Shown here one piece after another: positions 1 to 64,000 of a stretch of 64,000 nt of DNA (position 1 is the stretch's first letter; each line of letters begins with the position of its first letter). Origin of the DNA: Minisyncoccia bacterium (GTDB lineage: Bacteria > Patescibacteriota > Minisyncoccia > Phycocordibacterales > UBA9973). The stretch spans positions 75,188 through 139,187 of the forward strand of contig JBDHUP010000002.1 of the NCBI GenBank assembly GCA_039809245.1, read 5' to 3'. The position numbers and the translations under genes are program-made. The notes beneath the pieces are model-generated. The model did not search any database. It was not told the DNA's origin and was given only the letters and a program-made list of their open reading frames with translations.

Positions 1-526
1 TACACAGTACGAGTCTGTGTACCACCTGTATTGCCATAAGCACTAAGAGTATATGTACCTGAATTACTTGGGTAAGTAGTAACACTATTACTTAGGCTTG
101 AACTGTAGTAGCCATTTGGACCTGATACGTTCACTGAAGTACATCCGTATGTATTCCATACAAGGTTTACTGAGTTACCAGATGTTATATAAGCTGTAGT
201 AGAACCGTTAGCTGTGAAGTTTGAAATTGTACAGTTTGATTGAATATCATTTACATTTACATATACAGTACGAGTCTGTGTACCTGTATTACCAGTTGCA
301 GAAAGAGTATATGTACCTGAGTATGTTGGATAAGTATTAACACTATTACTTAGACTTGTGTTAGAGAAACCGTTAGGGCCTGATACATTTACTGAGGTAC
401 AGTCATTTGTATTCCAAGATAAATTTACAGAGTTTCCTGATTGAATAGTAGTAGAACTTGAACCGTTCGCTGTGAAGTTTGAAATTGTACAAGAACTTCC
501 ACCTCCACCTCCACCTCCATTAGTTC
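1..526. repeat. Tandem direct DNA repeat, period ~263 bp (units start at 1 and 264, ~80% identical), encoding the repeated Ig-like modules. A third unit probably continues beyond the window start
   Basis: 'acagtacgagtctgtgtacc' at 3-22 recurs at 267-286. '...gctgtgaagtttgaaattgtaca' also recurs. Confidence 0.7.
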
Positions 527-1076
527 CTACAGCAAATGAGAATATTACTGTTCCCCAGTCACCATCGCCGATAGTGCCAAGAGAAACTCCACTACCAAAC
601 GCTTCATAACCAGTTTGTCCGTTTGGAAGAGAGATGCCAGTATTTGAACCCATCTTAAACCATTTAGCTTGACCAAATGTTAATGTCTGAGAACTTGTTA
701 AATTAGCTGTAACCTGACTTAGATTTAATGTACCAGCACTAGAAGTAAGACTTCCTGAGAAGCTAAATGTAGTGCTAGGATTTGAAATCGACCCTGCAGG
801 TGACTGAGTTAGATGAATAACTGAATTATTCGCATTTGTATTGTTTGTATTATCATAATACACAGCGACATTTATAGTTTCACCCTGGTTGGCAGAAACA
901 CTTGTACGAGTCCAACAACCATTTGAACCATCTTGAATACCTACACCTGTAGTGTAGTTACCTATAGTTAGAGGTAGTGGACAGTCTCCTGGGAATGTAT
1001 TCCACCCAGAAGCAATCGCACTATTCCCTACGAAAAGCAGCGCAAGCGCTAAGAATCCGACTATTATTTTTTTCAT
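1..1076 (-). CDS. Secreted repeat protein (5' partial in window; start codon at 1074-1076). Signal peptide MKKIIVGFLALALLFVGNSAIA, poly-Gly linker, tandem ~88-aa Ig-like modules
   Basis: Manual translation of the minus strand gives an uninterrupted ORF to the window edge. N-terminal signal peptide. GGGGGGGSS linker encoded at ~500-525. Repeated motif CTISNFTANGS...CTSVNVSGPNG...TQTRTVYVNVN. Confidence 0.6.
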   Translation of the reverse strand, partial: MKKIIVGFLALALLFVGNSAIASGWNTFPGDCPLPLTIGNYTTGVGIQDGSNGCWTRTSVSANQGETINVAVYYDNTNNTNANNSVIHLTQSPAGSISNPSTTFSFSGSLTSSAGTLNLSQVTANLTSSQTLTFGQAKWFKMGSNTGISLPNGQTGYEAFGSGVSLGTIGDGDWGTVIFSFAVGTNGGGGGGGSSCTISNFTANGSSSTTIQSGNSVNLSWNTNDCTSVNVSGPNGFSNTSLSNSVNTYPTYSGTYTLSATGNTGTQTRTVYVNVNDIQSNCTISNFTANGSTTAYITSGNSVNLVWNTYGCTSVNVSGPNGYYSSSLSNSVTTYPSNSGTYTLSAYGNTGGTQTRTV

Positions 1077-1196
1077 ATAATTTTTCATTATAATTATTAA
1101 TTAAACTTACAATTTTAAACCTTCAACGTTTCGATCCGTTCAAGACTTAAAAAAGTAAGGAAGTATTGCAAGCAACACTTCGCTTACGTAATTTGC

Positions 1197-1955
1197 TCAA
1201 TAACCTCTGTATGGAGTTCCTCTTGGCATCGTGCGACGACCAGCTGGAATTCCTCCACCTCCTGGATTACCATTGGCAGGTATACCTTGGGGCATAGTGC
1301 GAATAGTTTGTTGAGGTGCGTAGTAAGGTTGCTGACGTCTTTGCATATTAGCATTAACATTAATCCTTACCATTACATAGGTTCTCCTTCGTTCATCATA
1401 AACCCTTCTATTTTCATAGACTGGTTCACAATTACAACTTGGGCCACCTTTGTAACTCCTTTCCTGTGGTTTCTCTTCTTCCTCTTCCACTTCTTTTTTG
1501 ACCTTAACGATCTCATAAGTAGTGTCGCGGATGACAACATTTGCATAAGTTACAGTTGGAACCACAGGTTTCTCCTGGATGATCTTAACCTGGTCTACGG
1601 GACGCAAGTATTCGATTTGATTACCACATACAGCTGCATAATAGTTTCCATTTTTGGTGTACACTTTTTCTCCTTTCGGAAAAATTATGTAGTTTTTATC
1701 ACCAGAATTATGTTCACTATCAATAAAGCGTACATAGTAATCTTTATCCAGAACGATAACTTCAACGCCCGGAGGATAACCTCCGTTATAAACCATTTTC
1801 GCTTCAGGTCTTGTTGACCAGAAAGCTCCTTTGGTTATGTTGTTGAAACCATCATAACGAACAGTTCCTAATACAACTTCGGTTTGAGCTTTTGTTTGGT
1901 TACAACCCAAAAGGGCTAGAACCAAAATTACAATGTACTTTGTTAACTTTTTCAT
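1197..1955 (-). CDS. Hypothetical lipoprotein (signal peptide + lipobox LLGC). Glu-rich linker and Gly/Pro/Arg-rich C-terminus
   Basis: ORF track. N-terminus MKKLTKYIVILVLALLGCNQ. Confidence 0.5.
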   Translation of the reverse strand: MKKLTKYIVILVLALLGCNQTKAQTEVVLGTVRYDGFNNITKGAFWSTRPEAKMVYNGGYPPGVEVIVLDKDYYVRFIDSEHNSGDKNYIIFPKGEKVYTKNGNYYAAVCGNQIEYLRPVDQVKIIQEKPVVPTVTYANVVIRDTTYEIVKVKKEVEEEEEKPQERSYKGGPSCNCEPVYENRRVYDERRRTYVMVRINVNANMQRRQQPYYAPQQTIRTMPQGIPANGNPGGGGIPAGRRTMPRGTPYRGY

Positions 1956-2129
1956 TTTGGGTTGTTTAAGTTTTTTCAGCGGTATTGCTGTATTTAATTC
2001 CTATAAAATAAGAAGCAAATACAGCAATACTGTAAAAACTAGAGAAAACCCATTTGCCTAAATGTTAGCATACTTTAATACAAATGTCAAGGGCACATAT
2101 ATAGGCCTAATAAGTTATAATAAGCTGGT

Positions 2130-3830
2130 ATGACTATACAATTTAACGAAGAAGAAGAGAGTAAAAACCTTGCTGATCTACGAAAACAAGAGGAGGAGGA
2201 CCTAGTGCAGATGCTAGCCCAATCTAAGTACGGAGTACCGGGAGTAAACCTTGCAAGTATGCCTATTGATAACGACGCTCTACGTACAATTACAGAAAAA
2301 GAAGCTCGAGAAGAACAAGTCGCTCCTTTTAAAATGCTTGGGAAAGATGTTCACATTGCTGTTCACTCCCCTCAAAAAGATAGACTAGAAAGAATGACTC
2401 AATACTACAATGAGCATGGTTATAACCCACACTTCTATATGGCTTCTATGGCAAGCTTAGAGAAAGCTTGGGAACGATACAAAGAAATATCTTATGCATC
2501 AGAATCAAAAGCCGGAAGTATCGGCGTTTCTGGTGAGACACTTAAGAAAATAATGGAAGGTATCAAAAATATCGAAGATATCAAAGCCGCCATTACAGAA
2601 ACAGAGAAAGATAAGTCACATACAACTTCACATATACTAGAAATTGCTCTTGCTGGAGCAATCGCTATTAATGCATCTGACCTACACTTCGAACCAGAGG
2701 AGAATACTGTTCGTCTGCGTTTTCGTCTTGATGGAATACTCCATACAGTGATGGAAATTCCTCCGAACATTCATAAATACATAAACTCTCGTATCAAACT
2801 CCTATCTGGTCTTAAAATTACCGCTCAATCTATCGCTCAAGATGGACGATTCAGTATATTCCTTGATAAAGATGAGATTAGTCTTCGTGTCTCTCTTATC
2901 CCTGGTGCTTATGGCGAATCTATAGTGATGCGTATCCTAAATCCGAAATCTATCCGAGTAAAGCTTGAAGATATGGGAATTGAGCCGAAACTCTTTGAGG
3001 TGTTCATGCGTGAGATCAGAAAGCCAAACGGGATGATCCTCCTTACAGGTCCGACTGGTTCCGGTAAGACAACAACTCTTTACTCATTCCTACAGAAAAT
3101 ATATTCAACTGAGATAAAGATTATTACTATCGAAGATCCTATCGAATACCATTTACCAGGCATCACTCAAACTCAAACTGAAAGTGAGAAAGGTTATACA
3201 TTCCTTGAAGGTTTACGTAGTGCACTTCGTCAGGACCCAGACGTAATCATGGTGGGAGAAATCCGCGACAGTGAGACGGCCAAGATTGCTGTTGAGTCAG
3301 CTCTTACTGGTCACTTGGTATTCTCTACACTCCACACGAACAATGCTGCTGGAGTTATCCCTCGCTTGATAGACCTTGAAGTTAATCCGAAAATTCTAGT
3401 ATCTGCACTTTCACTATCTATCGCTCAGCGTCTGGTTCGTAAACTTTGCGTTCACTGTAAGAAAGAAGAAACGATAACTGATGAAGAAATGCGAATAATT
3501 AAAAGTGTCGCTGAAAATGCGAAAGCTCATGGAAAAGATTTCAGTAATTATGGAGTAGATATGAGTGTACCTTTCAAGATATATGAAGCTGTCGGATGCC
3601 TAGAATGCAACAACACTGGATATAAAGGACGTATGGGAATCTTTGAAGCGATTCACAATGACGCTCACCTCGAAGCTCTAATTCCTCAAAATCCTAGTGA
3701 ACGTGAAATTAAAGAAGTCGCTCAGAATCAAGGATCCCTCGATATGCGTGAAGACGGAATAGTAAAAGTCCTCAAAGGTATCACATCTTACTCCGAAGTA
3801 GGTAGTGTCGTCGACTTCTACGAAGAATAA
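2130..3830 (+). CDS. pilB: Type IV pilus / type II secretion assembly ATPase (PilB/GspE/ComGA family)
   Basis: Walker A GPTGSGKTTT, Walker B/Asp box VIMVGEIRD, His box TLHTNNAAG, tetracysteine CVHC...CLEC, N-terminal GspE_N-like region. Confidence 0.85.
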   Translation: MTIQFNEEEESKNLADLRKQEEEDLVQMLAQSKYGVPGVNLASMPIDNDALRTITEKEAREEQVAPFKMLGKDVHIAVHSPQKDRLERMTQYYNEHGYNPHFYMASMASLEKAWERYKEISYASESKAGSIGVSGETLKKIMEGIKNIEDIKAAITETEKDKSHTTSHILEIALAGAIAINASDLHFEPEENTVRLRFRLDGILHTVMEIPPNIHKYINSRIKLLSGLKITAQSIAQDGRFSIFLDKDEISLRVSLIPGAYGESIVMRILNPKSIRVKLEDMGIEPKLFEVFMREIRKPNGMILLTGPTGSGKTTTLYSFLQKIYSTEIKIITIEDPIEYHLPGITQTQTESEKGYTFLEGLRSALRQDPDVIMVGEIRDSETAKIAVESALTGHLVFSTLHTNNAAGVIPRLIDLEVNPKILVSALSLSIAQRLVRKLCVHCKKEETITDEEMRIIKSVAENAKAHGKDFSNYGVDMSVPFKIYEAVGCLECNNTGYKGRMGIFEAIHNDAHLEALIPQNPSEREIKEVAQNQGSLDMREDGIVKVLKGITSYSEVGSVVDFYEE

Positions 3831-3831
3831 T

Positions 3832-3860
3832 AAAACCCCCGAATGAATCGGGGGTTTTAT
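3832..3860 (+). terminator. Rho-independent terminator after pilB
   Basis: aaaacccccgaatgaatcgggggttttatt: GC stem plus T-run. Confidence 0.7.
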
Positions 3861-4100
3861 TATTAGAAAGAAAAAAACATAAATCTCTAAACAATCCTTT
3901 GGGAACATGCGTAACCAAAGTAACAAATGATTACAGGATAGCCCCAGTAAATATAAATATAACCAGAACGTCCTATGCACACATATAGAGCACGGGGCCG
4001 ATTGCTTAGAGATTTATGTCCTCTTCACTAAAATGCTATAATTAAATGGTAAAAACACTTCGTATATTTCTGAACAAGAGTATAGCATAATAAAAAAGTA

Positions 4101-5090
4101 ATGTCAAGCCAAGAGCCTATAACAAAAGATGAGGGATTTCTAGACCAAACACTCCGTCCAAGTGTCTGGGATGACTACATTGGCCAGGAAAATATCAAGG
4201 CAAATCTGAAGATATTACTAACTGCAGCCGAAGAGCGCTCTCACCCAGCTGAACACATACTATTCTACGGTCCCCCAGGCCTCGGTAAGACAACTCTTGC
4301 TCATTTGATTGCCAAAGAGACACGCAGGCAGATTAAAATCACCTCAGGTCCAGCTATAGAAAAAGTTGGTGACCTTGCTTCTATACTCACAAACCTCACT
4401 CCGGGTGATATAGTCTTCATAGATGAGATACACAGACTGAATAAAATGGTAGAAGAAGTCCTCTACCCTGCTATGGAGAGTGGTGTACTTGATATTATTA
4501 TCGGTAAGGGCCCATCAGCGAGAACTATTCAATTAGAGCTTCCACCATTTACACTTATCGCTGCAACTACTCGTATAGCTCTTTTATCTTCCCCTCTCCG
4601 TTCACGTTTCTCTGGTGGAGTATTCCGACTTGAATTTTATAATCATGATGAAATAAAAAGGATCTTATCACGCTCAGCTACTATCCTTGGCGTAGAGTTA
4701 GGAGATGAAGCTCTAGATGAAATCGCAAAAAGAGCAAGATTTACCCCTCGTACTGCGAACTACTTCTTGAAAAGATGCCGTGATTATGCTCAAGTTCATA
4801 AAGTTCCATTATCAAAAGAAGCTGTGAAGAAAGCTCTGGCTTTGCTTGAGATAGATGAGCTTGGACTATCTGCATCGGACAGAAGAATACTTGAAATTAT
4901 AATTTCTAAATTCGACGGTGGCCCAGTCGGACTCAAAACTATCGCTGCAGCGACAAGCGAAGAAGAAGCTACCATCGAAGAAGTTATTGAGCCTTACTTA
5001 ATCCAACTTGGATTACTCGAGAGAACAGTAAGAGGAAGAACGGTTACAAAGAAAGGTTATGAGCATTTAGGATTTGATTACACTAAATAG
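4101..5090 (+). CDS. ruvB: Holliday junction branch migration ATPase RuvB
   Basis: GPPGLGKTTLA Walker A, DEIHRL sensor, conserved RuvB C-terminal winged helix. Confidence 0.9.
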   Translation: MSSQEPITKDEGFLDQTLRPSVWDDYIGQENIKANLKILLTAAEERSHPAEHILFYGPPGLGKTTLAHLIAKETRRQIKITSGPAIEKVGDLASILTNLTPGDIVFIDEIHRLNKMVEEVLYPAMESGVLDIIIGKGPSARTIQLELPPFTLIAATTRIALLSSPLRSRFSGGVFRLEFYNHDEIKRILSRSATILGVELGDEALDEIAKRARFTPRTANYFLKRCRDYAQVHKVPLSKEAVKKALALLEIDELGLSASDRRILEIIISKFDGGPVGLKTIAAATSEEEATIEEVIEPYLIQLGLLERTVRGRTVTKKGYEHLGFDYTK

Positions 5091-5091
5091 T

Positions 5092-5577
5092 ATGAAGATA
5101 CTTGCAATTGATCCAGGATTTGAAAGAGTTGGGATAGCTGTGCTTAAAAAAGAAAATGGTAGTAAAGATGAAGTTCTGTATTCTGCTTGTTTTAAGACGT
5201 CTGCGAAAATCCCATTCCACACGCGACTAACTGCTATAGGTAATGAAGTTGAAAAGGTAATTAAAAAGCACAAGCCAATAGCTCTCGCTATCGAGAAGCT
5301 CTACTTCACAACAAACCAGAAAACAGTAATGGGAGTATCTGAAGCCAGAGGAGTGATGATATATAGTGCATCAAGAAATGGATTAAAAATTTTCGAATAT
5401 ACCCCACCCCAAATAAAAGTAGCTGTCACAGGCTACGGTAAAGCTAGTAAGGATATGGTTATGAGTATGGTTCCTAAGCTTATAAAAATGAAAACGCCTT
5501 CTTATTCTGACGATGAATTAGATGCTATTGCTATTGGTATCACATGTCTTGCTTGTGAAAATAGTCTTTTAAAGTAA
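5092..5577 (+). CDS. ruvC: Crossover junction endodeoxyribonuclease RuvC
   Basis: MKILAIDPGFERVGIAV catalytic N-terminus. Start chosen at the ATG right after the ruvB stop rather than the track's 5074. Confidence 0.8.
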   Translation: MKILAIDPGFERVGIAVLKKENGSKDEVLYSACFKTSAKIPFHTRLTAIGNEVEKVIKKHKPIALAIEKLYFTTNQKTVMGVSEARGVMIYSASRNGLKIFEYTPPQIKVAVTGYGKASKDMVMSMVPKLIKMKTPSYSDDELDAIAIGITCLACENSLLK

Positions 5578-5694
5578 TATTAAATCTACAGTAATCCTAC
5601 TAAGATATCCACAGGCCAATCTCTATTGCAAAGAAAATTAGATTTTGATACAAATAATGCATTACAATTAGGAGGTTTAAAAATATAACAATAT

Positions 5695-5856
5695 ATGAGT
5701 TATAGTGAAGACGAAGAATTTAAGATCGATGACGTAGAAGACGAAGATGCAGATCTCGACTTAGATTCTAGCGACCCTCTTCTAGATGACGATCTACTTT
5801 CCGATGACGATGATGATATGGAAAGTTTCGCTGGAATAGATGGCGCAGAGTACTAA
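5695..5856 (+). CDS. Small (53 aa) hyper-acidic protein MSYSEDEEFKIDDVEDEDADLDLDSSDPLLDDDLLSDDDDDMESFAGIDGAEY
   Basis: Not in the ORF track (<60 aa). GGAGG at 5671-5675 upstream. Followed directly by an intrinsic terminator. Confidence 0.4.
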   Translation: MSYSEDEEFKIDDVEDEDADLDLDSSDPLLDDDLLSDDDDDMESFAGIDGAEY

Positions 5857-5859
5857 AAT

Positions 5860-5886
5860 AAAACCCCAAACGGGGTTTTATTTTAT
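5860..5886. terminator. Bidirectional intrinsic terminator (small acidic ORF on +, tyrS on -)
   Basis: aaaaccccaaacggggttttatttt. Confidence 0.65.
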
Positions 5887-7079
5887 TTAACCTCTATCTT
5901 TATAAATCTTTTTTTGCCTATTCTATAAGTACCATTCTCTGCCAAAGCTCCATGAGAAGAAATTTTTTCATTGTTATCTAAGTTCGTAATCGCATGTTCA
6001 TCTACCAATCTTCTAAACTCACTCTTAGAAGTGATAACTTTCTTCTTTAGTAATACGTCCACCAAGAATGTATTTTTTTCTACTTTAGCCTCTTCTACAT
6101 CTTTAGGAATTTCTTTGTTTTGGAATGTTGCTATAAAGTTTGCTTCGGCTTTCTCAGCAGATTTCTTACTGTGATACATAGTGACTAATTCTTTACCTAA
6201 GATTATTTTCAGATCTCGAGGGTTTACTTTTCCTGTAACCATATCGCGAGCATATCCTTCTATGGTATTCATAGGTGTATCAGTACAAAGTAAAAAGTAC
6301 TTTGTTATGAGTTCATCTTTTATAGACATAACTTTACCGAACATATCCTCTGGTGAATCAGTAAGTCCTATAATATTTCCCCAAGAAGAAGACATCTTTC
6401 GCCCATCTGTACCTTCGATCATAGAGACAGTCATTATATCTTGTTCTTTCTGACCATATCTCTTTTGAACAGTTCGTCCTGCTTTTAAATTGAAGAGCTG
6501 GTCAAACCCCCCAATCTCAACATCTGATTTAACCGCGACACTGTCATACCCCTGCAAAGCTGGATATAGAAACTCAACCATAAAAATATCGGTGCCCGCA
6601 TCAAGACGTTCCTTGAAATTCCTTCTCTTAGACATTTGCTGTACAGTAAAACATTCTAGAAGTTCTCCAATCTGTATAAAGTTCATTTTCTTTAACCACT
6701 TTGAGTTATAGTTAACCTCAACTTTTTTCATATCAAGGATTAAAGCGATCTGATCAATATACTTTTTAAGATTATTCTTTATATCTTTATCAGTTAGCAT
6801 TGGCCTTTTCTCAAGTTTGTCAGATGGGTCACCAATTTTTGCAGTATAGTCACCTATAATAAGAACAACTTTGTGCCCAAGATCTTGAAAAGCTTTTAAT
6901 TTACGAAGTGGAACAGCTCGACCTAGATGTATAAAAGGGCTTGTAGGGTCTATCCCGAACTTTATTCTTAATTTTTTACCGGAGTGAAGCTTCTCTCTTA
7001 GGTCTCTTTCTATGAAAATTTCTTCTACCCCTCTGGTTAGGAGCTCGTCTATCTTCTCTTTATCTGAAATCTTAGTCAT
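5883..7079 (-). CDS. tyrS: Tyrosyl-tRNA synthetase
   Basis: Class I HIGH-region GIDPTSPFIHLG, KMSKS-like KMSSS, C-terminal S4-like domain (RRLVDEH...RIGKKRFIKI). Confidence 0.7.
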   Translation of the reverse strand: MTKISDKEKIDELLTRGVEEIFIERDLREKLHSGKKLRIKFGIDPTSPFIHLGRAVPLRKLKAFQDLGHKVVLIIGDYTAKIGDPSDKLEKRPMLTDKDIKNNLKKYIDQIALILDMKKVEVNYNSKWLKKMNFIQIGELLECFTVQQMSKRRNFKERLDAGTDIFMVEFLYPALQGYDSVAVKSDVEIGGFDQLFNLKAGRTVQKRYGQKEQDIMTVSMIEGTDGRKMSSSWGNIIGLTDSPEDMFGKVMSIKDELITKYFLLCTDTPMNTIEGYARDMVTGKVNPRDLKIILGKELVTMYHSKKSAEKAEANFIATFQNKEIPKDVEEAKVEKNTFLVDVLLKKKVITSKSEFRRLVDEHAITNLDNNEKISSHGALAENGTYRIGKKRFIKIEVK

Positions 7080-7147
7080 AAAACTATATTATCATATAAA
7101 CAAGCCTTTGTCCGTATGAGCAATAAACTATGATATGATAATAATAT

Positions 7148-9721
7148 ATGGATCAAGTAAAGAAATATGGGAGGAAGTTTATAATAAAAACATTTAAATT
7201 TTTGAGGTTTATAAAGAGACAAGTAAAGAGAATATCGTTTAAAAACTGGACTTTTACGATAGTTGGTATAGGGATAGTATTATCAGGAGTCTTTTTGATA
7301 TGGGTAAGTACTTTACAGCTACCTGACTTTAAATCTTTTACCGAGCGTAAGGTTCAAAGCTCTACTAAGATATATGACCGAACTGGAAAAATCCTGTTGT
7401 ACGACGTCCATCAAGATATCAAACGTACGGTTATACCTTATGAAAGTATTGGAGTAAATATTAAGAATGCGACTGTAGCCATAGAAGACTCTAGTTTCTA
7501 CCAGCATAAAGGAATAAGAATTAGTTCTATTATCAGAGCAACTGTCTGGGCTAAACTAACAGGAAGAAAGATCCAGGGTGGTTCAACTATAACTCAACAA
7601 CTCATAAAAAACACTTTACTCACGCCAAAACGCTCTCTAAGTAGAAAAATAAAAGAATGGATTCTTTCAATAAAACTTGAAGGTGTAATGAGTAAAGAAG
7701 AAATCTTAACTTTATATTTAAATGAAGCTCCATATGGTGGAAATATTTATGGAATAGAAGAAGCATCTAAAGCTTTCTTTGGAAAAGAACCGCTTGATTT
7801 AACAATGGCTGAATCAGCCTACCTAGCAGCCATACCAAATGGTCCTACATACTACTCACCATATGGCAAGAATGTAGACAAATTAGAAGAAAGAAAAAAT
7901 CTTGTTTTAAAAAGAATGTTAGATATAAACTTTATTACACAGGATGATTACCAAAAAGCTCTTGCAGAGAAAGTGGTATTCCTCCCATCTCAACCAATGC
8001 ATATTGCTGCTCCACATTTCGTCTTCTTTATCAAAGATTATTTAGAAAGAAAGTATGGAGTAGAAGCTCTAGAAGCAGGAGGTTTAAAAGTGATTACAAC
8101 TCTTGATTACGACCTTCAAAAGAAAGCTGAAGAGATTGCAAACAAGAACGCATTAATAAATGAAAAGAGTTGGAATGGAAAAAATGCAGCTGTTGTTGTA
8201 ATCGATCCTAAAACAGGTCAAATTCTTTCAATGGTTGGTTCACGTGATTACTTTGATAAGACAATCGATGGAAACTTTAATGTCACTACCGCTTCTCGTC
8301 AGCCAGGATCTTCTTTCAAGCCTATTGTTTATGCTCTAGCTTTAAAAGAAGGATATACAGAGAAAACAACACTCTTTGATGTAAAAACAGAATTTAATTC
8401 ATCTTGTAGTCCTACAAGCACTCCACTACCTGGTCATAAAAATGCTGACTGTTACTCACCAGATAATTACGATAATAATTTCCGTGGTCCTATGAGCTTA
8501 AAAGAAGGATTGGCGCAATCTATTAACGTCATCGCAGTTAAACTACTATATTTAGTTGGTGTACCTGATGCAATAAAAATGGCTCATGATTTAGGTATTA
8601 CTACATTAAACGACCCTACTCGTTATGGTTTGTCTCTAGTAATCGGAGGTGGTGAAACAACTCTTTTAGACATGACCTCTGTTTATGGAGTATTTGCAGC
8701 TGAAGGAGTCCGTCATCCATACCAAAGTGTTCTTTCTGTAGAAGATAGTAGTGGGACAATCCTTGAACAATATGAAGATAAACCTTATCAAGTAATTGAC
8801 CCTAATATATCTAGAACATTATCAGACATATTGTCAGACAATGTCGCTAGAACTCCTACTTTTGGAGCTAACTCTCAGCTTGTAATACCAGGACATGAGG
8901 TAGCTGTAAAAACAGGTACTACAAACAATAACAAGGATGCCTGGACAATTGGTTACACCCCTTCTGTCGCTGTTGGTGTATGGGTTGGTAATAACGACAA
9001 CACTCCAATGAAAAAAGGTGGTGCAGCGCTTGCTGGTCCAATTTGGAATGGAGTTATGTCTGAAGCATTAAAGAATCTACCTACAGAATCTTTTAATAAA
9101 CCTGATAAAATAGACCCTTCTATACCACCGATACTTAGAGGCTTCTGGCAAGGAGGTGAAACGTTCACTATAGACACCGTCTCAGGTGGCCTTGCGACAG
9201 AGTACACACCAGATAATACAAAAAAGGAGATATCTATAACAAATGTACACAACATTTTGTATTGGATAGATAAAAATAATCCATTAGGAGAGCGTCCTAC
9301 AAATCCTGAAAAAGATCCTCAGTATACAAACTGGGAGTATGGCGTGAAGAAGTGGTGGAATGCTAACAGTAGTAGGTATCCATTTGTAACCGATTATAAT
9401 CGTCCTACCAACTATGACACAATACACACAGAAGGTTCTAAGCCTAGCTTTGAAATCTTTGGTTTAGACAGTATCCCTTATCCGAAAAATAAAGTTATTT
9501 CTTTTTCAATAACTCCAAAAAGTCAAAGTCCTCTTAAAAAAATAGATGTTTTTATTAACAACACCTATTTGACATCACTAAAAAACCCTCCTTTTAATGT
9601 TTCATTTACACCAAACAATATAAGTGATATTGAAAATGAAAATACTATACATTTAATAGGTTACGATAGTTTAGGTAATATTGGTGAGAAAACATTTTCA
9701 CTATCTGTTGAAGATAATTAA
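7148..9721 (+). CDS. mrcA: Class A penicillin-binding protein 1A (glycosyltransferase + transpeptidase) with C-terminal extension
   Basis: N-terminal TM. GT51 motifs EDSSFYQHKGI and RKITQQL. TP motifs SSFKP, SxN, KTGTT. Confidence 0.85.
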   Translation: MDQVKKYGRKFIIKTFKFLRFIKRQVKRISFKNWTFTIVGIGIVLSGVFLIWVSTLQLPDFKSFTERKVQSSTKIYDRTGKILLYDVHQDIKRTVIPYESIGVNIKNATVAIEDSSFYQHKGIRISSIIRATVWAKLTGRKIQGGSTITQQLIKNTLLTPKRSLSRKIKEWILSIKLEGVMSKEEILTLYLNEAPYGGNIYGIEEASKAFFGKEPLDLTMAESAYLAAIPNGPTYYSPYGKNVDKLEERKNLVLKRMLDINFITQDDYQKALAEKVVFLPSQPMHIAAPHFVFFIKDYLERKYGVEALEAGGLKVITTLDYDLQKKAEEIANKNALINEKSWNGKNAAVVVIDPKTGQILSMVGSRDYFDKTIDGNFNVTTASRQPGSSFKPIVYALALKEGYTEKTTLFDVKTEFNSSCSPTSTPLPGHKNADCYSPDNYDNNFRGPMSLKEGLAQSINVIAVKLLYLVGVPDAIKMAHDLGITTLNDPTRYGLSLVIGGGETTLLDMTSVYGVFAAEGVRHPYQSVLSVEDSSGTILEQYEDKPYQVIDPNISRTLSDILSDNVARTPTFGANSQLVIPGHEVAVKTGTTNNNKDAWTIGYTPSVAVGVWVGNNDNTPMKKGGAALAGPIWNGVMSEALKNLPTESFNKPDKIDPSIPPILRGFWQGGETFTIDTVSGGLATEYTPDNTKKEISITNVHNILYWIDKNNPLGERPTNPEKDPQYTNWEYGVKKWWNANSSRYPFVTDYNRPTNYDTIHTEGSKPSFEIFGLDSIPYPKNKVISFSITPKSQSPLKKIDVFINNTYLTSLKNPPFNVSFTPNNISDIENENTIHLIGYDSLGNIGEKTFSLSVEDN

Positions 9722-9730
9722 ATAATAAAA

Positions 9731-9994
9731 CTACTTAATGTCTTTAAAATGACTTTGTGGAAGAAATTTATTTAAATCAGAAATAATTCCTTGTTTGTGA
9801 ATTAAAATTTCATTTTTAATAGATGGTGAACTATTTATAAAAATAATCCCATTTTTTATATTAATTAGATCTTGCTTAATTTCAAACGAAATGTGTTTTG
9901 TTATTGTCTCGGCAATTATTCTACTTGATACCTCTTTTTGAGATAGAATCTTTTTGAATTTATCTAAAAAACCTTTAATGTGTCCGTAATCCAT
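9731..9994 (-). CDS. Small protein downstream of dnaN (DUF721/DciA-like by position only)
   Basis: 87 aa, immediately 3' of dnaN with a 1-nt gap. No motif recognised. Confidence 0.3.
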   Translation of the reverse strand: MDYGHIKGFLDKFKKILSQKEVSSRIIAETITKHISFEIKQDLINIKNGIIFINSSPSIKNEILIHKQGIISDLNKFLPQSHFKDIK

Positions 9995-9995
9995 T

Positions 9996-11093
9996 TTATC
10001 TATTCATTGGCATTACTAAGTACATAAAAGACGGGTCACCTACAGCTTTAATTATCATAGGCTTACTATTACCATTTAATTCCAAATTAAGACTATCTGA
10101 AGATATCGACTGGAAACAATCCACTATATACTTGTAGTTAAAATTAGCAGAAACAACTTCTCCAGATAATGCTCCAGAGACTAGTGTATTATTTTCACCT
10201 ATATCTGAATTTTTAGCTTCTATTTCAAATACTTTTTCTTTAGGGTTAATATTTATAGAAATCTGGTTAAACTTATCTGAAAATATATTTGAAATTTTAA
10301 GTGAATTTATAAAATCTTGTTTTAACACAACAGCTTGCGTTGTAGAGTTCTTAGGGATTATTTGTTTATAGTCAGGGAAAACTCCATCTATAATCCTTGA
10401 TGTTAGGTAAATATTGTTGGTTAGGAAAGATACTTGGTTTTTTTGAAGTGTTATTAATAAATCATCATCAAAACCATCGAAAACTTTAATTATCTCTAGT
10501 GTGTTTTTGAAGGGTATTAAAATACCATCAAATGATAATTTTTGTTTTATTCTTACTTTTTTCTCAGCAAGTCTAAAAGAATCTGTCGCTACAAAAACCA
10601 ACATATCTTCTTCTGGGTATATATAAACACTTCCTATTTCCGGTTTAATTTCAGACGTTGATGCTCCATAGTAAATAGACTTAACACCTTCAATAAATTT
10701 TTTAGATGATATTGTAAGTTTTTCTCCTTCTACTATTGGTATTGTTGGGAAATCTTCATAAGGAATACTTTTTATTAAAATCTTGTTTGATTTTGTTTTT
10801 ACAGAAAGATTATCGTTTATAATTTCAAAAGATATATTACCATCACCTTGTAAGGCAGAGAATAAAGAAGATAGTATATCCCCTTTTATAGCTGTTATAC
10901 CTTCTTTTTCTATTTTTGCTGGTATATCTATTTCTATTCCTATATTTAGATTTGTAGCTCTAAGTTTTAGTGTTTTACCAGAAGCAACCCAAAGTATTGA
11001 TCCTAAAACAGGGAGTGTTAGATTTTTACCAGTTATCCTTTCTACTGTAATTAAAGCTGTTTTTATTTTTTCTATTGAGCACTCTAGTTTCAT
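9996..11093 (-). CDS. dnaN: DNA polymerase III beta sliding clamp
   Basis: Three-domain clamp architecture. N-terminus MKLECSIEKIKTAL...LPVLGSIL. Position after dnaA. Confidence 0.85.
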   Translation of the reverse strand: MKLECSIEKIKTALITVERITGKNLTLPVLGSILWVASGKTLKLRATNLNIGIEIDIPAKIEKEGITAIKGDILSSLFSALQGDGNISFEIINDNLSVKTKSNKILIKSIPYEDFPTIPIVEGEKLTISSKKFIEGVKSIYYGASTSEIKPEIGSVYIYPEEDMLVFVATDSFRLAEKKVRIKQKLSFDGILIPFKNTLEIIKVFDGFDDDLLITLQKNQVSFLTNNIYLTSRIIDGVFPDYKQIIPKNSTTQAVVLKQDFINSLKISNIFSDKFNQISININPKEKVFEIEAKNSDIGENNTLVSGALSGEVVSANFNYKYIVDCFQSISSDSLNLELNGNSKPMIIKAVGDPSFMYLVMPMNR

Positions 11094-11304
11094 AGTATTG
11101 TTATTATTATCTATTAATACTTTATTATTACTATTAATTATGTGAATATGTGGATTACTTTTTATATACTTATATTATAAAGTTTTTATGTATTTTTTAT
11201 TTCTAATTAAAATAAATTTTTTGTTGATTAGTTTATATTTGTATTTTTTATATAAACTTTTCCACAAACTATTATTTTTTAAACACAGTTTTTCCACATA
11301 CTTA
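11094..11304. other. Putative oriC / DNA-unwinding region (dnaN-dnaA intergenic, very AT-rich, DnaA-box-like 9-mers)
   Basis: tgtggatta (11143-11151, rc TAATCCACA), TTTTCCACA at ~11252 and ~11290, long A/T tracts. Confidence 0.5.
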
Positions 11305-12663
11305 TCATTTAAACATAATTCTTATTTTTTCTATTTCTTGTAATAACGACGGGTCTGTTTTTAAATCATTTTTAATTTTAAGGTGAGAGTGTATTACTGT
11401 AGTATGATCTCTTCCACCCATCTTTTGTCCTATTAAAGGGTATGAAATATTAAAATCTTCACGAAGTATATACATTGCAACTTGTCGGGCTCTAACAATT
11501 TCCTTCCTCCTTGTTTTCTCGTAGATTATTTCTTCTGTTATCCCATATTGTAAAGCTATAATTCTGACAATATCTTTTATAGCTACTGTCTTTTTTGGCC
11601 TAATATTGTTTTTTATTAGAGTTTTTACTTCAGCAACAGATAAAACCTTATTTTTCAACTGGGATTGGCAAATTACAGTGTTTAAACTACCTTCAAGTTC
11701 GCGGATATTTCCTTCTAAAGATTCAGCTAAATAAGAAACAACCTCATTATCAACATCACAATTAGATGACTCAAATTTTGCTTTTATAATAGCAACTCGA
11801 GATTCGTAATCTGGCTCGACTATCTGGACAATCATCCCAGACCCAAATCTGGATTGAAGTCTATCTTCTAAACCCTGGATAAAATTCGGGTGTTTATCTG
11901 ATGAGAAAATAATTTGTTTATTGCTTTCGTATAAAGTATTAAAAAGATGGAACAATTCCTCTTGAGTTTTGTCTTTCCCAGAAATAAACTGAATATCATC
12001 CATTATAATAACATCATATTTTCTATATTTCTCTTTAAATGAGTTTGGGTTTTTGTTTTGGATTGAATTTATATAATCAATAGCAAATCGTTCTAGACTC
12101 ACATAATATATCTTTTTTAGGGGATACTTTGTTTTAATAGTATTACCTATTGCTTGTATCATATGGGTCTTACCCAAACCTGTACCACCATATATAAAAA
12201 ATGGATTATAATTTTGACCTGGATTTGTGATTATGGCTTGGGCTACAGCATAAGCAAGTTCATTAAATGGGCCAACCACAAATGAGTTGAATGTATATTT
12301 AGGATTTAAGTTGTCATCTTTATTTACATAAAGATCATTTAAAGGTAGCTCTTTATTAGTATTAACTACAGGTAAAACCTTATCTTCACTGTGAGCTTTA
12401 CTACTATCGTGTTTATGTATTATATATTCAACATTTCTAATACTTTCCTCATAGGCTATAAGAGTTTTTAGTATGAGTTTATGAAATTTATTATATAGCC
12501 AGTCTTTTACAAATTCATTTGGGACGCCGACATACAAAGTTCCACTATCTTCTTTAACTATTGATGTATTTTTAAACCAAGTAGTGAAGTTGGCTTTTGA
12601 GATATTTAACTCAATTTCTGAAAGACAATTATCCCAAAGCTCTTTTGTGTTCATAGTGCACAT
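11305..12663 (-). CDS. dnaA: Chromosomal replication initiator DnaA
   Basis: AAA+ Walker A GGTGLGKTH, DnaA domain IV C-terminus, divergent from rpmH. Confidence 0.9.
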   Translation of the reverse strand: MCTMNTKELWDNCLSEIELNISKANFTTWFKNTSIVKEDSGTLYVGVPNEFVKDWLYNKFHKLILKTLIAYEESIRNVEYIIHKHDSSKAHSEDKVLPVVNTNKELPLNDLYVNKDDNLNPKYTFNSFVVGPFNELAYAVAQAIITNPGQNYNPFFIYGGTGLGKTHMIQAIGNTIKTKYPLKKIYYVSLERFAIDYINSIQNKNPNSFKEKYRKYDVIIMDDIQFISGKDKTQEELFHLFNTLYESNKQIIFSSDKHPNFIQGLEDRLQSRFGSGMIVQIVEPDYESRVAIIKAKFESSNCDVDNEVVSYLAESLEGNIRELEGSLNTVICQSQLKNKVLSVAEVKTLIKNNIRPKKTVAIKDIVRIIALQYGITEEIIYEKTRRKEIVRARQVAMYILREDFNISYPLIGQKMGGRDHTTVIHSHLKIKNDLKTDPSLLQEIEKIRIMFK

Positions 12664-12785
12664 TATACTCTAGTTTTCCAAACTCCCAATAATTCAATGT
12701 CTGGATTAACCTGTTAACAACCTGTGGATATGTTTACACCCCTATAAACATTGCTTTTAATGTAATTTTAGTATATATTTCCCTT
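12664..12785. promoter_or_regulatory. dnaA/rpmH divergent promoter region with DnaA-box-like element (second oriC candidate)
   Basis: ctgtggata at 12717-12725 (rc TATCCACAG). Confidence 0.35.
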
Positions 12786-12926
12786 ATGTCTCAAACATAT
12801 CAACCAAACACACGGAAACGAGCTAAATCTCATGGCTTCTTAGTAAGAGCCAAAACTCCTGGTGGCAAGAAAGTTAATGCTCGCCGACGACAAAAAGGTC
12901 GGGCTAGAGTTTCAATCAAGAAATAA
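12786..12926 (+). CDS. rpmH: 50S ribosomal protein L34
   Basis: 46 aa [46 protein letters not shown]. Not in the ORF track (<60 aa). Confidence 0.9.
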
Positions 12927-12929
12927 GCT

Positions 12930-13250
12930 ATGTTTTTAAAGAAAAAGCGGGTCACAAAAGAGCTCTTCCAAGCAATTATGAAGCAAGGGAGAACACTCTC
13001 AGGCTCGCTTTTTTCTTTTCGTTATATTAAACAAAAAGAACCGCAGTATGCCTTTGTTGTCCCAAAAAGCGTTGAAAAACAAGCTGTTTCTAGGAATAAA
13101 CTAAGAAGAGTTGGTTATAATGCTCTAAAAACTCATAATCCTGAATCTTGTGCTGGTATATTTTTCTTTAAAAAAGAAGCTAAAAAGGCAAATTTCAATG
13201 AAATAAAGCTTGATTTAAAGGCTATTTTGGAAAAAGCCCAAATTTCTTAA
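12930..13250 (+). CDS. rnpA: RNase P protein component
   Basis: Position after rpmH. Basic 106-aa protein with RnpA-like N-terminus. Confidence 0.8.
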   Translation: MFLKKKRVTKELFQAIMKQGRTLSGSLFSFRYIKQKEPQYAFVVPKSVEKQAVSRNKLRRVGYNALKTHNPESCAGIFFFKKEAKKANFNEIKLDLKAILEKAQIS

Positions 13251-13254
13251 CTAT

Positions 13255-13461
13255 ATGAAAAATGTAATATTATGGCTTATATCTCTATATCAAAAAATAC
13301 CATTGAAATCTCATAGTTCTTGTGTTTTTATACCTACTTGCTCAGAATATACAAAAGAAGCTGTAAATAAATATGGGGCTATATATGGATCATGGAAAGG
13401 GTTTTTAAGAATTTGTCGTTGTCATCCATGGCAGAAAAATCATTACGATCCTTTAAAATAA
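13255..13461 (+). CDS. yidD: Membrane protein insertion efficiency factor YidD
   Basis: SCVFIPTCSEY...CRCHPWQ signature. Position between rnpA and yidC. Confidence 0.8.
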   Translation: MKNVILWLISLYQKIPLKSHSSCVFIPTCSEYTKEAVNKYGAIYGSWKGFLRICRCHPWQKNHYDPLK

Positions 13462-13484
13462 AGGGATTTTGATTAAGAGCATTT

Positions 13485-14243
13485 TTGATATACAATAGGG
13501 TGATGCATACTCTATGGAACACCGTATTTTATCAACCTATCTATAATGCCCTTATATTTATTATAAACAATGTCACTTGGGGTGATGTTGGGTTTGCAAT
13601 AATAATACTTACGGTAATTATTAAGTTCATCCTATTCCCTCTTACTAAAAAGTCTATTAAAAGTCAGATCTTGATGAAAAAAATAGAGCCTGATTTAAAA
13701 AGAATTAAAAAAGAGTTTCCAAACAAAGAAGAACAAGCTAAAAAAACATTTGAACTTTATAAAAAGTACGGAGTCAATCCATTTTCAGGATGTCTAGTTG
13801 TTATTCTCCAACTTCCAGTTATATTTGCACTTTACTATGTTTTCTACAAAGGATTATCTCTTGATGCAGGGCCTCTATATGCTTTTATACAAGCCCCTGT
13901 CGCTCCGCACACAAATTTCCTAGGTATATTTGATGTCCATGGCAAAAGTATCGTCCTAGCGTTATTTGCGGGGGTATCTCAATTTGTCCAAGGTTATCTT
14001 GCTACACCGATTAAACCAAAAGTTGAAGTAGTGAAAGAAGTCCAAGCACCAGAGCCAAAAACATTCCAAGAACAGCTATCAGATAGTATGCAGATGAATG
14101 TAAGATACATATTACCTGTATTTATCGCTTTTATTGCTTATCAAATATCAGCAGCGGTTGCAATATATTGGATTACAAGTAATGTATTTACTATAGTTCA
14201 AGAATGGTATATTCGTAAATCTCTTAAAGAAACTATAGCTTAA
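13485..14243 (+). CDS. yidC: Membrane protein insertase YidC (short monoderm type)
   Basis: Multi-TM 252-aa protein. Conserved operon position. Confidence 0.8.
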   Translation: MIYNRVMHTLWNTVFYQPIYNALIFIINNVTWGDVGFAIIILTVIIKFILFPLTKKSIKSQILMKKIEPDLKRIKKEFPNKEEQAKKTFELYKKYGVNPFSGCLVVILQLPVIFALYYVFYKGLSLDAGPLYAFIQAPVAPHTNFLGIFDVHGKSIVLALFAGVSQFVQGYLATPIKPKVEVVKEVQAPEPKTFQEQLSDSMQMNVRYILPVFIAFIAYQISAAVAIYWITSNVFTIVQEWYIRKSLKETIA

Positions 14244-14247
14244 TTTT

Positions 14248-14709
14248 ATGAATCAAAACGAAATCAAAAAAATCATAGAAGATATATTTACCCAAACAGG
14301 GTGTACTATTTCAAAATGTGAGTTTTCTGATGAGAACGGGATGCTTTGGTGTATGATCGACACTCCCGACTCTAGATTTATGATTGGTCGTGATGGTGAG
14401 ACACTCCGCTCTCTCAATCACATTGTTCGTAAAATGATAGAAAAGACTTCAGATGAAGAGCAAGCCGCGAATTTATTTATAGATATAAATGCATATCAGA
14501 AGAAACGTTTTGATAATCTAAAAACTATAGCTCATATGATGGCTGAACGTGCTCGATATTTCAAGAGTAGTATTGAAGTAGATCCTATGCCCGCTTATGA
14601 AAGACGAATTGTCCATATGTTCTTAGAAGGAGCTCCAGATATAAAGACTGAATCTGAAGGCTATGGAGCAAATCGTCGAGTAGTGATTAAATATGTTGAA
14701 ACTAACTAA
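14248..14709 (+). CDS. jag: Jag/KhpB-like RNA-binding protein (KH + R3H)
   Basis: C-terminal R3H (ERRIVHMFLE...RRVVIKYV). Operon position after yidC. Confidence 0.75.
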   Translation: MNQNEIKKIIEDIFTQTGCTISKCEFSDENGMLWCMIDTPDSRFMIGRDGETLRSLNHIVRKMIEKTSDEEQAANLFIDINAYQKKRFDNLKTIAHMMAERARYFKSSIEVDPMPAYERRIVHMFLEGAPDIKTESEGYGANRRVVIKYVETN

Positions 14710-14710
14710 A

Positions 14711-16057
14711 TTAGTTTAAGTCTAGACTCCACAATGTGGAGTCTTTCTTATTTATGAAGAATAGCTGACTATCTTTGTCATCTAAGAATAAATGTATTCC
14801 ATCTATAGGTGAGCCATATGTTGAGTCGGCGATAGTAGTTATTTCGTTAGTGGCTGAATTTATCTTAATAAAACGATCAGTGAAAGAAACCAGCCCTTGA
14901 TACCAGCTATCAGGATATTGATTACCATCTATACTATTAGGGATAGCACAATAAATAATTGAAGGATTATTTGCCCAAACACACTTTTCTGGGAGTCCAT
15001 AAATATTTAAATCTAAAGACGAATGATTTTTAACATTAAATATTTCTAATTTAGGACCTGTATCAAAAGAGGCACTATATAAAACAAGCGAACCATCACT
15101 ATTTGCAAGAGTAGTGAGCCCAGGTATTCCACCTAAAATTTTTGTTAAGACTCCACTTATAGCATTTAAGCTAAATAAACTTCCATCGACAGAATAAGAG
15201 GCTTTGGTCGTGAGATATATTTTTTGATCAGTAACCCATTGTGATAACCATTCAGTTATAGATGAGTTAAATACTTGAGTTTTCTTAGTATCATTAAAAG
15301 ATCTTGTTGAACCCGTTACACCACTAAATGTTTTAGTTAGGTAAAAGAATTTTGTTTTATCTGGAGAAAGACTTACATCTAAAATATTTGATGGAAGGAA
15401 CTCTCCTTGAGTACCTCCAAGTGTAGCAAAGAAACTCGTTATAGATTTATTATCACTATCTAAATATCTATATATGACAGAAGAAGCCTTGCTATCAAAA
15501 AACGCTTCATAAATATTTGGTATTGTTGAATTAGAAACCTCTCCTGTAGCTTTCGTATCTAGATACATTTGCTCAATGTGACCTGTGGCACGCTCGACAT
15601 ATCTTAGAGACGGAACTGTTTCAAATTTTGGTGGTGCTGGTTTAGGAACAGTTTTAGTCTTCTTTGTTGTTGTTTTTGGAACTTCCTCTGTAGGTGCTTC
15701 TCCACCAGGCAAGGATACTTCCTCTGTAGGTAAAGGCCTCATGTCTTCAAAGAAAGCTGCTCCTGCTACTGAGAATTCTGTTAATTTGTGAAATCTAGAT
15801 GATTCTTGAGCTATTTGAGGGTTTGTGTTTGTATTTGAACTAGTGTTTAAATTTGTTGTGCCAACATCACCACCAGATGTAGTTGTGTTATTTGTTGTGT
15901 TTTGAGTTGTACCCCCTCCTAAGAATGGCTGGTATTGTTGATTATCTGTAGCACTGTTGCTTGTTGTTGTTTTGTTGGTGTATAAATAAAAACCTAGAGA
16001 TATAACTCCAACTAAAATGAATACAGTTATGAAAATGATTTTTGTTTTTCGTGGCAT
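14711..16057 (-). CDS. T4SS-like cluster gene 12: membrane-anchored protein with a Thr/Asn-rich low-complexity linker, a Pro-rich segment and a C-terminal beta-rich (propeller-like) domain
   Basis: N-terminal TM KIIFITVFILVGVISLGFYLY. TTSNSATDNQQ...TNLNTSSNTNTN linker. Confidence 0.5.
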   Translation of the reverse strand: MPRKTKIIFITVFILVGVISLGFYLYTNKTTTSNSATDNQQYQPFLGGGTTQNTTNNTTTSGGDVGTTNLNTSSNTNTNPQIAQESSRFHKLTEFSVAGAAFFEDMRPLPTEEVSLPGGEAPTEEVPKTTTKKTKTVPKPAPPKFETVPSLRYVERATGHIEQMYLDTKATGEVSNSTIPNIYEAFFDSKASSVIYRYLDSDNKSITSFFATLGGTQGEFLPSNILDVSLSPDKTKFFYLTKTFSGVTGSTRSFNDTKKTQVFNSSITEWLSQWVTDQKIYLTTKASYSVDGSLFSLNAISGVLTKILGGIPGLTTLANSDGSLVLYSASFDTGPKLEIFNVKNHSSLDLNIYGLPEKCVWANNPSIIYCAIPNSIDGNQYPDSWYQGLVSFTDRFIKINSATNEITTIADSTYGSPIDGIHLFLDDKDSQLFFINKKDSTLWSLDLN

Positions 16058-16060
16058 ATA

Positions 16061-17647
16061 TTATTTATTTATCTTAGGCCAGTTCTTGTTAACTCCATTT
16101 AAATTTGATTTATAAAATTGGGCAGCTGCAAAAGTATTATGATAAGCATCAAGTATTGTTCCACCTTTTTTCCCAAAATTATTAAACACATCTTTACTTA
16201 ATTGGAATAATCCAGAATACCCAAATTTATTTACTGTAGTGATTGATGCTTGAGTTGTACAACCTCCAGCTGACTCTATTCTACACATAGTTCTTAGTTG
16301 GGATACATCTACACCTGTCTCACCAGAGACTTTTACAAGGCTACTATCAATGAAGCTTGGAATTGCAGGGGTTGTCTTTCTTTTTACTGCCGCTACTTTT
16401 ACTGCCCAATATTTTAAGAAATTAGCAGTAGTTAAAGTTGATGTTCCTATTGTCTTCTGTGCACTCGCTGGATTGAAATTGTTCCTCATATTCCTAGCTA
16501 TATCTCCTCTAGCAAATGGATTATTTGCTGGTACTTGAGTATACCCCTTTTTTGCAGCCCAAAGTATTGCTGAAGCTCCTGCTGTCCCTTGTTGGTGGGC
16601 TAGATAACCTAAAAATGAAGGATCATTATAATCTGAAGGATTAATAGTTATGTTAGAAATATCAAAGCTATCAATGTTATTCATAAAGTCAGGATCATCA
16701 GCACGATCTCGTGCTACTATCACTGATTCTACTTGATCTACCGTTACCCCATTTTTACCTGTCAGGTCAGGATTGATAGTATTTAATATCAAGTATGCAC
16801 CTAAGGCGATAAATAGGCCCAGAATAGCTGATAAGATTTTACTTTTTGCTTCAGTTTTACCAAAAACAGATTCGTCTCCCATATATTGTATTCCACTTAT
16901 AACAATCATTACGACAGCAAGTACTCCACAGATTCCTATCGCAAGTAAGAATATAATATTTAAGTAACAACCGATACCATTATTTAAATCTGGATTTCCA
17001 GGACACTTACCCCCTTGAGATTTTACTTCTTTCAAATTGCCTATAGGCGCAAGTAATTTATAAACATTGTCGCTACTGTTATCTCCACTTCCAACATCAA
17101 GATTATAAACCTCATCTTGTTTACCAGTAGCTTTTACAGCTTCAGCTGTTTTCTGAACACAATCACTTGAGCTAGAAGAACCGCTTGCAAGTTTATCTTT
17201 TGCTAATTCTGATCTACAACTCTCTGGTGTTTCAAAGGGACCTATATAGTATCCAGCGAAATTAACAAACCACCACTTTAAGTTACTAGGGGCTGGGGTT
17301 GAATCAACAGTAAACTCAGTGTCACTAACAGCAGTTCCTCTGGATGCTGTCTTTATAGTTATTTTACCAGTTACAGCATTTTCAGGAACTTTGACCTCGA
17401 GTAAATCTAACCCTTGTGGATTTAGGGTTGTATTTGTTACGGTAGCTTGAATTGAGCCAAATAAGACGCTTGTTATTTGATAAAAATTGAACCCACTAAT
17501 AGTTATTAGATCACCAGGTCTACCTGATCCAGGATCGAATCCTTTTATCTCAATGTTATTTCCCGCGTTTGAAATATTAAAGAGTAAACAAAATAAAAAG
17601 AAAGTCAGTAAAGATATTTTTAAAATTCTAGATAAATGTTTTTTCAT
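16061..17647 (-). CDS. T4SS-like cluster gene 11: secreted protein with central VirB2/TrbC-pilin-like helical hairpin fused to a C-terminal VirB1-like lytic transglycosylase (SLT) domain
   Basis: Signal peptide. Two hydrophobic helices around residues 230-300 (IIFLLAIGICGVLAVVMIVISGIQYM / ILSAILGLFIALGAYLILN). C-terminal RIESAGG...YSGLFQL...DAYHNTFAAAQFY resembles the SLT E-S...GLMQ...AYN motif set. Confidence 0.5.
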   Translation of the reverse strand: MKKHLSRILKISLLTFFLFCLLFNISNAGNNIEIKGFDPGSGRPGDLITISGFNFYQITSVLFGSIQATVTNTTLNPQGLDLLEVKVPENAVTGKITIKTASRGTAVSDTEFTVDSTPAPSNLKWWFVNFAGYYIGPFETPESCRSELAKDKLASGSSSSSDCVQKTAEAVKATGKQDEVYNLDVGSGDNSSDNVYKLLAPIGNLKEVKSQGGKCPGNPDLNNGIGCYLNIIFLLAIGICGVLAVVMIVISGIQYMGDESVFGKTEAKSKILSAILGLFIALGAYLILNTINPDLTGKNGVTVDQVESVIVARDRADDPDFMNNIDSFDISNITINPSDYNDPSFLGYLAHQQGTAGASAILWAAKKGYTQVPANNPFARGDIARNMRNNFNPASAQKTIGTSTLTTANFLKYWAVKVAAVKRKTTPAIPSFIDSSLVKVSGETGVDVSQLRTMCRIESAGGCTTQASITTVNKFGYSGLFQLSKDVFNNFGKKGGTILDAYHNTFAAAQFYKSNLNGVNKNWPKINK

Positions 17648-17649
17648 AA

Positions 17650-18645
17650 TTAAAGACTCAATTTAAGCTTACCTGTTACTTTCTGATAAAGTGTGTTTAG
17701 GTTTTCAAAGACAACATCTATAGTGGCATATCCACCACGAGATGCTGGGCGAATAGTGAGCTCAGTCTTTTTTGAAGGGGTGGCTATATCTTTACCATTT
17801 ATCTTCCATTCATAAGAAAAGTTGTTTTCATTTCCATTTAGAGATATGAAGTAAGGTTCTGCTACAATAGTAACTTCATCTTCACTAATAAAAGAACCAT
17901 CTCCCAGTGCTTGATTATACAGGATGCCTTCAGTTGGTGATTTTTTGTAAAATACAACTTTTGGTTTTGTTATTGGGACTTCAATTGTTCCAACTGCACG
18001 ATATCTTCCATCTATAGATTCTGCAGTTACGCTGACATTCTCACTATCATTTAACTCACTATTTTTAAATACATAAGAGTCCTTGTTGTAGCCAGATACA
18101 CCCAGCACTGTATTATTATTAGACTTCCATGTATAAGTTATGGAACCCTTACCTTGCTTAATAGTATTAGTATTTGGAATTGCCACAACTTTTATTAAAC
18201 CTTCAGCTGTTGGGAAAGATTTTCCTCGGTAAAATGGTGGAGTATATGAATCAACTCCCTCCCAAACTAGTTCAACCTCTGACGGGTTAATAGTCACCCT
18301 CTTTGTAATATTATCTAAAGAGCCTGGTATACTAATAGTAATATCTAGTATAGTAATAGTATTTGGCCCTTGTGTCTTAAAAGAATAACTTGTCTTACCA
18401 TATCCTGATAGAACAATACTAGACCCACTTTGCCATTGGATAAATGCCTTATTTAAATCAGTAGCATAACTATTTAAACTTACTGTTACATCTTGATATG
18501 GCTGTGGGTTTTCAGGAATTATATCGGCTGAAACATCCCCTTCTTGAGGGTTTATCTGGTTCGCTGCCATAGAAACTCTACCCACATAAATTAAGCCAAG
18601 AACTAGGAGAATACTAAACAATATTTTTAGTCTTATTTTAGTCAC
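17650..18645 (-). CDS. T4SS-like cluster gene 10: secreted beta-rich protein
   Basis: N-terminal signal/TM, no recognisable catalytic motif. Confidence 0.45.
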   Translation of the reverse strand: MTKIRLKILFSILLVLGLIYVGRVSMAANQINPQEGDVSADIIPENPQPYQDVTVSLNSYATDLNKAFIQWQSGSSIVLSGYGKTSYSFKTQGPNTITILDITISIPGSLDNITKRVTINPSEVELVWEGVDSYTPPFYRGKSFPTAEGLIKVVAIPNTNTIKQGKGSITYTWKSNNNTVLGVSGYNKDSYVFKNSELNDSENVSVTAESIDGRYRAVGTIEVPITKPKVVFYKKSPTEGILYNQALGDGSFISEDEVTIVAEPYFISLNGNENNFSYEWKINGKDIATPSKKTELTIRPASRGGYATIDVVFENLNTLYQKVTGKLKLSL

Positions 18646-18703
18646 TTTTATATTATACGCGAACCTAACTCCCTAAACAACTGTATTTTAATAGTTATTA
18701 AGT

Positions 18704-20545
18704 TTATGAAGGGTTGGATGTGTTTGATGTGGTTAGTTCGTCCTTTGCTTTCTTTATAGCAAGTATTTGCGAAGGATCAGAAGTGATTATCTGATCTTCT
18801 GTATATGAAGCAATAGTCTTTACAGCTACGTGCTTAAGACCAGCGAAGAATATCCCCTCCCCGACGTTTGCCTCAAGAAGTAAGTACTTCTCTTCATCTG
18901 TTAAATTAAAGGTTTTTTGCAATACATCAACAGTAGATGGAGATTGCTTCAATAGTAATTGGATTGAAGAGTTCGTAACAATTGGCACACCGTAAGGGCT
19001 TTTCATGAAATCCCCTACGTCTTGAGTAATAGTTGCAAGGCCGAGATAGTATTTACGCCCACGTTTTGCAATAGAATATAAGAATGAAGCAGTATCTTCT
19101 GACTTCATCATCCACCAAGCCTCATCCACAACAAGAAGCCTTTTCTTTATATTTTTACGGATTGCATTCCATATAAAGTGAGTAACTATATACATAGCAA
19201 CTGGTTTTAGCTCGTCTTCCATGTCACGGACAGAGAAAACAACGAACTTTCTGTTTATATCTACGTTCGATGGTTGGTTTAAGAATGATGACCATGATCC
19301 GTGAGTGAATTTCGCCAATCTTTGTATTAGTGAACCACTACCATCCATACCAGCGAGAACCATTTCAAAATCAGAAAGAAGAGGCGGTTCTATATCCGCG
19401 AAGTTTGAATCGGCTGTAATATCTTTCAATGCATATGTCTCAGTAATAGCACTATCGATAATAGAATCTTCTTCTGGGGTTAGTCCTCCAAGCATTATGC
19501 GGAATAATCCTACAAGGTTTATGGTGTTTGCACGTAAAACGTCAGCCCCTGTTTCATCGGCTGTAGGTATAGGTAAATCGAAAGGATTAATATGGTGATC
19601 AGAAGAAAGAGCAATATTAAAGTATCTTCCTCCGACAGCTTCAGACAAATACTCATACTCACGCTCTGGGTCGATAACAATAACTTCAGTATCAAACATC
19701 AGAGTGCGGATTATCTCGAGTTTGGTTGCATAAGACTTACCCGCTCCAGAAGTAGCAAACGTAATAGAATTATAGTTTGGAAGTGAGAATCTATCAAAGA
19801 TAATAAGACTAGAATTGTGTCGATTTACTCCATATAGTATTCCTTTATCAGAAGTAAGATCAAAAGATACAAAAGGGAAAAGACTAGACAAAGGCTCTGT
19901 ATTTAGCTTCTGGTGTATTCCTAGTAAGTCAGTTTCTAAAGGGATAACACTCTTGAATGCTTCACCTTGTTGGAATAGTGCAGGCTTTAGATATACTAAT
20001 TTTGATTCAAGAAGTGATTTGATCTCACTTTCAACTTTAAAGAGGTCATTTTCACTATCAGCATATATTGTTATGTACAGACCTACATCGAACATTTTCT
20101 CTTGTGCTTGCATCAAATTATCTCTTAAACCTTCAAGATCTCTGTATGCAGTGTCGAGCATTGGATCACGAACAAGACCTTTTGATTCGCGGATAGAAAT
20201 CTGACTTTGGACTTCAGCTACCTTTTTCTGGAACATATGTAGCACATCTCCAGTATCAATTGGATGTATGAAAATAGACACATCGAAAACTTTATCTAGA
20301 TTTATGATAGGAGAAAACCAGTTATCTGTTAGATATCTAGGATATGAAATAACAAAGAAAGTGCGAGCAATTTTATCACCTAGATTGAGCGACTTCGGAG
20401 TTACTTGAAGAGCTGAAGGGGCTATGATATCTTGGAGTTCTAAAGTTGCGGCTTTATATATTTCAGTAGGAAGCACTGGCATAACAGTACTTTTTGCTTT
20501 TGAAACATTATCCCCTTTCCCAAATAATGATGAAAATATACCCAT
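18704..20545 (-). CDS. virB4: VirB4/TrbE/CagE-family conjugative-transfer-type ATPase (ATPase domain)
   Basis: Walker A FATSGAGKSYATK, Walker B LLVVDEAWWM, conserved ITQDVGDF segment. Length and order typical of VirB4. Confidence 0.8.
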   Translation of the reverse strand: MGIFSSLFGKGDNVSKAKSTVMPVLPTEIYKAATLELQDIIAPSALQVTPKSLNLGDKIARTFFVISYPRYLTDNWFSPIINLDKVFDVSIFIHPIDTGDVLHMFQKKVAEVQSQISIRESKGLVRDPMLDTAYRDLEGLRDNLMQAQEKMFDVGLYITIYADSENDLFKVESEIKSLLESKLVYLKPALFQQGEAFKSVIPLETDLLGIHQKLNTEPLSSLFPFVSFDLTSDKGILYGVNRHNSSLIIFDRFSLPNYNSITFATSGAGKSYATKLEIIRTLMFDTEVIVIDPEREYEYLSEAVGGRYFNIALSSDHHINPFDLPIPTADETGADVLRANTINLVGLFRIMLGGLTPEEDSIIDSAITETYALKDITADSNFADIEPPLLSDFEMVLAGMDGSGSLIQRLAKFTHGSWSSFLNQPSNVDINRKFVVFSVRDMEDELKPVAMYIVTHFIWNAIRKNIKKRLLVVDEAWWMMKSEDTASFLYSIAKRGRKYYLGLATITQDVGDFMKSPYGVPIVTNSSIQLLLKQSPSTVDVLQKTFNLTDEEKYLLLEANVGEGIFFAGLKHVAVKTIASYTEDQIITSDPSQILAIKKAKDELTTSNTSNPS

Positions 20546-20546
20546 A

Positions 20547-21200
20547 TTATTGTAATTTTATACCCTGACTAATGTCCCCAGGATTAAATGTCTTATAAAA
20601 AAGTTCTACTATCTCCTCTGTTTTCAATTGGCTACTTCTTATACCAATACCTCCAAGCCCAGAAATAATAACGTTAATACGTTGATCAAGCTGACTACGC
20701 TTCTCCTCGAAAGATGCTAAGTCCATAGCCTTTTTATTTTCTTCTACTTGTTTCTTCTCTGCTTTGCCACCAATTATCTTATCTAAAACATCATCGCTTG
20801 ATTTAAATACAGCAGAACTATATGGAACAACTACAAAGAAAGTTTTCGTCATAATGTTTACCTCATCAGTAAAAGAACGTATAAAATCAATATATTCCTT
20901 TGTTTGTATTTTTAATAACTTCTCATTTTGAACCTTCAATCTCTCTTCTAACATTAAAAGATAAGGACGGATATCGAGTCTACGAGACTGCATTACAATC
21001 TGAGTAGGAAAATCTAATCCATTTAAAAAAGATTGGAACTGACTAATAATAGCAGTCTGTTCATCAGAAGACTTTAGGGAAAGGTTAATAGAAGAAGCAA
21101 TGAGAACAGCACGAAGCCCTCCATCCTTTAGAATGATGACCCCGTTACGGACTTCTTTGATTGGTACAAATTCTTGAGCTGCACGTGCATTTATCGCCAT
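20547..21200 (-). CDS. VirB4 N-terminal domain homolog encoded as a separate ORF (junction TAA-T-ATG with the ATPase ORF)
   Basis: VPIKEVRNGVIILKDGGLRAVLIASSINLS pattern resembles the VirB4/CagE N-terminal domain. Stop at 20547-20549, next ATG at 20543-20545, different frame. Confidence 0.5.
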   Translation of the reverse strand: MAINARAAQEFVPIKEVRNGVIILKDGGLRAVLIASSINLSLKSSDEQTAIISQFQSFLNGLDFPTQIVMQSRRLDIRPYLLMLEERLKVQNEKLLKIQTKEYIDFIRSFTDEVNIMTKTFFVVVPYSSAVFKSSDDVLDKIIGGKAEKKQVEENKKAMDLASFEEKRSQLDQRINVIISGLGGIGIRSSQLKTEEIVELFYKTFNPGDISQGIKLQ

Positions 21201-21229
21201 ACTATAATTATATCATATATTAACTAGCA

Positions 21230-21637
21230 TTAATTTTCTTTCTCTTCTACGTCTAGACTCCAGGATAGATCTTTTAGTTTACTACTACTTAGTGTAGGTA
21301 GAGTAGAGACTTTTGAAGGCATATTAATGTCTTCATCTTTTTTATCGCTATTTTTCGCTAAGCGTTGCTTCCAAACATAAAGTTTACTTGAAACTGCGTA
21401 GCTAATAGCTGCTTGAAGATAGTAAATAAATGGTTTGTTGTTTATCTTGTGGAAAGTAAGAAGCGCAGCAAGACCTGCCACAGGAATTATTAAGAAAATA
21501 CCAATCCAAAGAGGAAGAAGCTTGTATATTACGAATATCATACCAGCTCCACCGACTAAGTAGACGAATTGTCGGAAAGTAAAAGGACCGAAAAGTTTAT
21601 CTTCGATATCGATAAATTGTGGAACTTTGAATTGCAT
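21230..21637 (-). CDS. PrgI-like / VirB3-like small two-TM T4SS protein
   Basis: 135 aa. N-terminal VPQFIDIEDKLFGPFTFRQFVYLVGG followed by two TM helices. Positioned immediately upstream of VirB4 as in Gram-positive T4SS operons. Confidence 0.55.
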   Translation of the reverse strand: MQFKVPQFIDIEDKLFGPFTFRQFVYLVGGAGMIFVIYKLLPLWIGIFLIIPVAGLAALLTFHKINNKPFIYYLQAAISYAVSSKLYVWKQRLAKNSDKKDEDINMPSKVSTLPTLSSSKLKDLSWSLDVEEKEN

Positions 21638-21656
21638 ATTTATATTGTATCACAAA

Positions 21657-22715
21657 CTATTCTATAGGTTCGTGGTAAGGATCGTGTTGTCTTGAAGTTA
21701 CCCCATCCTTACTTACCTTTGGCAGTGAGTAGTCAGTTGTAGAAGTAGAACTACTTGTTGCTCCAGCTAATTTGTCTCCGATGATACTCTTTTCAAGAAG
21801 ATCATCTTTCATTTCTTCCATTGGCATTGTTGGGATATTCTCTGGTGGTTTGGTATCTATTATTTCTTTCTCAGGAGTAACAATATTCTCTTTTGGTTTC
21901 TGTATATCTGCATCTTTCATTATTTCAATACCAGAATCTGAGTATATTTTGGATTCATCACTAGCTTTAGGAGTTGAACTCGTTACAACTTTTGGCATTG
22001 CATATGGTGGTATTGGGACCTCGTCGTCATCTAGATCTTCCGTATCATTACCTCCCCAATGCTTCTTTAATATCTCTTTAATATTCTTTAAAACTTTCTC
22101 ATTCACTTCATCTACAATTTCAATGATCTCCTCTTTTGGTATGGCTATGTTTGCTTGTAACTCGGCTTCATATCTATCTGGATGAATTATACCGAGCATT
22201 ACTTTTGTTGTAGCTTCATCGAGAGCCCCCATATGATTAATAGAAAGTTTGTGTTTGCTCGCTATTTCATATAGAGCAGCTTGATAACCAGATTCACTGA
22301 TTGCAACTTGTACTTCTTTAGGTAGCTTTGCAAAGCGTTCGTCAAGTTCTTTTACTCCACCATAATTTTTTTCGGCAACATCAATATTGTTTTTATTATA
22401 GGCTTCTGATAATTTTGGTTTTATTACATCTAGTATACTTGTATTTATTTCTCCAACCATTTTTTGAATTAAATCTGCCGAAATCGAAATCTCAGCTTCA
22501 AGATTTCTTTCATATTCTTCTGCGCTAATCATACCAAGTAACACTAGGGTTGTTTCAGCCCCAAGGGAACCTTTTTGTTCTTCTGTAAGACCATACTTGC
22601 TACTAATTTCTCCAATAGCATCCATCCACTTCATACTAGAAAACATTTCTTGCATATCTGGTGAAAGTTTTGAGTAATATAAGGCTATTTGTTGTTGTAA
22701 TTGTGTTTGATCCAT
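21657..22715 (-). CDS. T4SS-like cluster gene 6: cytoplasmic protein with an internal ~115-aa tandem duplication and an acidic/Pro-rich tail
   Basis: No signal peptide. Repeat 1 ...EISSKYGLTEEQ...VLLGMISAEEYERNLEAEISI..., repeat 2 ...EIASKHKLSINH...VMLGIIHPDRYEAELQANIAI... Confidence 0.5.
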   Translation of the reverse strand: MDQTQLQQQIALYYSKLSPDMQEMFSSMKWMDAIGEISSKYGLTEEQKGSLGAETTLVLLGMISAEEYERNLEAEISISADLIQKMVGEINTSILDVIKPKLSEAYNKNNIDVAEKNYGGVKELDERFAKLPKEVQVAISESGYQAALYEIASKHKLSINHMGALDEATTKVMLGIIHPDRYEAELQANIAIPKEEIIEIVDEVNEKVLKNIKEILKKHWGGNDTEDLDDDEVPIPPYAMPKVVTSSTPKASDESKIYSDSGIEIMKDADIQKPKENIVTPEKEIIDTKPPENIPTMPMEEMKDDLLEKSIIGDKLAGATSSSTSTTDYSLPKVSKDGVTSRQHDPYHEPIE

Positions 22716-22727
22716 AATTATTTAATA

Positions 22728-25439
22728 TTAGTGATGTCCTCCTCCACCATGATCATCACTACTTTTACCATGACTTTCTTCTACTTTCACGCTTACCTTT
22801 GCACTCTTTAATGCTTCTGTAATTGTATGACCAATATCTTTCAAGAAATCATTTTGACCAGAACCGTGATTTATATTACTTGTTTTTAATCCTGTCCTTA
22901 CTCCCATAGCAATACCAGCTATTAACCCTGCTGTCATCTTTGTTCCAATCCCTTCCCTCTTATCTGCTTTAGTTTGTGAAAGGTTTCTAGCATCATAACT
23001 ACCTTTGTTTGATCTAGAGAAAACTCTTTCTACCCCACTAATTTTCTTGCTAGATTCTTCCTGTAAATGACTAAATCTTGTATTAGATTCTTTCTCTATA
23101 GAAGTTTTTAATACAGCATTAAATTCAACATTTAACTTGTCTTCAATTTCCTTCTTTGCTTCGTCAGTTAATTCCCCATTCTTACCAACCTTTGTATTTT
23201 TACCTGTGGTAGGATCTTTATATGATTTAGCGGCAGAAACTTCTGCTCCTCTATTTGCAGCTTTAAATCCACTTTCTCCTCCAGTGATAATATTACCATT
23301 CCTATCTTTAGCAGGCTGACCTGTTGAGTCAACAAGTGGGGCTGCACCTTTTCTTATATCGGCTTCAATTTCACCCTTCTTTTCTTTTGTATAAGTTTTA
23401 GCTAGCTTTTCTTTATCCACTCCTGATAGTTGGTAATCTTCAACACCTTTTAGTCCAGCCTTTTCTTTAATAGCATCAACTTCATGGCGAGCGTGGTCTA
23501 CTTCGTTTACTTTCATTTGTTTTGCATTTAGATTACCACCTAATCTAGTCAAGAGACTTGTTTTAACTCCAGCAGCTTTTGCATGATCTTCCCATTTTGG
23601 CTTAGCTCCCTTCTTACCACCGTTTTCCCAAGCTTCCAGTTTCTGATTAAAAGCTAGTTTTTCTTTTCCATAATGCATAGCATCTGGTGTTCTAGAAGCA
23701 GCAGCCATACCTCTTCCTAATAGGTTTCTACCAAGCATTGCTCCTCCCAATGCTGCGCCACCAAGAGCAAGTCCTCCAATAGTTGCAACTCCACCTGTGA
23801 TTGATTGACCAAGTTTACCAGACATATCCTTCGCTAGATCTTTAGCTTTCCAAAGAAGAACCATAATAAATGCAAACGGTACAACAGTAGCTACTATGAA
23901 AGCTATACCACTTAGGTCTTGTGTATTTATTAAACCTAATCCAGTTTGTAAAAATGCAATTATTAAGTACAAGAAGAACATAAATACTGGAGCAAGGAAT
24001 GCCAGCTTTAGAGTTTCAGGCCACCAATGTTTCCAACCAACCATACTCATACCTTGCATTGCTGGTACTGTATAACTAAAGAATGCTAAAGGCACAAATA
24101 TCATAGCAAGCCATAAACCTATAACTCTTGCTATGAATATCATTCCAACAGATAAAAAGACAATTATACCAGTTACATTTACCGCAACAGCAAGTAATGT
24201 TATTAAAATAAAAGCTCCCGCTCCTAAGTTACCTCCATTTATTGTTGCATCACTTACTTTTTGACCGCTTACAGAGTCTTCTACACTAACATTATTTGCT
24301 CCATTTATTATTAGATTCTGTGGGTTTACCTTATTCACAATAGCAGCTGATAATGGTATTTCACCATTTGGACCTTCTTTTAAAGATGGGGTGCTATCAG
24401 AAACACCGTTTGCTCCACTTTCTGTAATTTTTATAGCATCAGAATTGTAAAAAACTCTGGCTAATATATTTGAACTATCTATAATAACTTGTGCAGCGAA
24501 AAGACTAAAGTTAATAAGTAGACCAATTATGACTACATTTATTATAAGTTGCTTTGTATTTGGACCATGACCACCACTAAAACCTAATATAGTTCTAAAC
24601 GCTATATATAGTAGGACAAAGATAAAGAATATATTACAAAAATCGCGAACTATTCCCCATCCTTGTAAAACGAAAGGTGAACGATAAGATGAATCACTAA
24701 CTGAATAATGGAAAGTAAAATCAAAAAACTGACCAGTTAATGCAAATATATATGAAGTGGGTATAAAAAGTACGTAATAAATAAGTTGCGCCGCACACCC
24801 CACTACGGTTCCTGTTTTTGAGAATAATCCACAAGGGGGCATTATCGCATCTAAACTCAAACTTTTTTTGACAGAAGTTGATGTGGTAGTAACATCACCA
24901 CTTTTGTTTGTCGTAATATTAAAAGATAGATATGCTGCATCATTATTACTACCAAGTGTTAGATTGTTTACTATAAAAGTTAGAGGGGCACCCCAAAAAC
25001 CTATAGTTTGAGTAGCTACTATAGTTACATGATATGTTGTATTCGGAGATAGCCCTGTTATTGGTAGACTACCCCTTTGTACAGTGTATGGAAGAGGGTC
25101 GCTAGTATGGTTTGCACGGTAAGCCTGCGTAGCAGCATCATCAGTGTTTACCGTCATATCTGTTTTAGTTATAACCGAAGATCCATCTTTCTGTAATAGA
25201 ACCTGAATATCATCACTAGTTCTATTGTCGTCTATATACCAAACGACTTTTGCGTCTGGTGTTATTGTTGTATCGTTTTTTGCTACACTAGCTTCTAAAG
25301 ATATTCCTACTACATCTTTTGCTTCAGCTACCGACTTTTTTATTATAGGGTTATTTTGATTGTCTATTCCAAAACTAAAAGGCGCGAAGATGTTCACAAG
25401 TATCAGAAATATAAAAATTGAAGGGAGAATCTTTTTCAC
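22728..25439 (-). CDS. VirB6/TrbL-like polytopic membrane protein (903 aa): signal peptide, ~200-aa extracytoplasmic beta domain, >=6 TM segments, ~350-aa Lys/Gly-rich cytoplasmic tail ending HGGGGHH
   Basis: Hydrophobic segments between residues ~190-560. Gly-zipper GGVATIGGLALGGAALGGAMLG. Architecture and position match VirB6-family proteins of monoderm T4SSs (PrgH/TcpH/ConG-like). Confidence 0.5.
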   Translation of the reverse strand: MKKILPSIFIFLILVNIFAPFSFGIDNQNNPIIKKSVAEAKDVVGISLEASVAKNDTTITPDAKVVWYIDDNRTSDDIQVLLQKDGSSVITKTDMTVNTDDAATQAYRANHTSDPLPYTVQRGSLPITGLSPNTTYHVTIVATQTIGFWGAPLTFIVNNLTLGSNNDAAYLSFNITTNKSGDVTTTSTSVKKSLSLDAIMPPCGLFSKTGTVVGCAAQLIYYVLFIPTSYIFALTGQFFDFTFHYSVSDSSYRSPFVLQGWGIVRDFCNIFFIFVLLYIAFRTILGFSGGHGPNTKQLIINVVIIGLLINFSLFAAQVIIDSSNILARVFYNSDAIKITESGANGVSDSTPSLKEGPNGEIPLSAAIVNKVNPQNLIINGANNVSVEDSVSGQKVSDATINGGNLGAGAFILITLLAVAVNVTGIIVFLSVGMIFIARVIGLWLAMIFVPLAFFSYTVPAMQGMSMVGWKHWWPETLKLAFLAPVFMFFLYLIIAFLQTGLGLINTQDLSGIAFIVATVVPFAFIMVLLWKAKDLAKDMSGKLGQSITGGVATIGGLALGGAALGGAMLGRNLLGRGMAAASRTPDAMHYGKEKLAFNQKLEAWENGGKKGAKPKWEDHAKAAGVKTSLLTRLGGNLNAKQMKVNEVDHARHEVDAIKEKAGLKGVEDYQLSGVDKEKLAKTYTKEKKGEIEADIRKGAAPLVDSTGQPAKDRNGNIITGGESGFKAANRGAEVSAAKSYKDPTTGKNTKVGKNGELTDEAKKEIEDKLNVEFNAVLKTSIEKESNTRFSHLQEESSKKISGVERVFSRSNKGSYDARNLSQTKADKREGIGTKMTAGLIAGIAMGVRTGLKTSNINHGSGQNDFLKDIGHTITEALKSAKVSVKVEESHGKSSDDHGGGGHH

Positions 25440-25503
25440 ACAATATATTATACCAATTTTATTACTAAATCCCAGCCTTTGATGCTGGTTTATTTAGTAA
25501 ATT

Positions 25504-26457
25504 TTACCAGATATTGAATAGCAATTCGTAAAGTCCATATCCTTGTACATATTCTGGTCCAGTAACTGTAGTAGCAGTAGTATTAACAGTTGTAGCAGGT
25601 TGTTGATAATAAGGATTGTCTTTTATTTCTTGAGGGCCTGTATAGCCTGGATTTGCTTTCTGAGCCTTACAATCATTTATCAGTATTGTAGCTTGCTTAA
25701 CTAATTCTTCATTAGTTTGATTATCATAATCTAGAAGAGTGATATCGTCTTCTATTCTGAGGGTTGGAGCTAGTAGATAGTACTGTCTAAGTAAAACTGC
25801 TAATTCAGCTTTCTCATCTTCGGTAAATACTAAAGGATCATCGGGGCACATACCACCTACTGCAGTTGTCGAGGTATCCCTTGTCCTACTTTCATCGTTG
25901 ATAGTTCTATCATATGAAAGATTATTATTTTCATTAAAGTCAGTGTGGCATCCTGGATCATTAATATCTGCAACACGGTCTCCATCATTATCAACTCCAT
26001 CAGAACATTGTGTGACAGTCACTGGTCCACCACTCGGTCCACAAGGAATCACATTTCCGTTTGAGTCTTTACACTCATTCGGGTTAGGCACTGGAGTTGG
26101 GATTGGAGCAAGCGGTGGAAGAATCGGTCCAGGTAGATTTGTATTTCCTCCACCATTTCCATTATTACCACCAGAGTTAGAGCCACCTCCGTTAGACACA
26201 CCAATATCTACATTGGTTACTCCATTGTCAGAGTCAGATGTATTAGTTGCTCCATTATTAGAATTATCTACTACTATAGTATCAGCCTTTTTTTCTTTAG
26301 ATGTTCCTAGTAAAGGAGAGAAAATTTTTCCAACAGTTGTTGAGCTATTAAATATTTTTGCATTACTTTTGAATAATAAATAACCCACTATCAAAAGCAG
26401 TAATACTACTATTATTGTAATCACTAAGGCTTTACTTTTTTTAGGGTTATGTTCCAT
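25504..26457 (-). CDS. T4SS-like cluster gene 4: membrane-anchored protein with Gly/Asn-rich and Pro-rich linkers and a Cys/Asp-rich putative metal(Ca)-binding module (CSDGVDNDGDRVADINDPGC)
   Basis: N-terminal TM ALVITIIVVLLLLIVGYLLF. MopE-like C-x-DG-x-DNDGD motif. Confidence 0.45.
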   Translation of the reverse strand: MEHNPKKSKALVITIIVVLLLLIVGYLLFKSNAKIFNSSTTVGKIFSPLLGTSKEKKADTIVVDNSNNGATNTSDSDNGVTNVDIGVSNGGGSNSGGNNGNGGGNTNLPGPILPPLAPIPTPVPNPNECKDSNGNVIPCGPSGGPVTVTQCSDGVDNDGDRVADINDPGCHTDFNENNNLSYDRTINDESRTRDTSTTAVGGMCPDDPLVFTEDEKAELAVLLRQYYLLAPTLRIEDDITLLDYDNQTNEELVKQATILINDCKAQKANPGYTGPQEIKDNPYYQQPATTVNTTATTVTGPEYVQGYGLYELLFNIW

Positions 26458-26466
26458 ACAATTTAA

Positions 26467-28935
26467 TTAATATTTTAGTACATCATTTTCTACCCAGGTT
26501 ACTTTTTCATTATCAAGACATATCTGTGGCATCGCTGGTAATCCATCGTTAGCTCTCCTTGTCTTTCTGCGATTTTGAGCGGCGGTAATTATTACATTTA
26601 CTTTGTCTTTTATAAAACCAAGTCTATATATAGCTCCACTAGTCTGGGCAAAGTTATCTTTTGCTGTATCAATAGCTCCTGGTAAATCTTCTGCATCGGT
26701 TACTATGTTCTTCGTCATATCAAGACCAGCTTGAGCCATAGGTAGGAATGCTGGATTATAATTTCCTTGTGGGGTAAACTCAGTCCTCATAGGACTATTA
26801 ATACCAAATTTGTCATTTACTTTAACGACATATTCGTCGTAAGCTCTCTTTGCGGCATCAGTCCACCTTGCAACTTGTGCTTCTACATATGCAGGGTCTA
26901 CATACCAATGGTTTGTTCCTATACCGTAAGTCTGATGATGATCATTATGAGCTATCCAGAATGATTGGTGCACTTCAATTTTTGGCCACAAGTTTCTAGC
27001 ATCATCGAATAATTTTTGATAATTTGTATAATCCGGATAAGAGATAACATCGTAAGAGTGATCGTAACTTGCAAATATTGAACCAATTCCACAGACAATA
27101 CCACTAGGATCTAAAGGAGCATTACAATTAAATATATCGGATATATGTTCTGTTGTTACGCCACTTAAGTAAGCAAAGTATTCATTTCGAGCTTCATCAG
27201 AGTTACTAACCCAGTTCGTATTTGGTCCTGGAATACAGTAATCAAGTTCAGAAAGCTTCGGAAGTACTTGTGGTAGAACAGCAACTGTCTTAGTAATAGA
27301 CTTCATATAATCTTTCTGAAGTTGGAACACACCCTTTTTATCTATAATATGTTTCGGTAATCCTAAGTTCCATTTCTTCCCATCATAATAAACTTTCTCT
27401 CCTACATGCCAGGTGTGAGTACCTGCAAATAATCTTGTATTACCTGAGACAGATACTGTATAGTACTGATTCTTTATTCCGGTATCAGGTAGTATCTCTG
27501 GAGTATTTGTATTTGCATCCCATGTGCCACTATCTATTGGTTGGGCATATTTGTTTCCTAGATCTTTTGTAAGATCAAAAGAAGCACTAACTTGATTGCC
27601 TCCGGTTTCTTCACCAAACACACCTGTTGATGAGAGAGTATTGCCCAGTGTATCGACAAGACTATTAGATCCGAATCCACCTCCGGCTGGTGTAGTCCAG
27701 TTGTTTACCTTTGATCCTAATCCTGACAAACCTTGGCTTTCAAATTTATTTATAAGAGCACTGAAAAGTGAATTTAATGCATCGTTTAAAGTGTCAGCCA
27801 GCTCTATTTGGCGCTCAGGAGAGTTGATATATGTATCAATTTTTGCTTTTATAACACTACCTGGAGTAACAGTTTCATATTTTAAACATCTAGGCACAGC
27901 TGTTGCGGAAGTTGTGTTGCCGCCACTCGGTGTACCTAAACAGTTCCCTTTTCTATCCTTAATACCACAAGAATCAGTACCTGTTGTTCTTGTTGGGGCA
28001 ACAGGAGCATATTCAATACATTTCTTCTGGTCAAATACTCCTCCATTTCTATTTAATTCATTCTGAGCATTTGAAGTGGCGACTTCTTTTTGATTCTCTA
28101 GATTTTCTGACGCTTTTAAATTAAACCCTAATGGATTATTTTGTGAATGTTGTGTTAGTGCTAACCAACCATTCCAACCACCTTGTGAAAAGTCAGTAGC
28201 GAAGCTATCAGGAGTTGCTCCTGGTTCTAGATAATCAGTCAGGTCTTGCTTTAAAGCCCCATATTGATCCTTCCCTACTTTGTATGCATTTATTTGCCCT
28301 CTCGCATAATCACGGCCGTATGGATAATATTTCTCATTATCAATATTCCCGAATATCTCAGTTTCCTTTTTCAGTATCCCTGTTGTAAGGCTGTCCATAT
28401 ATGAGTTTACATCTCTGACATATAAAGGGTCGCCATTGAACCCTGTTGTAATCCAGTTCATAGTGTATTTGGTCATAGCGGTCAACTGGTTTTTAGCAAG
28501 AGTGATAGCAATACCCTTCAAACAGTTTTCTGTGAAAGCTTTAGAATCGGCTGCATCCTTAACTTCTTGTTTTGTTTCCACCTCTTTTTCTAAATTACTC
28601 GAATCTATACTAGGGACACTACTGTTTTGCTGGGTAGTTGCATCTTTTTTTGTCGCAATTTTTTCTTTCTTTTTACTTAATATTTTTTGAGCAAATTGGA
28701 CTGTGACTTTTGAAACCTTATCTACTATTCCAGTACAACCTACCAGGTTAGTTAGTAGACCACTAGATATAATACCGTTGAGTGATAGCTTATAAGGATT
28801 ATCTCCATTCTTATTTGGATTGTCATAGTTTAGAGCTTGGTTATCAGCCAGTACAGTAGAAGGCAAAACAGCTTGCATTAAAAATATGCTAATGATAAAT
28901 AAAGATAATATTTTTTTAGCAGTCTGTTTCTTCAT
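26467..28935 (-). CDS. T4SS-like cluster gene 3: large (822 aa) secreted protein
   Basis: Signal peptide MKKQTAKKILSLFIISIFLMQAVLPSTVLA. No recognisable motif. Confidence 0.45.
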   Translation of the reverse strand: MKKQTAKKILSLFIISIFLMQAVLPSTVLADNQALNYDNPNKNGDNPYKLSLNGIISSGLLTNLVGCTGIVDKVSKVTVQFAQKILSKKKEKIATKKDATTQQNSSVPSIDSSNLEKEVETKQEVKDAADSKAFTENCLKGIAITLAKNQLTAMTKYTMNWITTGFNGDPLYVRDVNSYMDSLTTGILKKETEIFGNIDNEKYYPYGRDYARGQINAYKVGKDQYGALKQDLTDYLEPGATPDSFATDFSQGGWNGWLALTQHSQNNPLGFNLKASENLENQKEVATSNAQNELNRNGGVFDQKKCIEYAPVAPTRTTGTDSCGIKDRKGNCLGTPSGGNTTSATAVPRCLKYETVTPGSVIKAKIDTYINSPERQIELADTLNDALNSLFSALINKFESQGLSGLGSKVNNWTTPAGGGFGSNSLVDTLGNTLSSTGVFGEETGGNQVSASFDLTKDLGNKYAQPIDSGTWDANTNTPEILPDTGIKNQYYTVSVSGNTRLFAGTHTWHVGEKVYYDGKKWNLGLPKHIIDKKGVFQLQKDYMKSITKTVAVLPQVLPKLSELDYCIPGPNTNWVSNSDEARNEYFAYLSGVTTEHISDIFNCNAPLDPSGIVCGIGSIFASYDHSYDVISYPDYTNYQKLFDDARNLWPKIEVHQSFWIAHNDHHQTYGIGTNHWYVDPAYVEAQVARWTDAAKRAYDEYVVKVNDKFGINSPMRTEFTPQGNYNPAFLPMAQAGLDMTKNIVTDAEDLPGAIDTAKDNFAQTSGAIYRLGFIKDKVNVIITAAQNRRKTRRANDGLPAMPQICLDNEKVTWVENDVLKY

Positions 28936-28961
28936 TGAAATTAATGCTTATAGTATAACAC

Positions 28962-29831
28962 TTATTGTATTGCATTTGAAAGGGCGGTTACATTGTTAAC
29001 AATAGCATCTGTGTACTTTTTGTAATTGATTAAAGCTTTCATACCAAGCAAAGGTTCTACAAGCATTTGAGACATATCTTTTATAGACTGAGATACATTT
29101 TCATAGTTGTTAGCAAGAGATAAATGTATATCGCTGAGGGTATTTGGAACTTGTATTTTTATTAATTCTTTTGAGAATGAATCATATAGATCTGCTACTT
29201 TATCCGCTTCTGCAAAAGCTTGAGGATCGTTAGTGCTTAATCCGACACTTATGAAAGTTAATTCCTTTCCTAAGTCTTCCTGCTCATACTTTTTTATTAG
29301 GTTCGCTACTTTAGTAGAGTAGGCATCTGTATTTGCAGGGTTTGCTTTGATTGTAGATACCATATCTTTAGTGTATTTATTAGGAAGTGGAACAGCTACA
29401 ATCTTCTGGCCAATAGTTTCAGCTATAGATTGCATTGAATTTTCATCTAGGTTACCTGATTCTTGAAGCGACATTACAATAGCAAAAAATTCTCTAGACA
29501 ATGTTTCATTTTCACTTAAAGGTTCATTGCTTTTTGAATCAGCTCCATTTTCTTTGGCAAGAGTTTCTCTTTTTATCATAATAAACTCTTTATTTGAATC
29601 CCCATTCCCTTTTGGATCAAGACCCCACAATGACTCTTCCCAATCAGGGATACCATTATTATTACTATCTTTCTGGATGACTCCCGGTTCTATAACCACA
29701 GGTGAATTATCTTTATGCAGTTTATTCTTAAAGAAAATAGCGATCTTATATACGCAAACAGCAATAATTAGAAGAGCAATTATTGATAATACTCTTTTTA
29801 TAAACTGTTTGCTTGGTAAATAATTTTCCAT
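28962..29831 (-). CDS. T4SS-like cluster gene 2: bitopic membrane protein (N-terminal TM + ~250-aa external domain). VirB8-like topology, which is speculative
   Basis: TM VLSIIALLIIAVCVYKIAIFF. Confidence 0.4.
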   Translation of the reverse strand: MENYLPSKQFIKRVLSIIALLIIAVCVYKIAIFFKNKLHKDNSPVVIEPGVIQKDSNNNGIPDWEESLWGLDPKGNGDSNKEFIMIKRETLAKENGADSKSNEPLSENETLSREFFAIVMSLQESGNLDENSMQSIAETIGQKIVAVPLPNKYTKDMVSTIKANPANTDAYSTKVANLIKKYEQEDLGKELTFISVGLSTNDPQAFAEADKVADLYDSFSKELIKIQVPNTLSDIHLSLANNYENVSQSIKDMSQMLVEPLLGMKALINYKKYTDAIVNNVTALSNAIQ

Positions 29832-29835
29832 TTAT

Positions 29836-30234
29836 TTATCTAGAAGTTCCATATAATGTTATTGGAGTAAGTTGAACAGTTGCTGTCCTTGGAGGATATC
29901 CTTGATAGATACAAGTTATTGAAGTTTTTGATTGGCTATATAAGCCTTTTATTTCTTGGCCAGCACGAGCACTTGTATTTGTTTTTGATTTAACAGCAGC
30001 TGGTATTAGGTATGTAATAGGAGCTGAGCTGACTTTAGATCTTATGGTAATAGTTGATCCTGGAACGATACAGTTGTATCCAGCATTTTCATATGATTGT
30101 ATTTCTGTAGCCTTAGTGTTAACTATTTGCCCACCAAATGGTTTACTTGCTGAAGCTGCGCTAACAGTGTCAAAAGCTATTGCTACCACTAATATAACTA
30201 ATAGTAATAATATTTTATGTAAGTTGCTTTTCAT
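29836..30234 (-). CDS. T4SS-like cluster gene 1: small secreted protein (132 aa)
   Basis: Signal peptide MKSNLHKILLLLVILVVAIAFDTVSA. First gene of the cluster. Confidence 0.45.
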   Translation of the reverse strand: MKSNLHKILLLLVILVVAIAFDTVSAASASKPFGGQIVNTKATEIQSYENAGYNCIVPGSTITIRSKVSSAPITYLIPAAVKSKTNTSARAGQEIKGLYSQSKTSITCIYQGYPPRTATVQLTPITLYGTSR

Positions 30235-30239
30235 ACAAT

Positions 30240-30275
30240 ATATTATACAGCATTTTTATTAAATTATCCTATGTG
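30240..30275 (-). promoter_or_regulatory. Candidate promoter for the T4SS-like cluster (TG-TATAAT extended -10 on the minus strand, inside the 3' end of ksgA)
   Basis: Minus-strand reading ...aaaaatgcTGTATAATatattgtATG. Confidence 0.3.
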
Positions 30276-31068
30276 TATATAGATAATTACTGATTTTTAA
30301 CCAAATAGAGATGTTTATATCCTCTGCTCGAACTTTTTGATCTAATCCGAGTTCTTTAAACATTGATTCTATAGTGTCTTTTTGAGTTATATCCTCAAGA
30401 TTTTTCTTCAATACTTTGCGTTTATGGGCAAATGCGCTTTTAACTACTGTAAAGAAATAATTTTCTTCACCTATATTTTTAAATTTGCTCTTAGATATGT
30501 TTTTTATAGCAACTATAGCTGAATCCACTTTTGGGCTCGGTGAGAAGAACCTCTTACCCACCTTCATCATGTATTTAGGTTCACCGTAAACTTTCACACT
30601 CAGAGATAGAATACTCTCTTTATTATCGCGAGCTACGATTCTCTCAGCCACTTCCTTCTGCACTAGTAGAATCATTGTAGAAGGTTGGGAAACCTCAGAG
30701 AGGAATCTTTTTATAATTGCGCCTGTAATGTTGTACGGAATGTTTGCTACAATTTTATATTTTCCATCTACCAATCCATAATCTTTCGGATCAAAAGAAA
30801 GGATATCTCCTTCAACTAATTGCAGTTTACTTTCTTCTATTTCTTCTTTGAATTTTTCTTTTAGGATTTCGACAAGAGCTCTGTCTTTCTCAACAGCTAA
30901 AACTTTTCCTGCTTGTGCTATTAATTTATTTGTCAGTGCTCCTTTCCCTGGACCAATCTCTACTACAACATCACTGCTTGTAATATTCCCAGCTTCGCAC
31001 ATCATACGAAGAGCCGGTTCGGATTTCAAGAAATTCTGCCCTAAAGATTTTTTCGCCTTGTGTAACAT
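30259..31068 (-). CDS. ksgA: 16S rRNA (adenine1518/1519-N6)-dimethyltransferase KsgA/RsmA
   Basis: SLGQNFL N-terminal motif, SAM-binding VVEIGPGKGALT. Confidence 0.85.
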   Translation of the reverse strand: MLHKAKKSLGQNFLKSEPALRMMCEAGNITSSDVVVEIGPGKGALTNKLIAQAGKVLAVEKDRALVEILKEKFKEEIEESKLQLVEGDILSFDPKDYGLVDGKYKIVANIPYNITGAIIKRFLSEVSQPSTMILLVQKEVAERIVARDNKESILSLSVKVYGEPKYMMKVGKRFFSPSPKVDSAIVAIKNISKSKFKNIGEENYFFTVVKSAFAHKRKVLKKNLEDITQKDTIESMFKELGLDQKVRAEDINISIWLKISNYLYTHRII

Positions 31069-31069
31069 A

Positions 31070-32998
31070 TTATAAGTATACTACTGTTTCCCCGCTCGGA
31101 GGTTTACCTTGTTCGAATTCTGTTAGGTGTTCTGGTATATCATAAATAAATTCACTAGGAGTATTTACTTGTTTCATACCGAAAATTGTTCGAAGTTGAG
31201 CATATGATAAATACAATCTGTGTTCTGCGCGAGTTAGAGCAACATAGAAAAGTCTACGTTCTTCTTCGGCATCTTCTTTTGTTTTATTCCCTGCCCGAGT
31301 ATGAGGAAACAGATCTTGTTCAAGTCCTGTAATGAAAACATATTTAAACTCAAGTCCTTTTGAAGCATGAACAGTCATCAATCTCACCCCACTATTTTTA
31401 TGCATTAGAGTATCTTGATCACTAGATAGTGCCGCGTCTTCTAGCAGCTTTTCTATTCCTTCACCTTGAGGCACTGTGTCGTATTTTGTAGCTAAAGTTA
31501 CTAATTCCCTCATATTTTCCAAGCGTTCTTGCTCGTCAGTCGTTCCACGAGCAAGTTCTTCTTCAAGTCCTGTTTTCTGAATTACATACCTTACAGATTC
31601 TGATGGAGTATGTGAGTCTGTATACTCTCTTATATCATCAAGCAATAAATAAAATTTATTTATTTTTTCTTGCATGGTTTTCGGTAGATTGGTAAATTGA
31701 TTTGAGAAAAGTTTAACAATAGTAACCTTACCTATTCCACGAGCTGGAATATTTATAATTCTTTTTATATCCGACAAACTTTCTTTATTATAAGCTGCCC
31801 TTATATATGAGAGTACGTCTTTAATTTCTTTTCTTTCAAAAAATTTAACACCAAGAACTTGATAAGGAATTTGTCTTCCAAGTAGCGCTTCTTCTAAGAC
31901 ACGTGACTGAAAGTTAGCGCGGTATAGTATAGCAATGTCTTCGGGTTTATTTTCACCAAGTAATTCATCTATCTTACTTGCTACATAGGAAGCCTCACTC
32001 CCCTCATCGTAAGCTTCATACACGCTTATCTGATCACCTAGTTTGTTCTCGGTGAATAGTGTTTTAGAAACTCGATATGTATTTTTTTCTATAACAGCAT
32101 TAGCGGCTTCAATAATATTTTTAGTTGAACGATAATTTTGTTCAAGAAGAATTATCTTTGCATTCGGGTAATCTTTCTCGAAGTGAAGCATATTCTTTAT
32201 GTTGGCTCCTCTCCAACTATAAATATTCTGATCAGTATCACCGACAACACAAATATTCTCATTTTTACCGACTAATAATTTTGTTAATTCATATTGAACT
32301 TCATTGGTATCTTGGTACTCATCTACATGTATGTATTTCCATCTTTCTTGGTATTTCATTTTTACCTCAGGGTACTTTTTTAGTATTTGTACTGTTTCGA
32401 TAAGTAGATCATCAAAGTCTAGAGCCTTTTCATTCTTTAGGGCTATTTCGTAGTCGCGCCAGAGTACAGCGACAATACTTCCAAAAGAACTGTTTACATT
32501 TTGACTATAAGATTCCTGGGTTATAAAATCTCCTTTTGATTTTGAAATGACACTTTTTATTTTGCGAGGCTCATATTGTTTCGGATCTATGTCACGAGCT
32601 TTCATAGCATCTTTTAAGATAACTAGAGCATCGTGTTCATCCGCAATCGCGAAGTGCTTAGTTAGACCTATAAGATGTGCATTTTCTTTTATAATATGAA
32701 CTCCAAGGGCATGAAAAGTAGAAACAAAAGGCAATTCAGCGTTATAAATAGAGTTGTTACCATGGATTGGTTGGTCTAAAAGGGATACCACTCGATCCCT
32801 CATTTCTTTAGCGGCCTTATTTGTGAATGTTACTGCAAGTATCGATGAAGGTGCTATACCTTGGTGGATTAGGTGGATTATCCTATGAGTAATTGTTTTT
32901 GTCTTCCCTGCGCCAGCTCCAGCTACTATCAAAAGAGGTCCGTCTGTATATAGTACGGCCTCTTTTTGCTTATCATTTAGAGATTCTAGGTAGTCCAT
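31070..32998 (-). CDS. pcrA: UvrD/PcrA-family ATP-dependent DNA helicase
   Basis: Walker A GAGAGKTKT. UvrD motifs throughout. 642 aa. Confidence 0.85.
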   Translation of the reverse strand: MDYLESLNDKQKEAVLYTDGPLLIVAGAGAGKTKTITHRIIHLIHQGIAPSSILAVTFTNKAAKEMRDRVVSLLDQPIHGNNSIYNAELPFVSTFHALGVHIIKENAHLIGLTKHFAIADEHDALVILKDAMKARDIDPKQYEPRKIKSVISKSKGDFITQESYSQNVNSSFGSIVAVLWRDYEIALKNEKALDFDDLLIETVQILKKYPEVKMKYQERWKYIHVDEYQDTNEVQYELTKLLVGKNENICVVGDTDQNIYSWRGANIKNMLHFEKDYPNAKIILLEQNYRSTKNIIEAANAVIEKNTYRVSKTLFTENKLGDQISVYEAYDEGSEASYVASKIDELLGENKPEDIAILYRANFQSRVLEEALLGRQIPYQVLGVKFFERKEIKDVLSYIRAAYNKESLSDIKRIINIPARGIGKVTIVKLFSNQFTNLPKTMQEKINKFYLLLDDIREYTDSHTPSESVRYVIQKTGLEEELARGTTDEQERLENMRELVTLATKYDTVPQGEGIEKLLEDAALSSDQDTLMHKNSGVRLMTVHASKGLEFKYVFITGLEQDLFPHTRAGNKTKEDAEEERRLFYVALTRAEHRLYLSYAQLRTIFGMKQVNTPSEFIYDIPEHLTEFEQGKPPSGETVVYL

Positions 32999-33392
32999 GT
33001 GCTTGCATTATAGCACTTATCTAAGTAATAGCTTTTATTATTGTCAAAAACTATAAAATATGTTCCAATACTTGATTTTTTACCATAAAATAAGGCTATA
33101 TTAGACTCTGTGTATTATGTTGTTGACTAAAAACTCCACATTAGATAGGCTTTATAGATAGGGGTCTATAAGAGGATTCCTTCTGCCGAACAGAAGAAAA
33201 GCTTTATTTTGTAGCTATTCCAGAGACGATCGTAACAATCACATTGATACCATATATAATTACAGCCTTCACTTTTGTGGTCGCACTGTAATTCCCAAAT
33301 GGGGTGGTCTCAATATGATTAATTAATCTAGGCTTATTTTACTAAAAACAAAAGATTCGAATGGTAATTCTGATGGTCAGAATAGCCAAAAG

Positions 33393-34553
33393 ATGAAAAT
33401 ATCATTATTTATCAAGCCTTCAGTTGCCAAGGCCTGCCTTTTTGCGATTTTTGTTATTTATTTAGTTGGCCAGCCTGTATTTGCATATGCTGGCTTTTTC
33501 TCTGGTTTATTTACGAAAATTCTTGGAACCGAAGCTCAAGCTACAGTAGTACCTGTAATAGAAGATGATTCTCCTGTAATTCATAATTCTCAAACTGTTC
33601 CACTTCTTGAATCTGGAGGAGCTAACCCGGACCTCAAAAATATTAAAGATGATCCACAAGTCCTTATTGTTTCAGGAGAAGCACTTTTACCTAATAATAA
33701 TCCATTAGCAGATGATGATGGTGAGTTGGATAAGTATGGTTCTTCTGAAAAAATTGACGTTTATATAGTGAAAGAAGGCGACACCTTACTTGGAATAGCT
33801 AATAAATTAAAGGTTTCTTCAGATACTATCCTTGCAGCTAACACTGATCTAAAAAAGGAAGATTTACTAAAAGTTGGTCAACACCTCGTTATTATTGGTC
33901 TAAAAGATGGAATTAAAACTACCCCTACAAGTGAGTCTAAACCTATAGCAAAAGAAGAAAAACCAGAACCAGCAAAAGTTGAAGCTCCTGCTACTCCAAA
34001 GGAGCCAGATCTAGATCCAGCTGTCCAAGAAAAGGCAAGACAAGACTATCTAAAAGCGATAGCTGAAAAGGAAGCACAGACTCAAAATGCTTTACCTCAA
34101 ACACCCGAACAATCTGCTCCAGTTGAGAATGAACAAAGTGGCCAGCCAAAAGGTACAATAGTTGGAGGTTATATATGGCCATTCCCAACAGGAGTTGGAC
34201 GTGTCTCACAAGGTTTGCATGCTGACAATGCGTATGACTTCGCAGCACCAAAGAATACTCCAATCTATGCTATTCAAAGTGGAACAGTCTTTATTGCTCA
34301 TCCTACTGGATATAATGGAGGGTTCGGTAAGTATGTAGTTATAAACTTTGAGGATGGTCGCCAAGCAATCTTTGGTCATATGAATAGTGTGGCGGTTAGT
34401 ACTGGTGATGTAGTTAAACAAGGTGATGTAATAGGATTTGTTGGAACAACTGGAAAGTCTACAGGTTATCATACACACATAGGATTCCACGGACCTCTTA
34501 GTAACCCATATAAAGGATTGAAAGTTAATAGTACAACAGTTGATCATGACTAA
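33393..34553 (+). CDS. LysM-domain M23 peptidoglycan endopeptidase
   Basis: Signal/TM N-terminus. LysM YIVKEGDTLLGIANKL...ILAAN. M23 motifs HADNAYDF, GHMNSV, GTTGKSTGYHTHIGF. Confidence 0.8.
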   Translation: MKISLFIKPSVAKACLFAIFVIYLVGQPVFAYAGFFSGLFTKILGTEAQATVVPVIEDDSPVIHNSQTVPLLESGGANPDLKNIKDDPQVLIVSGEALLPNNNPLADDDGELDKYGSSEKIDVYIVKEGDTLLGIANKLKVSSDTILAANTDLKKEDLLKVGQHLVIIGLKDGIKTTPTSESKPIAKEEKPEPAKVEAPATPKEPDLDPAVQEKARQDYLKAIAEKEAQTQNALPQTPEQSAPVENEQSGQPKGTIVGGYIWPFPTGVGRVSQGLHADNAYDFAAPKNTPIYAIQSGTVFIAHPTGYNGGFGKYVVINFEDGRQAIFGHMNSVAVSTGDVVKQGDVIGFVGTTGKSTGYHTHIGFHGPLSNPYKGLKVNSTTVDHD

Positions 34554-34845
34554 TAAAAATAAAATTTTAATAGCTTTTAGCGTCTTACTTTTAATAGTAA
34601 CACCCGTTGTAACAGTTGAAATTCCTCAAGTAGCTTATGCTCATGAGAGTGTAATAGCTACAAACGCGATGCTTGCTCTTGCAAATACGACAATAAAGCC
34701 AACACCAAAACCAGTCGCAGTTGCAAAGCCAGTCGTTAAGAAAAAAGTTGTCGCTAAAAAGAAAGTAGTAAAAAAGAGGAAAGAAAAACTAACTATTACT
34801 CCTCCACTCTTCACTCCAGATACAGCCCCACATACAGGAAGATAA
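34540..34845 (+). CDS. Small secreted Lys-rich protein (KPVVKKKVVAKKKVVKKRKEK). The gene overlaps the M23 peptidase 3' end by 14 nt
   Basis: Signal peptide ILIAFSVLLLIVTPVVTVEIPQVAYA. Followed by a terminator. Confidence 0.45.
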   Translation: MIMTNKNKILIAFSVLLLIVTPVVTVEIPQVAYAHESVIATNAMLALANTTIKPTPKPVAVAKPVVKKKVVAKKKVVKKRKEKLTITPPLFTPDTAPHTGR

Positions 34846-34874
34846 AATCCCCGACAGAATCGGGGATTTTATTA
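34846..34874. terminator. Bidirectional intrinsic terminator
   Basis: aaatccccgacagaatcggggattttatt. Confidence 0.65.
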
Positions 34875-36569
34875 TGAAACTTCTTGTTGGTAGCAACTCT
34901 CACAGTAAACTATTTCTTTTCTATCTGGGGAATATGTAGTTTCAAAATTTTCTTTACAATGCTCCCCACTGTGATTCATATGATTTTCTTTATCGCACAT
35001 ACAAGAGCGAGCCCAAAGTTTTCTAGGATTTCTCTTACTCATTCTATTTTGGTGGCGGCATTCAAAGTCTTTGTGTGGAATTGGTAACCCCATTCTTTTG
35101 TAAAATTCAACTTCTGCCTGAGTTAATTTAAAATTTTTTCCGCATTCATTACAAGCAAATATTTCAGATAAAACTCCTTCGGGTATTTTCTCACATGTAT
35201 TTGGCATATTTTCTTCACTAATTGTTTCTTTACCAAATGTTCCAGTTGATTTCTCTTGCCAACTAAAACCTCTTTTTGTTGCCTCATCTCTTGTTAAAGG
35301 TAAAAAATCTTGAGCTAAAGATTCATTATAGCTAAATGGAGCAACGTCGCTTGGGAAAAATTGTCCATAGGTTCCGTCTTTTTTCATATTTTCACAGATT
35401 TTTTCTTTTAACTCAGAATATTCTTCTTTTGTGTATTGCTTGTTTAATATCATATACTCACCTTTTCTTACAGCTTCACAACCAAAAGAACTTGTTAAAT
35501 GGTGACAATTTTCACAGTATGCAACCTCATTTGAATAAAATATAAAAGCTGAATTTTTTGATTTGCTTATCTGCATCGCTCCCATCACGTTGTAACCAAA
35601 TTCACATTTATAGTAGTAATTATTACAATCCCAACTATCAGTTGGGCCCTCTGTATCTTTCATATAAGAGCAATTTTTTGCATCATAGGTGTCGTACAAC
35701 ATTACTCCATCATAACAATTATGTATATAGTCTCCTGTGACATTTTGGCACTTTGTTTGATTAGTATATTTTACGATTAGATTTAGTTTAAGTTTTTCGA
35801 ATTCTTTTTTTGCTTCTTCTATATTCTCATAACTTGATAGAATTTCAGATTTCTTTTTTTCATATTCATCCTTTGTATATTTAATATTTAAAATACAATT
35901 AGACATATTTCGTCCATTGGTACAAAAGATACAATTATTGGAGTTGCGCATGTTATAGCAAAACAATAAATCGCTGGAATCTTGGCATTGTTCAGAATAC
36001 ATACATCTAAAACATTTTCTAATATCTATGCACTCATAACACAGTTCAGATTCGTGTATAAAAGCGCAATCAACACAAAATTTATCTCGTTGAAGTAATC
36101 TACCATACATACAATCTTCATTGTAATCAGCAGCGAAAACTAGATAACAATCTTTATTTTCTGCAGAACCATTTGTGTAGTCACTCCTTACATTATTAAA
36201 TGCTACAAGACTTAGTCTAGGAACTTTCATTTGTAATTCTCTCCATTGATCAAAGAATGATCTGCTTAAATCATAATCCATAGCAAAATCTCTCGCATCC
36301 CACTTGTCGCTCCACCAACAATCATGACAATAAACTGTAAAATTAGAATCTTGTGTGTAAAGAGATACAATATCTTTTTCACAAAGATCACACTTTCTTT
36401 TATATAAAGTCCTCTCATTTCTAAAAGCTAAACGTCTAGCCATACGACAATCTGGGCAATCAACTGGTGAAACCGTATCCATCTGCTCATAAAAAACCAT
36501 ATCTTCATCACGAATTTCAAACTCCTTCGAACATGTTTTACAATTTTGTTTTGTCATATATCTTATCAC
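34872..36569 (-). CDS. Cysteine-rich multi-zinc-ribbon protein, paralog A (565 aa, ~45 Cys), unknown function
   Basis: N-terminal CKTC...CPDC, conserved CWWSDKWD, central array of C-x(5-15)-C, C-terminal CNECG...CRHQ...CMC...CESCYQQE. Paralog of 49209-50906. Confidence 0.6.
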   Translation of the reverse strand: MIRYMTKQNCKTCSKEFEIRDEDMVFYEQMDTVSPVDCPDCRMARRLAFRNERTLYKRKCDLCEKDIVSLYTQDSNFTVYCHDCWWSDKWDARDFAMDYDLSRSFFDQWRELQMKVPRLSLVAFNNVRSDYTNGSAENKDCYLVFAADYNEDCMYGRLLQRDKFCVDCAFIHESELCYECIDIRKCFRCMYSEQCQDSSDLLFCYNMRNSNNCIFCTNGRNMSNCILNIKYTKDEYEKKKSEILSSYENIEEAKKEFEKLKLNLIVKYTNQTKCQNVTGDYIHNCYDGVMLYDTYDAKNCSYMKDTEGPTDSWDCNNYYYKCEFGYNVMGAMQISKSKNSAFIFYSNEVAYCENCHHLTSSFGCEAVRKGEYMILNKQYTKEEYSELKEKICENMKKDGTYGQFFPSDVAPFSYNESLAQDFLPLTRDEATKRGFSWQEKSTGTFGKETISEENMPNTCEKIPEGVLSEIFACNECGKNFKLTQAEVEFYKRMGLPIPHKDFECRHQNRMSKRNPRKLWARSCMCDKENHMNHSGEHCKENFETTYSPDRKEIVYCESCYQQEVS

Positions 36570-36605
36570 CTGATTCTACTCATAAAGTGATAAAAAGCAA
36601 AGTTT

Positions 36606-38186
36606 TTATGAAATCATTCTCGGTCTATATTGTAGTGCTTCTAGGATGTGGGGAGTTGTTATATGTTCACTTCCTTCTAAGTCGGCGATGGTGCGGGCGA
36701 GCTTGATGACGCGGTGATAAGCACGAGCAGAGAGTTGGAGTCTTTCAGCTGAGTCATTCAGTAATTTTTTTATTTCTGATGAGAGCGGTGCATAGATGGC
36801 CAGGTCTTTCACATTCATTTCGCTGTTAGTGTTTATTTTCCTAGAATTATTGTGAGTCGATTTAAATCTTTTTGTCTGTATCTCTCTAGCTTTTCTAACT
36901 CTCTCTTTTATTGATTGAGTCTTTTCTCCTATTTGTTCTGTCTCTGAGAGTTTATCATAATCAACAGCTCCGACTGTCACCCATATATCTATACGATCCA
37001 TTATAGGCCCTGAGAGTTTGCGAGTGTATCTATCGAGATCATTTGGTTTACAGATACATTCTTTCTTTTTATTTCCTTTATTCCCACACGGGCATGGGTT
37101 CATAGCTGCGACTAGAATAAAGTTCGATGGGAATATTGCTGAACCTCGAGCACGAGAGATAGATACTATATTGTCTTCGAGTGGTTGTCTTAGTGATTCG
37201 AGGACTCTTTTTTCAAACTCTGGAAACTCATCCAAGAAAAGTACTCCACGATGAGCAAGTGTAACTTCACCTGGTTTAGGGTTTGCTCCACCACCGATCA
37301 TAGATACATAGCTTGCAGTATGATGCGGAGCCCTAAATGGAGGTTCAGTTATAAGTGAATCATCGAGTAATCCAACTACAGAATGGATGCCCGTTATCTC
37401 TAAAGCTTCATCTGTTTTTAAATCTGGAAGGATGTGCGAGAAGACACGAGCAAGCATCGTCTTCCCTGTGCCTGGAGGTCCTGACATAGCGATATTGTGC
37501 CCACCTGCTGCGGCAATCTCAAGTCCGCGCTTTGCGCCTTCTTGTCCACGAATATCTGAGAAATCGATGTCGTGGGTTTTCTTTGTAATTTTTATTTCAG
37601 TTTTTGGTTGAGGTTTTAGTTTTGATCTTTCTGGTTCAACAGGGTTACCTTTCTTGTCATATTTTATTTTATAAATATGATCTATTACTTCTTTTAAATT
37701 ATGTGCCCCATAGATAGTAATACCATCGACAAGAGCAGCTTCCTCAGCATTTGCTATTGGTAAGAATATTTCTTTATACCCCAGTTTCTTGGCTGCTTCG
37801 GCAAGAGGCAGAGCTCCTTTGATAGGCTGGAGTTCTCCATTTAGTGAAAGTTCTCCTAAAAAGATGCGGCCTTCTGGATCGAAATCTATTTCTTCGGCTG
37901 ATAGTAAGTATGCAAGTGCAATAGCAAGATCAAAATACGGTCCTTCTTTTTTTAAATCAGCTGGTGAAAGTGAGATAACTATTTTCTGGTTTTGATTTTT
38001 TGGTGAAGCAAATCCAGAATTCTTAAGAGCAGAACTCATTCGGTCTTTTGATTCATCGACAGCTTTGTCTGGCAAGCCAACAAGGGTAAAAGCGTGAAGA
38101 GTATTTTTCGTGATATCTACTTCAACTGTAACTATCTTTCCTTTTAGTAAATGTATTTGTGCAGAGTAAACTCTTGAAAACGACAT
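36606..38186 (-). CDS. comM: Mg-chelatase-like AAA+ ATPase YifB/ComM
   Basis: Lon-like N-domain, Walker A GPPGTGKTMLA, ChlI-type C-terminus. Confidence 0.85.
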   Translation of the reverse strand: MSFSRVYSAQIHLLKGKIVTVEVDITKNTLHAFTLVGLPDKAVDESKDRMSSALKNSGFASPKNQNQKIVISLSPADLKKEGPYFDLAIALAYLLSAEEIDFDPEGRIFLGELSLNGELQPIKGALPLAEAAKKLGYKEIFLPIANAEEAALVDGITIYGAHNLKEVIDHIYKIKYDKKGNPVEPERSKLKPQPKTEIKITKKTHDIDFSDIRGQEGAKRGLEIAAAGGHNIAMSGPPGTGKTMLARVFSHILPDLKTDEALEITGIHSVVGLLDDSLITEPPFRAPHHTASYVSMIGGGANPKPGEVTLAHRGVLFLDEFPEFEKRVLESLRQPLEDNIVSISRARGSAIFPSNFILVAAMNPCPCGNKGNKKKECICKPNDLDRYTRKLSGPIMDRIDIWVTVGAVDYDKLSETEQIGEKTQSIKERVRKAREIQTKRFKSTHNNSRKINTNSEMNVKDLAIYAPLSSEIKKLLNDSAERLQLSARAYHRVIKLARTIADLEGSEHITTPHILEALQYRPRMIS

Positions 38187-38193
38187 AAAATAT

Positions 38194-38222
38194 AAAAGCC
38201 CAAAGGGCTTCTTTGGGCTTTT
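38194..38222. terminator. Symmetric hairpin terminator between the traR/dksA-like gene and comM
   Basis: aaagcccaaagggcttctttgggctttt. Confidence 0.5.
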
Positions 38223-38225
38223 AAA

Positions 38226-38621
38226 CTATACGACCTTCTCCATACATGCTTTGCATGTTTGTGCTGCAGGGTTTGCTTCTAAGCGGTCTTCTTCAATCTT
38301 ATTACCGCATGATTTACATATCCCATAAGTTCCATTCTCGATTTCCTTCAATGCATTGTTTATGTCTTCAAGTCGTAGTTCTAGGGCTGTCATTACTCCT
38401 GTTCTTTCTTCGAAGTCCTCTGCTCTATCTGATCTATCATTCTCATCTGCTTCAGGCATATCTTGAGATTCTGGAACTGTTTCCCACTCTCCAGTTTTTT
38501 TATCGATTCTCCCTATATCACTAAGCTCGCTTTCTACAAGCTTTTTCTCTTCTTCTAATTTCTTTTTATTATTTTCTATATTCATATATTTAAATAGTAT
38601 CATTAATCTTATAAATGGCAA
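38226..38621 (-). CDS. DksA/TraR-family C4 zinc-finger protein
   Basis: N-terminal coiled coil. C-terminal CKSC-x17-CKAC zinc finger. Confidence 0.6.
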   Translation of the reverse strand: MPFIRLMILFKYMNIENNKKKLEEEKKLVESELSDIGRIDKKTGEWETVPESQDMPEADENDRSDRAEDFEERTGVMTALELRLEDINNALKEIENGTYGICKSCGNKIEEDRLEANPAAQTCKACMEKVV

Positions 38622-38623
38622 TA

Positions 38624-39523
38624 TTACAATGGCTTCGCCTTTTTGATCAATAATCGCCCTGTTACTTCTCTAATAGTATCTTTATTATCTGTAATAATAA
38701 GACTGTTTTTATCTGCAAATATGTAATATAGGATTTCATTACTTCTTCTGTCGGTTAAAATGCGAGCATCTTTATTGTCGATAATAATGTCCCCCCACGG
38801 TTTTTCAAGTAGTTTATTATTATCACCAGTTACATCTATGTTAAATATTGCAAACATATTATCAAGTAAGGTTTTCTCCCAAGTTAGCATTCCAGCGTAT
38901 GAGATATTGTAGTCTTTTGTTTGTATAACAATAAAAAGATGTTGTCTACTATCTCCTGCTGGTTTGTAAGTACCGATCATGTATTCATCATTAAATGAAC
39001 GGATTAGTGATGCAGGAGCTGTTACCTTAATCAAAGAGAACAAATCAGAAAGAGGTAGTAATTCCTGCTTTTCATTTACTAGGTGTGTTAGGAATATCGC
39101 TTTCACTTTTCCTTCATCTAACTCATTATTAGTCTCTGTTTTGATTAATGAAGCTATATCATTTACATTAAGCGCACCACTTGCATCTATAAATACCTGA
39201 TCATCGTAAGAGATAACCGATTCTATGTTTTTGGTGATTTGGGTAACGACATTCTGAGCTTCTTTCTTCTTTTTGATAAAGTATATTCCACCAACAGCTA
39301 GTCCAATAATTATCAGACCGCCGAGGAAAAGGAAAACCTTCGATGTTTTGGTTACCTGAGCTTCTTTATAGACTTCTTCTTGTTCATGCTTCTTCTGTTC
39401 AGCAAGTGCCACTTTTATAACTGATGCTTCGTTCATTCGAACAGCATCAGCCATATCTGAAGAATATGTATGAATGGTTTTTATATTCTCGGTAATATTA
39501 TTTTTTATTTCTTTTTCATCCAT
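38624..39523 (-). CDS. Hypothetical membrane protein (single central TM)
   Basis: TM VFLFLGGLIIIGLAVGGIYFI. Confidence 0.4.
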   Translation of the reverse strand: MDEKEIKNNITENIKTIHTYSSDMADAVRMNEASVIKVALAEQKKHEQEEVYKEAQVTKTSKVFLFLGGLIIIGLAVGGIYFIKKKKEAQNVVTQITKNIESVISYDDQVFIDASGALNVNDIASLIKTETNNELDEGKVKAIFLTHLVNEKQELLPLSDLFSLIKVTAPASLIRSFNDEYMIGTYKPAGDSRQHLFIVIQTKDYNISYAGMLTWEKTLLDNMFAIFNIDVTGDNNKLLEKPWGDIIIDNKDARILTDRRSNEILYYIFADKNSLIITDNKDTIREVTGRLLIKKAKPL

Positions 39524-39531
39524 TTCTTATA

Positions 39532-41655
39532 CTAAACCTTTGGTTTGAAGAAATTGTTGTCTGCTTCTTTGATTGAAAGATTAAGACGACCTTTTTCATC
39601 AACCTTAATTATTTTAACAGGCACAATGTCTCCTTCTTTAAGAATATCAGAAACTTTCTCAACACGAAATGGTGCAATCTCAGATACATGGACTAAGCCT
39701 TCAGTTCCACTTGCGATTCGAACGAATGCCCCGAAGTCCATTAGTTTTACTACGACACCTTCTGCAGTGTCTCCAACTGCATACTCATGAGTCATATCTT
39801 CGATAATTTTCTTTGCTTTTTCTGCCCCACCATTCTTACCTGTTACAAAAACTGTTCCATCTTCTTCAATAGTTATTTCTGCTCCGGTTGCTTCTCTGAT
39901 TGCATTTACATTTTTACCCCCTGGACCTATAACCATACCAATCTGATCTTTCTTTATCTTTACTACTAGAATCATTGGAGCATTTGGAGAGATAGATTTT
40001 CTTGGCTCAGCAATTTCTTTTGTTATTGTCTCTAGAATTTTTAATCGAGCTTCCTTTGCTTTTCCTAAAGCTTCTTTAAGAATGTTTGGGTTTATCCCAT
40101 CTACTTTTACATCTAGTTGTATTGCAGTAATACCATCTTTTGTTCCTGCCACTTTGAAGTCCATATCACCATAATGATCTTCAGGTCCTTGGATATCTGA
40201 AAGCAACACATACTTATTTTTATCTTTTGTATCGATCATGGCTCCAATTGAAATTCCTGCTACTGGAGTTTTAATAGGCACTCCTCCATCCATAAGAGCT
40301 ACAGTCGATGCACAGATTGATGCTTGAGAAGTAGAACCATTTGAAGCAACAGATTCAGAAACGACACGTATTGTATAAGGGAATGAAACTTTATCAGGGA
40401 TAACAGGAGTTAATGCTTTCTCGGCTAAGAATCCGTGACCCATTTCTCTACGATTAAGTCCACCGACTCTTCCAGTCTCTCCACTTGAGTATGGAGGGAA
40501 ATTGTAGTGATGCATAAAGCGTTTCTTCGCTGAGAATTCTACTGCGTCTATTGTTTGCATTGCATCAGGTCCACCTAGAGTAAGGACTGATAGAACATGA
40601 GTTTCTCCTCGATAGAATATTCCAGAACCGTGAAGCACATCTGAGATTCCCCCAGCTTTAGCATATAGACCACGGATCTCATCTAGAGCTCTTCCGTCGG
40701 CACGTACTCCTTTTATAAGAGCTGCACTGTGAAACGCATTATCGAGATAGTGATGCATATAATCCTCTGCTAGGTGCTTATCCTTCTCTTCATCTACTGT
40801 ATACTTCTCATCTACTATACTTTTCCAGAGAGCTTCTGCTTCATGAGTGACATTCTTACCATCATTACTGAATAACCTTTCATCGAGCATAGGTTTAACC
40901 TTTTCTTCAAAGAGGGCGATAACTTCAGTAGGAGTCTCTGGTTTTTCAAATAACATCTTTTCCTTACCTAATTCTTTTCTTAACTTATCTTGAAAGTCTT
41001 CCCACTTTGTGATTTCTGCTACCGCCATATCGAAGCACTTACCCATCTCCTCATCAGATAATTCGAAAGCCATAGCCTCAATCATATTAATAGTTTGTTC
41101 TTTACCACATACAAGTAAATCGAGTTCGTATACCGCCTCATCAGAATTTGGAATGTAGTCATTTATCTTTATGCTCTGGTCTTGTTTTGTTTTACTTATA
41201 TGTACTGCCCCAACTGGTCCACCCCAAGGTATATCTGATACATGAAGAGCAATTGAAGCAGCGTTAATAGCCAGAGTTTTTGGATCTGCATTTCCAATAG
41301 CGATAGTTGTGATTATAACTTGAACTGCGTTTTTGATACTTTGATCGAAAAGCGGGCGAATAGTTCTGTCTGTTACACGAGCAGCGAGTATTGCTTGATC
41401 AGAAGGTCTACCTTCTCTTCGCATAAACTGACTACCGAGAATTTTACCTGTAGCATAAAACTTCTCTAAGTACTCAACTGTTAAATTAAAGAATCCAGGA
41501 TTCTTACTCCCATCTGCTGATATCACAGCAGTAGCCATAACGACAGTCCCATCACATTTAAGGATGACTGAGCCGTTGGCTTGATCTGCTAAATCACTAA
41601 AAACTGCGGTAATTTTCTTACCACCGATTTCTACTTCGAATTCACGTTCTTGCAT
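39532..41655 (-). CDS. pnp: Polyribonucleotide nucleotidyltransferase (PNPase)
   Basis: Two RNase PH domains, KH (GPGGKNVNAIRE), C-terminal S1. Confidence 0.9.
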   Translation of the reverse strand: MQEREFEVEIGGKKITAVFSDLADQANGSVILKCDGTVVMATAVISADGSKNPGFFNLTVEYLEKFYATGKILGSQFMRREGRPSDQAILAARVTDRTIRPLFDQSIKNAVQVIITTIAIGNADPKTLAINAASIALHVSDIPWGGPVGAVHISKTKQDQSIKINDYIPNSDEAVYELDLLVCGKEQTINMIEAMAFELSDEEMGKCFDMAVAEITKWEDFQDKLRKELGKEKMLFEKPETPTEVIALFEEKVKPMLDERLFSNDGKNVTHEAEALWKSIVDEKYTVDEEKDKHLAEDYMHHYLDNAFHSAALIKGVRADGRALDEIRGLYAKAGGISDVLHGSGIFYRGETHVLSVLTLGGPDAMQTIDAVEFSAKKRFMHHYNFPPYSSGETGRVGGLNRREMGHGFLAEKALTPVIPDKVSFPYTIRVVSESVASNGSTSQASICASTVALMDGGVPIKTPVAGISIGAMIDTKDKNKYVLLSDIQGPEDHYGDMDFKVAGTKDGITAIQLDVKVDGINPNILKEALGKAKEARLKILETITKEIAEPRKSISPNAPMILVVKIKKDQIGMVIGPGGKNVNAIREATGAEITIEEDGTVFVTGKNGGAEKAKKIIEDMTHEYAVGDTAEGVVVKLMDFGAFVRIASGTEGLVHVSEIAPFRVEKVSDILKEGDIVPVKIIKVDEKGRLNLSIKEADNNFFKPKV

Positions 41656-41819
41656 ATATTATTAGGCTAATCCCCAGACCCTAGTTTTGAAACACTGTAT
41701 TATATGGTTTCAACTCTATCCGTCTGGAGAATAACAACTTGTTACTTATTAATACTTAAAGCATAGCAGAAATTGCTGGTTTTTTAAAGTTTAAAATATT
41801 TAATATAAAAAATGTTATT

Positions 41820-43202
41820 ATGTGGATTATGTCATCAAATGAACCTAAACTTACAGTTTCTGGCTACAGAGGAATATGGGGAGAAAGTCTAACCGTGCCT
41901 ATAGCCATACAATATGCAGTGGCTTATATAAAATCCATTAAAGAAAAAGCAAATCATCCACTGACTATTTTAATTGGTCGTGATGGAAGAGAAAGTGGTT
42001 TCCAAATAGTCGAGGAAATAGAAAAAGAATTAAAAAAATTAGGAGTAATTTGTATTAATGGAGACATCCTTCCGACTCCTACAGTTCTCTTTGCTGTACG
42101 TAAGCATTCATACGATGGTGCCATCATTGTAACTGCTAGTCATAATCCTATAGAATACAATGGATTAAAATTTGTAAATGAGAACGGCCTATTTATAGAT
42201 GGAGATCAAGTTAAAAGAGTAAAGAAATATTTTGATGATAAAGAGGAATATAAAACAGAGGATATTAAAAAAAATGAAAATAGTATAAAACCAGATTTTA
42301 TAAAAGAACACGTAGATCAAATAATAAAAAATATTAATTCAGAAAAAATAAAATCACGAAAATTTAAAATTGCAGTCGATATGATTAACGCATCGGCATG
42401 CTTGGAAGATGAATATTTATTTAATCAATTAGGTGTTGAGCTTATTTCTCTTAATAATATTCCTAATGGAAAATTTGCTCATAAACCAGAACCATTAAAA
42501 GAAAATCTATCTGAGATTGCTAAACTTGTGAAAGATTCTGATTGTGATATCGGTTTTGCTCAAGATCCTGACGCAGACCGGCTTGTTGTAGTTGATGAAC
42601 ACGGAGAAATTCTTTCAGAAGAATATACCCTTGCTCTTGGTGTCGAAGCAGTGTTGTCAAAATATAGATCTCTTCCAAGAGAAAGTAAGGTTGTGGTTAT
42701 AAATATGTCTACGTCTCAAATGAATGTTGATATTGCGAAATCTTATGATGGAATTTGTATAAGGACTAAAGTAGGTGAAGCCAATGTTGTTCAAGGGATA
42801 AAAGATAATAATGCAATTATTGGTGGTGAAGGTGGAGGTGGAATAATATACCCTGCTATAAATACAGCACGAGATAGCTTCACAAGTATGGCACTCATCT
42901 TAGAATTACTAGCAGAAAGAAATCAAACTATATCCGAAGTTGCCGGCTCACTTCCTAGATATGAAGTCAGGAAAGATAAGATGTCTATAAAAAGTGATAT
43001 ACAGAAAATATATAATGAAATTAAACTAAACTTTAATAATGCGCAGATAAATGAACTCGATGGTTTGAGATTAGATTTCAGTGATAATTCTTGGATTCAT
43101 CTACGTCCTTCAAATACAGAACCAATACTTCGCCTAATCGGTGAAGCGAAAACAAAAGATAGACTCGATGAGTTATTTGAAGAAGTAAAATTATTTTTAT
43201 AA
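41820..43202 (+). CDS. glmM: Phosphoglucosamine/phosphohexose mutase
   Basis: Active-site TASHNP, alpha-D-phosphohexomutase domain layout. Confidence 0.75.
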   Translation: MWIMSSNEPKLTVSGYRGIWGESLTVPIAIQYAVAYIKSIKEKANHPLTILIGRDGRESGFQIVEEIEKELKKLGVICINGDILPTPTVLFAVRKHSYDGAIIVTASHNPIEYNGLKFVNENGLFIDGDQVKRVKKYFDDKEEYKTEDIKKNENSIKPDFIKEHVDQIIKNINSEKIKSRKFKIAVDMINASACLEDEYLFNQLGVELISLNNIPNGKFAHKPEPLKENLSEIAKLVKDSDCDIGFAQDPDADRLVVVDEHGEILSEEYTLALGVEAVLSKYRSLPRESKVVVINMSTSQMNVDIAKSYDGICIRTKVGEANVVQGIKDNNAIIGGEGGGGIIYPAINTARDSFTSMALILELLAERNQTISEVAGSLPRYEVRKDKMSIKSDIQKIYNEIKLNFNNAQINELDGLRLDFSDNSWIHLRPSNTEPILRLIGEAKTKDRLDELFEEVKLFL

Positions 43203-43281
43203 AATTTTTGGATTTGACAGATCTAGTTTTGTGTAATAGAATGATGGTCAACAAGATTTTTTAAAAATTAAAACAACGCAT

Positions 43282-44037
43282 ATGAAAAAGTTAATAGTTC
43301 CTAGTTCTACAGCAACACTAACTACGGTGGAAGTTGCTTTCAATGAATACAAGTATGTTGAACCTGAAAGTCTCCATTCTTTTAATGAAGATTACAAAAA
43401 GATTTTTCCAGCTTTAGCACAATTTATTAACCAAAGTCAGGGTAAAATTGTTTCTATTCCTGTTGGAAGAATACAAAACGACGGATCTTTTAAAACTAAG
43501 ATCCTTAATGGCCAGGTTTGTGAAGTTGGGGAAAATAACTTTTTCTTCAAAACCAAAGAGGATTTGAGCAGTGTTTATGATCATCCTGCTAAAATTTTGA
43601 TAAGGTTAGATAATGCCCTAGGCATGATTCCCCTTCATCCAGATTACCCGGATATGAACCCCCTGACAGTTAATATAAGGGAGTTCAGAAGCTACTTTAA
43701 GGCCCTCACTGGAATGAGGAACTTGCTGGCCGGCTGCATAGGCACTGAACATGCCCTCACTCTGTATTACAGATACAGCAAGAAAAATTCTAATTTCCGT
43801 AAAGGAGGTTATCGTTCAGAGGGTGAAGTATTGGAGGTAAATAAATCGAATATTGTTTACAACCACATGCGTACATTCACACATATACCTGGCCAACTGG
43901 TTTATGATTATGTAGATATGCGTCCACGTATAGAAACTGACCGTTTTGTTGCCCCGGATCGCTATCTTAGCAGAGTTGTTGTAATTTTGGGAACAAAGCA
44001 TGAGATAAATGTTCATGCTGACAATGATGAAAATTAA
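43282..44037 (+). CDS. Hypothetical protein. The 3' two-thirds (approx. 43560-43990) is markedly GC-richer than its surroundings
   Basis: ORF track. Local GC ~48% versus ~34% background, with atypical codons (CCC, CTG, GGC, GCC). Confidence 0.4.
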   Translation: MKKLIVPSSTATLTTVEVAFNEYKYVEPESLHSFNEDYKKIFPALAQFINQSQGKIVSIPVGRIQNDGSFKTKILNGQVCEVGENNFFFKTKEDLSSVYDHPAKILIRLDNALGMIPLHPDYPDMNPLTVNIREFRSYFKALTGMRNLLAGCIGTEHALTLYYRYSKKNSNFRKGGYRSEGEVLEVNKSNIVYNHMRTFTHIPGQLVYDYVDMRPRIETDRFVAPDRYLSRVVVILGTKHEINVHADNDEN

Positions 44038-44045
44038 AGTAGAAT

Positions 44046-44087
44046 TTAACAGGTCAAAGCCTCCGCAGTTATGTGGAGGCTTTTTTA
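44046..44087 (+). terminator. Intrinsic terminator
   Basis: aaagcctccgcagttatgtggaggcttttttatt. Confidence 0.6.
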
Positions 44088-44108
44088 TTAAATATTTTTA
44101 AAATTTTT

Positions 44109-44639
44109 CTATCTTCCCCCTATCAAATATTTCTGTGGACTTAGAGAAAGATCTAAGAAGTCGTCGGCGGCTTCTTTAAGTTTCATTGAGGATGATTTAC
44201 CGAAGGATACGACTTCTACTTGGATACCAGATGTACCTTGTAAGTATTCTACGAGAGGAATAAAATCTCCATCACCGGCGACAAGGACGATAGCATCGAG
44301 TTTTGGAGCCATCTTCATAGCATCTACGGCTATTCCGACATCCCAGTCACCCTTCTTAGCTCCCCCTGAGAATATCTGAAGTTCTTTTGTTTTTGTTTCT
44401 ATTCCGAGTTTAGTCAGCGCATCGAAGAAATTCTTCTCCTCCCCTCCTTCTGAGGTTATAACGTAAGCGACTGCACGGACGAGTTTACGTCCAGCTACAG
44501 CGTCTTTGAGGACTGCTCCGAAATTGACTTTCCTTTTGTATAGATTCTTAGCGCTATGGTAGAGGTTCGATGTATCTATGAATACCCCGACTCTCTGTTC
44601 TTTATGTTTGATTATGCTCATATGTATATATTGTATCAA
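44109..44639 (-). CDS. NYN/LabA-like (PIN-like) domain protein
   Basis: VGVFIDTSNLYHS...VLVAGDGDFIPLV. Confidence 0.65.
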   Translation of the reverse strand: MIQYIHMSIIKHKEQRVGVFIDTSNLYHSAKNLYKRKVNFGAVLKDAVAGRKLVRAVAYVITSEGGEEKNFFDALTKLGIETKTKELQIFSGGAKKGDWDVGIAVDAMKMAPKLDAIVLVAGDGDFIPLVEYLQGTSGIQVEVVSFGKSSSMKLKEAADDFLDLSLSPQKYLIGGR

Positions 44640-44667
44640 AACAAAATGCCCCTTGCGAGGCAGTTTG

Positions 44668-44926
44668 TTATGCTTTTATTGTCTTAAGTTGCGCTGCGTG
44701 TCTACTCTTATCTTTCTTTTCAAGATATTTAAGATGACTTCTTCGATCAGCGACCATCTTTATAAGGCCACGTCGAGAATGATTATCCTTCTTGTGTTCC
44801 TTTAAGTGAGATGCGAGTTCGTCGATTTTCTTACTTAAGATAGCGATCTGAACTTCAGGAGATCCTGTATCTTTGTCGTGAATCTGGCTCTTCTTTATAA
44901 TTATTTGCTTTTTCTTTGTTGTTAAC
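44668..44926 (-). CDS. rpsO: 30S ribosomal protein S15 (start probably at MLTTKKK, internal to the track ORF)
   Basis: [37 protein letters not shown]15 signature. Confidence 0.85.
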
Positions 44927-45097
44927 ATGTGCCTATATACTAGCACATATTGGAAAAAATTGCAAGACCCCCTCTATTTGACCACCCTACCCCTTTGTGG
45001 TAGTTTGAAGTAAATATTGTTAGATTGATCTGCTGCCTTTGTGCCTCAAAAGACTCAAAGATAACAGATCAATTTTTAAAAATTCTAAATTTTAGTC

Positions 45098-45565
45098 ATG
45101 AAAAGTTTAAAAAGTTTTTTCCCTGGATTTGCGTTAGCAAGTTCAGACTTTAGAAAAGTTACAAAAGATAACGCAACTTATCTTGCAGCTTTGGTCCCTT
45201 GGATAAATTTTATTTTTCTCACTGAATGTGGTGAAGGGAATGATTTTATGCCAGGACTGCGGTTTGTAAATGCAGAAGTTTATTTTGAAACTGAAGATGA
45301 ATACGTCTGGAGGGTCTATAAAGAGAAGTTTCAGAATGAATTTTCGTGGTTACTTGATTCCACAAAGGAACAGTTTGAAAAATATTTCTTCAATCCTGGG
45401 GAGATGAGCCAGTTTAAAGTTGAGACCGGCAAAGAGTTTGCCTATAGCAAATTCAGAATTAAGGTTAAAAAAATTATTCTGGTGCGATCGGAGCCCTTCG
45501 TTCACCAAAATGCATTAACTGAATCAGAAACGGTTACTAAGTTTAATTCATTAAAAGGAATCTGA
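45098..45565 (+). CDS. Hypothetical protein
   Basis: ORF track only. Confidence 0.3.
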   Translation: MKSLKSFFPGFALASSDFRKVTKDNATYLAALVPWINFIFLTECGEGNDFMPGLRFVNAEVYFETEDEYVWRVYKEKFQNEFSWLLDSTKEQFEKYFFNPGEMSQFKVETGKEFAYSKFRIKVKKIILVRSEPFVHQNALTESETVTKFNSLKGI

Positions 45566-45662
45566 TTTTCTACAAAGGCTAGCTATAACCGCGTAGTTTA
45601 TAGCTAGCCTTTTATTGTTCTGTTGATAACTTTAGTTGACTAAAGTACTTTAGTTTGATAAA

Positions 45663-46013
45663 GTGGACTATATGGAGATTAATTGGAATAAAAAAGAAAA
45701 TAATCAGTTTTTAAATGCTATCTTAGCAATAGAATCAAAAGAAGAGGCTAAGTTTTTTCTGCGCGATCTTATGACTGAAAGCGAAATTATAGAGTTTGGT
45801 AAGCGCCTTGAAGCTGCTCGCCTACTCTCTCGCAATACTCAGTACACTGCGATCATTGAGCTCACCGGCCTTTCTTCTACTACTGTTGCCCGTATTTCTA
45901 AATGGCTTAAAGGCTCGCTAGGAGGTTATCGCCTTATTCTTGGACGTCTAGCAAATATGCATCATCACAATTCTATCAAACTTGGGAAAGGATTGTCTTT
46001 GAAGCGTACGTAA
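45663..46013 (+). CDS. TrpR-like YerC/YecD-family DNA-binding protein
   Basis: ...IIELTGLSSTTVARISKWLKGS.GGY HTH segment, ~100 aa. Confidence 0.5.
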   Translation: MDYMEINWNKKENNQFLNAILAIESKEEAKFFLRDLMTESEIIEFGKRLEAARLLSRNTQYTAIIELTGLSSTTVARISKWLKGSLGGYRLILGRLANMHHHNSIKLGKGLSLKRT

Positions 46014-46114
46014 ATTCTACAACTCGAAACCAACCCTCTCTTAAGTTTACTTGAGAGAGGGTTTTGTGTTGTGCAAAGCTCTAACAAAATTTTGTACATT
46101 TAAAATTTAATAAA

Positions 46115-46318
46115 ATGGAAAAAGAATGTAAAAAATCCCCCAACCATATTCATGTTTGGAGTGAACCTCGATTTGAAGATTCAATTGATAAAAATCGTTC
46201 TGATGAAATTAAATGGCACTGCATTTTTTGCTTTTTACAAGTAGTAAAAACCTATGATGATATGATTATGGAAACAAATGATTCACGAATTGTAGACTTT
46301 GGAAGGAAGAATCCATAA
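46115..46318 (+). CDS. Small hypothetical protein (67 aa)
   Basis: ORF followed by the terminator at 46346-46369. Confidence 0.35.
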   Translation: MEKECKKSPNHIHVWSEPRFEDSIDKNRSDEIKWHCIFCFLQVVKTYDDMIMETNDSRIVDFGRKNP

Positions 46319-46345
46319 ATAAATGATTCAAATAGTTTGCCTAAT

Positions 46346-46369
46346 AAAAACCCTTTTTAAGGGTTTTTT
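46346..46369 (+). terminator. Intrinsic terminator
   Basis: aaaaaccctttttaagggtttttt. Confidence 0.65.
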
Positions 46370-46385
46370 CCATGTGCTATAATTA

Positions 46386-47315
46386 TTGTACGACATTATG
46401 GCAACCCGACTCGACCAATTAAAAAGAGAATTCCTTGAGCATGTAGAAATAGAGAAAGGAAATAGTTTAAAGACGGTGAACAACTATGATCACTACCTAA
46501 CTCGCTTTTTTGAATTTGCGAAAATTACTGATCCGAAAGATATCACCGATGATAAAATTCGTGAGTTCCGTTTATATTTGAATCGCCAACCAGGAGTGAA
46601 AATTCGTGGACAGCAAGCAAGTACACTGAAGAAGAATACTCAGAATTATCATCTTATCGCTCTTCGTTCATTCCTTAAATATATGATGAAGCGCGATGTA
46701 AAATCTTTAGCCCCAGATCGCATTGAACTTGCCAAGATTAAAGAGCGCTCACTAGACCTGATCTCTTCCGATGAACTTGGTCGGTTGCTCGGTGCCCCAG
46801 ATCTTTCTAATCCGAAAGGTTTAAGAGATAAAGCACTGCTTGAATTATTTTTCTCTACAGGGCTTCGTCTCTCTGAGCTCTGTTCTCTAGACCGCGACAT
46901 CGATTTATCGAAAGATGAATTTTCTATTCGTGGTAAAGGAGAAAAGGTTCGAGTCGTTTTTCTTTCCGATTCTGCCAAAGATGCAATACGTGCATACTTG
47001 AAAGCTAGGAAAGATTTAGATGAACCACTGTTTATCCAATACTCACGCAATGGAGCCAAAGGCAACCGATTAACACCTAGGTCTATCGAGCGAATCGTGA
47101 AGTTCTATGCAATTAAAGCAGGAATTTCAAAAAAGGTTACCCCTCACGTCATTCGCCACTCATTCGCCACTGATTTACTATCAAATGGCGCCGACATACG
47201 TTCGGTGCAGATGATGCTCGGCCATGCCAATATCGCTACAACTCAGATTTATACTCACATCACTGACAAGCAACTTCGTGATGTACATAAAAAGTTTCAC
47301 AGTAAAGGAAAGTAA
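46386..47315 (+). CDS. xerD: Tyrosine recombinase XerC/XerD
   Basis: R...HxxR...Y catalytic C-terminus HVIRHSFATDLL...LGHANIATTQIYTH. Confidence 0.85.
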   Translation: MYDIMATRLDQLKREFLEHVEIEKGNSLKTVNNYDHYLTRFFEFAKITDPKDITDDKIREFRLYLNRQPGVKIRGQQASTLKKNTQNYHLIALRSFLKYMMKRDVKSLAPDRIELAKIKERSLDLISSDELGRLLGAPDLSNPKGLRDKALLELFFSTGLRLSELCSLDRDIDLSKDEFSIRGKGEKVRVVFLSDSAKDAIRAYLKARKDLDEPLFIQYSRNGAKGNRLTPRSIERIVKFYAIKAGISKKVTPHVIRHSFATDLLSNGADIRSVQMMLGHANIATTQIYTHITDKQLRDVHKKFHSKGK

Positions 47316-47331
47316 TATACAATAATACGAT

Positions 47332-48126
47332 ATGAAAATAATATCTTGGAATGTAAATGGAATAAGGGCGGTACATAAGAAAAACCTTTTCGTGCCTTTT
47401 GTGAAGAAGTACAAGCCAGATATTATTTGTCTTCAGGAAACGAAAGCCGAACAACACCAGAGTGAAGTTGATCTACCAGACTATGAAGAGTATTGGAATT
47501 CAGCTACTCGCAAGGGTTACAGTGGTACAGCTATTTTTACAAAAACGAAACCCATTTCTATCTTGCTCGATATTCCGAAAGATATCGCTAAGAAATTTAA
47601 ATTAACTGCTGATGAGTACGGCGATGCAAATGCTGAGGGCCGAGTCATCGCAGCTGAATTTAAAGATTTCTATATAGTTACAGTTTATACTCCGAACGCC
47701 AAAGACGATCTCTCTCGTGTTCCTCTTAGGCATAAAGTCTGGGACAGAGCCTTCCTTGCTTATATGCAAATGCTTGAGAAAAAGAAGCCAGTTATATTTT
47801 GTGGTGATTTGAATGTTGCACATACTCCGGATGATCTTGCTCGACCGAAAGAGAATGTGGGTAAGAAAGGATTTACAGATGAAGAACGCGAAGGCTTCCA
47901 GAATTTCGTTGATGCTGGATTTGTAGATACATTCAGAATGTTCACCAAAGGTAATGGTCACTATACTTGGTGGAGTCATTTTGCTGGTGCACGGGCTCGG
48001 AACGTCGGCTGGAGGATAGACTACTTCCTTGTATCATCTAAATTAAAATCAAAAGTAAAAAGCGCAAAAATTCTCCCCGATGTCATGGGCTCTGACCACT
48101 GCCCTATTTTACTTGAATTGAAGTAA
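47332..48126 (+). CDS. xth: Exodeoxyribonuclease III (AP endonuclease)
   Basis: MKIISWNVNGIRA..., QETK, C-terminal SDHCP. Confidence 0.85.
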   Translation: MKIISWNVNGIRAVHKKNLFVPFVKKYKPDIICLQETKAEQHQSEVDLPDYEEYWNSATRKGYSGTAIFTKTKPISILLDIPKDIAKKFKLTADEYGDANAEGRVIAAEFKDFYIVTVYTPNAKDDLSRVPLRHKVWDRAFLAYMQMLEKKKPVIFCGDLNVAHTPDDLARPKENVGKKGFTDEEREGFQNFVDAGFVDTFRMFTKGNGHYTWWSHFAGARARNVGWRIDYFLVSSKLKSKVKSAKILPDVMGSDHCPILLELK

Positions 48127-48214
48127 TTTGTTTTTTCACTTTTATATGTTAGATTAAGTTCGAATGATAAGAAGAATTTTAATTAAGATAATTGCGGTTA
48201 TAGTAATCATAATT

Positions 48215-48348
48215 ATTAGCCTGGTCTTGGAGTCTAACTCCAAGAGTGACTTACCACCAATGGCCAAGATGGCCATTGGTGCAGGGCATTAAAACGGTAT
48301 CACCCCGAATGGTGACAGATCTGCTATCGCAGATCTTTTTTTATTTTG
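48215..48348 (+). ncRNA. Candidate small structured RNA: three hairpins (including a perfect 12-bp stem at 48254-48280) ending in an intrinsic terminator
   Basis: cttggagt-cta-actccaag, caccaatggcca-aga-tggccattggtg, tcacc-ccgaat-ggtga, agatctgc-tatc-gcagatct+TTTTTTT. Confidence 0.3.
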
Positions 48349-48397
48349 TAACTAAAATTTAGAATGTTATAATAGATATGAAATAAAAACCTCGATT

Positions 48398-48742
48398 ATG
48401 AAAAAGAATCACCACATTCCAGTGGCATTCAGAATGCCAGAAGTAATTCAATTTTTAACCCGTTCTGACTACAATGTAGAAGAACAAATAAAAAACCTAA
48501 AAATAGAACATAATCATTTGAAAGACAAATATTTTGAAATAATTGAAAAATCTCGTTTTCCGAGGATTCAACTAGTGGCATTATCAAAAGAGTACAACCA
48601 GTTACTTATTGATACTTGCCAATTTGCTTCTGTTAATGAACATACCCCGTATATCTCCATAATTAGAGAAATCTATACAGTTGTGGAGGCAACAATGTTT
48701 GCTATATGGAGGTATATGTACAGTAAAAATTACTGCTCATAA
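48398..48742 (+). CDS. Hypothetical protein
   Basis: ORF track only. Confidence 0.3.
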   Translation: MKKNHHIPVAFRMPEVIQFLTRSDYNVEEQIKNLKIEHNHLKDKYFEIIEKSRFPRIQLVALSKEYNQLLIDTCQFASVNEHTPYISIIREIYTVVEATMFAIWRYMYSKNYCS

Positions 48743-48783
48743 ATCCATGTCTAAAATATAAAATAGTCAGGTTAACCACCTGG

Positions 48784-49143
48784 CTATTTTTTAATTATTC
48801 GAGCGTGGCGACGAATATGTGTACCCCAATGTGGCTTCTGGAAACGCTTGTATATTTTTGCAAAATCTTTTGTTTTATAAATTATGATAAATTTATCTCG
48901 GTATGTTAGACCTTGGATTGTAGATCCAATAAGAATTCCAATTATAGTAGGTGCTTCCATTTTAAAATAGAACATAAAAATTAAAATTAACCCGGTCCAG
49001 ATATAGTGGTGAATGTGAATACTGTACTCTCCTACTTTAAAAAACAACCCATTTTCCTTTTTGTGCCCTTCATAATGTCCTGACACATGTGAAGAGATCA
49101 TGAATCCTAATATAGAACCGATAATGATTAAAATAGTTTGCAT
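48784..49143 (-). CDS. Hypothetical membrane protein (3 TM, His-rich loop)
   Basis: ORF track, hydrophobic segments. Confidence 0.35.
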   Translation of the reverse strand: MQTILIIIGSILGFMISSHVSGHYEGHKKENGLFFKVGEYSIHIHHYIWTGLILIFMFYFKMEAPTIIGILIGSTIQGLTYRDKFIIIYKTKDFAKIYKRFQKPHWGTHIRRHARIIKK

Positions 49144-49208
49144 AAAATTTATTCTATTATAAATATAGCATTTAATTTGAATTGTGAGATAATAATTATA
49201 TAAAATTT

Positions 49209-50906
49209 ATGGAAACAAAAAACTGTCAGAACTGTAAGAAAGATTTTAATATAGATGAGCGAGATCAACTTTACTATAAGAAGATCAATGTCCCCCATCC
49301 GACTTGGTGCCCGGAGTGTCGGCTTGTTCGACGTTTTTCATCACAGAATACTTGGAATTTAAGTTGGCGTAACTGTGCTAAATGTGGCGATAAGACTCTT
49401 TCAGTTTATTCGCCCGAACAAGAAATAAATGTCTATTGTCAGCCGTGTTGGTGGAAAGATGATTGGGATGGAACAGAATACGGAATGGACTATGATCCGA
49501 ACAGGCCGTTTTTAGAGCAGCTAGAAGAGCTTTCTAATAAAACTCCATATTCTGCGCTAACAAGCCTATACACTAGTAATAAGAATTGTAATTACGCCAA
49601 CGCCCTTGCTTGGTCAAAAGACTGTTATTTAGTATTTTGGGCTGATTTTTGTGACAGCGTACTCTATTCTTCATTGCTTAATACAGTTAAAAATAGTGCT
49701 GATTGCTTGCGAGCGTTAGACTCTGAATTATGTTACGAATCAATCGGGATAAATAAGTGTTATCAAACTTTCTTTTCAGAAGAATGTGAAGCTTGTGTTG
49801 ATGTTTGGTTTTCTCGTAATTGCTACAACTGTACAAATTGTATTGGTTGTGCAAATTTACGAGGTGAATCGTACTGTATTTTCAATGAGAAATATTCAAA
49901 AGAAGATTATGCCGAGAAAGTTAAAGAACTCGGCTTAGACTCTTGGGATAAACTACAAGATTTACAAAAGAAATCTCGAGCATTTTGGCTTACAAAACCA
50001 TACCGCTCATATACTGGGAACTCACTCAACTTAAATGTAACTGGTGAGTACACTTACGAATCAAAAAATTCAGAAGATATGTATATATGTACTGGGGCAG
50101 AAGATTGTAGAAGATGTCAGTTTATAACAGTAAAGCCAGCCAAAGACTGCTTAGATTATTCTGGTTGGGGCAACAACGCTACTAACATCTATGAATCTGT
50201 AACTGTTGGCGAGAATTCAGATTCTTGTTCATTCTGTCTTGAATGTTGGCCTGACGTGTTTAATCTACAGTATTGTATTTTTAGCATTGCAGGTAAAAAT
50301 AATTTTGGGTGTGTGAATTTAAAAAGAAAATCATATTGTATTTTAAATAAAGAATATTCGAAAGAAGAATTTGAAGAATTGAAAGCAAAAATTATAGAAG
50401 ATATGAAGAAAAATCCATACACAGATAAACTTGGACGCAAATTCTATTATGGAGAGTTTTTCCCTCCAGAGTTGAGTAAATTTGCTTACAATAAATCTAA
50501 CGCTTCTAAATTTTTTCCGAAAGAAAAAGGAGAAGTCTTATCTGAAGGTTACATATGGAGTGATATTGAAAATCCAACAACGGAAGCCACAATAAAATCT
50601 TCTGATCTGCCACTGACTATAAATATTACAGACGAATCAATATTAAAAGAAGTCATTGCGTGTTCTGACTGTTCTAGGGCTTACAAGATAAATAATGATG
50701 AATTGAATTTACTGCGTAAATTCAACATTCCTCTCCCGCATGAATGTCCTAAATGTAGAGAAAATAAACGTTTCGGTAGATGTAATCCAATACATCTTTG
50801 GGAAAGGAATTGTGCAAAATGTAATGAACCTGTTTCTACTGCATTTGCTCCAGATCGACCAGAAGTTATCTATTGTGAGAAATGTTATCAGCAAGAATTT
50901 GTGTAA
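49209..50906 (+). CDS. Cysteine-rich multi-zinc-ribbon protein, paralog B (565 aa)
   Basis: NCQNCKKDFNIDERDQLYY...CPEC, CWWKDDWD, C-terminal CSDCS...CPKC...CAKC...CEKCYQQE. Colinear with paralog A. Confidence 0.6.
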   Translation: METKNCQNCKKDFNIDERDQLYYKKINVPHPTWCPECRLVRRFSSQNTWNLSWRNCAKCGDKTLSVYSPEQEINVYCQPCWWKDDWDGTEYGMDYDPNRPFLEQLEELSNKTPYSALTSLYTSNKNCNYANALAWSKDCYLVFWADFCDSVLYSSLLNTVKNSADCLRALDSELCYESIGINKCYQTFFSEECEACVDVWFSRNCYNCTNCIGCANLRGESYCIFNEKYSKEDYAEKVKELGLDSWDKLQDLQKKSRAFWLTKPYRSYTGNSLNLNVTGEYTYESKNSEDMYICTGAEDCRRCQFITVKPAKDCLDYSGWGNNATNIYESVTVGENSDSCSFCLECWPDVFNLQYCIFSIAGKNNFGCVNLKRKSYCILNKEYSKEEFEELKAKIIEDMKKNPYTDKLGRKFYYGEFFPPELSKFAYNKSNASKFFPKEKGEVLSEGYIWSDIENPTTEATIKSSDLPLTINITDESILKEVIACSDCSRAYKINNDELNLLRKFNIPLPHECPKCRENKRFGRCNPIHLWERNCAKCNEPVSTAFAPDRPEVIYCEKCYQQEFV

Positions 50907-51164
50907 AATAGTCATATTTTACAATGTTATTTTTTTGTGTTAGGATATAAATAATTCACTAACCAAAAACCAACCTATATGAAGAAAGTATTCCGAAGCA
51001 CTGTAAGTTTTTTTAGTTATGTTCTTATGTTCAAATGGTGGCCTAAAGGCAATACCGAAAATTTAGAAGATATACAAGCCCCGCAGGTTTCCGAAGGACT
51101 CTGGTCTGATATGTGAGATCTTCGCTAAAGAATTATAATTCCACAATTTATTGCTGGAATTTTT

Positions 51165-51653
51165 TTATTCTTTAGGTGGTTGGTCCATTCCGGCCCAGAG
51201 GTTCATGGTGCCAATGTTCTCTGTCCCAGATTGCTTCATATATAGGAAGAGTTGCATTTTGTATGCAGCAGCGATCTTTAGAAGTCCTAGTAAGTGCAGT
51301 GCCTTACTTTGATTCATTCCCCACATATTTATCTCAGCTTTTAAATCTTCTTCACTAAGTGGAGATATAAAGTCATAGAACTTTTTCCATTCATCATCCA
51401 TCATACTTCCGAAGTTCTCAATGGTTGGAACTGGTCCTCCGAAGTACTTCTTATATGCCTCACCATCCCCTGTGACTATACCATCTGCTCCTGCAATAAA
51501 TATAGAAGTTAAGTATTGTAGAAGCTCTTCAGTTGTTCTCTGCTTATCAGTTGGCTTGTGTGAGAGTTGTTCTGGTTTTATCTTCTCAGCTAAGTGCTTT
51601 ATTATAGCAAATTCTTTTTCTAATGATGTTAAGTATTGTTCTTTTGTGATCAT
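51165..51653 (-). CDS. Hypothetical protein
   Basis: ORF track only. Confidence 0.3.
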   Translation of the reverse strand: MITKEQYLTSLEKEFAIIKHLAEKIKPEQLSHKPTDKQRTTEELLQYLTSIFIAGADGIVTGDGEAYKKYFGGPVPTIENFGSMMDDEWKKFYDFISPLSEEDLKAEINMWGMNQSKALHLLGLLKIAAAYKMQLFLYMKQSGTENIGTMNLWAGMDQPPKE

Positions 51654-52129
51654 TTTGTATAAACCTTAATTTTAATATGCTAATTATAGCATAATGACTT
51701 TTACTATGTTTGTGCTATTATGCGCTCAAATGGAACTTAAAATAATAGGCGGAGTAATGATAATTATTGCTCTTATTATCGTATTATTATTACTGAACCT
51801 CAAAAAAGAGAAACACAAGGATTAATTGAGCTTACCAATTAATCCTTTTTGATTGACTATTTAATCAAAAAAGACTACTGTGGGTCTAACCGTTGGAATT
51901 GATATTTTAAAAAATTTAAATCTCCTAGACATGACAGATGCAGAAAAAACAAAAAATTTTCACGATGCTATGAAAGTTCTGTTAGTTGTAGCAATATTTA
52001 TATTTTTTACATACCTAACAAGAGATAAAAGAAAACCTTAAAATATCACTGATTAAACCCTTTGGTATTTTTTATTTTTTCTCACAAGTATTTTTCTACT
52101 GAAAAATCTCGCGAGCCCTCCTCGCCTCG

Positions 52130-53671
52130 TCAGGCTCCGGCCTTGCGATCGGGTCCCTTGCCCGATCTCACCCCGTGTTTAGCGTGAACCTTCTCTACTT
52201 CTTCTTCCTCTAGTTTATCTTTTAAATCTTTAGCTTTTTGTCCTAATTCTTTTAGTTCATTATCACTTAGTTTATCTAGCTCTAATGATTTTTCCTTTAA
52301 ATATTCAACTGTATTCTTCTTTGGATCGTCTAAGACTTCTTCTAAAAGAGCGTGTAAAATCCATCCCATTCGGCGTGAGGGAGCCATCCCGAGCTCTTTT
52401 ATAAGCACTTCCCCGTCAATCGCAAGCGCTGATACTGAAAGTGGATCACGCAGAACTTCGTCAATCATAGCGTGGTATTTACGCAGACGATATGGAGCTT
52501 CAGCTTTCTTCATTCCTACCCTATCGCATTCGCGGATTTCCATTAGATGCCATATATTTTCTTTACCTACTTTCTGCACAATGCGACGAACTGCCGAGAG
52601 TGTAATCTGTTCTGTATCAGAGAAGAACATATGGTTACGCACAAGAGAGACTACTAGGTCTGTAGTTTTCTTCGGATATTTTAATCGCTCCATTATTGTT
52701 TTTGCCATACGTGCACCAATGACTTCATGGCCGTAAAATGTGTACGCTTTCTTTGTGCCCGGCCTACGGCTCTTTGGTTTTCCTATATCATGGAAGAGTG
52801 CAGCAAGACGAATTTCGGTATTATAGCCTTTATTTGCAGCGTGATTTAGCGCTCCAAGTAAATGCTCAAATACATCATATATATGTGCTCCTCCTTGCTC
52901 GCAACCAATTCCCTCTTCTAACTCTGGAATAATAAATTTTAATAATCCTAATTTTTCAAGTAAACCAATTCCTTGTGAAGGATTTTTGCTTTCAATAATT
53001 TTTGTAAATTCATCGCGAATTCTTTCCATCGAAATATTTTTTAAAAGATTCGAGTTATCCACAATCGCTTTCATGGTGTCATAAGAAATAGCGAAATCTA
53101 GTTGTGTTGAAAATCTAACTGCACGAAGCATGCGAAGTGCATCTTCGTTGAATCTGTCATTAGCCTCCCCTACTGCTCTTATAACTTTGTCCTTTATATC
53201 TTCTTGTCCTTTATAAAGGTCAATTAGTTGTCCTTTATGTGGGTTATAGGCTAGAGCATTAATTGTGAAGTCACGTCTTTTAAGGTCATCCTCTATGTTT
53301 TTACTGAATTTTACTTCATCTGGATGCCTAAAATCACTATATTTTGCCTCAATTCTGTATGGTGTAACCTCTATAATGTTATATTCTGGTGTTTCACGTG
53401 CAACATCTCCCCCATTTGTTACATGTGTAACGTTCGGAATGCAGACACCCACAGTGCCGAAAGTGTTCTCATATACAGTCTTTTCAAATAAAGGCATTAT
53501 TTCTTCTGGTATGGCGTTAGTTGTGATATCCCAATCTTTAGGGGTTTTATTTAAAATAAGATCACGAACGCATCCACCAACAAGAAAGGCCTCAAAACCT
53601 GCTTTTTCGAGTGTAGTTGTTACATGTGTAACATAGTCTGGTATTAAGTTTTTATCTATTGTGAGTTTCAT
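52130..53671 (-). CDS. cca: CCA-adding tRNA nucleotidyltransferase (PolyA-pol head + HD domain). Start trimmed to the ATG at 53669-53671 so it does not overlap the tRNA
   Basis: GGCVRDLILNKTPKDWDITT, RRDFTINA. HD region LFHDIGK. Confidence 0.8.
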   Translation of the reverse strand: MKLTIDKNLIPDYVTHVTTTLEKAGFEAFLVGGCVRDLILNKTPKDWDITTNAIPEEIMPLFEKTVYENTFGTVGVCIPNVTHVTNGGDVARETPEYNIIEVTPYRIEAKYSDFRHPDEVKFSKNIEDDLKRRDFTINALAYNPHKGQLIDLYKGQEDIKDKVIRAVGEANDRFNEDALRMLRAVRFSTQLDFAISYDTMKAIVDNSNLLKNISMERIRDEFTKIIESKNPSQGIGLLEKLGLLKFIIPELEEGIGCEQGGAHIYDVFEHLLGALNHAANKGYNTEIRLAALFHDIGKPKSRRPGTKKAYTFYGHEVIGARMAKTIMERLKYPKKTTDLVVSLVRNHMFFSDTEQITLSAVRRIVQKVGKENIWHLMEIRECDRVGMKKAEAPYRLRKYHAMIDEVLRDPLSVSALAIDGEVLIKELGMAPSRRMGWILHALLEEVLDDPKKNTVEYLKEKSLELDKLSDNELKELGQKAKDLKDKLEEEEVEKVHAKHGVRSGKGPDRKAGA

Positions 53672-53694
53672 ATGAAACTTTTTTACTGCTATTG

Positions 53695-53769
53695 TGGTGC
53701 GCCCGGCAGGAATCGAACCCACATCCACGGTTCCGAAGACCGGTACTCTATCCGTTGAGCTACGGGCGC
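53695..53769 (-). tRNA. tRNA-Arg (anticodon UCG), CCA encoded
   Basis: GCGCCCG acceptor stem pairs with CGGGCGC. Anticodon loop CTTCGGA. GGTTCGATTCC T-arm. 3' ACCA. Confidence 0.7.
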
Positions 53770-53904
53770 ATAAAACTATATTTTACAGCACGTTAATTGT
53801 ATACTAAAACAGTATTTTAGTAAATATCTTTATAAAATAAGGCTAATTTACTAATTGCAATTATTCTTTTAAATGGTTATAATCTATGAGTTATTTTGGT
53901 ATTT

Positions 53905-53975
53905 GCGGGATTGGTTTAGTGGTAGAACACGTCCTTGCCAAGGATGAGACAGGAGTTCGATTCTCCTATCCCGCA
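53905..53975 (+). tRNA. tRNA-Gly (anticodon GCC), no encoded CCA
   Basis: GCGGGAT/ATCCCGC acceptor stem. Anticodon loop TTGCCAA. GAGTTCGATTCTC T-arm. Confidence 0.75.
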
Positions 53976-54246
53976 CAACTTTGTACTTAATGATGTCTAT
54001 TGCTATGACTTTTATTAGTCTTTTATACACACCAAAAAGCCTTTAAAATTAGTATTTTTGTGGATAAGTATGTGTGTATTGTTCATAAAAGACAAAAATG
54101 ATTTTTCTGGAAATTTATAACTATTAGAGTAAAAGTGTTACAAATAAAGGTTGTTTTCAGAAAGACATCAAAATAAGTTAATTTTTTGTCCGATAAGATA
54201 TGAACGTTTCACGTGAAACATTATTAGTAAGTTACACATGTAACAT

Positions 54247-54651
54247 ATGAAGAAATTCACTTCAAATTCGCAAAAAATAGGCCAATTAGGGGAAGATATT
54301 GCTTGTAAGTTTCTCATGAAACATGATTTTGAAATATTAGAAAGAAATTACACGAAGAAATGGGGAGAGATAGATATTATTAGTCAAAAAGAAGGGAAGT
54401 TCTATTTTATAGAAGTTAAATCTGTTTCTTGCGAAACACTACCTGATTTTAAAAATGAGAACCCTTTTGTAAAACGACCAGAAGAGAATATGCACCCCTG
54501 GAAAATGAAAAGACTTTCTCGCACTATCCAAACTTATCTAATTTACAAAAGAATAGGGAACACACCATGGCAATTTGATCTACTCCTTGTTTATATAGAC
54601 TTGAAGAACCGAACAGCTCGTGTGCGCACTATAGATAATGTTATTTTATAA
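54247..54651 (+). CDS. yraN: YraN/UPF0102-family endonuclease
   Basis: GQLGEDIACKFLMKHDFEILERNY...GEIDII...FIEVK. Confidence 0.7.
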   Translation: MKKFTSNSQKIGQLGEDIACKFLMKHDFEILERNYTKKWGEIDIISQKEGKFYFIEVKSVSCETLPDFKNENPFVKRPEENMHPWKMKRLSRTIQTYLIYKRIGNTPWQFDLLLVYIDLKNRTARVRTIDNVIL

Positions 54652-54698
54652 TTGTATTTTATAGAAAATATGCTAATATAAAATGATTGTTCGGTTTT

Positions 54699-54769
54699 CG
54701 GGGTGTAGTACACCGGTAGTATACGCGGTTTGGGACCGTGAGAACAGGGTTCAATTCCCTGCACCCCGA
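54699..54769 (+). tRNA. tRNA-Pro (anticodon UGG)
   Basis: CGGGGTG/CACCCCG acceptor stem. Anticodon loop TTTGGGA. GGTTCAATTCC T-arm. Confidence 0.7.
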
Positions 54770-54906
54770 CAATAGAAAAACCTTTAGGTTTTTCTTGAAG
54801 GGGTGAGCAAGCAAACTGCTTTGCTTGCGTCAGGGAATTGAAAGATTTTTCTATGCTGTAAGCGAGAAAAATACCTGGCTATGTAATAGCCAATTCCCAA
54901 AGTATT

Positions 54907-54977
54907 GCGGGATTAGTTTAGTGGTAGAACTGCAGTTTTCCAAACTGCTGGCAAGAGTTCGATTCTCTTATCCCGCA
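54907..54977 (+). tRNA. tRNA-Gly (anticodon UCC)
   Basis: GCGGGAT/ATCCCGC acceptor stem. Anticodon stem GCAGT/ACTGC with loop TTTCCAA. Confidence 0.75.
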
Positions 54978-54978
54978 C

Positions 54979-55701
54979 ATGCAATTTGTATTTATCTTTC
55001 TTACTTTTGTATCTACTTTTTTAGGTGGACTCTTTGGTTTGAAGTACCGAGATAAAATGCATTTAATACTCGGACTTACTGCAGGAATAATTCTTGGAGT
55101 AATTGCATTTGATATTTTTCCAGAGATTATAAATATAACTGGAGCTCTTGGAGTAAGCTCTACTTATCCGATGATTGCACTTGTTGCAGGATTTATGATT
55201 TTCCATATCGCGGAGAAATTACTTTTAGTCCATCATTCACACGAAGATCATTATGGACCACATACTCATCCTACAGTAGGGAAGTTCCAGGCCTTAGCAC
55301 TCGCAGGACACTCATTCTTAGATGGTATGGCTATAGGGCTTGGTTTCCAAATATCTGGAGCTACAGGCGCTCTTATAGCACTTGCTGTTATATCACACGA
55401 CTTTGCTGATGGATTAAACACAGTATCACTGATGATTCGTCATAAAAACACAGATAAGAAGGCTATGCAGTTCCTTTTCATAGATGCACTTGCTCCAGTG
55501 CTTGGAGGTTTATCTACTCTTTTATTTACACTATCTGAAAAAAGTTTACTCATGTATCTTGGATTTTTTGCAGGATTTCTTTTATATATAGGCGTATCTG
55601 ACATATTACCTGAAGCGCATAGTAAAAATTCATCGCTGAAAACTGTCGGGATGACAATGATTGGAATTATATTTATTTTTCTTATTACAAGAATACTTTA
55701 A
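54979..55701 (+). CDS. zupT: ZIP-family zinc/iron permease (ZupT-like)
   Basis: HHSHEDHYGPHTH, HSFLDGMAIG, HDFADG motifs, 8 TM. The true start may be slightly downstream. Confidence 0.7.
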   Translation: MQFVFIFLTFVSTFLGGLFGLKYRDKMHLILGLTAGIILGVIAFDIFPEIINITGALGVSSTYPMIALVAGFMIFHIAEKLLLVHHSHEDHYGPHTHPTVGKFQALALAGHSFLDGMAIGLGFQISGATGALIALAVISHDFADGLNTVSLMIRHKNTDKKAMQFLFIDALAPVLGGLSTLLFTLSEKSLLMYLGFFAGFLLYIGVSDILPEAHSKNSSLKTVGMTMIGIIFIFLITRIL

Positions 55702-55723
55702 TAGATCAGTTATAATTTGAAAT

Positions 55724-55760
55724 AAAAAAACCACTCGTAGATAGAATAGAGTGGTTTTTT
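55724..55760. terminator. Bidirectional terminator (zupT / hup)
   Basis: aaaaaaaccactcgtagatagaatagagtggtttttt. Confidence 0.65.
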
Positions 55761-55777
55761 AATCTGTATATATAAAA

Positions 55778-56050
55778 TTATTTTACAGCGTCCTTGAGAG
55801 CTTTCGCTGCTCTGAACTTTGGAACTTTTGTTGCAGCAACCTTTACTTGTTCTCCAGTCTTAGGGTTGCGAGCCATACGAGCTGCGCGCTGCTTGACTGA
55901 GAAGATTCCAATTCCTGCGATTGATACTTCGTCGCCTTTTTTCAAAGTACTAACGATAGCATCGAACATACCGTTCACAACTTCCTCAGCTTGTACTTTT
56001 GTACCGCCGATTTTTCCGTGAACCAATTCTACTAATGCTTGTTTATTCAT
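55778..56050 (-). CDS. hup: DNA-binding protein HU
   Basis: Characteristic 90-aa HU sequence GIGIFSV...RNPKTGE. Confidence 0.9.
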   Translation of the reverse strand: MNKQALVELVHGKIGGTKVQAEEVVNGMFDAIVSTLKKGDEVSIAGIGIFSVKQRAARMARNPKTGEQVKVAATKVPKFRAAKALKDAVK

Positions 56051-56308
56051 TTATTTTTTACTTCCTTACATCTTTCTTTCAAAAAATATAAGAATGCTAT
56101 CTAAATAATATTCGACCGTTTGCAAACGTGTCCTTATAAACAGGATAATCTCATTATATACCAAGGGTATTTTAGTGCAAGTATTAATAGGCAATTGACA
56201 CATACTAATAAATAATGTTTAAGTTTTAACTCAAATAAATTAAAATCACACAGTTCTTAATATTGGTAAGCAAAGTAGCTAAGTTTATATGTTATAATCA
56301 AGTAATAT

Positions 56309-56701
56309 ATGGCAAATATTACAAGGACTTTCTTACGATCAGATAAAATGATGACAAAATACATAGAAGTTATGAGGGAAAGAGAGGCTAAAGGCATAAA
56401 ATATAATCCATTTTTATCTGAAGATGAATTAATTATTAAAGAATTTAAACATTGGGTAATACTAGAGAACGAGTTTCCATATGACGCTATAGCTGCTGTG
56501 AGTCATATGCTTGCTACGAAAAGGGATATCCCACTTGACTGGAAGTCTCTAAATACAGAGGAGATGGAGGAGTTTAATGAAATACAAGATACATATTTAA
56601 GTGAGCATTATGATGCTCTTTGGGAGAATTTGCCTAAAGGACAGACGATTCCCAGGCATTTCCACCTTCATTTATTAGTATTAAAGAGGGAAGAGGTATA
56701 A
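56309..56701 (+). CDS. Hypothetical protein with C-terminal histidine-triad-like motif (HFHLHLL). Possible HIT-family hydrolase
   Basis: H-phi-H-phi-H-phi-phi near the C-terminus. 130 aa. Confidence 0.35.
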   Translation: MANITRTFLRSDKMMTKYIEVMREREAKGIKYNPFLSEDELIIKEFKHWVILENEFPYDAIAAVSHMLATKRDIPLDWKSLNTEEMEEFNEIQDTYLSEHYDALWENLPKGQTIPRHFHLHLLVLKREEV

Positions 56702-56702
56702 T

Positions 56703-56726
56703 AAAACCCCTCAGTTGAGGGGTTTT
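56703..56726. terminator. Bidirectional terminator
   Basis: aaaacccctcagttgaggggtttt. Confidence 0.65.
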
Positions 56727-56730
56727 ATTA

Positions 56731-58257
56731 TTATCTAGCGTATTCGACTATCCTATTCTCTCGGATCATAGTGACTTTAATTTCACCTGGGTATTTGAGT
56801 TCTTGTTCGATTTTCTTGGCGATTTCACGAGCCATGTTCTTGGCTTCGACATCGCTTACTTTCTCTGGAGTTACGAATATTCTGATTTCACGTCCAGCGG
56901 CAAGTGCGTATGATTTCTCTACACCATCAAATGTTTTTGTGATAGCTTCAAGGTCTTGTAAGCGTTTGATGTAGTTCTCAACACTATCACGGCGAGCACC
57001 AGGGCGACCTCCTGAGATATGGTCGGCAGTTTGTACGATAACGGCTTCGATAGTCTCATGAGGGCAGTCGTCGTGGTGAGACTTCATCGCTGTTATGATG
57101 CGTGGGTCTGCTCCGAACTTCTGTAAGATACGAATACCGATATCGATATGTGTACCTTGGACTTCATGATCAAGAGCTTTACCGATATCGTGTACGAGTG
57201 CTCCTGCTTTGGCGATTTGGATATCTGCTCCTAGTTCTTCAGCAAGCATTCCGGCAATGTGCGCCATTTCTATAGAGTGCTGGAGAACGTTCTGTCCATA
57301 ACTTGTACGGAAATATAAGCGACCAACGATAGCGACTATGCGTGGATCGAGATTGAATATTCCACATTCATAAACTGCTTGATCACCTTTATCTTTAATG
57401 ATCTTATTTATATCTTCTTGAGCTTTGGCTACTACTTCCTCAATCTTGGCAGGCTGGATGCGTCCATCAAGTATTAAATTCTCAAGAGCAAGTCTTGCCA
57501 CTTGTCTTCGAACTGGATCAAATGAAGATATAACAATTGCTCCTGGAGTCTCATCGATTATAAGTTCAACTCCTGAAGCTCGTTCAAATGCTCTGATATT
57601 ACGGCCTTCTTTACCGATAATCTTGCCTTTGATTTCATCATTAGGAATATTTACCGATGTTGTCATCATTTCACTTGCAGTTGATGATGCTAGGCGATTA
57701 ATAGATGCAGCTAAGATATCTTTTGCTCTTCGATCAAGCTTCTCGGTGTTCGCAGTTTCCATTTTCTGCATTCTAACAAGGAGATCTTCTTCATACCTCT
57801 CTTCAATATTTTTGAAAAGAGTTTCTTTTGCATCATCGACAGATAAGTGAGATATCTTTTCGAGCTCTTTTTCTTTCTCTGCTTCCATCCCATCAACTCT
57901 CTCCTTTATCTTCTTCACTTCTTCAACTTTCAGCTTCATATTATCGACTTCGCGGTCGATTTCTACTTGGCGTGCGTCTAGAAGCTCTTCCTTTTTGATA
58001 AGGCGATGCTCTGTCTGCTTCCACTCATCTTCTTTTTTCTTTGCTTCAACCTGAGATTCATTTACTTTCTCCTCAGCCCTTTTCTTTGCTTCGTCGAGCA
58101 CTCGCTGTGCCTCTTCTTTTGCGCCGAGCATTATCTGCTTGATCTCGAGTTCCATTGAACCCTTTTTACCAAGTGAGATAACAAGACGCAAATAATATCC
58201 AACACCTACACCTACTACTAGAGCAAGTGTAGAAATTATTATTGCTGTTAAACTCAT
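56731..58257 (-). CDS. rny: Ribonuclease Y
   Basis: N-terminal TM, coiled coil, KH (GKIIGKEGRNIRAFE), HD (HSIEMAHIAG...HDIGK). Confidence 0.9.
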   Translation of the reverse strand: MSLTAIIISTLALVVGVGVGYYLRLVISLGKKGSMELEIKQIMLGAKEEAQRVLDEAKKRAEEKVNESQVEAKKKEDEWKQTEHRLIKKEELLDARQVEIDREVDNMKLKVEEVKKIKERVDGMEAEKEKELEKISHLSVDDAKETLFKNIEERYEEDLLVRMQKMETANTEKLDRRAKDILAASINRLASSTASEMMTTSVNIPNDEIKGKIIGKEGRNIRAFERASGVELIIDETPGAIVISSFDPVRRQVARLALENLILDGRIQPAKIEEVVAKAQEDINKIIKDKGDQAVYECGIFNLDPRIVAIVGRLYFRTSYGQNVLQHSIEMAHIAGMLAEELGADIQIAKAGALVHDIGKALDHEVQGTHIDIGIRILQKFGADPRIITAMKSHHDDCPHETIEAVIVQTADHISGGRPGARRDSVENYIKRLQDLEAITKTFDGVEKSYALAAGREIRIFVTPEKVSDVEAKNMAREIAKKIEQELKYPGEIKVTMIRENRIVEYAR

Positions 58258-58480
58258 AAAAGTGACAGTGCCACTTTAAAAATACGCGACCTCTAAGGAC
58301 GAAGTATACCGTTGGTATGTTTATTTAAATTCAGGACTAAAATGAAACAATTTTTCATAAAATAAAATTCTGTATTACCAGGGAAACCGTATTTTAAAAG
58401 CAAACACTAAAATAACTGTTAAAATTCGATATCCTCATAATACCGTAAAAGTGTATATATGTCGAGTATATAACCTACCT

Positions 58481-59227
58481 TTAAGAAACAGGTAAGCTTA
58501 TGTAAAATATTGCCCCTTTATTTTTACCCTTTGATTTAGCATATATATCGCCATGGTGCCTGCGGACTATTTCTTTAGATATGTATAAGGCTAAGCCCAT
58601 TCCATCAGTATTCATTTTCTTTGCCGAATCACCTCTGTAGAATCTTTTGAATAAGTTCATGCGATCTTTCCAATTTAGACCTATTCCATCATCTTCGATA
58701 GCTAGAATTAGATCACCATTTTTTATTTCTGAATTTATTGTGATGTTACCACCATCTTTAGAGTACCAGATAGCGTTTTCTATTAATGCGTTTATAACGA
58801 ATGATATCTTTTTAGTGTCGACTGTAAGGAGGGGCATGTTTATCAGTGTTGGCATCGATAGCTTTATATTTTTCTCGGTTAAGTGTATTCGATGCTTTTG
58901 GACTGCGTCTTCTAACATTTCACGTATAGAGACAGCCTTTAAATCATAACTTGCTCGACTATATATATCTTTAACTCCAGCTAAGATGTCGACAATCTCT
59001 AAAAGTCTATTTGAAGCATTAGATAAACTACTAGCTATGTCTAATTGTTCTTTGCGAGAAATATCTTGAGTTAGAGTTTCACTCATCCATTTAATACGGG
59101 TAAGGGGAGTGCGGAATGTATGGTTAACAATCGAGATAAAAGATTTTTCGGTAAAGTTGCGGTGCAACTCTCTACGAATAATGTAGATTAAGATTAAAGC
59201 AATTAGTATGATTAGTGCGGTTTGCAT
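58481..59227 (-). CDS. Small sensor histidine kinase (one TM, HisKA, HATPase_c). No adjacent response regulator
   Basis: H-box NHTFRTPLT, N/G boxes IENAIWYS, DDGIGL, GMGLAL. Confidence 0.75.
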   Translation of the reverse strand: MQTALIILIALILIYIIRRELHRNFTEKSFISIVNHTFRTPLTRIKWMSETLTQDISRKEQLDIASSLSNASNRLLEIVDILAGVKDIYSRASYDLKAVSIREMLEDAVQKHRIHLTEKNIKLSMPTLINMPLLTVDTKKISFVINALIENAIWYSKDGGNITINSEIKNGDLILAIEDDGIGLNWKDRMNLFKRFYRGDSAKKMNTDGMGLALYISKEIVRRHHGDIYAKSKGKNKGAIFYISLPVS

Positions 59228-59293
59228 ATGTACTACTATATCATTTATTCTCCCAATAAAAAATCCTACAAGCTTGATTGTAGGATTTTTTAT

Positions 59294-59932
59294 TTACTTT
59301 TTTGATTCAGCTTTTGGTTTTGAGACTATACCATCGACGATTCCATACTTCTTGGCTTCATCGCTAGTCATCCAGTAGTCGCGATCGGAATCTTTCTCTA
59401 TTTGGGCGAGTGTCTTACCCGTATTCTTTGCTAAAATTTTATTTAAATTCTCTTTTGTGCGAAGGATGTGTTTGGCGTTGATCTCTATATCTGATGCTTG
59501 CCCTTCAGTGCCACCCATAACTTGATGAATCATAACTTCTGAGTTCGGAAGAGCGAAGCGCTTACCTTTTGTACCTGCAGACAGTAGTGTTGCAGCCATC
59601 GAAGCGGCGATTCCAACACATATAGTAGACACGTCGGCTTTTATGAAGCTCATCGTGTCGAGTATTGCTAGCCCTGCAGTGACTGATCCACCAGGGGAGT
59701 TGATGTATAACTGGATGTCTTTCTTTGAATCACTATGATCAAGGTAAAGAAGCTGGGCAATAATAAGGTTAGCCATATGGTCATCGATAGGGCCACCGAG
59801 GAATATAATGCGATCGTTTAACAAGCGAGAGTATATATCATAAGCCCTCTCACCATTCATTGTTTTTTCTATAACTGTTGGGATTAACATAGGGATAGTA
59901 TAGCAAAATAAGGTTTTTAGTGTACTTGACAA
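59294..59932 (-). CDS. clpP: ATP-dependent Clp protease proteolytic subunit
   Basis: Catalytic Ser in GIAASMAA, His in HQVMGG, conserved ClpP core. Confidence 0.9.
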
Positions 59933-60070
59933 ATAGGCGTATTTTGTGCTATAATATGCTCGTAAAAGTTCTTTGAGAATCAGGTTTCATAAAAGTGGTT
60001 TGATTCGTATTAAGCACTAGTTTTAGCTCTCAATACGAATTAAATCACTCACTCTTAAAATAATTTATTT

Positions 60071-60496
60071 ATGAAGCCTATTACTAAATGGATAATTATT
60101 ATCCTAATTATTGTATCAATGTTTTCATTATCTTCTTGTAGTAAAGAAGTAGGAGTTGATGGATCTGTTGGGATTGGAATAGGACCAGTATATGTAGAAC
60201 TGTCATTCGGTAGCGGACAGGGCGCTTACTACGGTTATGGAAATGTTCCACAAAACGTATACACAAGTGTTGTGTATATAGTTTCAAAACCATTAGATCA
60301 GACTGCTATCCCAGTGTTTGATAAAAATGGCCGGCAAATGGGAATTGTTTCCTGTACTGGTGGTAACTGGCAGTATTATAATGATTTCTTTTCCTTTTTA
60401 AGGGATTGGAACTATAACACTAAGCCGTGTGCTGTTCTAGTAGAATGGCAACAAAAAACCATCAATACGACCTGGAGTGGAAAAATCATTGGTTAA
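60071..60496 (+). CDS. Hypothetical lipoprotein
   Basis: Signal peptide + lipobox LSSCS. Confidence 0.45.
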   Translation: MKPITKWIIIILIIVSMFSLSSCSKEVGVDGSVGIGIGPVYVELSFGSGQGAYYGYGNVPQNVYTSVVYIVSKPLDQTAIPVFDKNGRQMGIVSCTGGNWQYYNDFFSFLRDWNYNTKPCAVLVEWQQKTINTTWSGKIIG

Positions 60497-60543
60497 AAAT
60501 ATTGCTAGATTAAATTTATTGGTAGTAAATAATCTCAGCAATC

Positions 60544-60582
60544 AAAAAGAGCTCACGATTTATCGCTGAGCTCTTTCTTTTT
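60544..60582. terminator. Bidirectional terminator (lipoprotein / tig)
   Basis: aaaaagagctcacgatttatcgctgagctctttcttttt. Confidence 0.65.
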
Positions 60583-60590
60583 ATTAAATT

Positions 60591-61655
60591 TTACTGACTC
60601 TCTAAGAATTGGAAGACTTTTTCATTCTCGAGCATATTCTCGACGTAGGCACGAGCGCGGACTGGATCAGCGTCTTTATACATAGTCAGAATTTTTTGAA
60701 CTTCTATTTCTATTTCTTCTTCACTTGGCTTTAGAGACTCTTTCTCTGAAATACTGTGAATGATAACTTGAAGTTTTGCTCTCTTCTCGGCATCGGCTCG
60801 CCACTCTGAACGGAGCTCTTCTTCTTTCTTACCGATCTGAGCTAGATAGTCTTCAAACTTGAAACCCATATTTGTGATATCAGCTTCTAAACGGTAGAGC
60901 ATTTTATCTATTTCACTGTTTATAAGTATTTCTGGAATATCTCCTTTTGATTTACTTACAAGTTCTTCTACGATTGATAGACGAAGCTTATCTTTTTGCT
61001 CAGTTTCTTTCTCTATCTTCATATTGCTACGAATTTTATCTTTGAATGCATCAGCATTTGCAAAGTCACCGAAAGATTTCGCGAATTCATCATTGAACTC
61101 TGGATAGTCACTCTCAGGAATCTCTTCATGAGTGTGGTCGTGAGCATCACCATCTTCGTGCTCGTGCTTTGGAACTGCTTGCTCGGCGCGCATTTTACGA
61201 AGTTGGAGAATAGTTTTCTCTACTTCTTCATCTGACACCACAACTTCTTTTTTGAAATCTTCTTTCTTGTTTTGTTCGTTAGCAAGCTTTTTGTAATCTG
61301 GTAAATCCATTTCTGGAAGGACAGCTGTGACTATCTTAAATTCTAGATCGGAACCTTTGGCGATTTTCGTAATTGCGATTTGTGGTCGGCCTATAGCATC
61401 TATCTTTTCACTCTCGAGTATTTTCGGATATGCATCACTAAGAGCAAGCTCGGCCATCTCTTCTAAGATCATCATATCTGTGACGTGCTCTTTCACGACA
61501 GAAGCTGGAGCTTTGCCTTTACGGAAGCCGGGTAGCTCAAGTCGCTCAGCGATTTTCTCAAGCGCCTTTCCTTCATACTTCTCGAATTCTGTATTCTCTA
61601 GCACGCCCAATATTTCAACCTCACTTTTTTCAAGTTTTTTGACTGTTATTTTCAT
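60591..61655 (-). CDS. tig: Trigger factor (short, 354 aa. The PPIase domain appears reduced or absent)
   Basis: N-terminal ribosome-binding signature GFRKGKAP. Acidic C-terminal arm. Confidence 0.6.
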   Translation of the reverse strand: MKITVKKLEKSEVEILGVLENTEFEKYEGKALEKIAERLELPGFRKGKAPASVVKEHVTDMMILEEMAELALSDAYPKILESEKIDAIGRPQIAITKIAKGSDLEFKIVTAVLPEMDLPDYKKLANEQNKKEDFKKEVVVSDEEVEKTILQLRKMRAEQAVPKHEHEDGDAHDHTHEEIPESDYPEFNDEFAKSFGDFANADAFKDKIRSNMKIEKETEQKDKLRLSIVEELVSKSKGDIPEILINSEIDKMLYRLEADITNMGFKFEDYLAQIGKKEEELRSEWRADAEKRAKLQVIIHSISEKESLKPSEEEIEIEVQKILTMYKDADPVRARAYVENMLENEKVFQFLESQ

Positions 61656-61669
61656 ATTGTTTACTTTTA

Positions 61670-62257
61670 TTATTCTTCAAACTTCGGAGCGTAATCTTTA
61701 TTGTATCGCTCTTTACACTCATTTATTATTTTTACAGCCTCATCAGCGCCAAAAAATTCTTTTACTTCTCCTGTGCCTGGCTTCTTGAGCTCTTTGTATT
61801 TCTCCCAGAAGTATTTAGTCTCAGTTTTAAAGTATTCTCCTAGATCTTCGATTGTATTTACGTGATCATTCTTCTTATCATCGTTAACTACTCCGATTAT
61901 CTTGTCATCTACTTCACCACTATCGATGAACTTCATAACACCGATAACACGTATTTCTACAAGTGAGCCAGGTACGAAGTCTTCAGTGACGTTTACTACT
62001 ACTATATCTAGTGGATCATTGTCTTCATCCCAAGTCATCGGGATTGCGCCGTATGAGAATGGGTAAACAAGAGGTGAGTAGCCTACACGATCAAGCTTGA
62101 GCTGACCACTTTCTGTTATAATCTCATATTTGTTTCTTGAACCTTTATTGTTCTCTATAATAGTGTTTACTATTTTCTTTTCTTCATCCGCAAATGGAGG
62201 AAGGACATGCAATAGATTTAGCATGTATTTAGATGGTTTATGATTTATATTTGCCAT
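61670..62257 (-). CDS. ppa: Inorganic pyrophosphatase (family I)
   Basis: DEDNDPLDIVV and EIRVIGVMKFIDSGEVDDKII active-site segments. Confidence 0.85.
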   Translation of the reverse strand: MANINHKPSKYMLNLLHVLPPFADEEKKIVNTIIENNKGSRNKYEIITESGQLKLDRVGYSPLVYPFSYGAIPMTWDEDNDPLDIVVVNVTEDFVPGSLVEIRVIGVMKFIDSGEVDDKIIGVVNDDKKNDHVNTIEDLGEYFKTETKYFWEKYKELKKPGTGEVKEFFGADEAVKIINECKERYNKDYAPKFEE

Positions 62258-62281
62258 AGATTTAAATTACTTAATTTGTAA

Positions 62282-63454
62282 TTATGCTTCAGTTCCGTCA
62301 TCAACTAGACCTTCGTCTATTATAGCATCTTCACTAGATACTACTTCTTCTGATGCGACACCTTTAATATCAATTCTCCAACCAGTTAGCTTTGCTGCAA
62401 GGCGAACATTCTGGCCACCCTTACCAATCGCAAGCGATAGCTGATCAGCAGCAACTTCAACGACAGCTTTGTGTTCTTCTTCGTCTACTTCTATATCTAG
62501 TACATTTGCAGGAGAGAGTGAGCTTGAGATGTATTGCGCAGGATCAGAAGACCAAGGAATAATATCGATCTTCTCACCGTTTAATTCACTCATAACTGTA
62601 GTAACACGAATTCCTTTCTGACCGACACATGATCCAACTGGGTCAACGTGTTCATCGTTTGAGTAAACAGCAATCTTACTTCGAGAACCAGCTTCGCGAG
62701 CAATAGACTTTATTTCTACTGTACCCGATGCGATTTCTGGAGCTTCCATTGCAAATAGTCCTTCGATAAGCTGAGGATGAGTGCGAGAGAGTTTGAGGTT
62801 TACTCCGCGTGGAGTTTCCTCGACAGAGTATAGATATGCGCGGATTCTTTCACCTCGGCGGTAGAATTCTCCTGGAATTTGTTCTTCTGGAAGTATTATA
62901 CCTGTTGCACGGTTGAAATCTATATATACGATTCCACGTTCAACTTTCTGAACGAAGCCATTTATGATTTCACCTTCTTTACTTCCATACTCGTCGATAA
63001 TAGCGCCACGTTCTGCTTCGCGGATTTTCTGGATGATAACTTGTTTGGCTGTTTGAGCGGCGATACGACCGTAATCTTCTTGAGTTTCAAGAGGGAAGAT
63101 GATCTCTTCTTCAAGTTTCGCATCACTTTTTATTTTCTTGGCATCGGCTAGCAAGATGTGATGCTCTTCATTAAATCGAATACGATCATCATCTTCAGCG
63201 ATTTCTTCTTCGTCTTCATCATCAGTCGTCATTCGGACTAGAGATTCATCGACGACTATTTTAACTTGGTAAAATTCCATCTTACCGTCTTCTATATCAA
63301 TTTTAGCGCGGATTATTTGGCCTTTCTTTCCGTAATCTTTCTTGTAAGCGGCAGCGATGGCCTGTTCGATTGCATCTATAAGTTTCTCTCGAGGGATTTT
63401 TCTTTCTACTTCTAACTGCTCGAGGGCAGATTTCATTGTTTTGAGGTCTAACAT
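62282..63454 (-). CDS. nusA: Transcription termination/antitermination factor NusA
   Basis: N-terminal domain, S1, two KH domains. 390 aa. Confidence 0.85.
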   Translation of the reverse strand: MLDLKTMKSALEQLEVERKIPREKLIDAIEQAIAAAYKKDYGKKGQIIRAKIDIEDGKMEFYQVKIVVDESLVRMTTDDEDEEEIAEDDDRIRFNEEHHILLADAKKIKSDAKLEEEIIFPLETQEDYGRIAAQTAKQVIIQKIREAERGAIIDEYGSKEGEIINGFVQKVERGIVYIDFNRATGIILPEEQIPGEFYRRGERIRAYLYSVEETPRGVNLKLSRTHPQLIEGLFAMEAPEIASGTVEIKSIAREAGSRSKIAVYSNDEHVDPVGSCVGQKGIRVTTVMSELNGEKIDIIPWSSDPAQYISSSLSPANVLDIEVDEEEHKAVVEVAADQLSLAIGKGGQNVRLAAKLTGWRIDIKGVASEEVVSSEDAIIDEGLVDDGTEA

Positions 63455-63616
63455 ATTTAATTGTTCCGCCTGCCAGTGACTGGCACTGTCGGGCAGGTAT
63501 TTAATTTTATAAAAATAAAAGTCCGGTTCGAAAACGGACTACATTTAATACCTTACTATAATAAGGCTATTTCGTCAAATGTGTGGATAATAAGTGGATA
63601 AATAAGCTTTAAAAGC

Positions 63617-63645
63617 TTGACATTTTCTGCTCTATAACCCATACT
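63617..63645 (+). promoter_or_regulatory. Candidate sigma70-type promoter (TTGACA-17-CATACT) for the downstream lipoprotein gene
   Basis: TTGACA at 63617-63622, 17-nt spacer, catact. Confidence 0.3.
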
Positions 63646-63772
63646 TTAGTTAGATGTCAAGGGTTTAAACCTTCGGTTCGTTGAAAAATATAGGTTTTTT
63701 GTTAGAAAAAACAATCTCCATCTCACTTTGAGAGGTGAATATTGTTTTTTCTAACAACTAAAACCTTTCATC

Positions 63773-64000
63773 ATGAAAAAGTTAAACAGCCTAAGCAGGG
63801 CTATAAACTTGCTAATGGTGTTGCCGCTTGTCTTGATGATAGGCTGCAGCAAGGAATCTCCAACCCCACCCCCGAATCCTACACCTGTAGATTTTTGCCC
63901 AAACAAACCTGGAATTCAGACCAGCCTTTCTGAGTGCGAAGATCCTATACCGGCTCCCACAGGTACTGTTCTTACAGTTCCATCAAGCCAGAGTATTGCT
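63773..64000 (+). CDS. Lipoprotein (3' partial. Signal peptide + lipobox LMIGCS, Pro-rich)
   Basis: Manual translation MKKLNSLSRAINLLMVLPLVLMIGCSKESPTPPPNP... is open to the window end. The track ORF 63742-63933 is in another frame. Confidence 0.45.
   Translation, partial: MKKLNSLSRAINLLMVLPLVLMIGCSKESPTPPPNPTPVDFCPNKPGIQTSLSECEDPIPAPTGTVLTVPSSQSIA

Follow-up and report, generated by a model that had tools for sequence, protein, structure and literature searches.

The window, by which we mean the whole 64-kb stretch of DNA analysed, contains a 12-gene cluster on its minus strand (14711-30234) that most likely encodes a Patescibacteria-type chromosomal T4SS in a Paceibacteria (Nomurabacteria-like) MAG, derived from MPF_FATA, kept as a fixed and vertically inherited core locus and serving macromolecule exchange with a host. 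The evidence supports a Gram-positive-type (MPF_FATA-like) apparatus that is fixed in the chromosome and is not a remnant of an ICE or plasmid.

Components of the cluster

In the ORF listing all 12 ORFs are intact, at the coordinates first reported, with intergenic gaps of 1-64 nt. The cluster is bracketed by jag and ksgA, with dnaA and dnaN close by: dnaN, dnaA, rnpA, yidD, yidC and jag form one flank, and ksgA and uvrD/pcrA the other. The first-pass annotation had described just such a run of packed, co-directional genes between jag and ksgA, and both coordinates and flanks were verified. The genes are as follows.

g1, 14711..16057, minus strand: membrane-anchored protein, 448 aa, last cluster gene (TM at 7-25)
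g2, 16061..17647, minus strand: modular protein, 528 aa (TIG, T4SS_pilin and homologues' SLT matches)
g3, 17650..18645, minus strand: secreted protein, 331 aa, conserved partner downstream of VirB4 (signal-like N-terminus)
g4, 18704..20545, minus strand: VirB4 ATPase, C-terminal motor part, 613 aa (Pfam, NCBIfam, Walker motifs)
g5, 20547..21200, minus strand: TrsD-like VirB4 N-terminal domain as its own ORF, 217 aa (NCBIfam)
g6, 21230..21637, minus strand: PrgI/VirB3-like two-TM protein (Pfam PrgI)
g7, 21657..22715, minus strand: cytoplasmic protein, 352 aa (without a hydrophobic segment)
g8, 22728..25439, minus strand: VirB6-like polytopic membrane protein, 903 aa
g9, 25504..26457, minus strand: membrane-anchored Cys-rich protein, 317 aa, variable accessory gene (TM at 11-29, 6 Cys)
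g10, 26467..28935, minus strand: secreted or anchored protein, 822 aa
g11, 28962..29831, minus strand: membrane-anchored protein, 289 aa (TM at residues 14-32)
g12, 29836..30234, minus strand: signal or anchor protein, 132 aa, first cluster gene (one N-terminal hydrophobic segment)

The recognised members include VirB4 in two ORFs, PrgI/VirB3 and a pilin hairpin with an SLT-like head. The motor protein g4 matches P-loop_TraG in Pfam (8.9e-25), scores above the cutoff of the NCBIfam model conju_CD1110 (2.4e-107; 360 bits against 325) and carries both Walker motifs, A (GAGKS, residue 264) and B (LLVVDE, residue 470). VirB4 had been correctly identified by these motifs, but it is not a single gene: the adjoining g5 matches TrsD/TraD (NCBIfam, 5.6e-8) and covers positions 2-136 of the conju_CD1110 model, in which g4 begins at position 182. 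Locus counts and synteny in this report refer to the best 80 of at least 591 VirB4 relatives, with gene order judged on sufficiently long loci. Among these 80, all from Patescibacteria MAGs, g4 identity is 75-93%, and g5 and g4 are separate ORFs in nearly all loci. The two-TM protein g6 passes the Pfam gathering score for PrgI (1.9e-9; 38.4 bits against 27), as expected from its earlier designation, and was found by tblastn in 75 of these loci at 40-77% identity.

For g8, the VirB6-like label fared differently by sequence and by structure. Sequence tests, Pfam and hhalign against PrgH among them, gave no support for VirB6 homology, whereas the membrane core of the AlphaFold model matches TrwI/VirB6. 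Besides a signal peptide and an FN3-like ectodomain, g8 has a membrane core and a long cytoplasmic tail that are both helical. By its predicted structure it is a channel protein with a VirB6 fold and an FN3 ectodomain, and a published HMM call assigns an orthologue to VirB6 as well.

The domain order of g2 is signal peptide, TIG (Pfam, 5e-5), Cys-containing linker, T4SS-pilin (VirB2-like) hairpin and SLT/phi6-P5-like lytic transglycosylase head. Its own T4SS_pilin match (8.4e-5, 23.0 bits) is slightly below the gathering score of 26.6, and 57 of 72 positional orthologues match the family. SLT gives no detectable match in g2 of the window by itself; close homologues that share its C-terminus pass the Pfam gathering score. 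Every sequence in the alignment retains the catalytic motifs C-x-I-E-S (E458-S459) and G-L-F-Q (G479-L-F-Q482), and the best PDB profile match of the head, not significant, is phi6 P5. The fusion of a pilin-like hairpin to an SLT domain, proposed in the first-pass annotation, therefore holds on the orthologues' T4SS_pilin matches, the homologues' SLT scores and the invariant motifs, and as judged from sequence g2 is a pilin-hairpin membrane protein predicted to display a peptidoglycan-cleaving head outside the cell. Across loci the hairpin is the sole conserved part of g2, and among close relatives it bears differing cell-wall enzyme heads. Because large domains flank the hairpin on both sides, g2 may not polymerise into a pilus.

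No known relatives were found for seven cluster proteins (g1, g3, g7, g9, g10, g11 and g12). All seven had been called secreted or membrane-anchored; an N-terminal signal or anchor is present on six, but g7 has no N-terminal hydrophobic segment. The latter, without a Pfam, NCBIfam or PDB relative, has an internal repeat and a C-terminal D-P-Y motif that is invariant in the alignment, and in most of the 80 loci it sits between the VirB6-like gene and PrgI. g1 (65 loci by tblastn) joins a low-complexity linker to a conserved C-terminal domain of ~300 aa that is possibly a beta-propeller, the sole PDB hint being the TolB propeller (E 0.04). g3 (76 loci by tblastn), which has no PDB relative, is probably built of Ig-like beta-sandwich domains, as a weak aBig_2 match suggests. 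g9 matches an acidic double-disulfide repeat family (NCBIfam, 9e-9), but at 34.9 bits falls under the cutoff of 41; its homologues, of 270-1165 aa, occur in about half of the clusters, and elsewhere g10 is followed directly by g8. The g10 family is large, unannotated and linked to the T4SS cluster. g11, found by tblastn in 36 loci, combines a D-x-D-G-D-G...DWEE motif and a helical ectodomain; profile searches of the PDB gave no relative for it. g12, without a Pfam match, is a lineage-restricted accessory gene, with a tblastn match in one locus only (L001) and a second (L064) added by ORF-level blastp; a TATAAT box lies 7 nt upstream of its ATG, within a 21-nt near-repeat common to the g8 start.

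Conservation of the locus and absence of mobility genes in the window

The 64-kb window holds neither a relaxase nor a VirD4/coupling ATPase; no integrase lies at the cluster borders, no flanking repeats of note or oriT-like repeats were found at the cluster, the only tRNAs of the window are at 53.7-55 kb, away from the cluster, and a Xer-type recombinase is 16 kb from it. These absences, already remarked on in the first reading of the DNA, hold for the window. The genome of a close relative, RAAC4_OD1_1 (locus L010; VirB4 86% identical to g4), has VirD4-like genes far from virB4, so the lack of VirD4 does not necessarily extend to the whole genome.

Both gene order and chromosomal site (dnaN-dnaA-rnpA-yidC-jag, the cluster, ksgA-uvrD) are kept in nearly all sufficiently long loci among the best 80 relatives. 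In all 50 of the 50 loci compared, VirB4 is more similar to its window counterpart than DnaA is (median identity 79% and 65%, respectively), and the GC content of the cluster equals that of its flanks (35.5%, against 35.9% outside). Taken together, this argues for a core, vertically inherited locus and bears out the suggestion of a domesticated T4SS as opposed to what is left of an ICE or plasmid. A published survey (PMC12102498) comes to the same view.

Relation to known systems

A conserved, non-mobile cluster of this kind, located beside the origin in the ultra-small Patescibacteria (CPR), has already been published (Wang 2023 Cell; Quinonero-Coronel 2025; FEMS review 2025), and the RAAC4_OD1_1 orthologous cluster (genes 531-537) is in Table S3 of Quinonero-Coronel 2025 (PMC12102498). 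In the literature searched we found no description of differing enzyme heads on the pilin hairpin, nor of the g10 family. Patescibacteria VirB4 proteins form a monophyletic clade nested in MPF_FATA, relaxases are rare, and the Paceibacteria T4SS is origin-proximal (PMC12102498). S. epibionticum ML1 SEML1_0005-0019 (PMC10633639) and the Paceibacteria clusters (PMC12102498) share with the window the VirB4-centred gene order and origin-proximal site; the S. epibionticum cluster lies immediately after dnaA..recF, with the same VirB6-VirB3-VirB4-hydrolase core order. Window and Patescibacteria T4SSs alike have a VirB6-like protein, PrgI, TrsD, VirB4, a PF18895 pilin, a peptidoglycan hydrolase and an exported Ig-like protein, in a cluster without relaxase or T4CP. 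They differ in that Saccharimonadia have a six-small-pilin array and a separate triple-lysozyme protein, whereas in the window hairpin and head are fused in one gene; SEML1_0012 has an NTF2/VirB8-like domain, and none was recognised here; SEML1_0005, an exported Ig/PEGA protein at the downstream end in S. epibionticum, is two genes farther from VirB4 than g3; and no annotated counterpart exists for g1, g10 or g11.

Monoderm MPF_FATA systems (pCF10, pGO1 Trs) share with the window the CD1110-family VirB4, PrgI, a separate TrsD-like protein and the absence of outer-membrane core proteins, and prgH-I-J-K of pCF10 is colinear with the VirB6-VirB3-VirB4-hydrolase order. However, pCF10 is a plasmid with nearby PcfC (VirD4), relaxase, the adhesin PrgB and the VirB8-like PrgL, none of which is in the window. 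No VirB8-like component was found: profile alignments against PrgL, g1 and g11 included, gave no similarity, and hhalign of g8, g2, g1, g3 and g11 against PrgH, PrgK, PrgF and PrgL gave nothing significant. MPF_FATA systems normally have no VirB2-type pilins (PMC12102498), unlike the window with its VirB2-like hairpin. Mycoplasma ICE conjugation genes are matched as well: Mbov_0397 VirB4 is the second-best NCBIfam match of the window's VirB4 (4.1e-74), a Mycoplasma ICE conjugation family that of g5 (2.7e-11), and the g2 hairpin weakly matches the Mbov_0395 pilin-like family (0.0068), with all scores far under the family cutoffs. Both lineages are wall-poor or monoderm, and their MPF_FATA-type systems include a pilin-like hairpin, but Mycoplasma ICEs are mobile and have integration functions. 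The ComB system of Helicobacter pylori is a chromosomal T4SS-derived machine that works without relaxase or coupling protein; it belongs, however, to a diderm and comprises VirB2-4/6-10, including the outer-membrane core, whereas no VirB7-, VirB9- or VirB10-like proteins were found in the cluster (Pfam, NCBIfam) and its VirB4 is of the monoderm CD1110 type.

Possible functions

Since ComB, cited in PMC11665869, sets a precedent for an importing T4SS without relaxase or T4CP, a similar machine could bring DNA from the host or the environment through the wall, either as a source of nucleotides or for transformation, and nucleotide synthesis is impossible for Patescibacteria. The ComM and PilB-type ATPase genes reported earlier are both present in the window, and in class ABY1 the T4SS adjoins comF, recG and radA (PMC12102498). 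A role in DNA uptake or cell contact, first suggested for this cluster by analogy with ComB, is also a matter of speculation in the literature (PMC11665869). We nevertheless consider DNA uptake unlikely: ComM is 6 kb from the cluster, no DNA-binding or nuclease domain is found within it (Pfam, NCBIfam), and transformation in S. epibionticum relies on type IV pili. Moreover, comEC is dispensable in that organism and the T4SS essential, which argues against ComEC-dependent uptake or transformation as its essential role.

Working conjugation or DNA export, for which other parts of the genome would have to supply the coupling protein and a relaxase that escapes recognition, is a good deal less probable still. 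RAAC4_OD1_1 does have VirD4-like (t4cp1) and TcpA-like (t4cp2) genes far from virB4, such genes occur in 2,918 of 3,035 Patescibacteria genomes, and they are frequently unlinked to virB4 (PMC12102498). Relaxases, however, were found in only 103 of the 3,035, and in S. epibionticum t4cp is non-essential whereas T4SS genes are essential (PMC12102498); strict vertical inheritance at a fixed site, with neither mobility genes nor oriT-like repeats near the cluster, also speaks against it. That the cluster is a decaying, functionless remnant of an integrated conjugative element is hardly credible, for although relaxase, T4CP and integrase are missing as in degraded ICEs and VirB4 is divided, the ORFs are intact and closely packed, nearly all relatives share the division, which is that of TrsD/TrsE, VirB4 is better conserved across species than DnaA, and order, site and composition are those of a native locus.

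We thus favour a T4SS that would have arisen from monoderm conjugation machinery (MPF_FATA) and become a fixed, vertically inherited locus beside the replication origin. The g5 and g4 motor, g6, g8 and g2 would assemble a translocon through the single membrane and wall, with g7 acting at its cytoplasmic face and g1, g3, g9, g10, g11 and g12 building or decorating its extracellular part. The function of Patescibacteria T4SSs was called 'completely unknown' in a 2024 perspective article (PMC11665869), and S. epibionticum cannot grow as an epibiont without its T4SS genes (PMC10633639). The job of the apparatus would be macromolecule exchange with the epibiont's host cell, whether by exporting effectors or by taking in host material, rather than conjugative DNA transfer.

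Gene content of the cluster

Exactly 12 ORFs lie within 14711-30234, all on the minus strand and separated by intergenic gaps of 1-64 nt. They are bordered on one side by dnaN, dnaA, rnpA, a yidD-like ORF, yidC, and jag and on the other by ksgA and the gene for a UvrD/PcrA helicase, so that the co-directional cluster from jag to ksgA described in the first-pass annotation was found with its ORFs and flanks as claimed. The genes are numbered here by coordinate, and transcription runs from g12 to g1.

Genes of the cluster (g1-g12)
g1, start 14711, minus strand: 448 aa, one N-terminal hydrophobic segment
g2, 16061-17647, minus strand: 528 aa; in order, signal peptide, TIG, Cys-containing linker, T4SS_pilin hairpin, C-terminal domain
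g3, minus strand: 331 aa, one N-terminal hydrophobic segment
g4, 18704-20545, minus strand: 613 aa, VirB4 ATPase
g5, minus strand: 217 aa, TrsD-like
g6, minus strand: 135 aa, PrgI/VirB3
g7, minus strand: 352 aa, no hydrophobic segment, cytoplasmic
g8, minus strand: 903 aa, signal peptide and about 6-7 TM segments, VirB6-like
g9, 25504-26457, minus strand: 317 aa, one N-terminal hydrophobic segment
g10, 26467-28935, minus strand: 822 aa, one N-terminal hydrophobic segment
g11, minus strand: 289 aa, one N-terminal hydrophobic segment
g12, start 29836, minus strand: 132 aa, one N-terminal hydrophobic segment

The identification of g4 as VirB4 was borne out by a match to P-loop_TraG (Pfam, 8.9e-25), a score above the cutoff for the NCBIfam model conju_CD1110 (2.4e-107; 360 bits, cutoff 325), and the presence of both nucleotide-binding motifs (Walker A, GAGKS at residue 264; Walker B, LLVVDE at residue 470). 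The CD1110 model covers g4 only from position 182 on, and the preceding gene, g5, corresponds to positions 2-136; VirB4 is thus split into two ORFs, an arrangement resembling TrsD/TrsE of the monoderm reference system pGO1 and kept in nearly all relatives. Taken by itself, g5 matched NCBIfam TrsD/TraD (5.6e-8) under that model's own cutoff; TrsD-like proteins are the commonest companions of VirB4 in Patescibacteria. Only this TrsD-like gene lies between g4 and g6, which was confirmed as a PrgI/VirB3-like protein at 38.4 bits against PrgI (Pfam gathering score, 27). The largest protein, g8, is predicted to be the VirB6-type polytopic channel protein. Sequence methods gave no VirB6/TrbL signal in g8, Pfam found no TrbL/VirB6 among 19 of its homologs, and its family aligned to PrgH of the reference system pCF10 with an E value of 0.28 (hhalign). 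Its AlphaFold model (pLDDT 78, pTM 0.59) includes an FN3-like ectodomain and had no match in the PDB at E≤1e-3 (Foldseek). A PF19590 tag, precomputed on some g8 homologs, was not reproduced even at E≤10.

The remaining proteins (g1, g3, g7, and g9 to g12) had no relative worth the name in Pfam, NCBIfam, or the PDB, and sequence and profile searches of the PDB with g1, g2, g3, g7, g8, g10, and g11 returned nothing significant. Seven signal-peptide or membrane-anchored proteins without known relatives had been proposed; six of these stand (g1, g3, g9, g10, g11, and g12), whereas g7 is cytoplasmic and another protein is TrsD-like. No VirB8-like (NTF2-fold) bitopic protein was matched in the cluster by Pfam or NCBIfam, and the g1, g3, and g11 families showed nothing against PrgL (hhalign); VirB8 is rarely found in Patescibacteria (PMC12102498). 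In a library of 1.84 billion proteins, the large g10 family numbers 11,325 representative proteins at E≤1e-3 (947 at E≤1e-30), its most widely shared part being profile positions ∼130-480, and neither an annotation nor a literature account of it was found. The g9 family comprises loosely related, anchored, Cys-rich proteins of 270-1165 aa and occurs in roughly half of the clusters among the 80 related loci examined (L001-L080), and g12 is nearly restricted to the closest relative. In two of these loci (L004 and L054), small ORFs without an N-terminal hydrophobic segment are inserted in the slot between g10 and g8.

A near-identical 21-nt sequence, GTATAATATATTGT(G/A)TG, ends at the start codons of g8 (25433-25453) and g12 (30228-30248). 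Across the window, many genes (g12, g8, g6, g5, and g3 among them) lack a Shine-Dalgarno sequence and carry a TATAAT-like box that precedes the start codon by 5-9 nt, which suggests leaderless transcripts and promoters within the cluster; we found no literature account of this pattern in such clusters. One-mismatch DnaA-box 9-mers occur three times in the 211-bp dnaA-dnaN spacer (11094-11304) and once upstream of dnaA (12664-12929). Such 9-mers are not enriched over the whole window, and those near dnaA are consistent with an origin here. GC skew was uninformative as to origin position because it tracks gene strand within the window. Elsewhere, the window encodes a pair of 565-aa paralogs that are rich in Cys and contain many CxxC pairs (34872-36569, minus strand; 49209-50906, plus strand). 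The motif CxxCxKxF...CPxCR is common to their N termini and CYQQE to their C termini; the sole match of the pair was a weak one to a treble-clef zinc finger, on the second copy.

Conservation and the absence of linked mobility genes in the window

A VirB4 scan restricted to one genome per species found at least 591 relatives, and the best 80 (L001-L080) were all from Patescibacteria MAGs (labeled Paceibacteria, Nomurabacteria, or Parcubacteria) with 75-93% identity. The order dnaN-dnaA-rnpA-yidC-jag-[g1..g11]-ksgA-uvrD was present in almost all loci of sufficient length, with differing downstream neighbors in a few (L013, L051, L056, and L060). VirB4, DnaA, DnaN, and YidC occur together in 50 of the loci, and in every one of these, identity to the window's VirB4 (18704-20545) exceeded identity to its DnaA (11305-12663) (median, 79% vs 65%), a pattern that points to stronger constraint on VirB4 than on DnaA. 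Median identities in the same loci were 61% for TrsD, 52% for PrgI, and 28-45% for the extracellular and envelope proteins of the cluster. Because of the shared gene order and site, together with this pattern of VirB4 conservation, the cluster appears to be a core locus passed on vertically, the reverse of what an ICE would show. The earlier view of a domesticated system, and not an ICE or plasmid remnant, is thus supported by the conserved order and neighbors seen in the synteny comparison. Two more distant loci (L073 and L074, one labeled Wolfebacteria) have a gene for an M23 peptidase immediately upstream of PrgI-TrsD-VirB4, and g7-g11 do not adjoin it, which shows that not all clusters share the upstream half. 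Many of the related loci carry TPA_asm titles reading "uncultured Candidatus Saccharibacteria bacterium" (L001, L006, L008, L009, and others), which look like mislabels because these loci are fully syntenic with Paceibacteria and Nomurabacteria MAGs and share 75-93% VirB4 identity with them.

Both the observation and its interpretation have already been published. Epibiotic growth of the cultivated patescibacterium Southlakia epibionticum requires an unusual T4SS that is Gram-positive-like, has pilins, and lacks a recognizable relaxase or coupling protein (Wang et al. 2023, PMC10633639). Its locus, SEML1_0005-0019, directly follows dnaA..recF and has the order VirB6-like, PrgI, 0009, VirB4, 0007, lysozyme, and exported Ig-like protein (PMC10633639). 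A survey of 3,035 genomes described a monophyletic Patescibacteria VirB4 clade within MPF_FATA, with TrsD, PrgI, VirB6, and PF18895 pilins near virB4 and the Paceibacteria cluster near dnaA, dnaN, rnpA, and ksgA (Quinonero-Coronel et al. 2025, PMC12102498). One genome in that survey, RAAC4_OD1_1, is among our 80 loci (L010), and its VirB4 is 86% identical to that of the window; its genes 531 (VirB6, by the T_virB6 HMM), 533 (VirB3), 534 (TrsD, by FATA_TrsD), 535 (VirB4), and 537 (VirB2) (Table S3 in PMC12102498) correspond to g8, g6, g5, g4, and g2, respectively. The membership of RAAC4_OD1_1 in that dataset and the Patescibacteria origin of all 80 best relatives indirectly favor a place for the window's VirB4 in the published clade. 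The same points as in these papers are repeated in a 2025 FEMS review. The cluster is almost certainly a chromosomal T4SS of this Patescibacteria type, and its description as Gram-positive-type is upheld by the parts list (VirB4, PrgI, a TrsD-like protein, and a wall hydrolase).

As to its function, we consider a translocon for host interaction, and not conjugation, the somewhat better-favored reading. DNA uptake by a ComB-like system is possible, and this idea was already raised in a 2024 perspective (PMC11665869); the PilB and ComM genes earlier noted in the same window were both found. However, comEC is dispensable in S. epibionticum, where the T4SS is essential (2025 FEMS review), which weakens this explanation, and the cluster differs from ComB in that VirB7, VirB9, and VirB10 of the ComB-type envelope core had no match in it (Pfam, NCBIfam). 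It is unlikely that the cluster serves conjugation with an unlinked T4CP and an unrecognized relaxase: although T4CP-like genes do occur far from virB4 in the close relative RAAC4_OD1_1, relaxases were found in only 103 of the 3,035 genomes surveyed (PMC12102498). Pfam scans covering 54 ORFs of the 64-kb window detected neither a relaxase domain nor a VirD4/TcpA coupling protein, and the cluster borders showed no integrase. A coupling ATPase hidden among unannotated ORFs was also sought, and no Walker A motif was present in nine ORFs that were checked, which had given no hit or were outside the scans. The nearest recombinase, a Xer-type tyrosine recombinase with an N-terminal SAM-like domain (46386-47315, plus strand), is 16 kb from the cluster, and no tRNA or other mobile-element genes were seen flanking it. 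The tRNAs of the window are at 53.7-55 kb, 23 kb from the cluster, and the cluster has no flanking direct repeats. The stated absence of a relaxase and VirD4 therefore holds within the 64-kb window, and that of an integrase, flanking repeats, and nearby tRNA holds at the cluster borders. Order and neighbors in nearly all loci long enough to show them gave no sign of an ICE-like patchy distribution or variable insertion site. The reading as a decaying ICE remnant is rejected because the cluster is conserved, keeps its site, and matches its surroundings in composition (GC, 35.5% in the cluster vs 35.9% outside).

The g2 hairpin and its wall-enzyme heads

The g2 product scored 23.0 bits against T4SS_pilin (PF18895), just below the gathering score of 26.6, and 57 of its 72 positional orthologs matched the same model at E<1e-3 (best, 9e-10); the PF18895 VirB2-like pilin near virB4, a peculiarity of Patescibacteria, thus appears to be present as g2. 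The C-terminal domain of the window protein had no Pfam match and was below the SLT threshold, and homologs with the same C terminus exceed the SLT gathering score (Pfam). Two motifs, C-x-I-E458-S and G479-L-F-Q, are invariant in the g2 alignment. Given these SLT-passing homologs and the invariant catalytic E-S and GLFQ motifs, we accept the proposed fusion of a pilin hairpin to an SLT domain, and the SLT-like C terminus would be the cell-wall hydrolase in the VirB1/PrgK role. The sole PDB profile match of g2, to the phage phi6 P5 lytic transglycosylase, was not significant, and the g2 family showed nothing against PrgK or PrgF of pCF10 (hhalign).

Among the positional orthologs, the hairpin is the only conserved part of g2. 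Other domains found in the 72 orthologs included NlpC/P60 (16), VanY (8), YkuD (5), Amidase_5 (4), and M15_4 (3), as well as several SLT types, Amidase_2, and 3D. The head that follows the hairpin varies even where VirB4 is 86-93% identical, and in the ten closest genomes it was a divergent SLT, a canonical SLT, VanY (three times), YkuD, unrecognized, or absent. The T4SS-pilin hairpin thus appears to be a constant anchor for a changing enzyme domain. The 2025 survey handled VirB1 and VirB2 separately and did not mention pilin-enzyme fusions (PMC12102498), and a full-text literature search, that survey included, found no account of head-swapping on a pilin hairpin. If heads are exchanged quickly while the anchor stays the same, this would be in keeping with adaptation to differing host envelopes.

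Proposed mechanism and significance

A large part of bacterial diversity falls within the Patescibacteria, which live attached to other microbes, and a central question about them is how they draw on their hosts to cover their needs. In the only genetically tractable species, the T4SS is essential. In the mechanism we propose for a host-interaction translocon, VirB4/TrsD would dock via PrgI on the VirB6-like g8 and power assembly or transport through the membrane channel. The g2 hairpin would serve as an anchor with both ends extracellular, and g2 is predicted to open the peptidoglycan. The products of g1, g3, g9, g10, g11, and g12 would form or decorate the extracellular part, g7 would act on the cytoplasmic side, and the purpose would probably be exchange with the host cell. 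A bolder and doubtful extension is that g2 is a membrane- or pilus-borne carrier of exchangeable wall enzymes directed against the wall of the host and not that of the bacterium itself, with g10 as a further core part; if so, the T4SS would be a feeding conduit that breaches the host wall.

The cluster introduces no new principle but offers a Paceibacteria example that is compact and clean, with pilin and hydrolase fused. Its conserved unannotated partners (g1, g3, g10, and g11) are good structural and biochemical targets, and the stronger constraint on VirB4 than on DnaA, together with the head swap among near relatives, may help to rank experiments.
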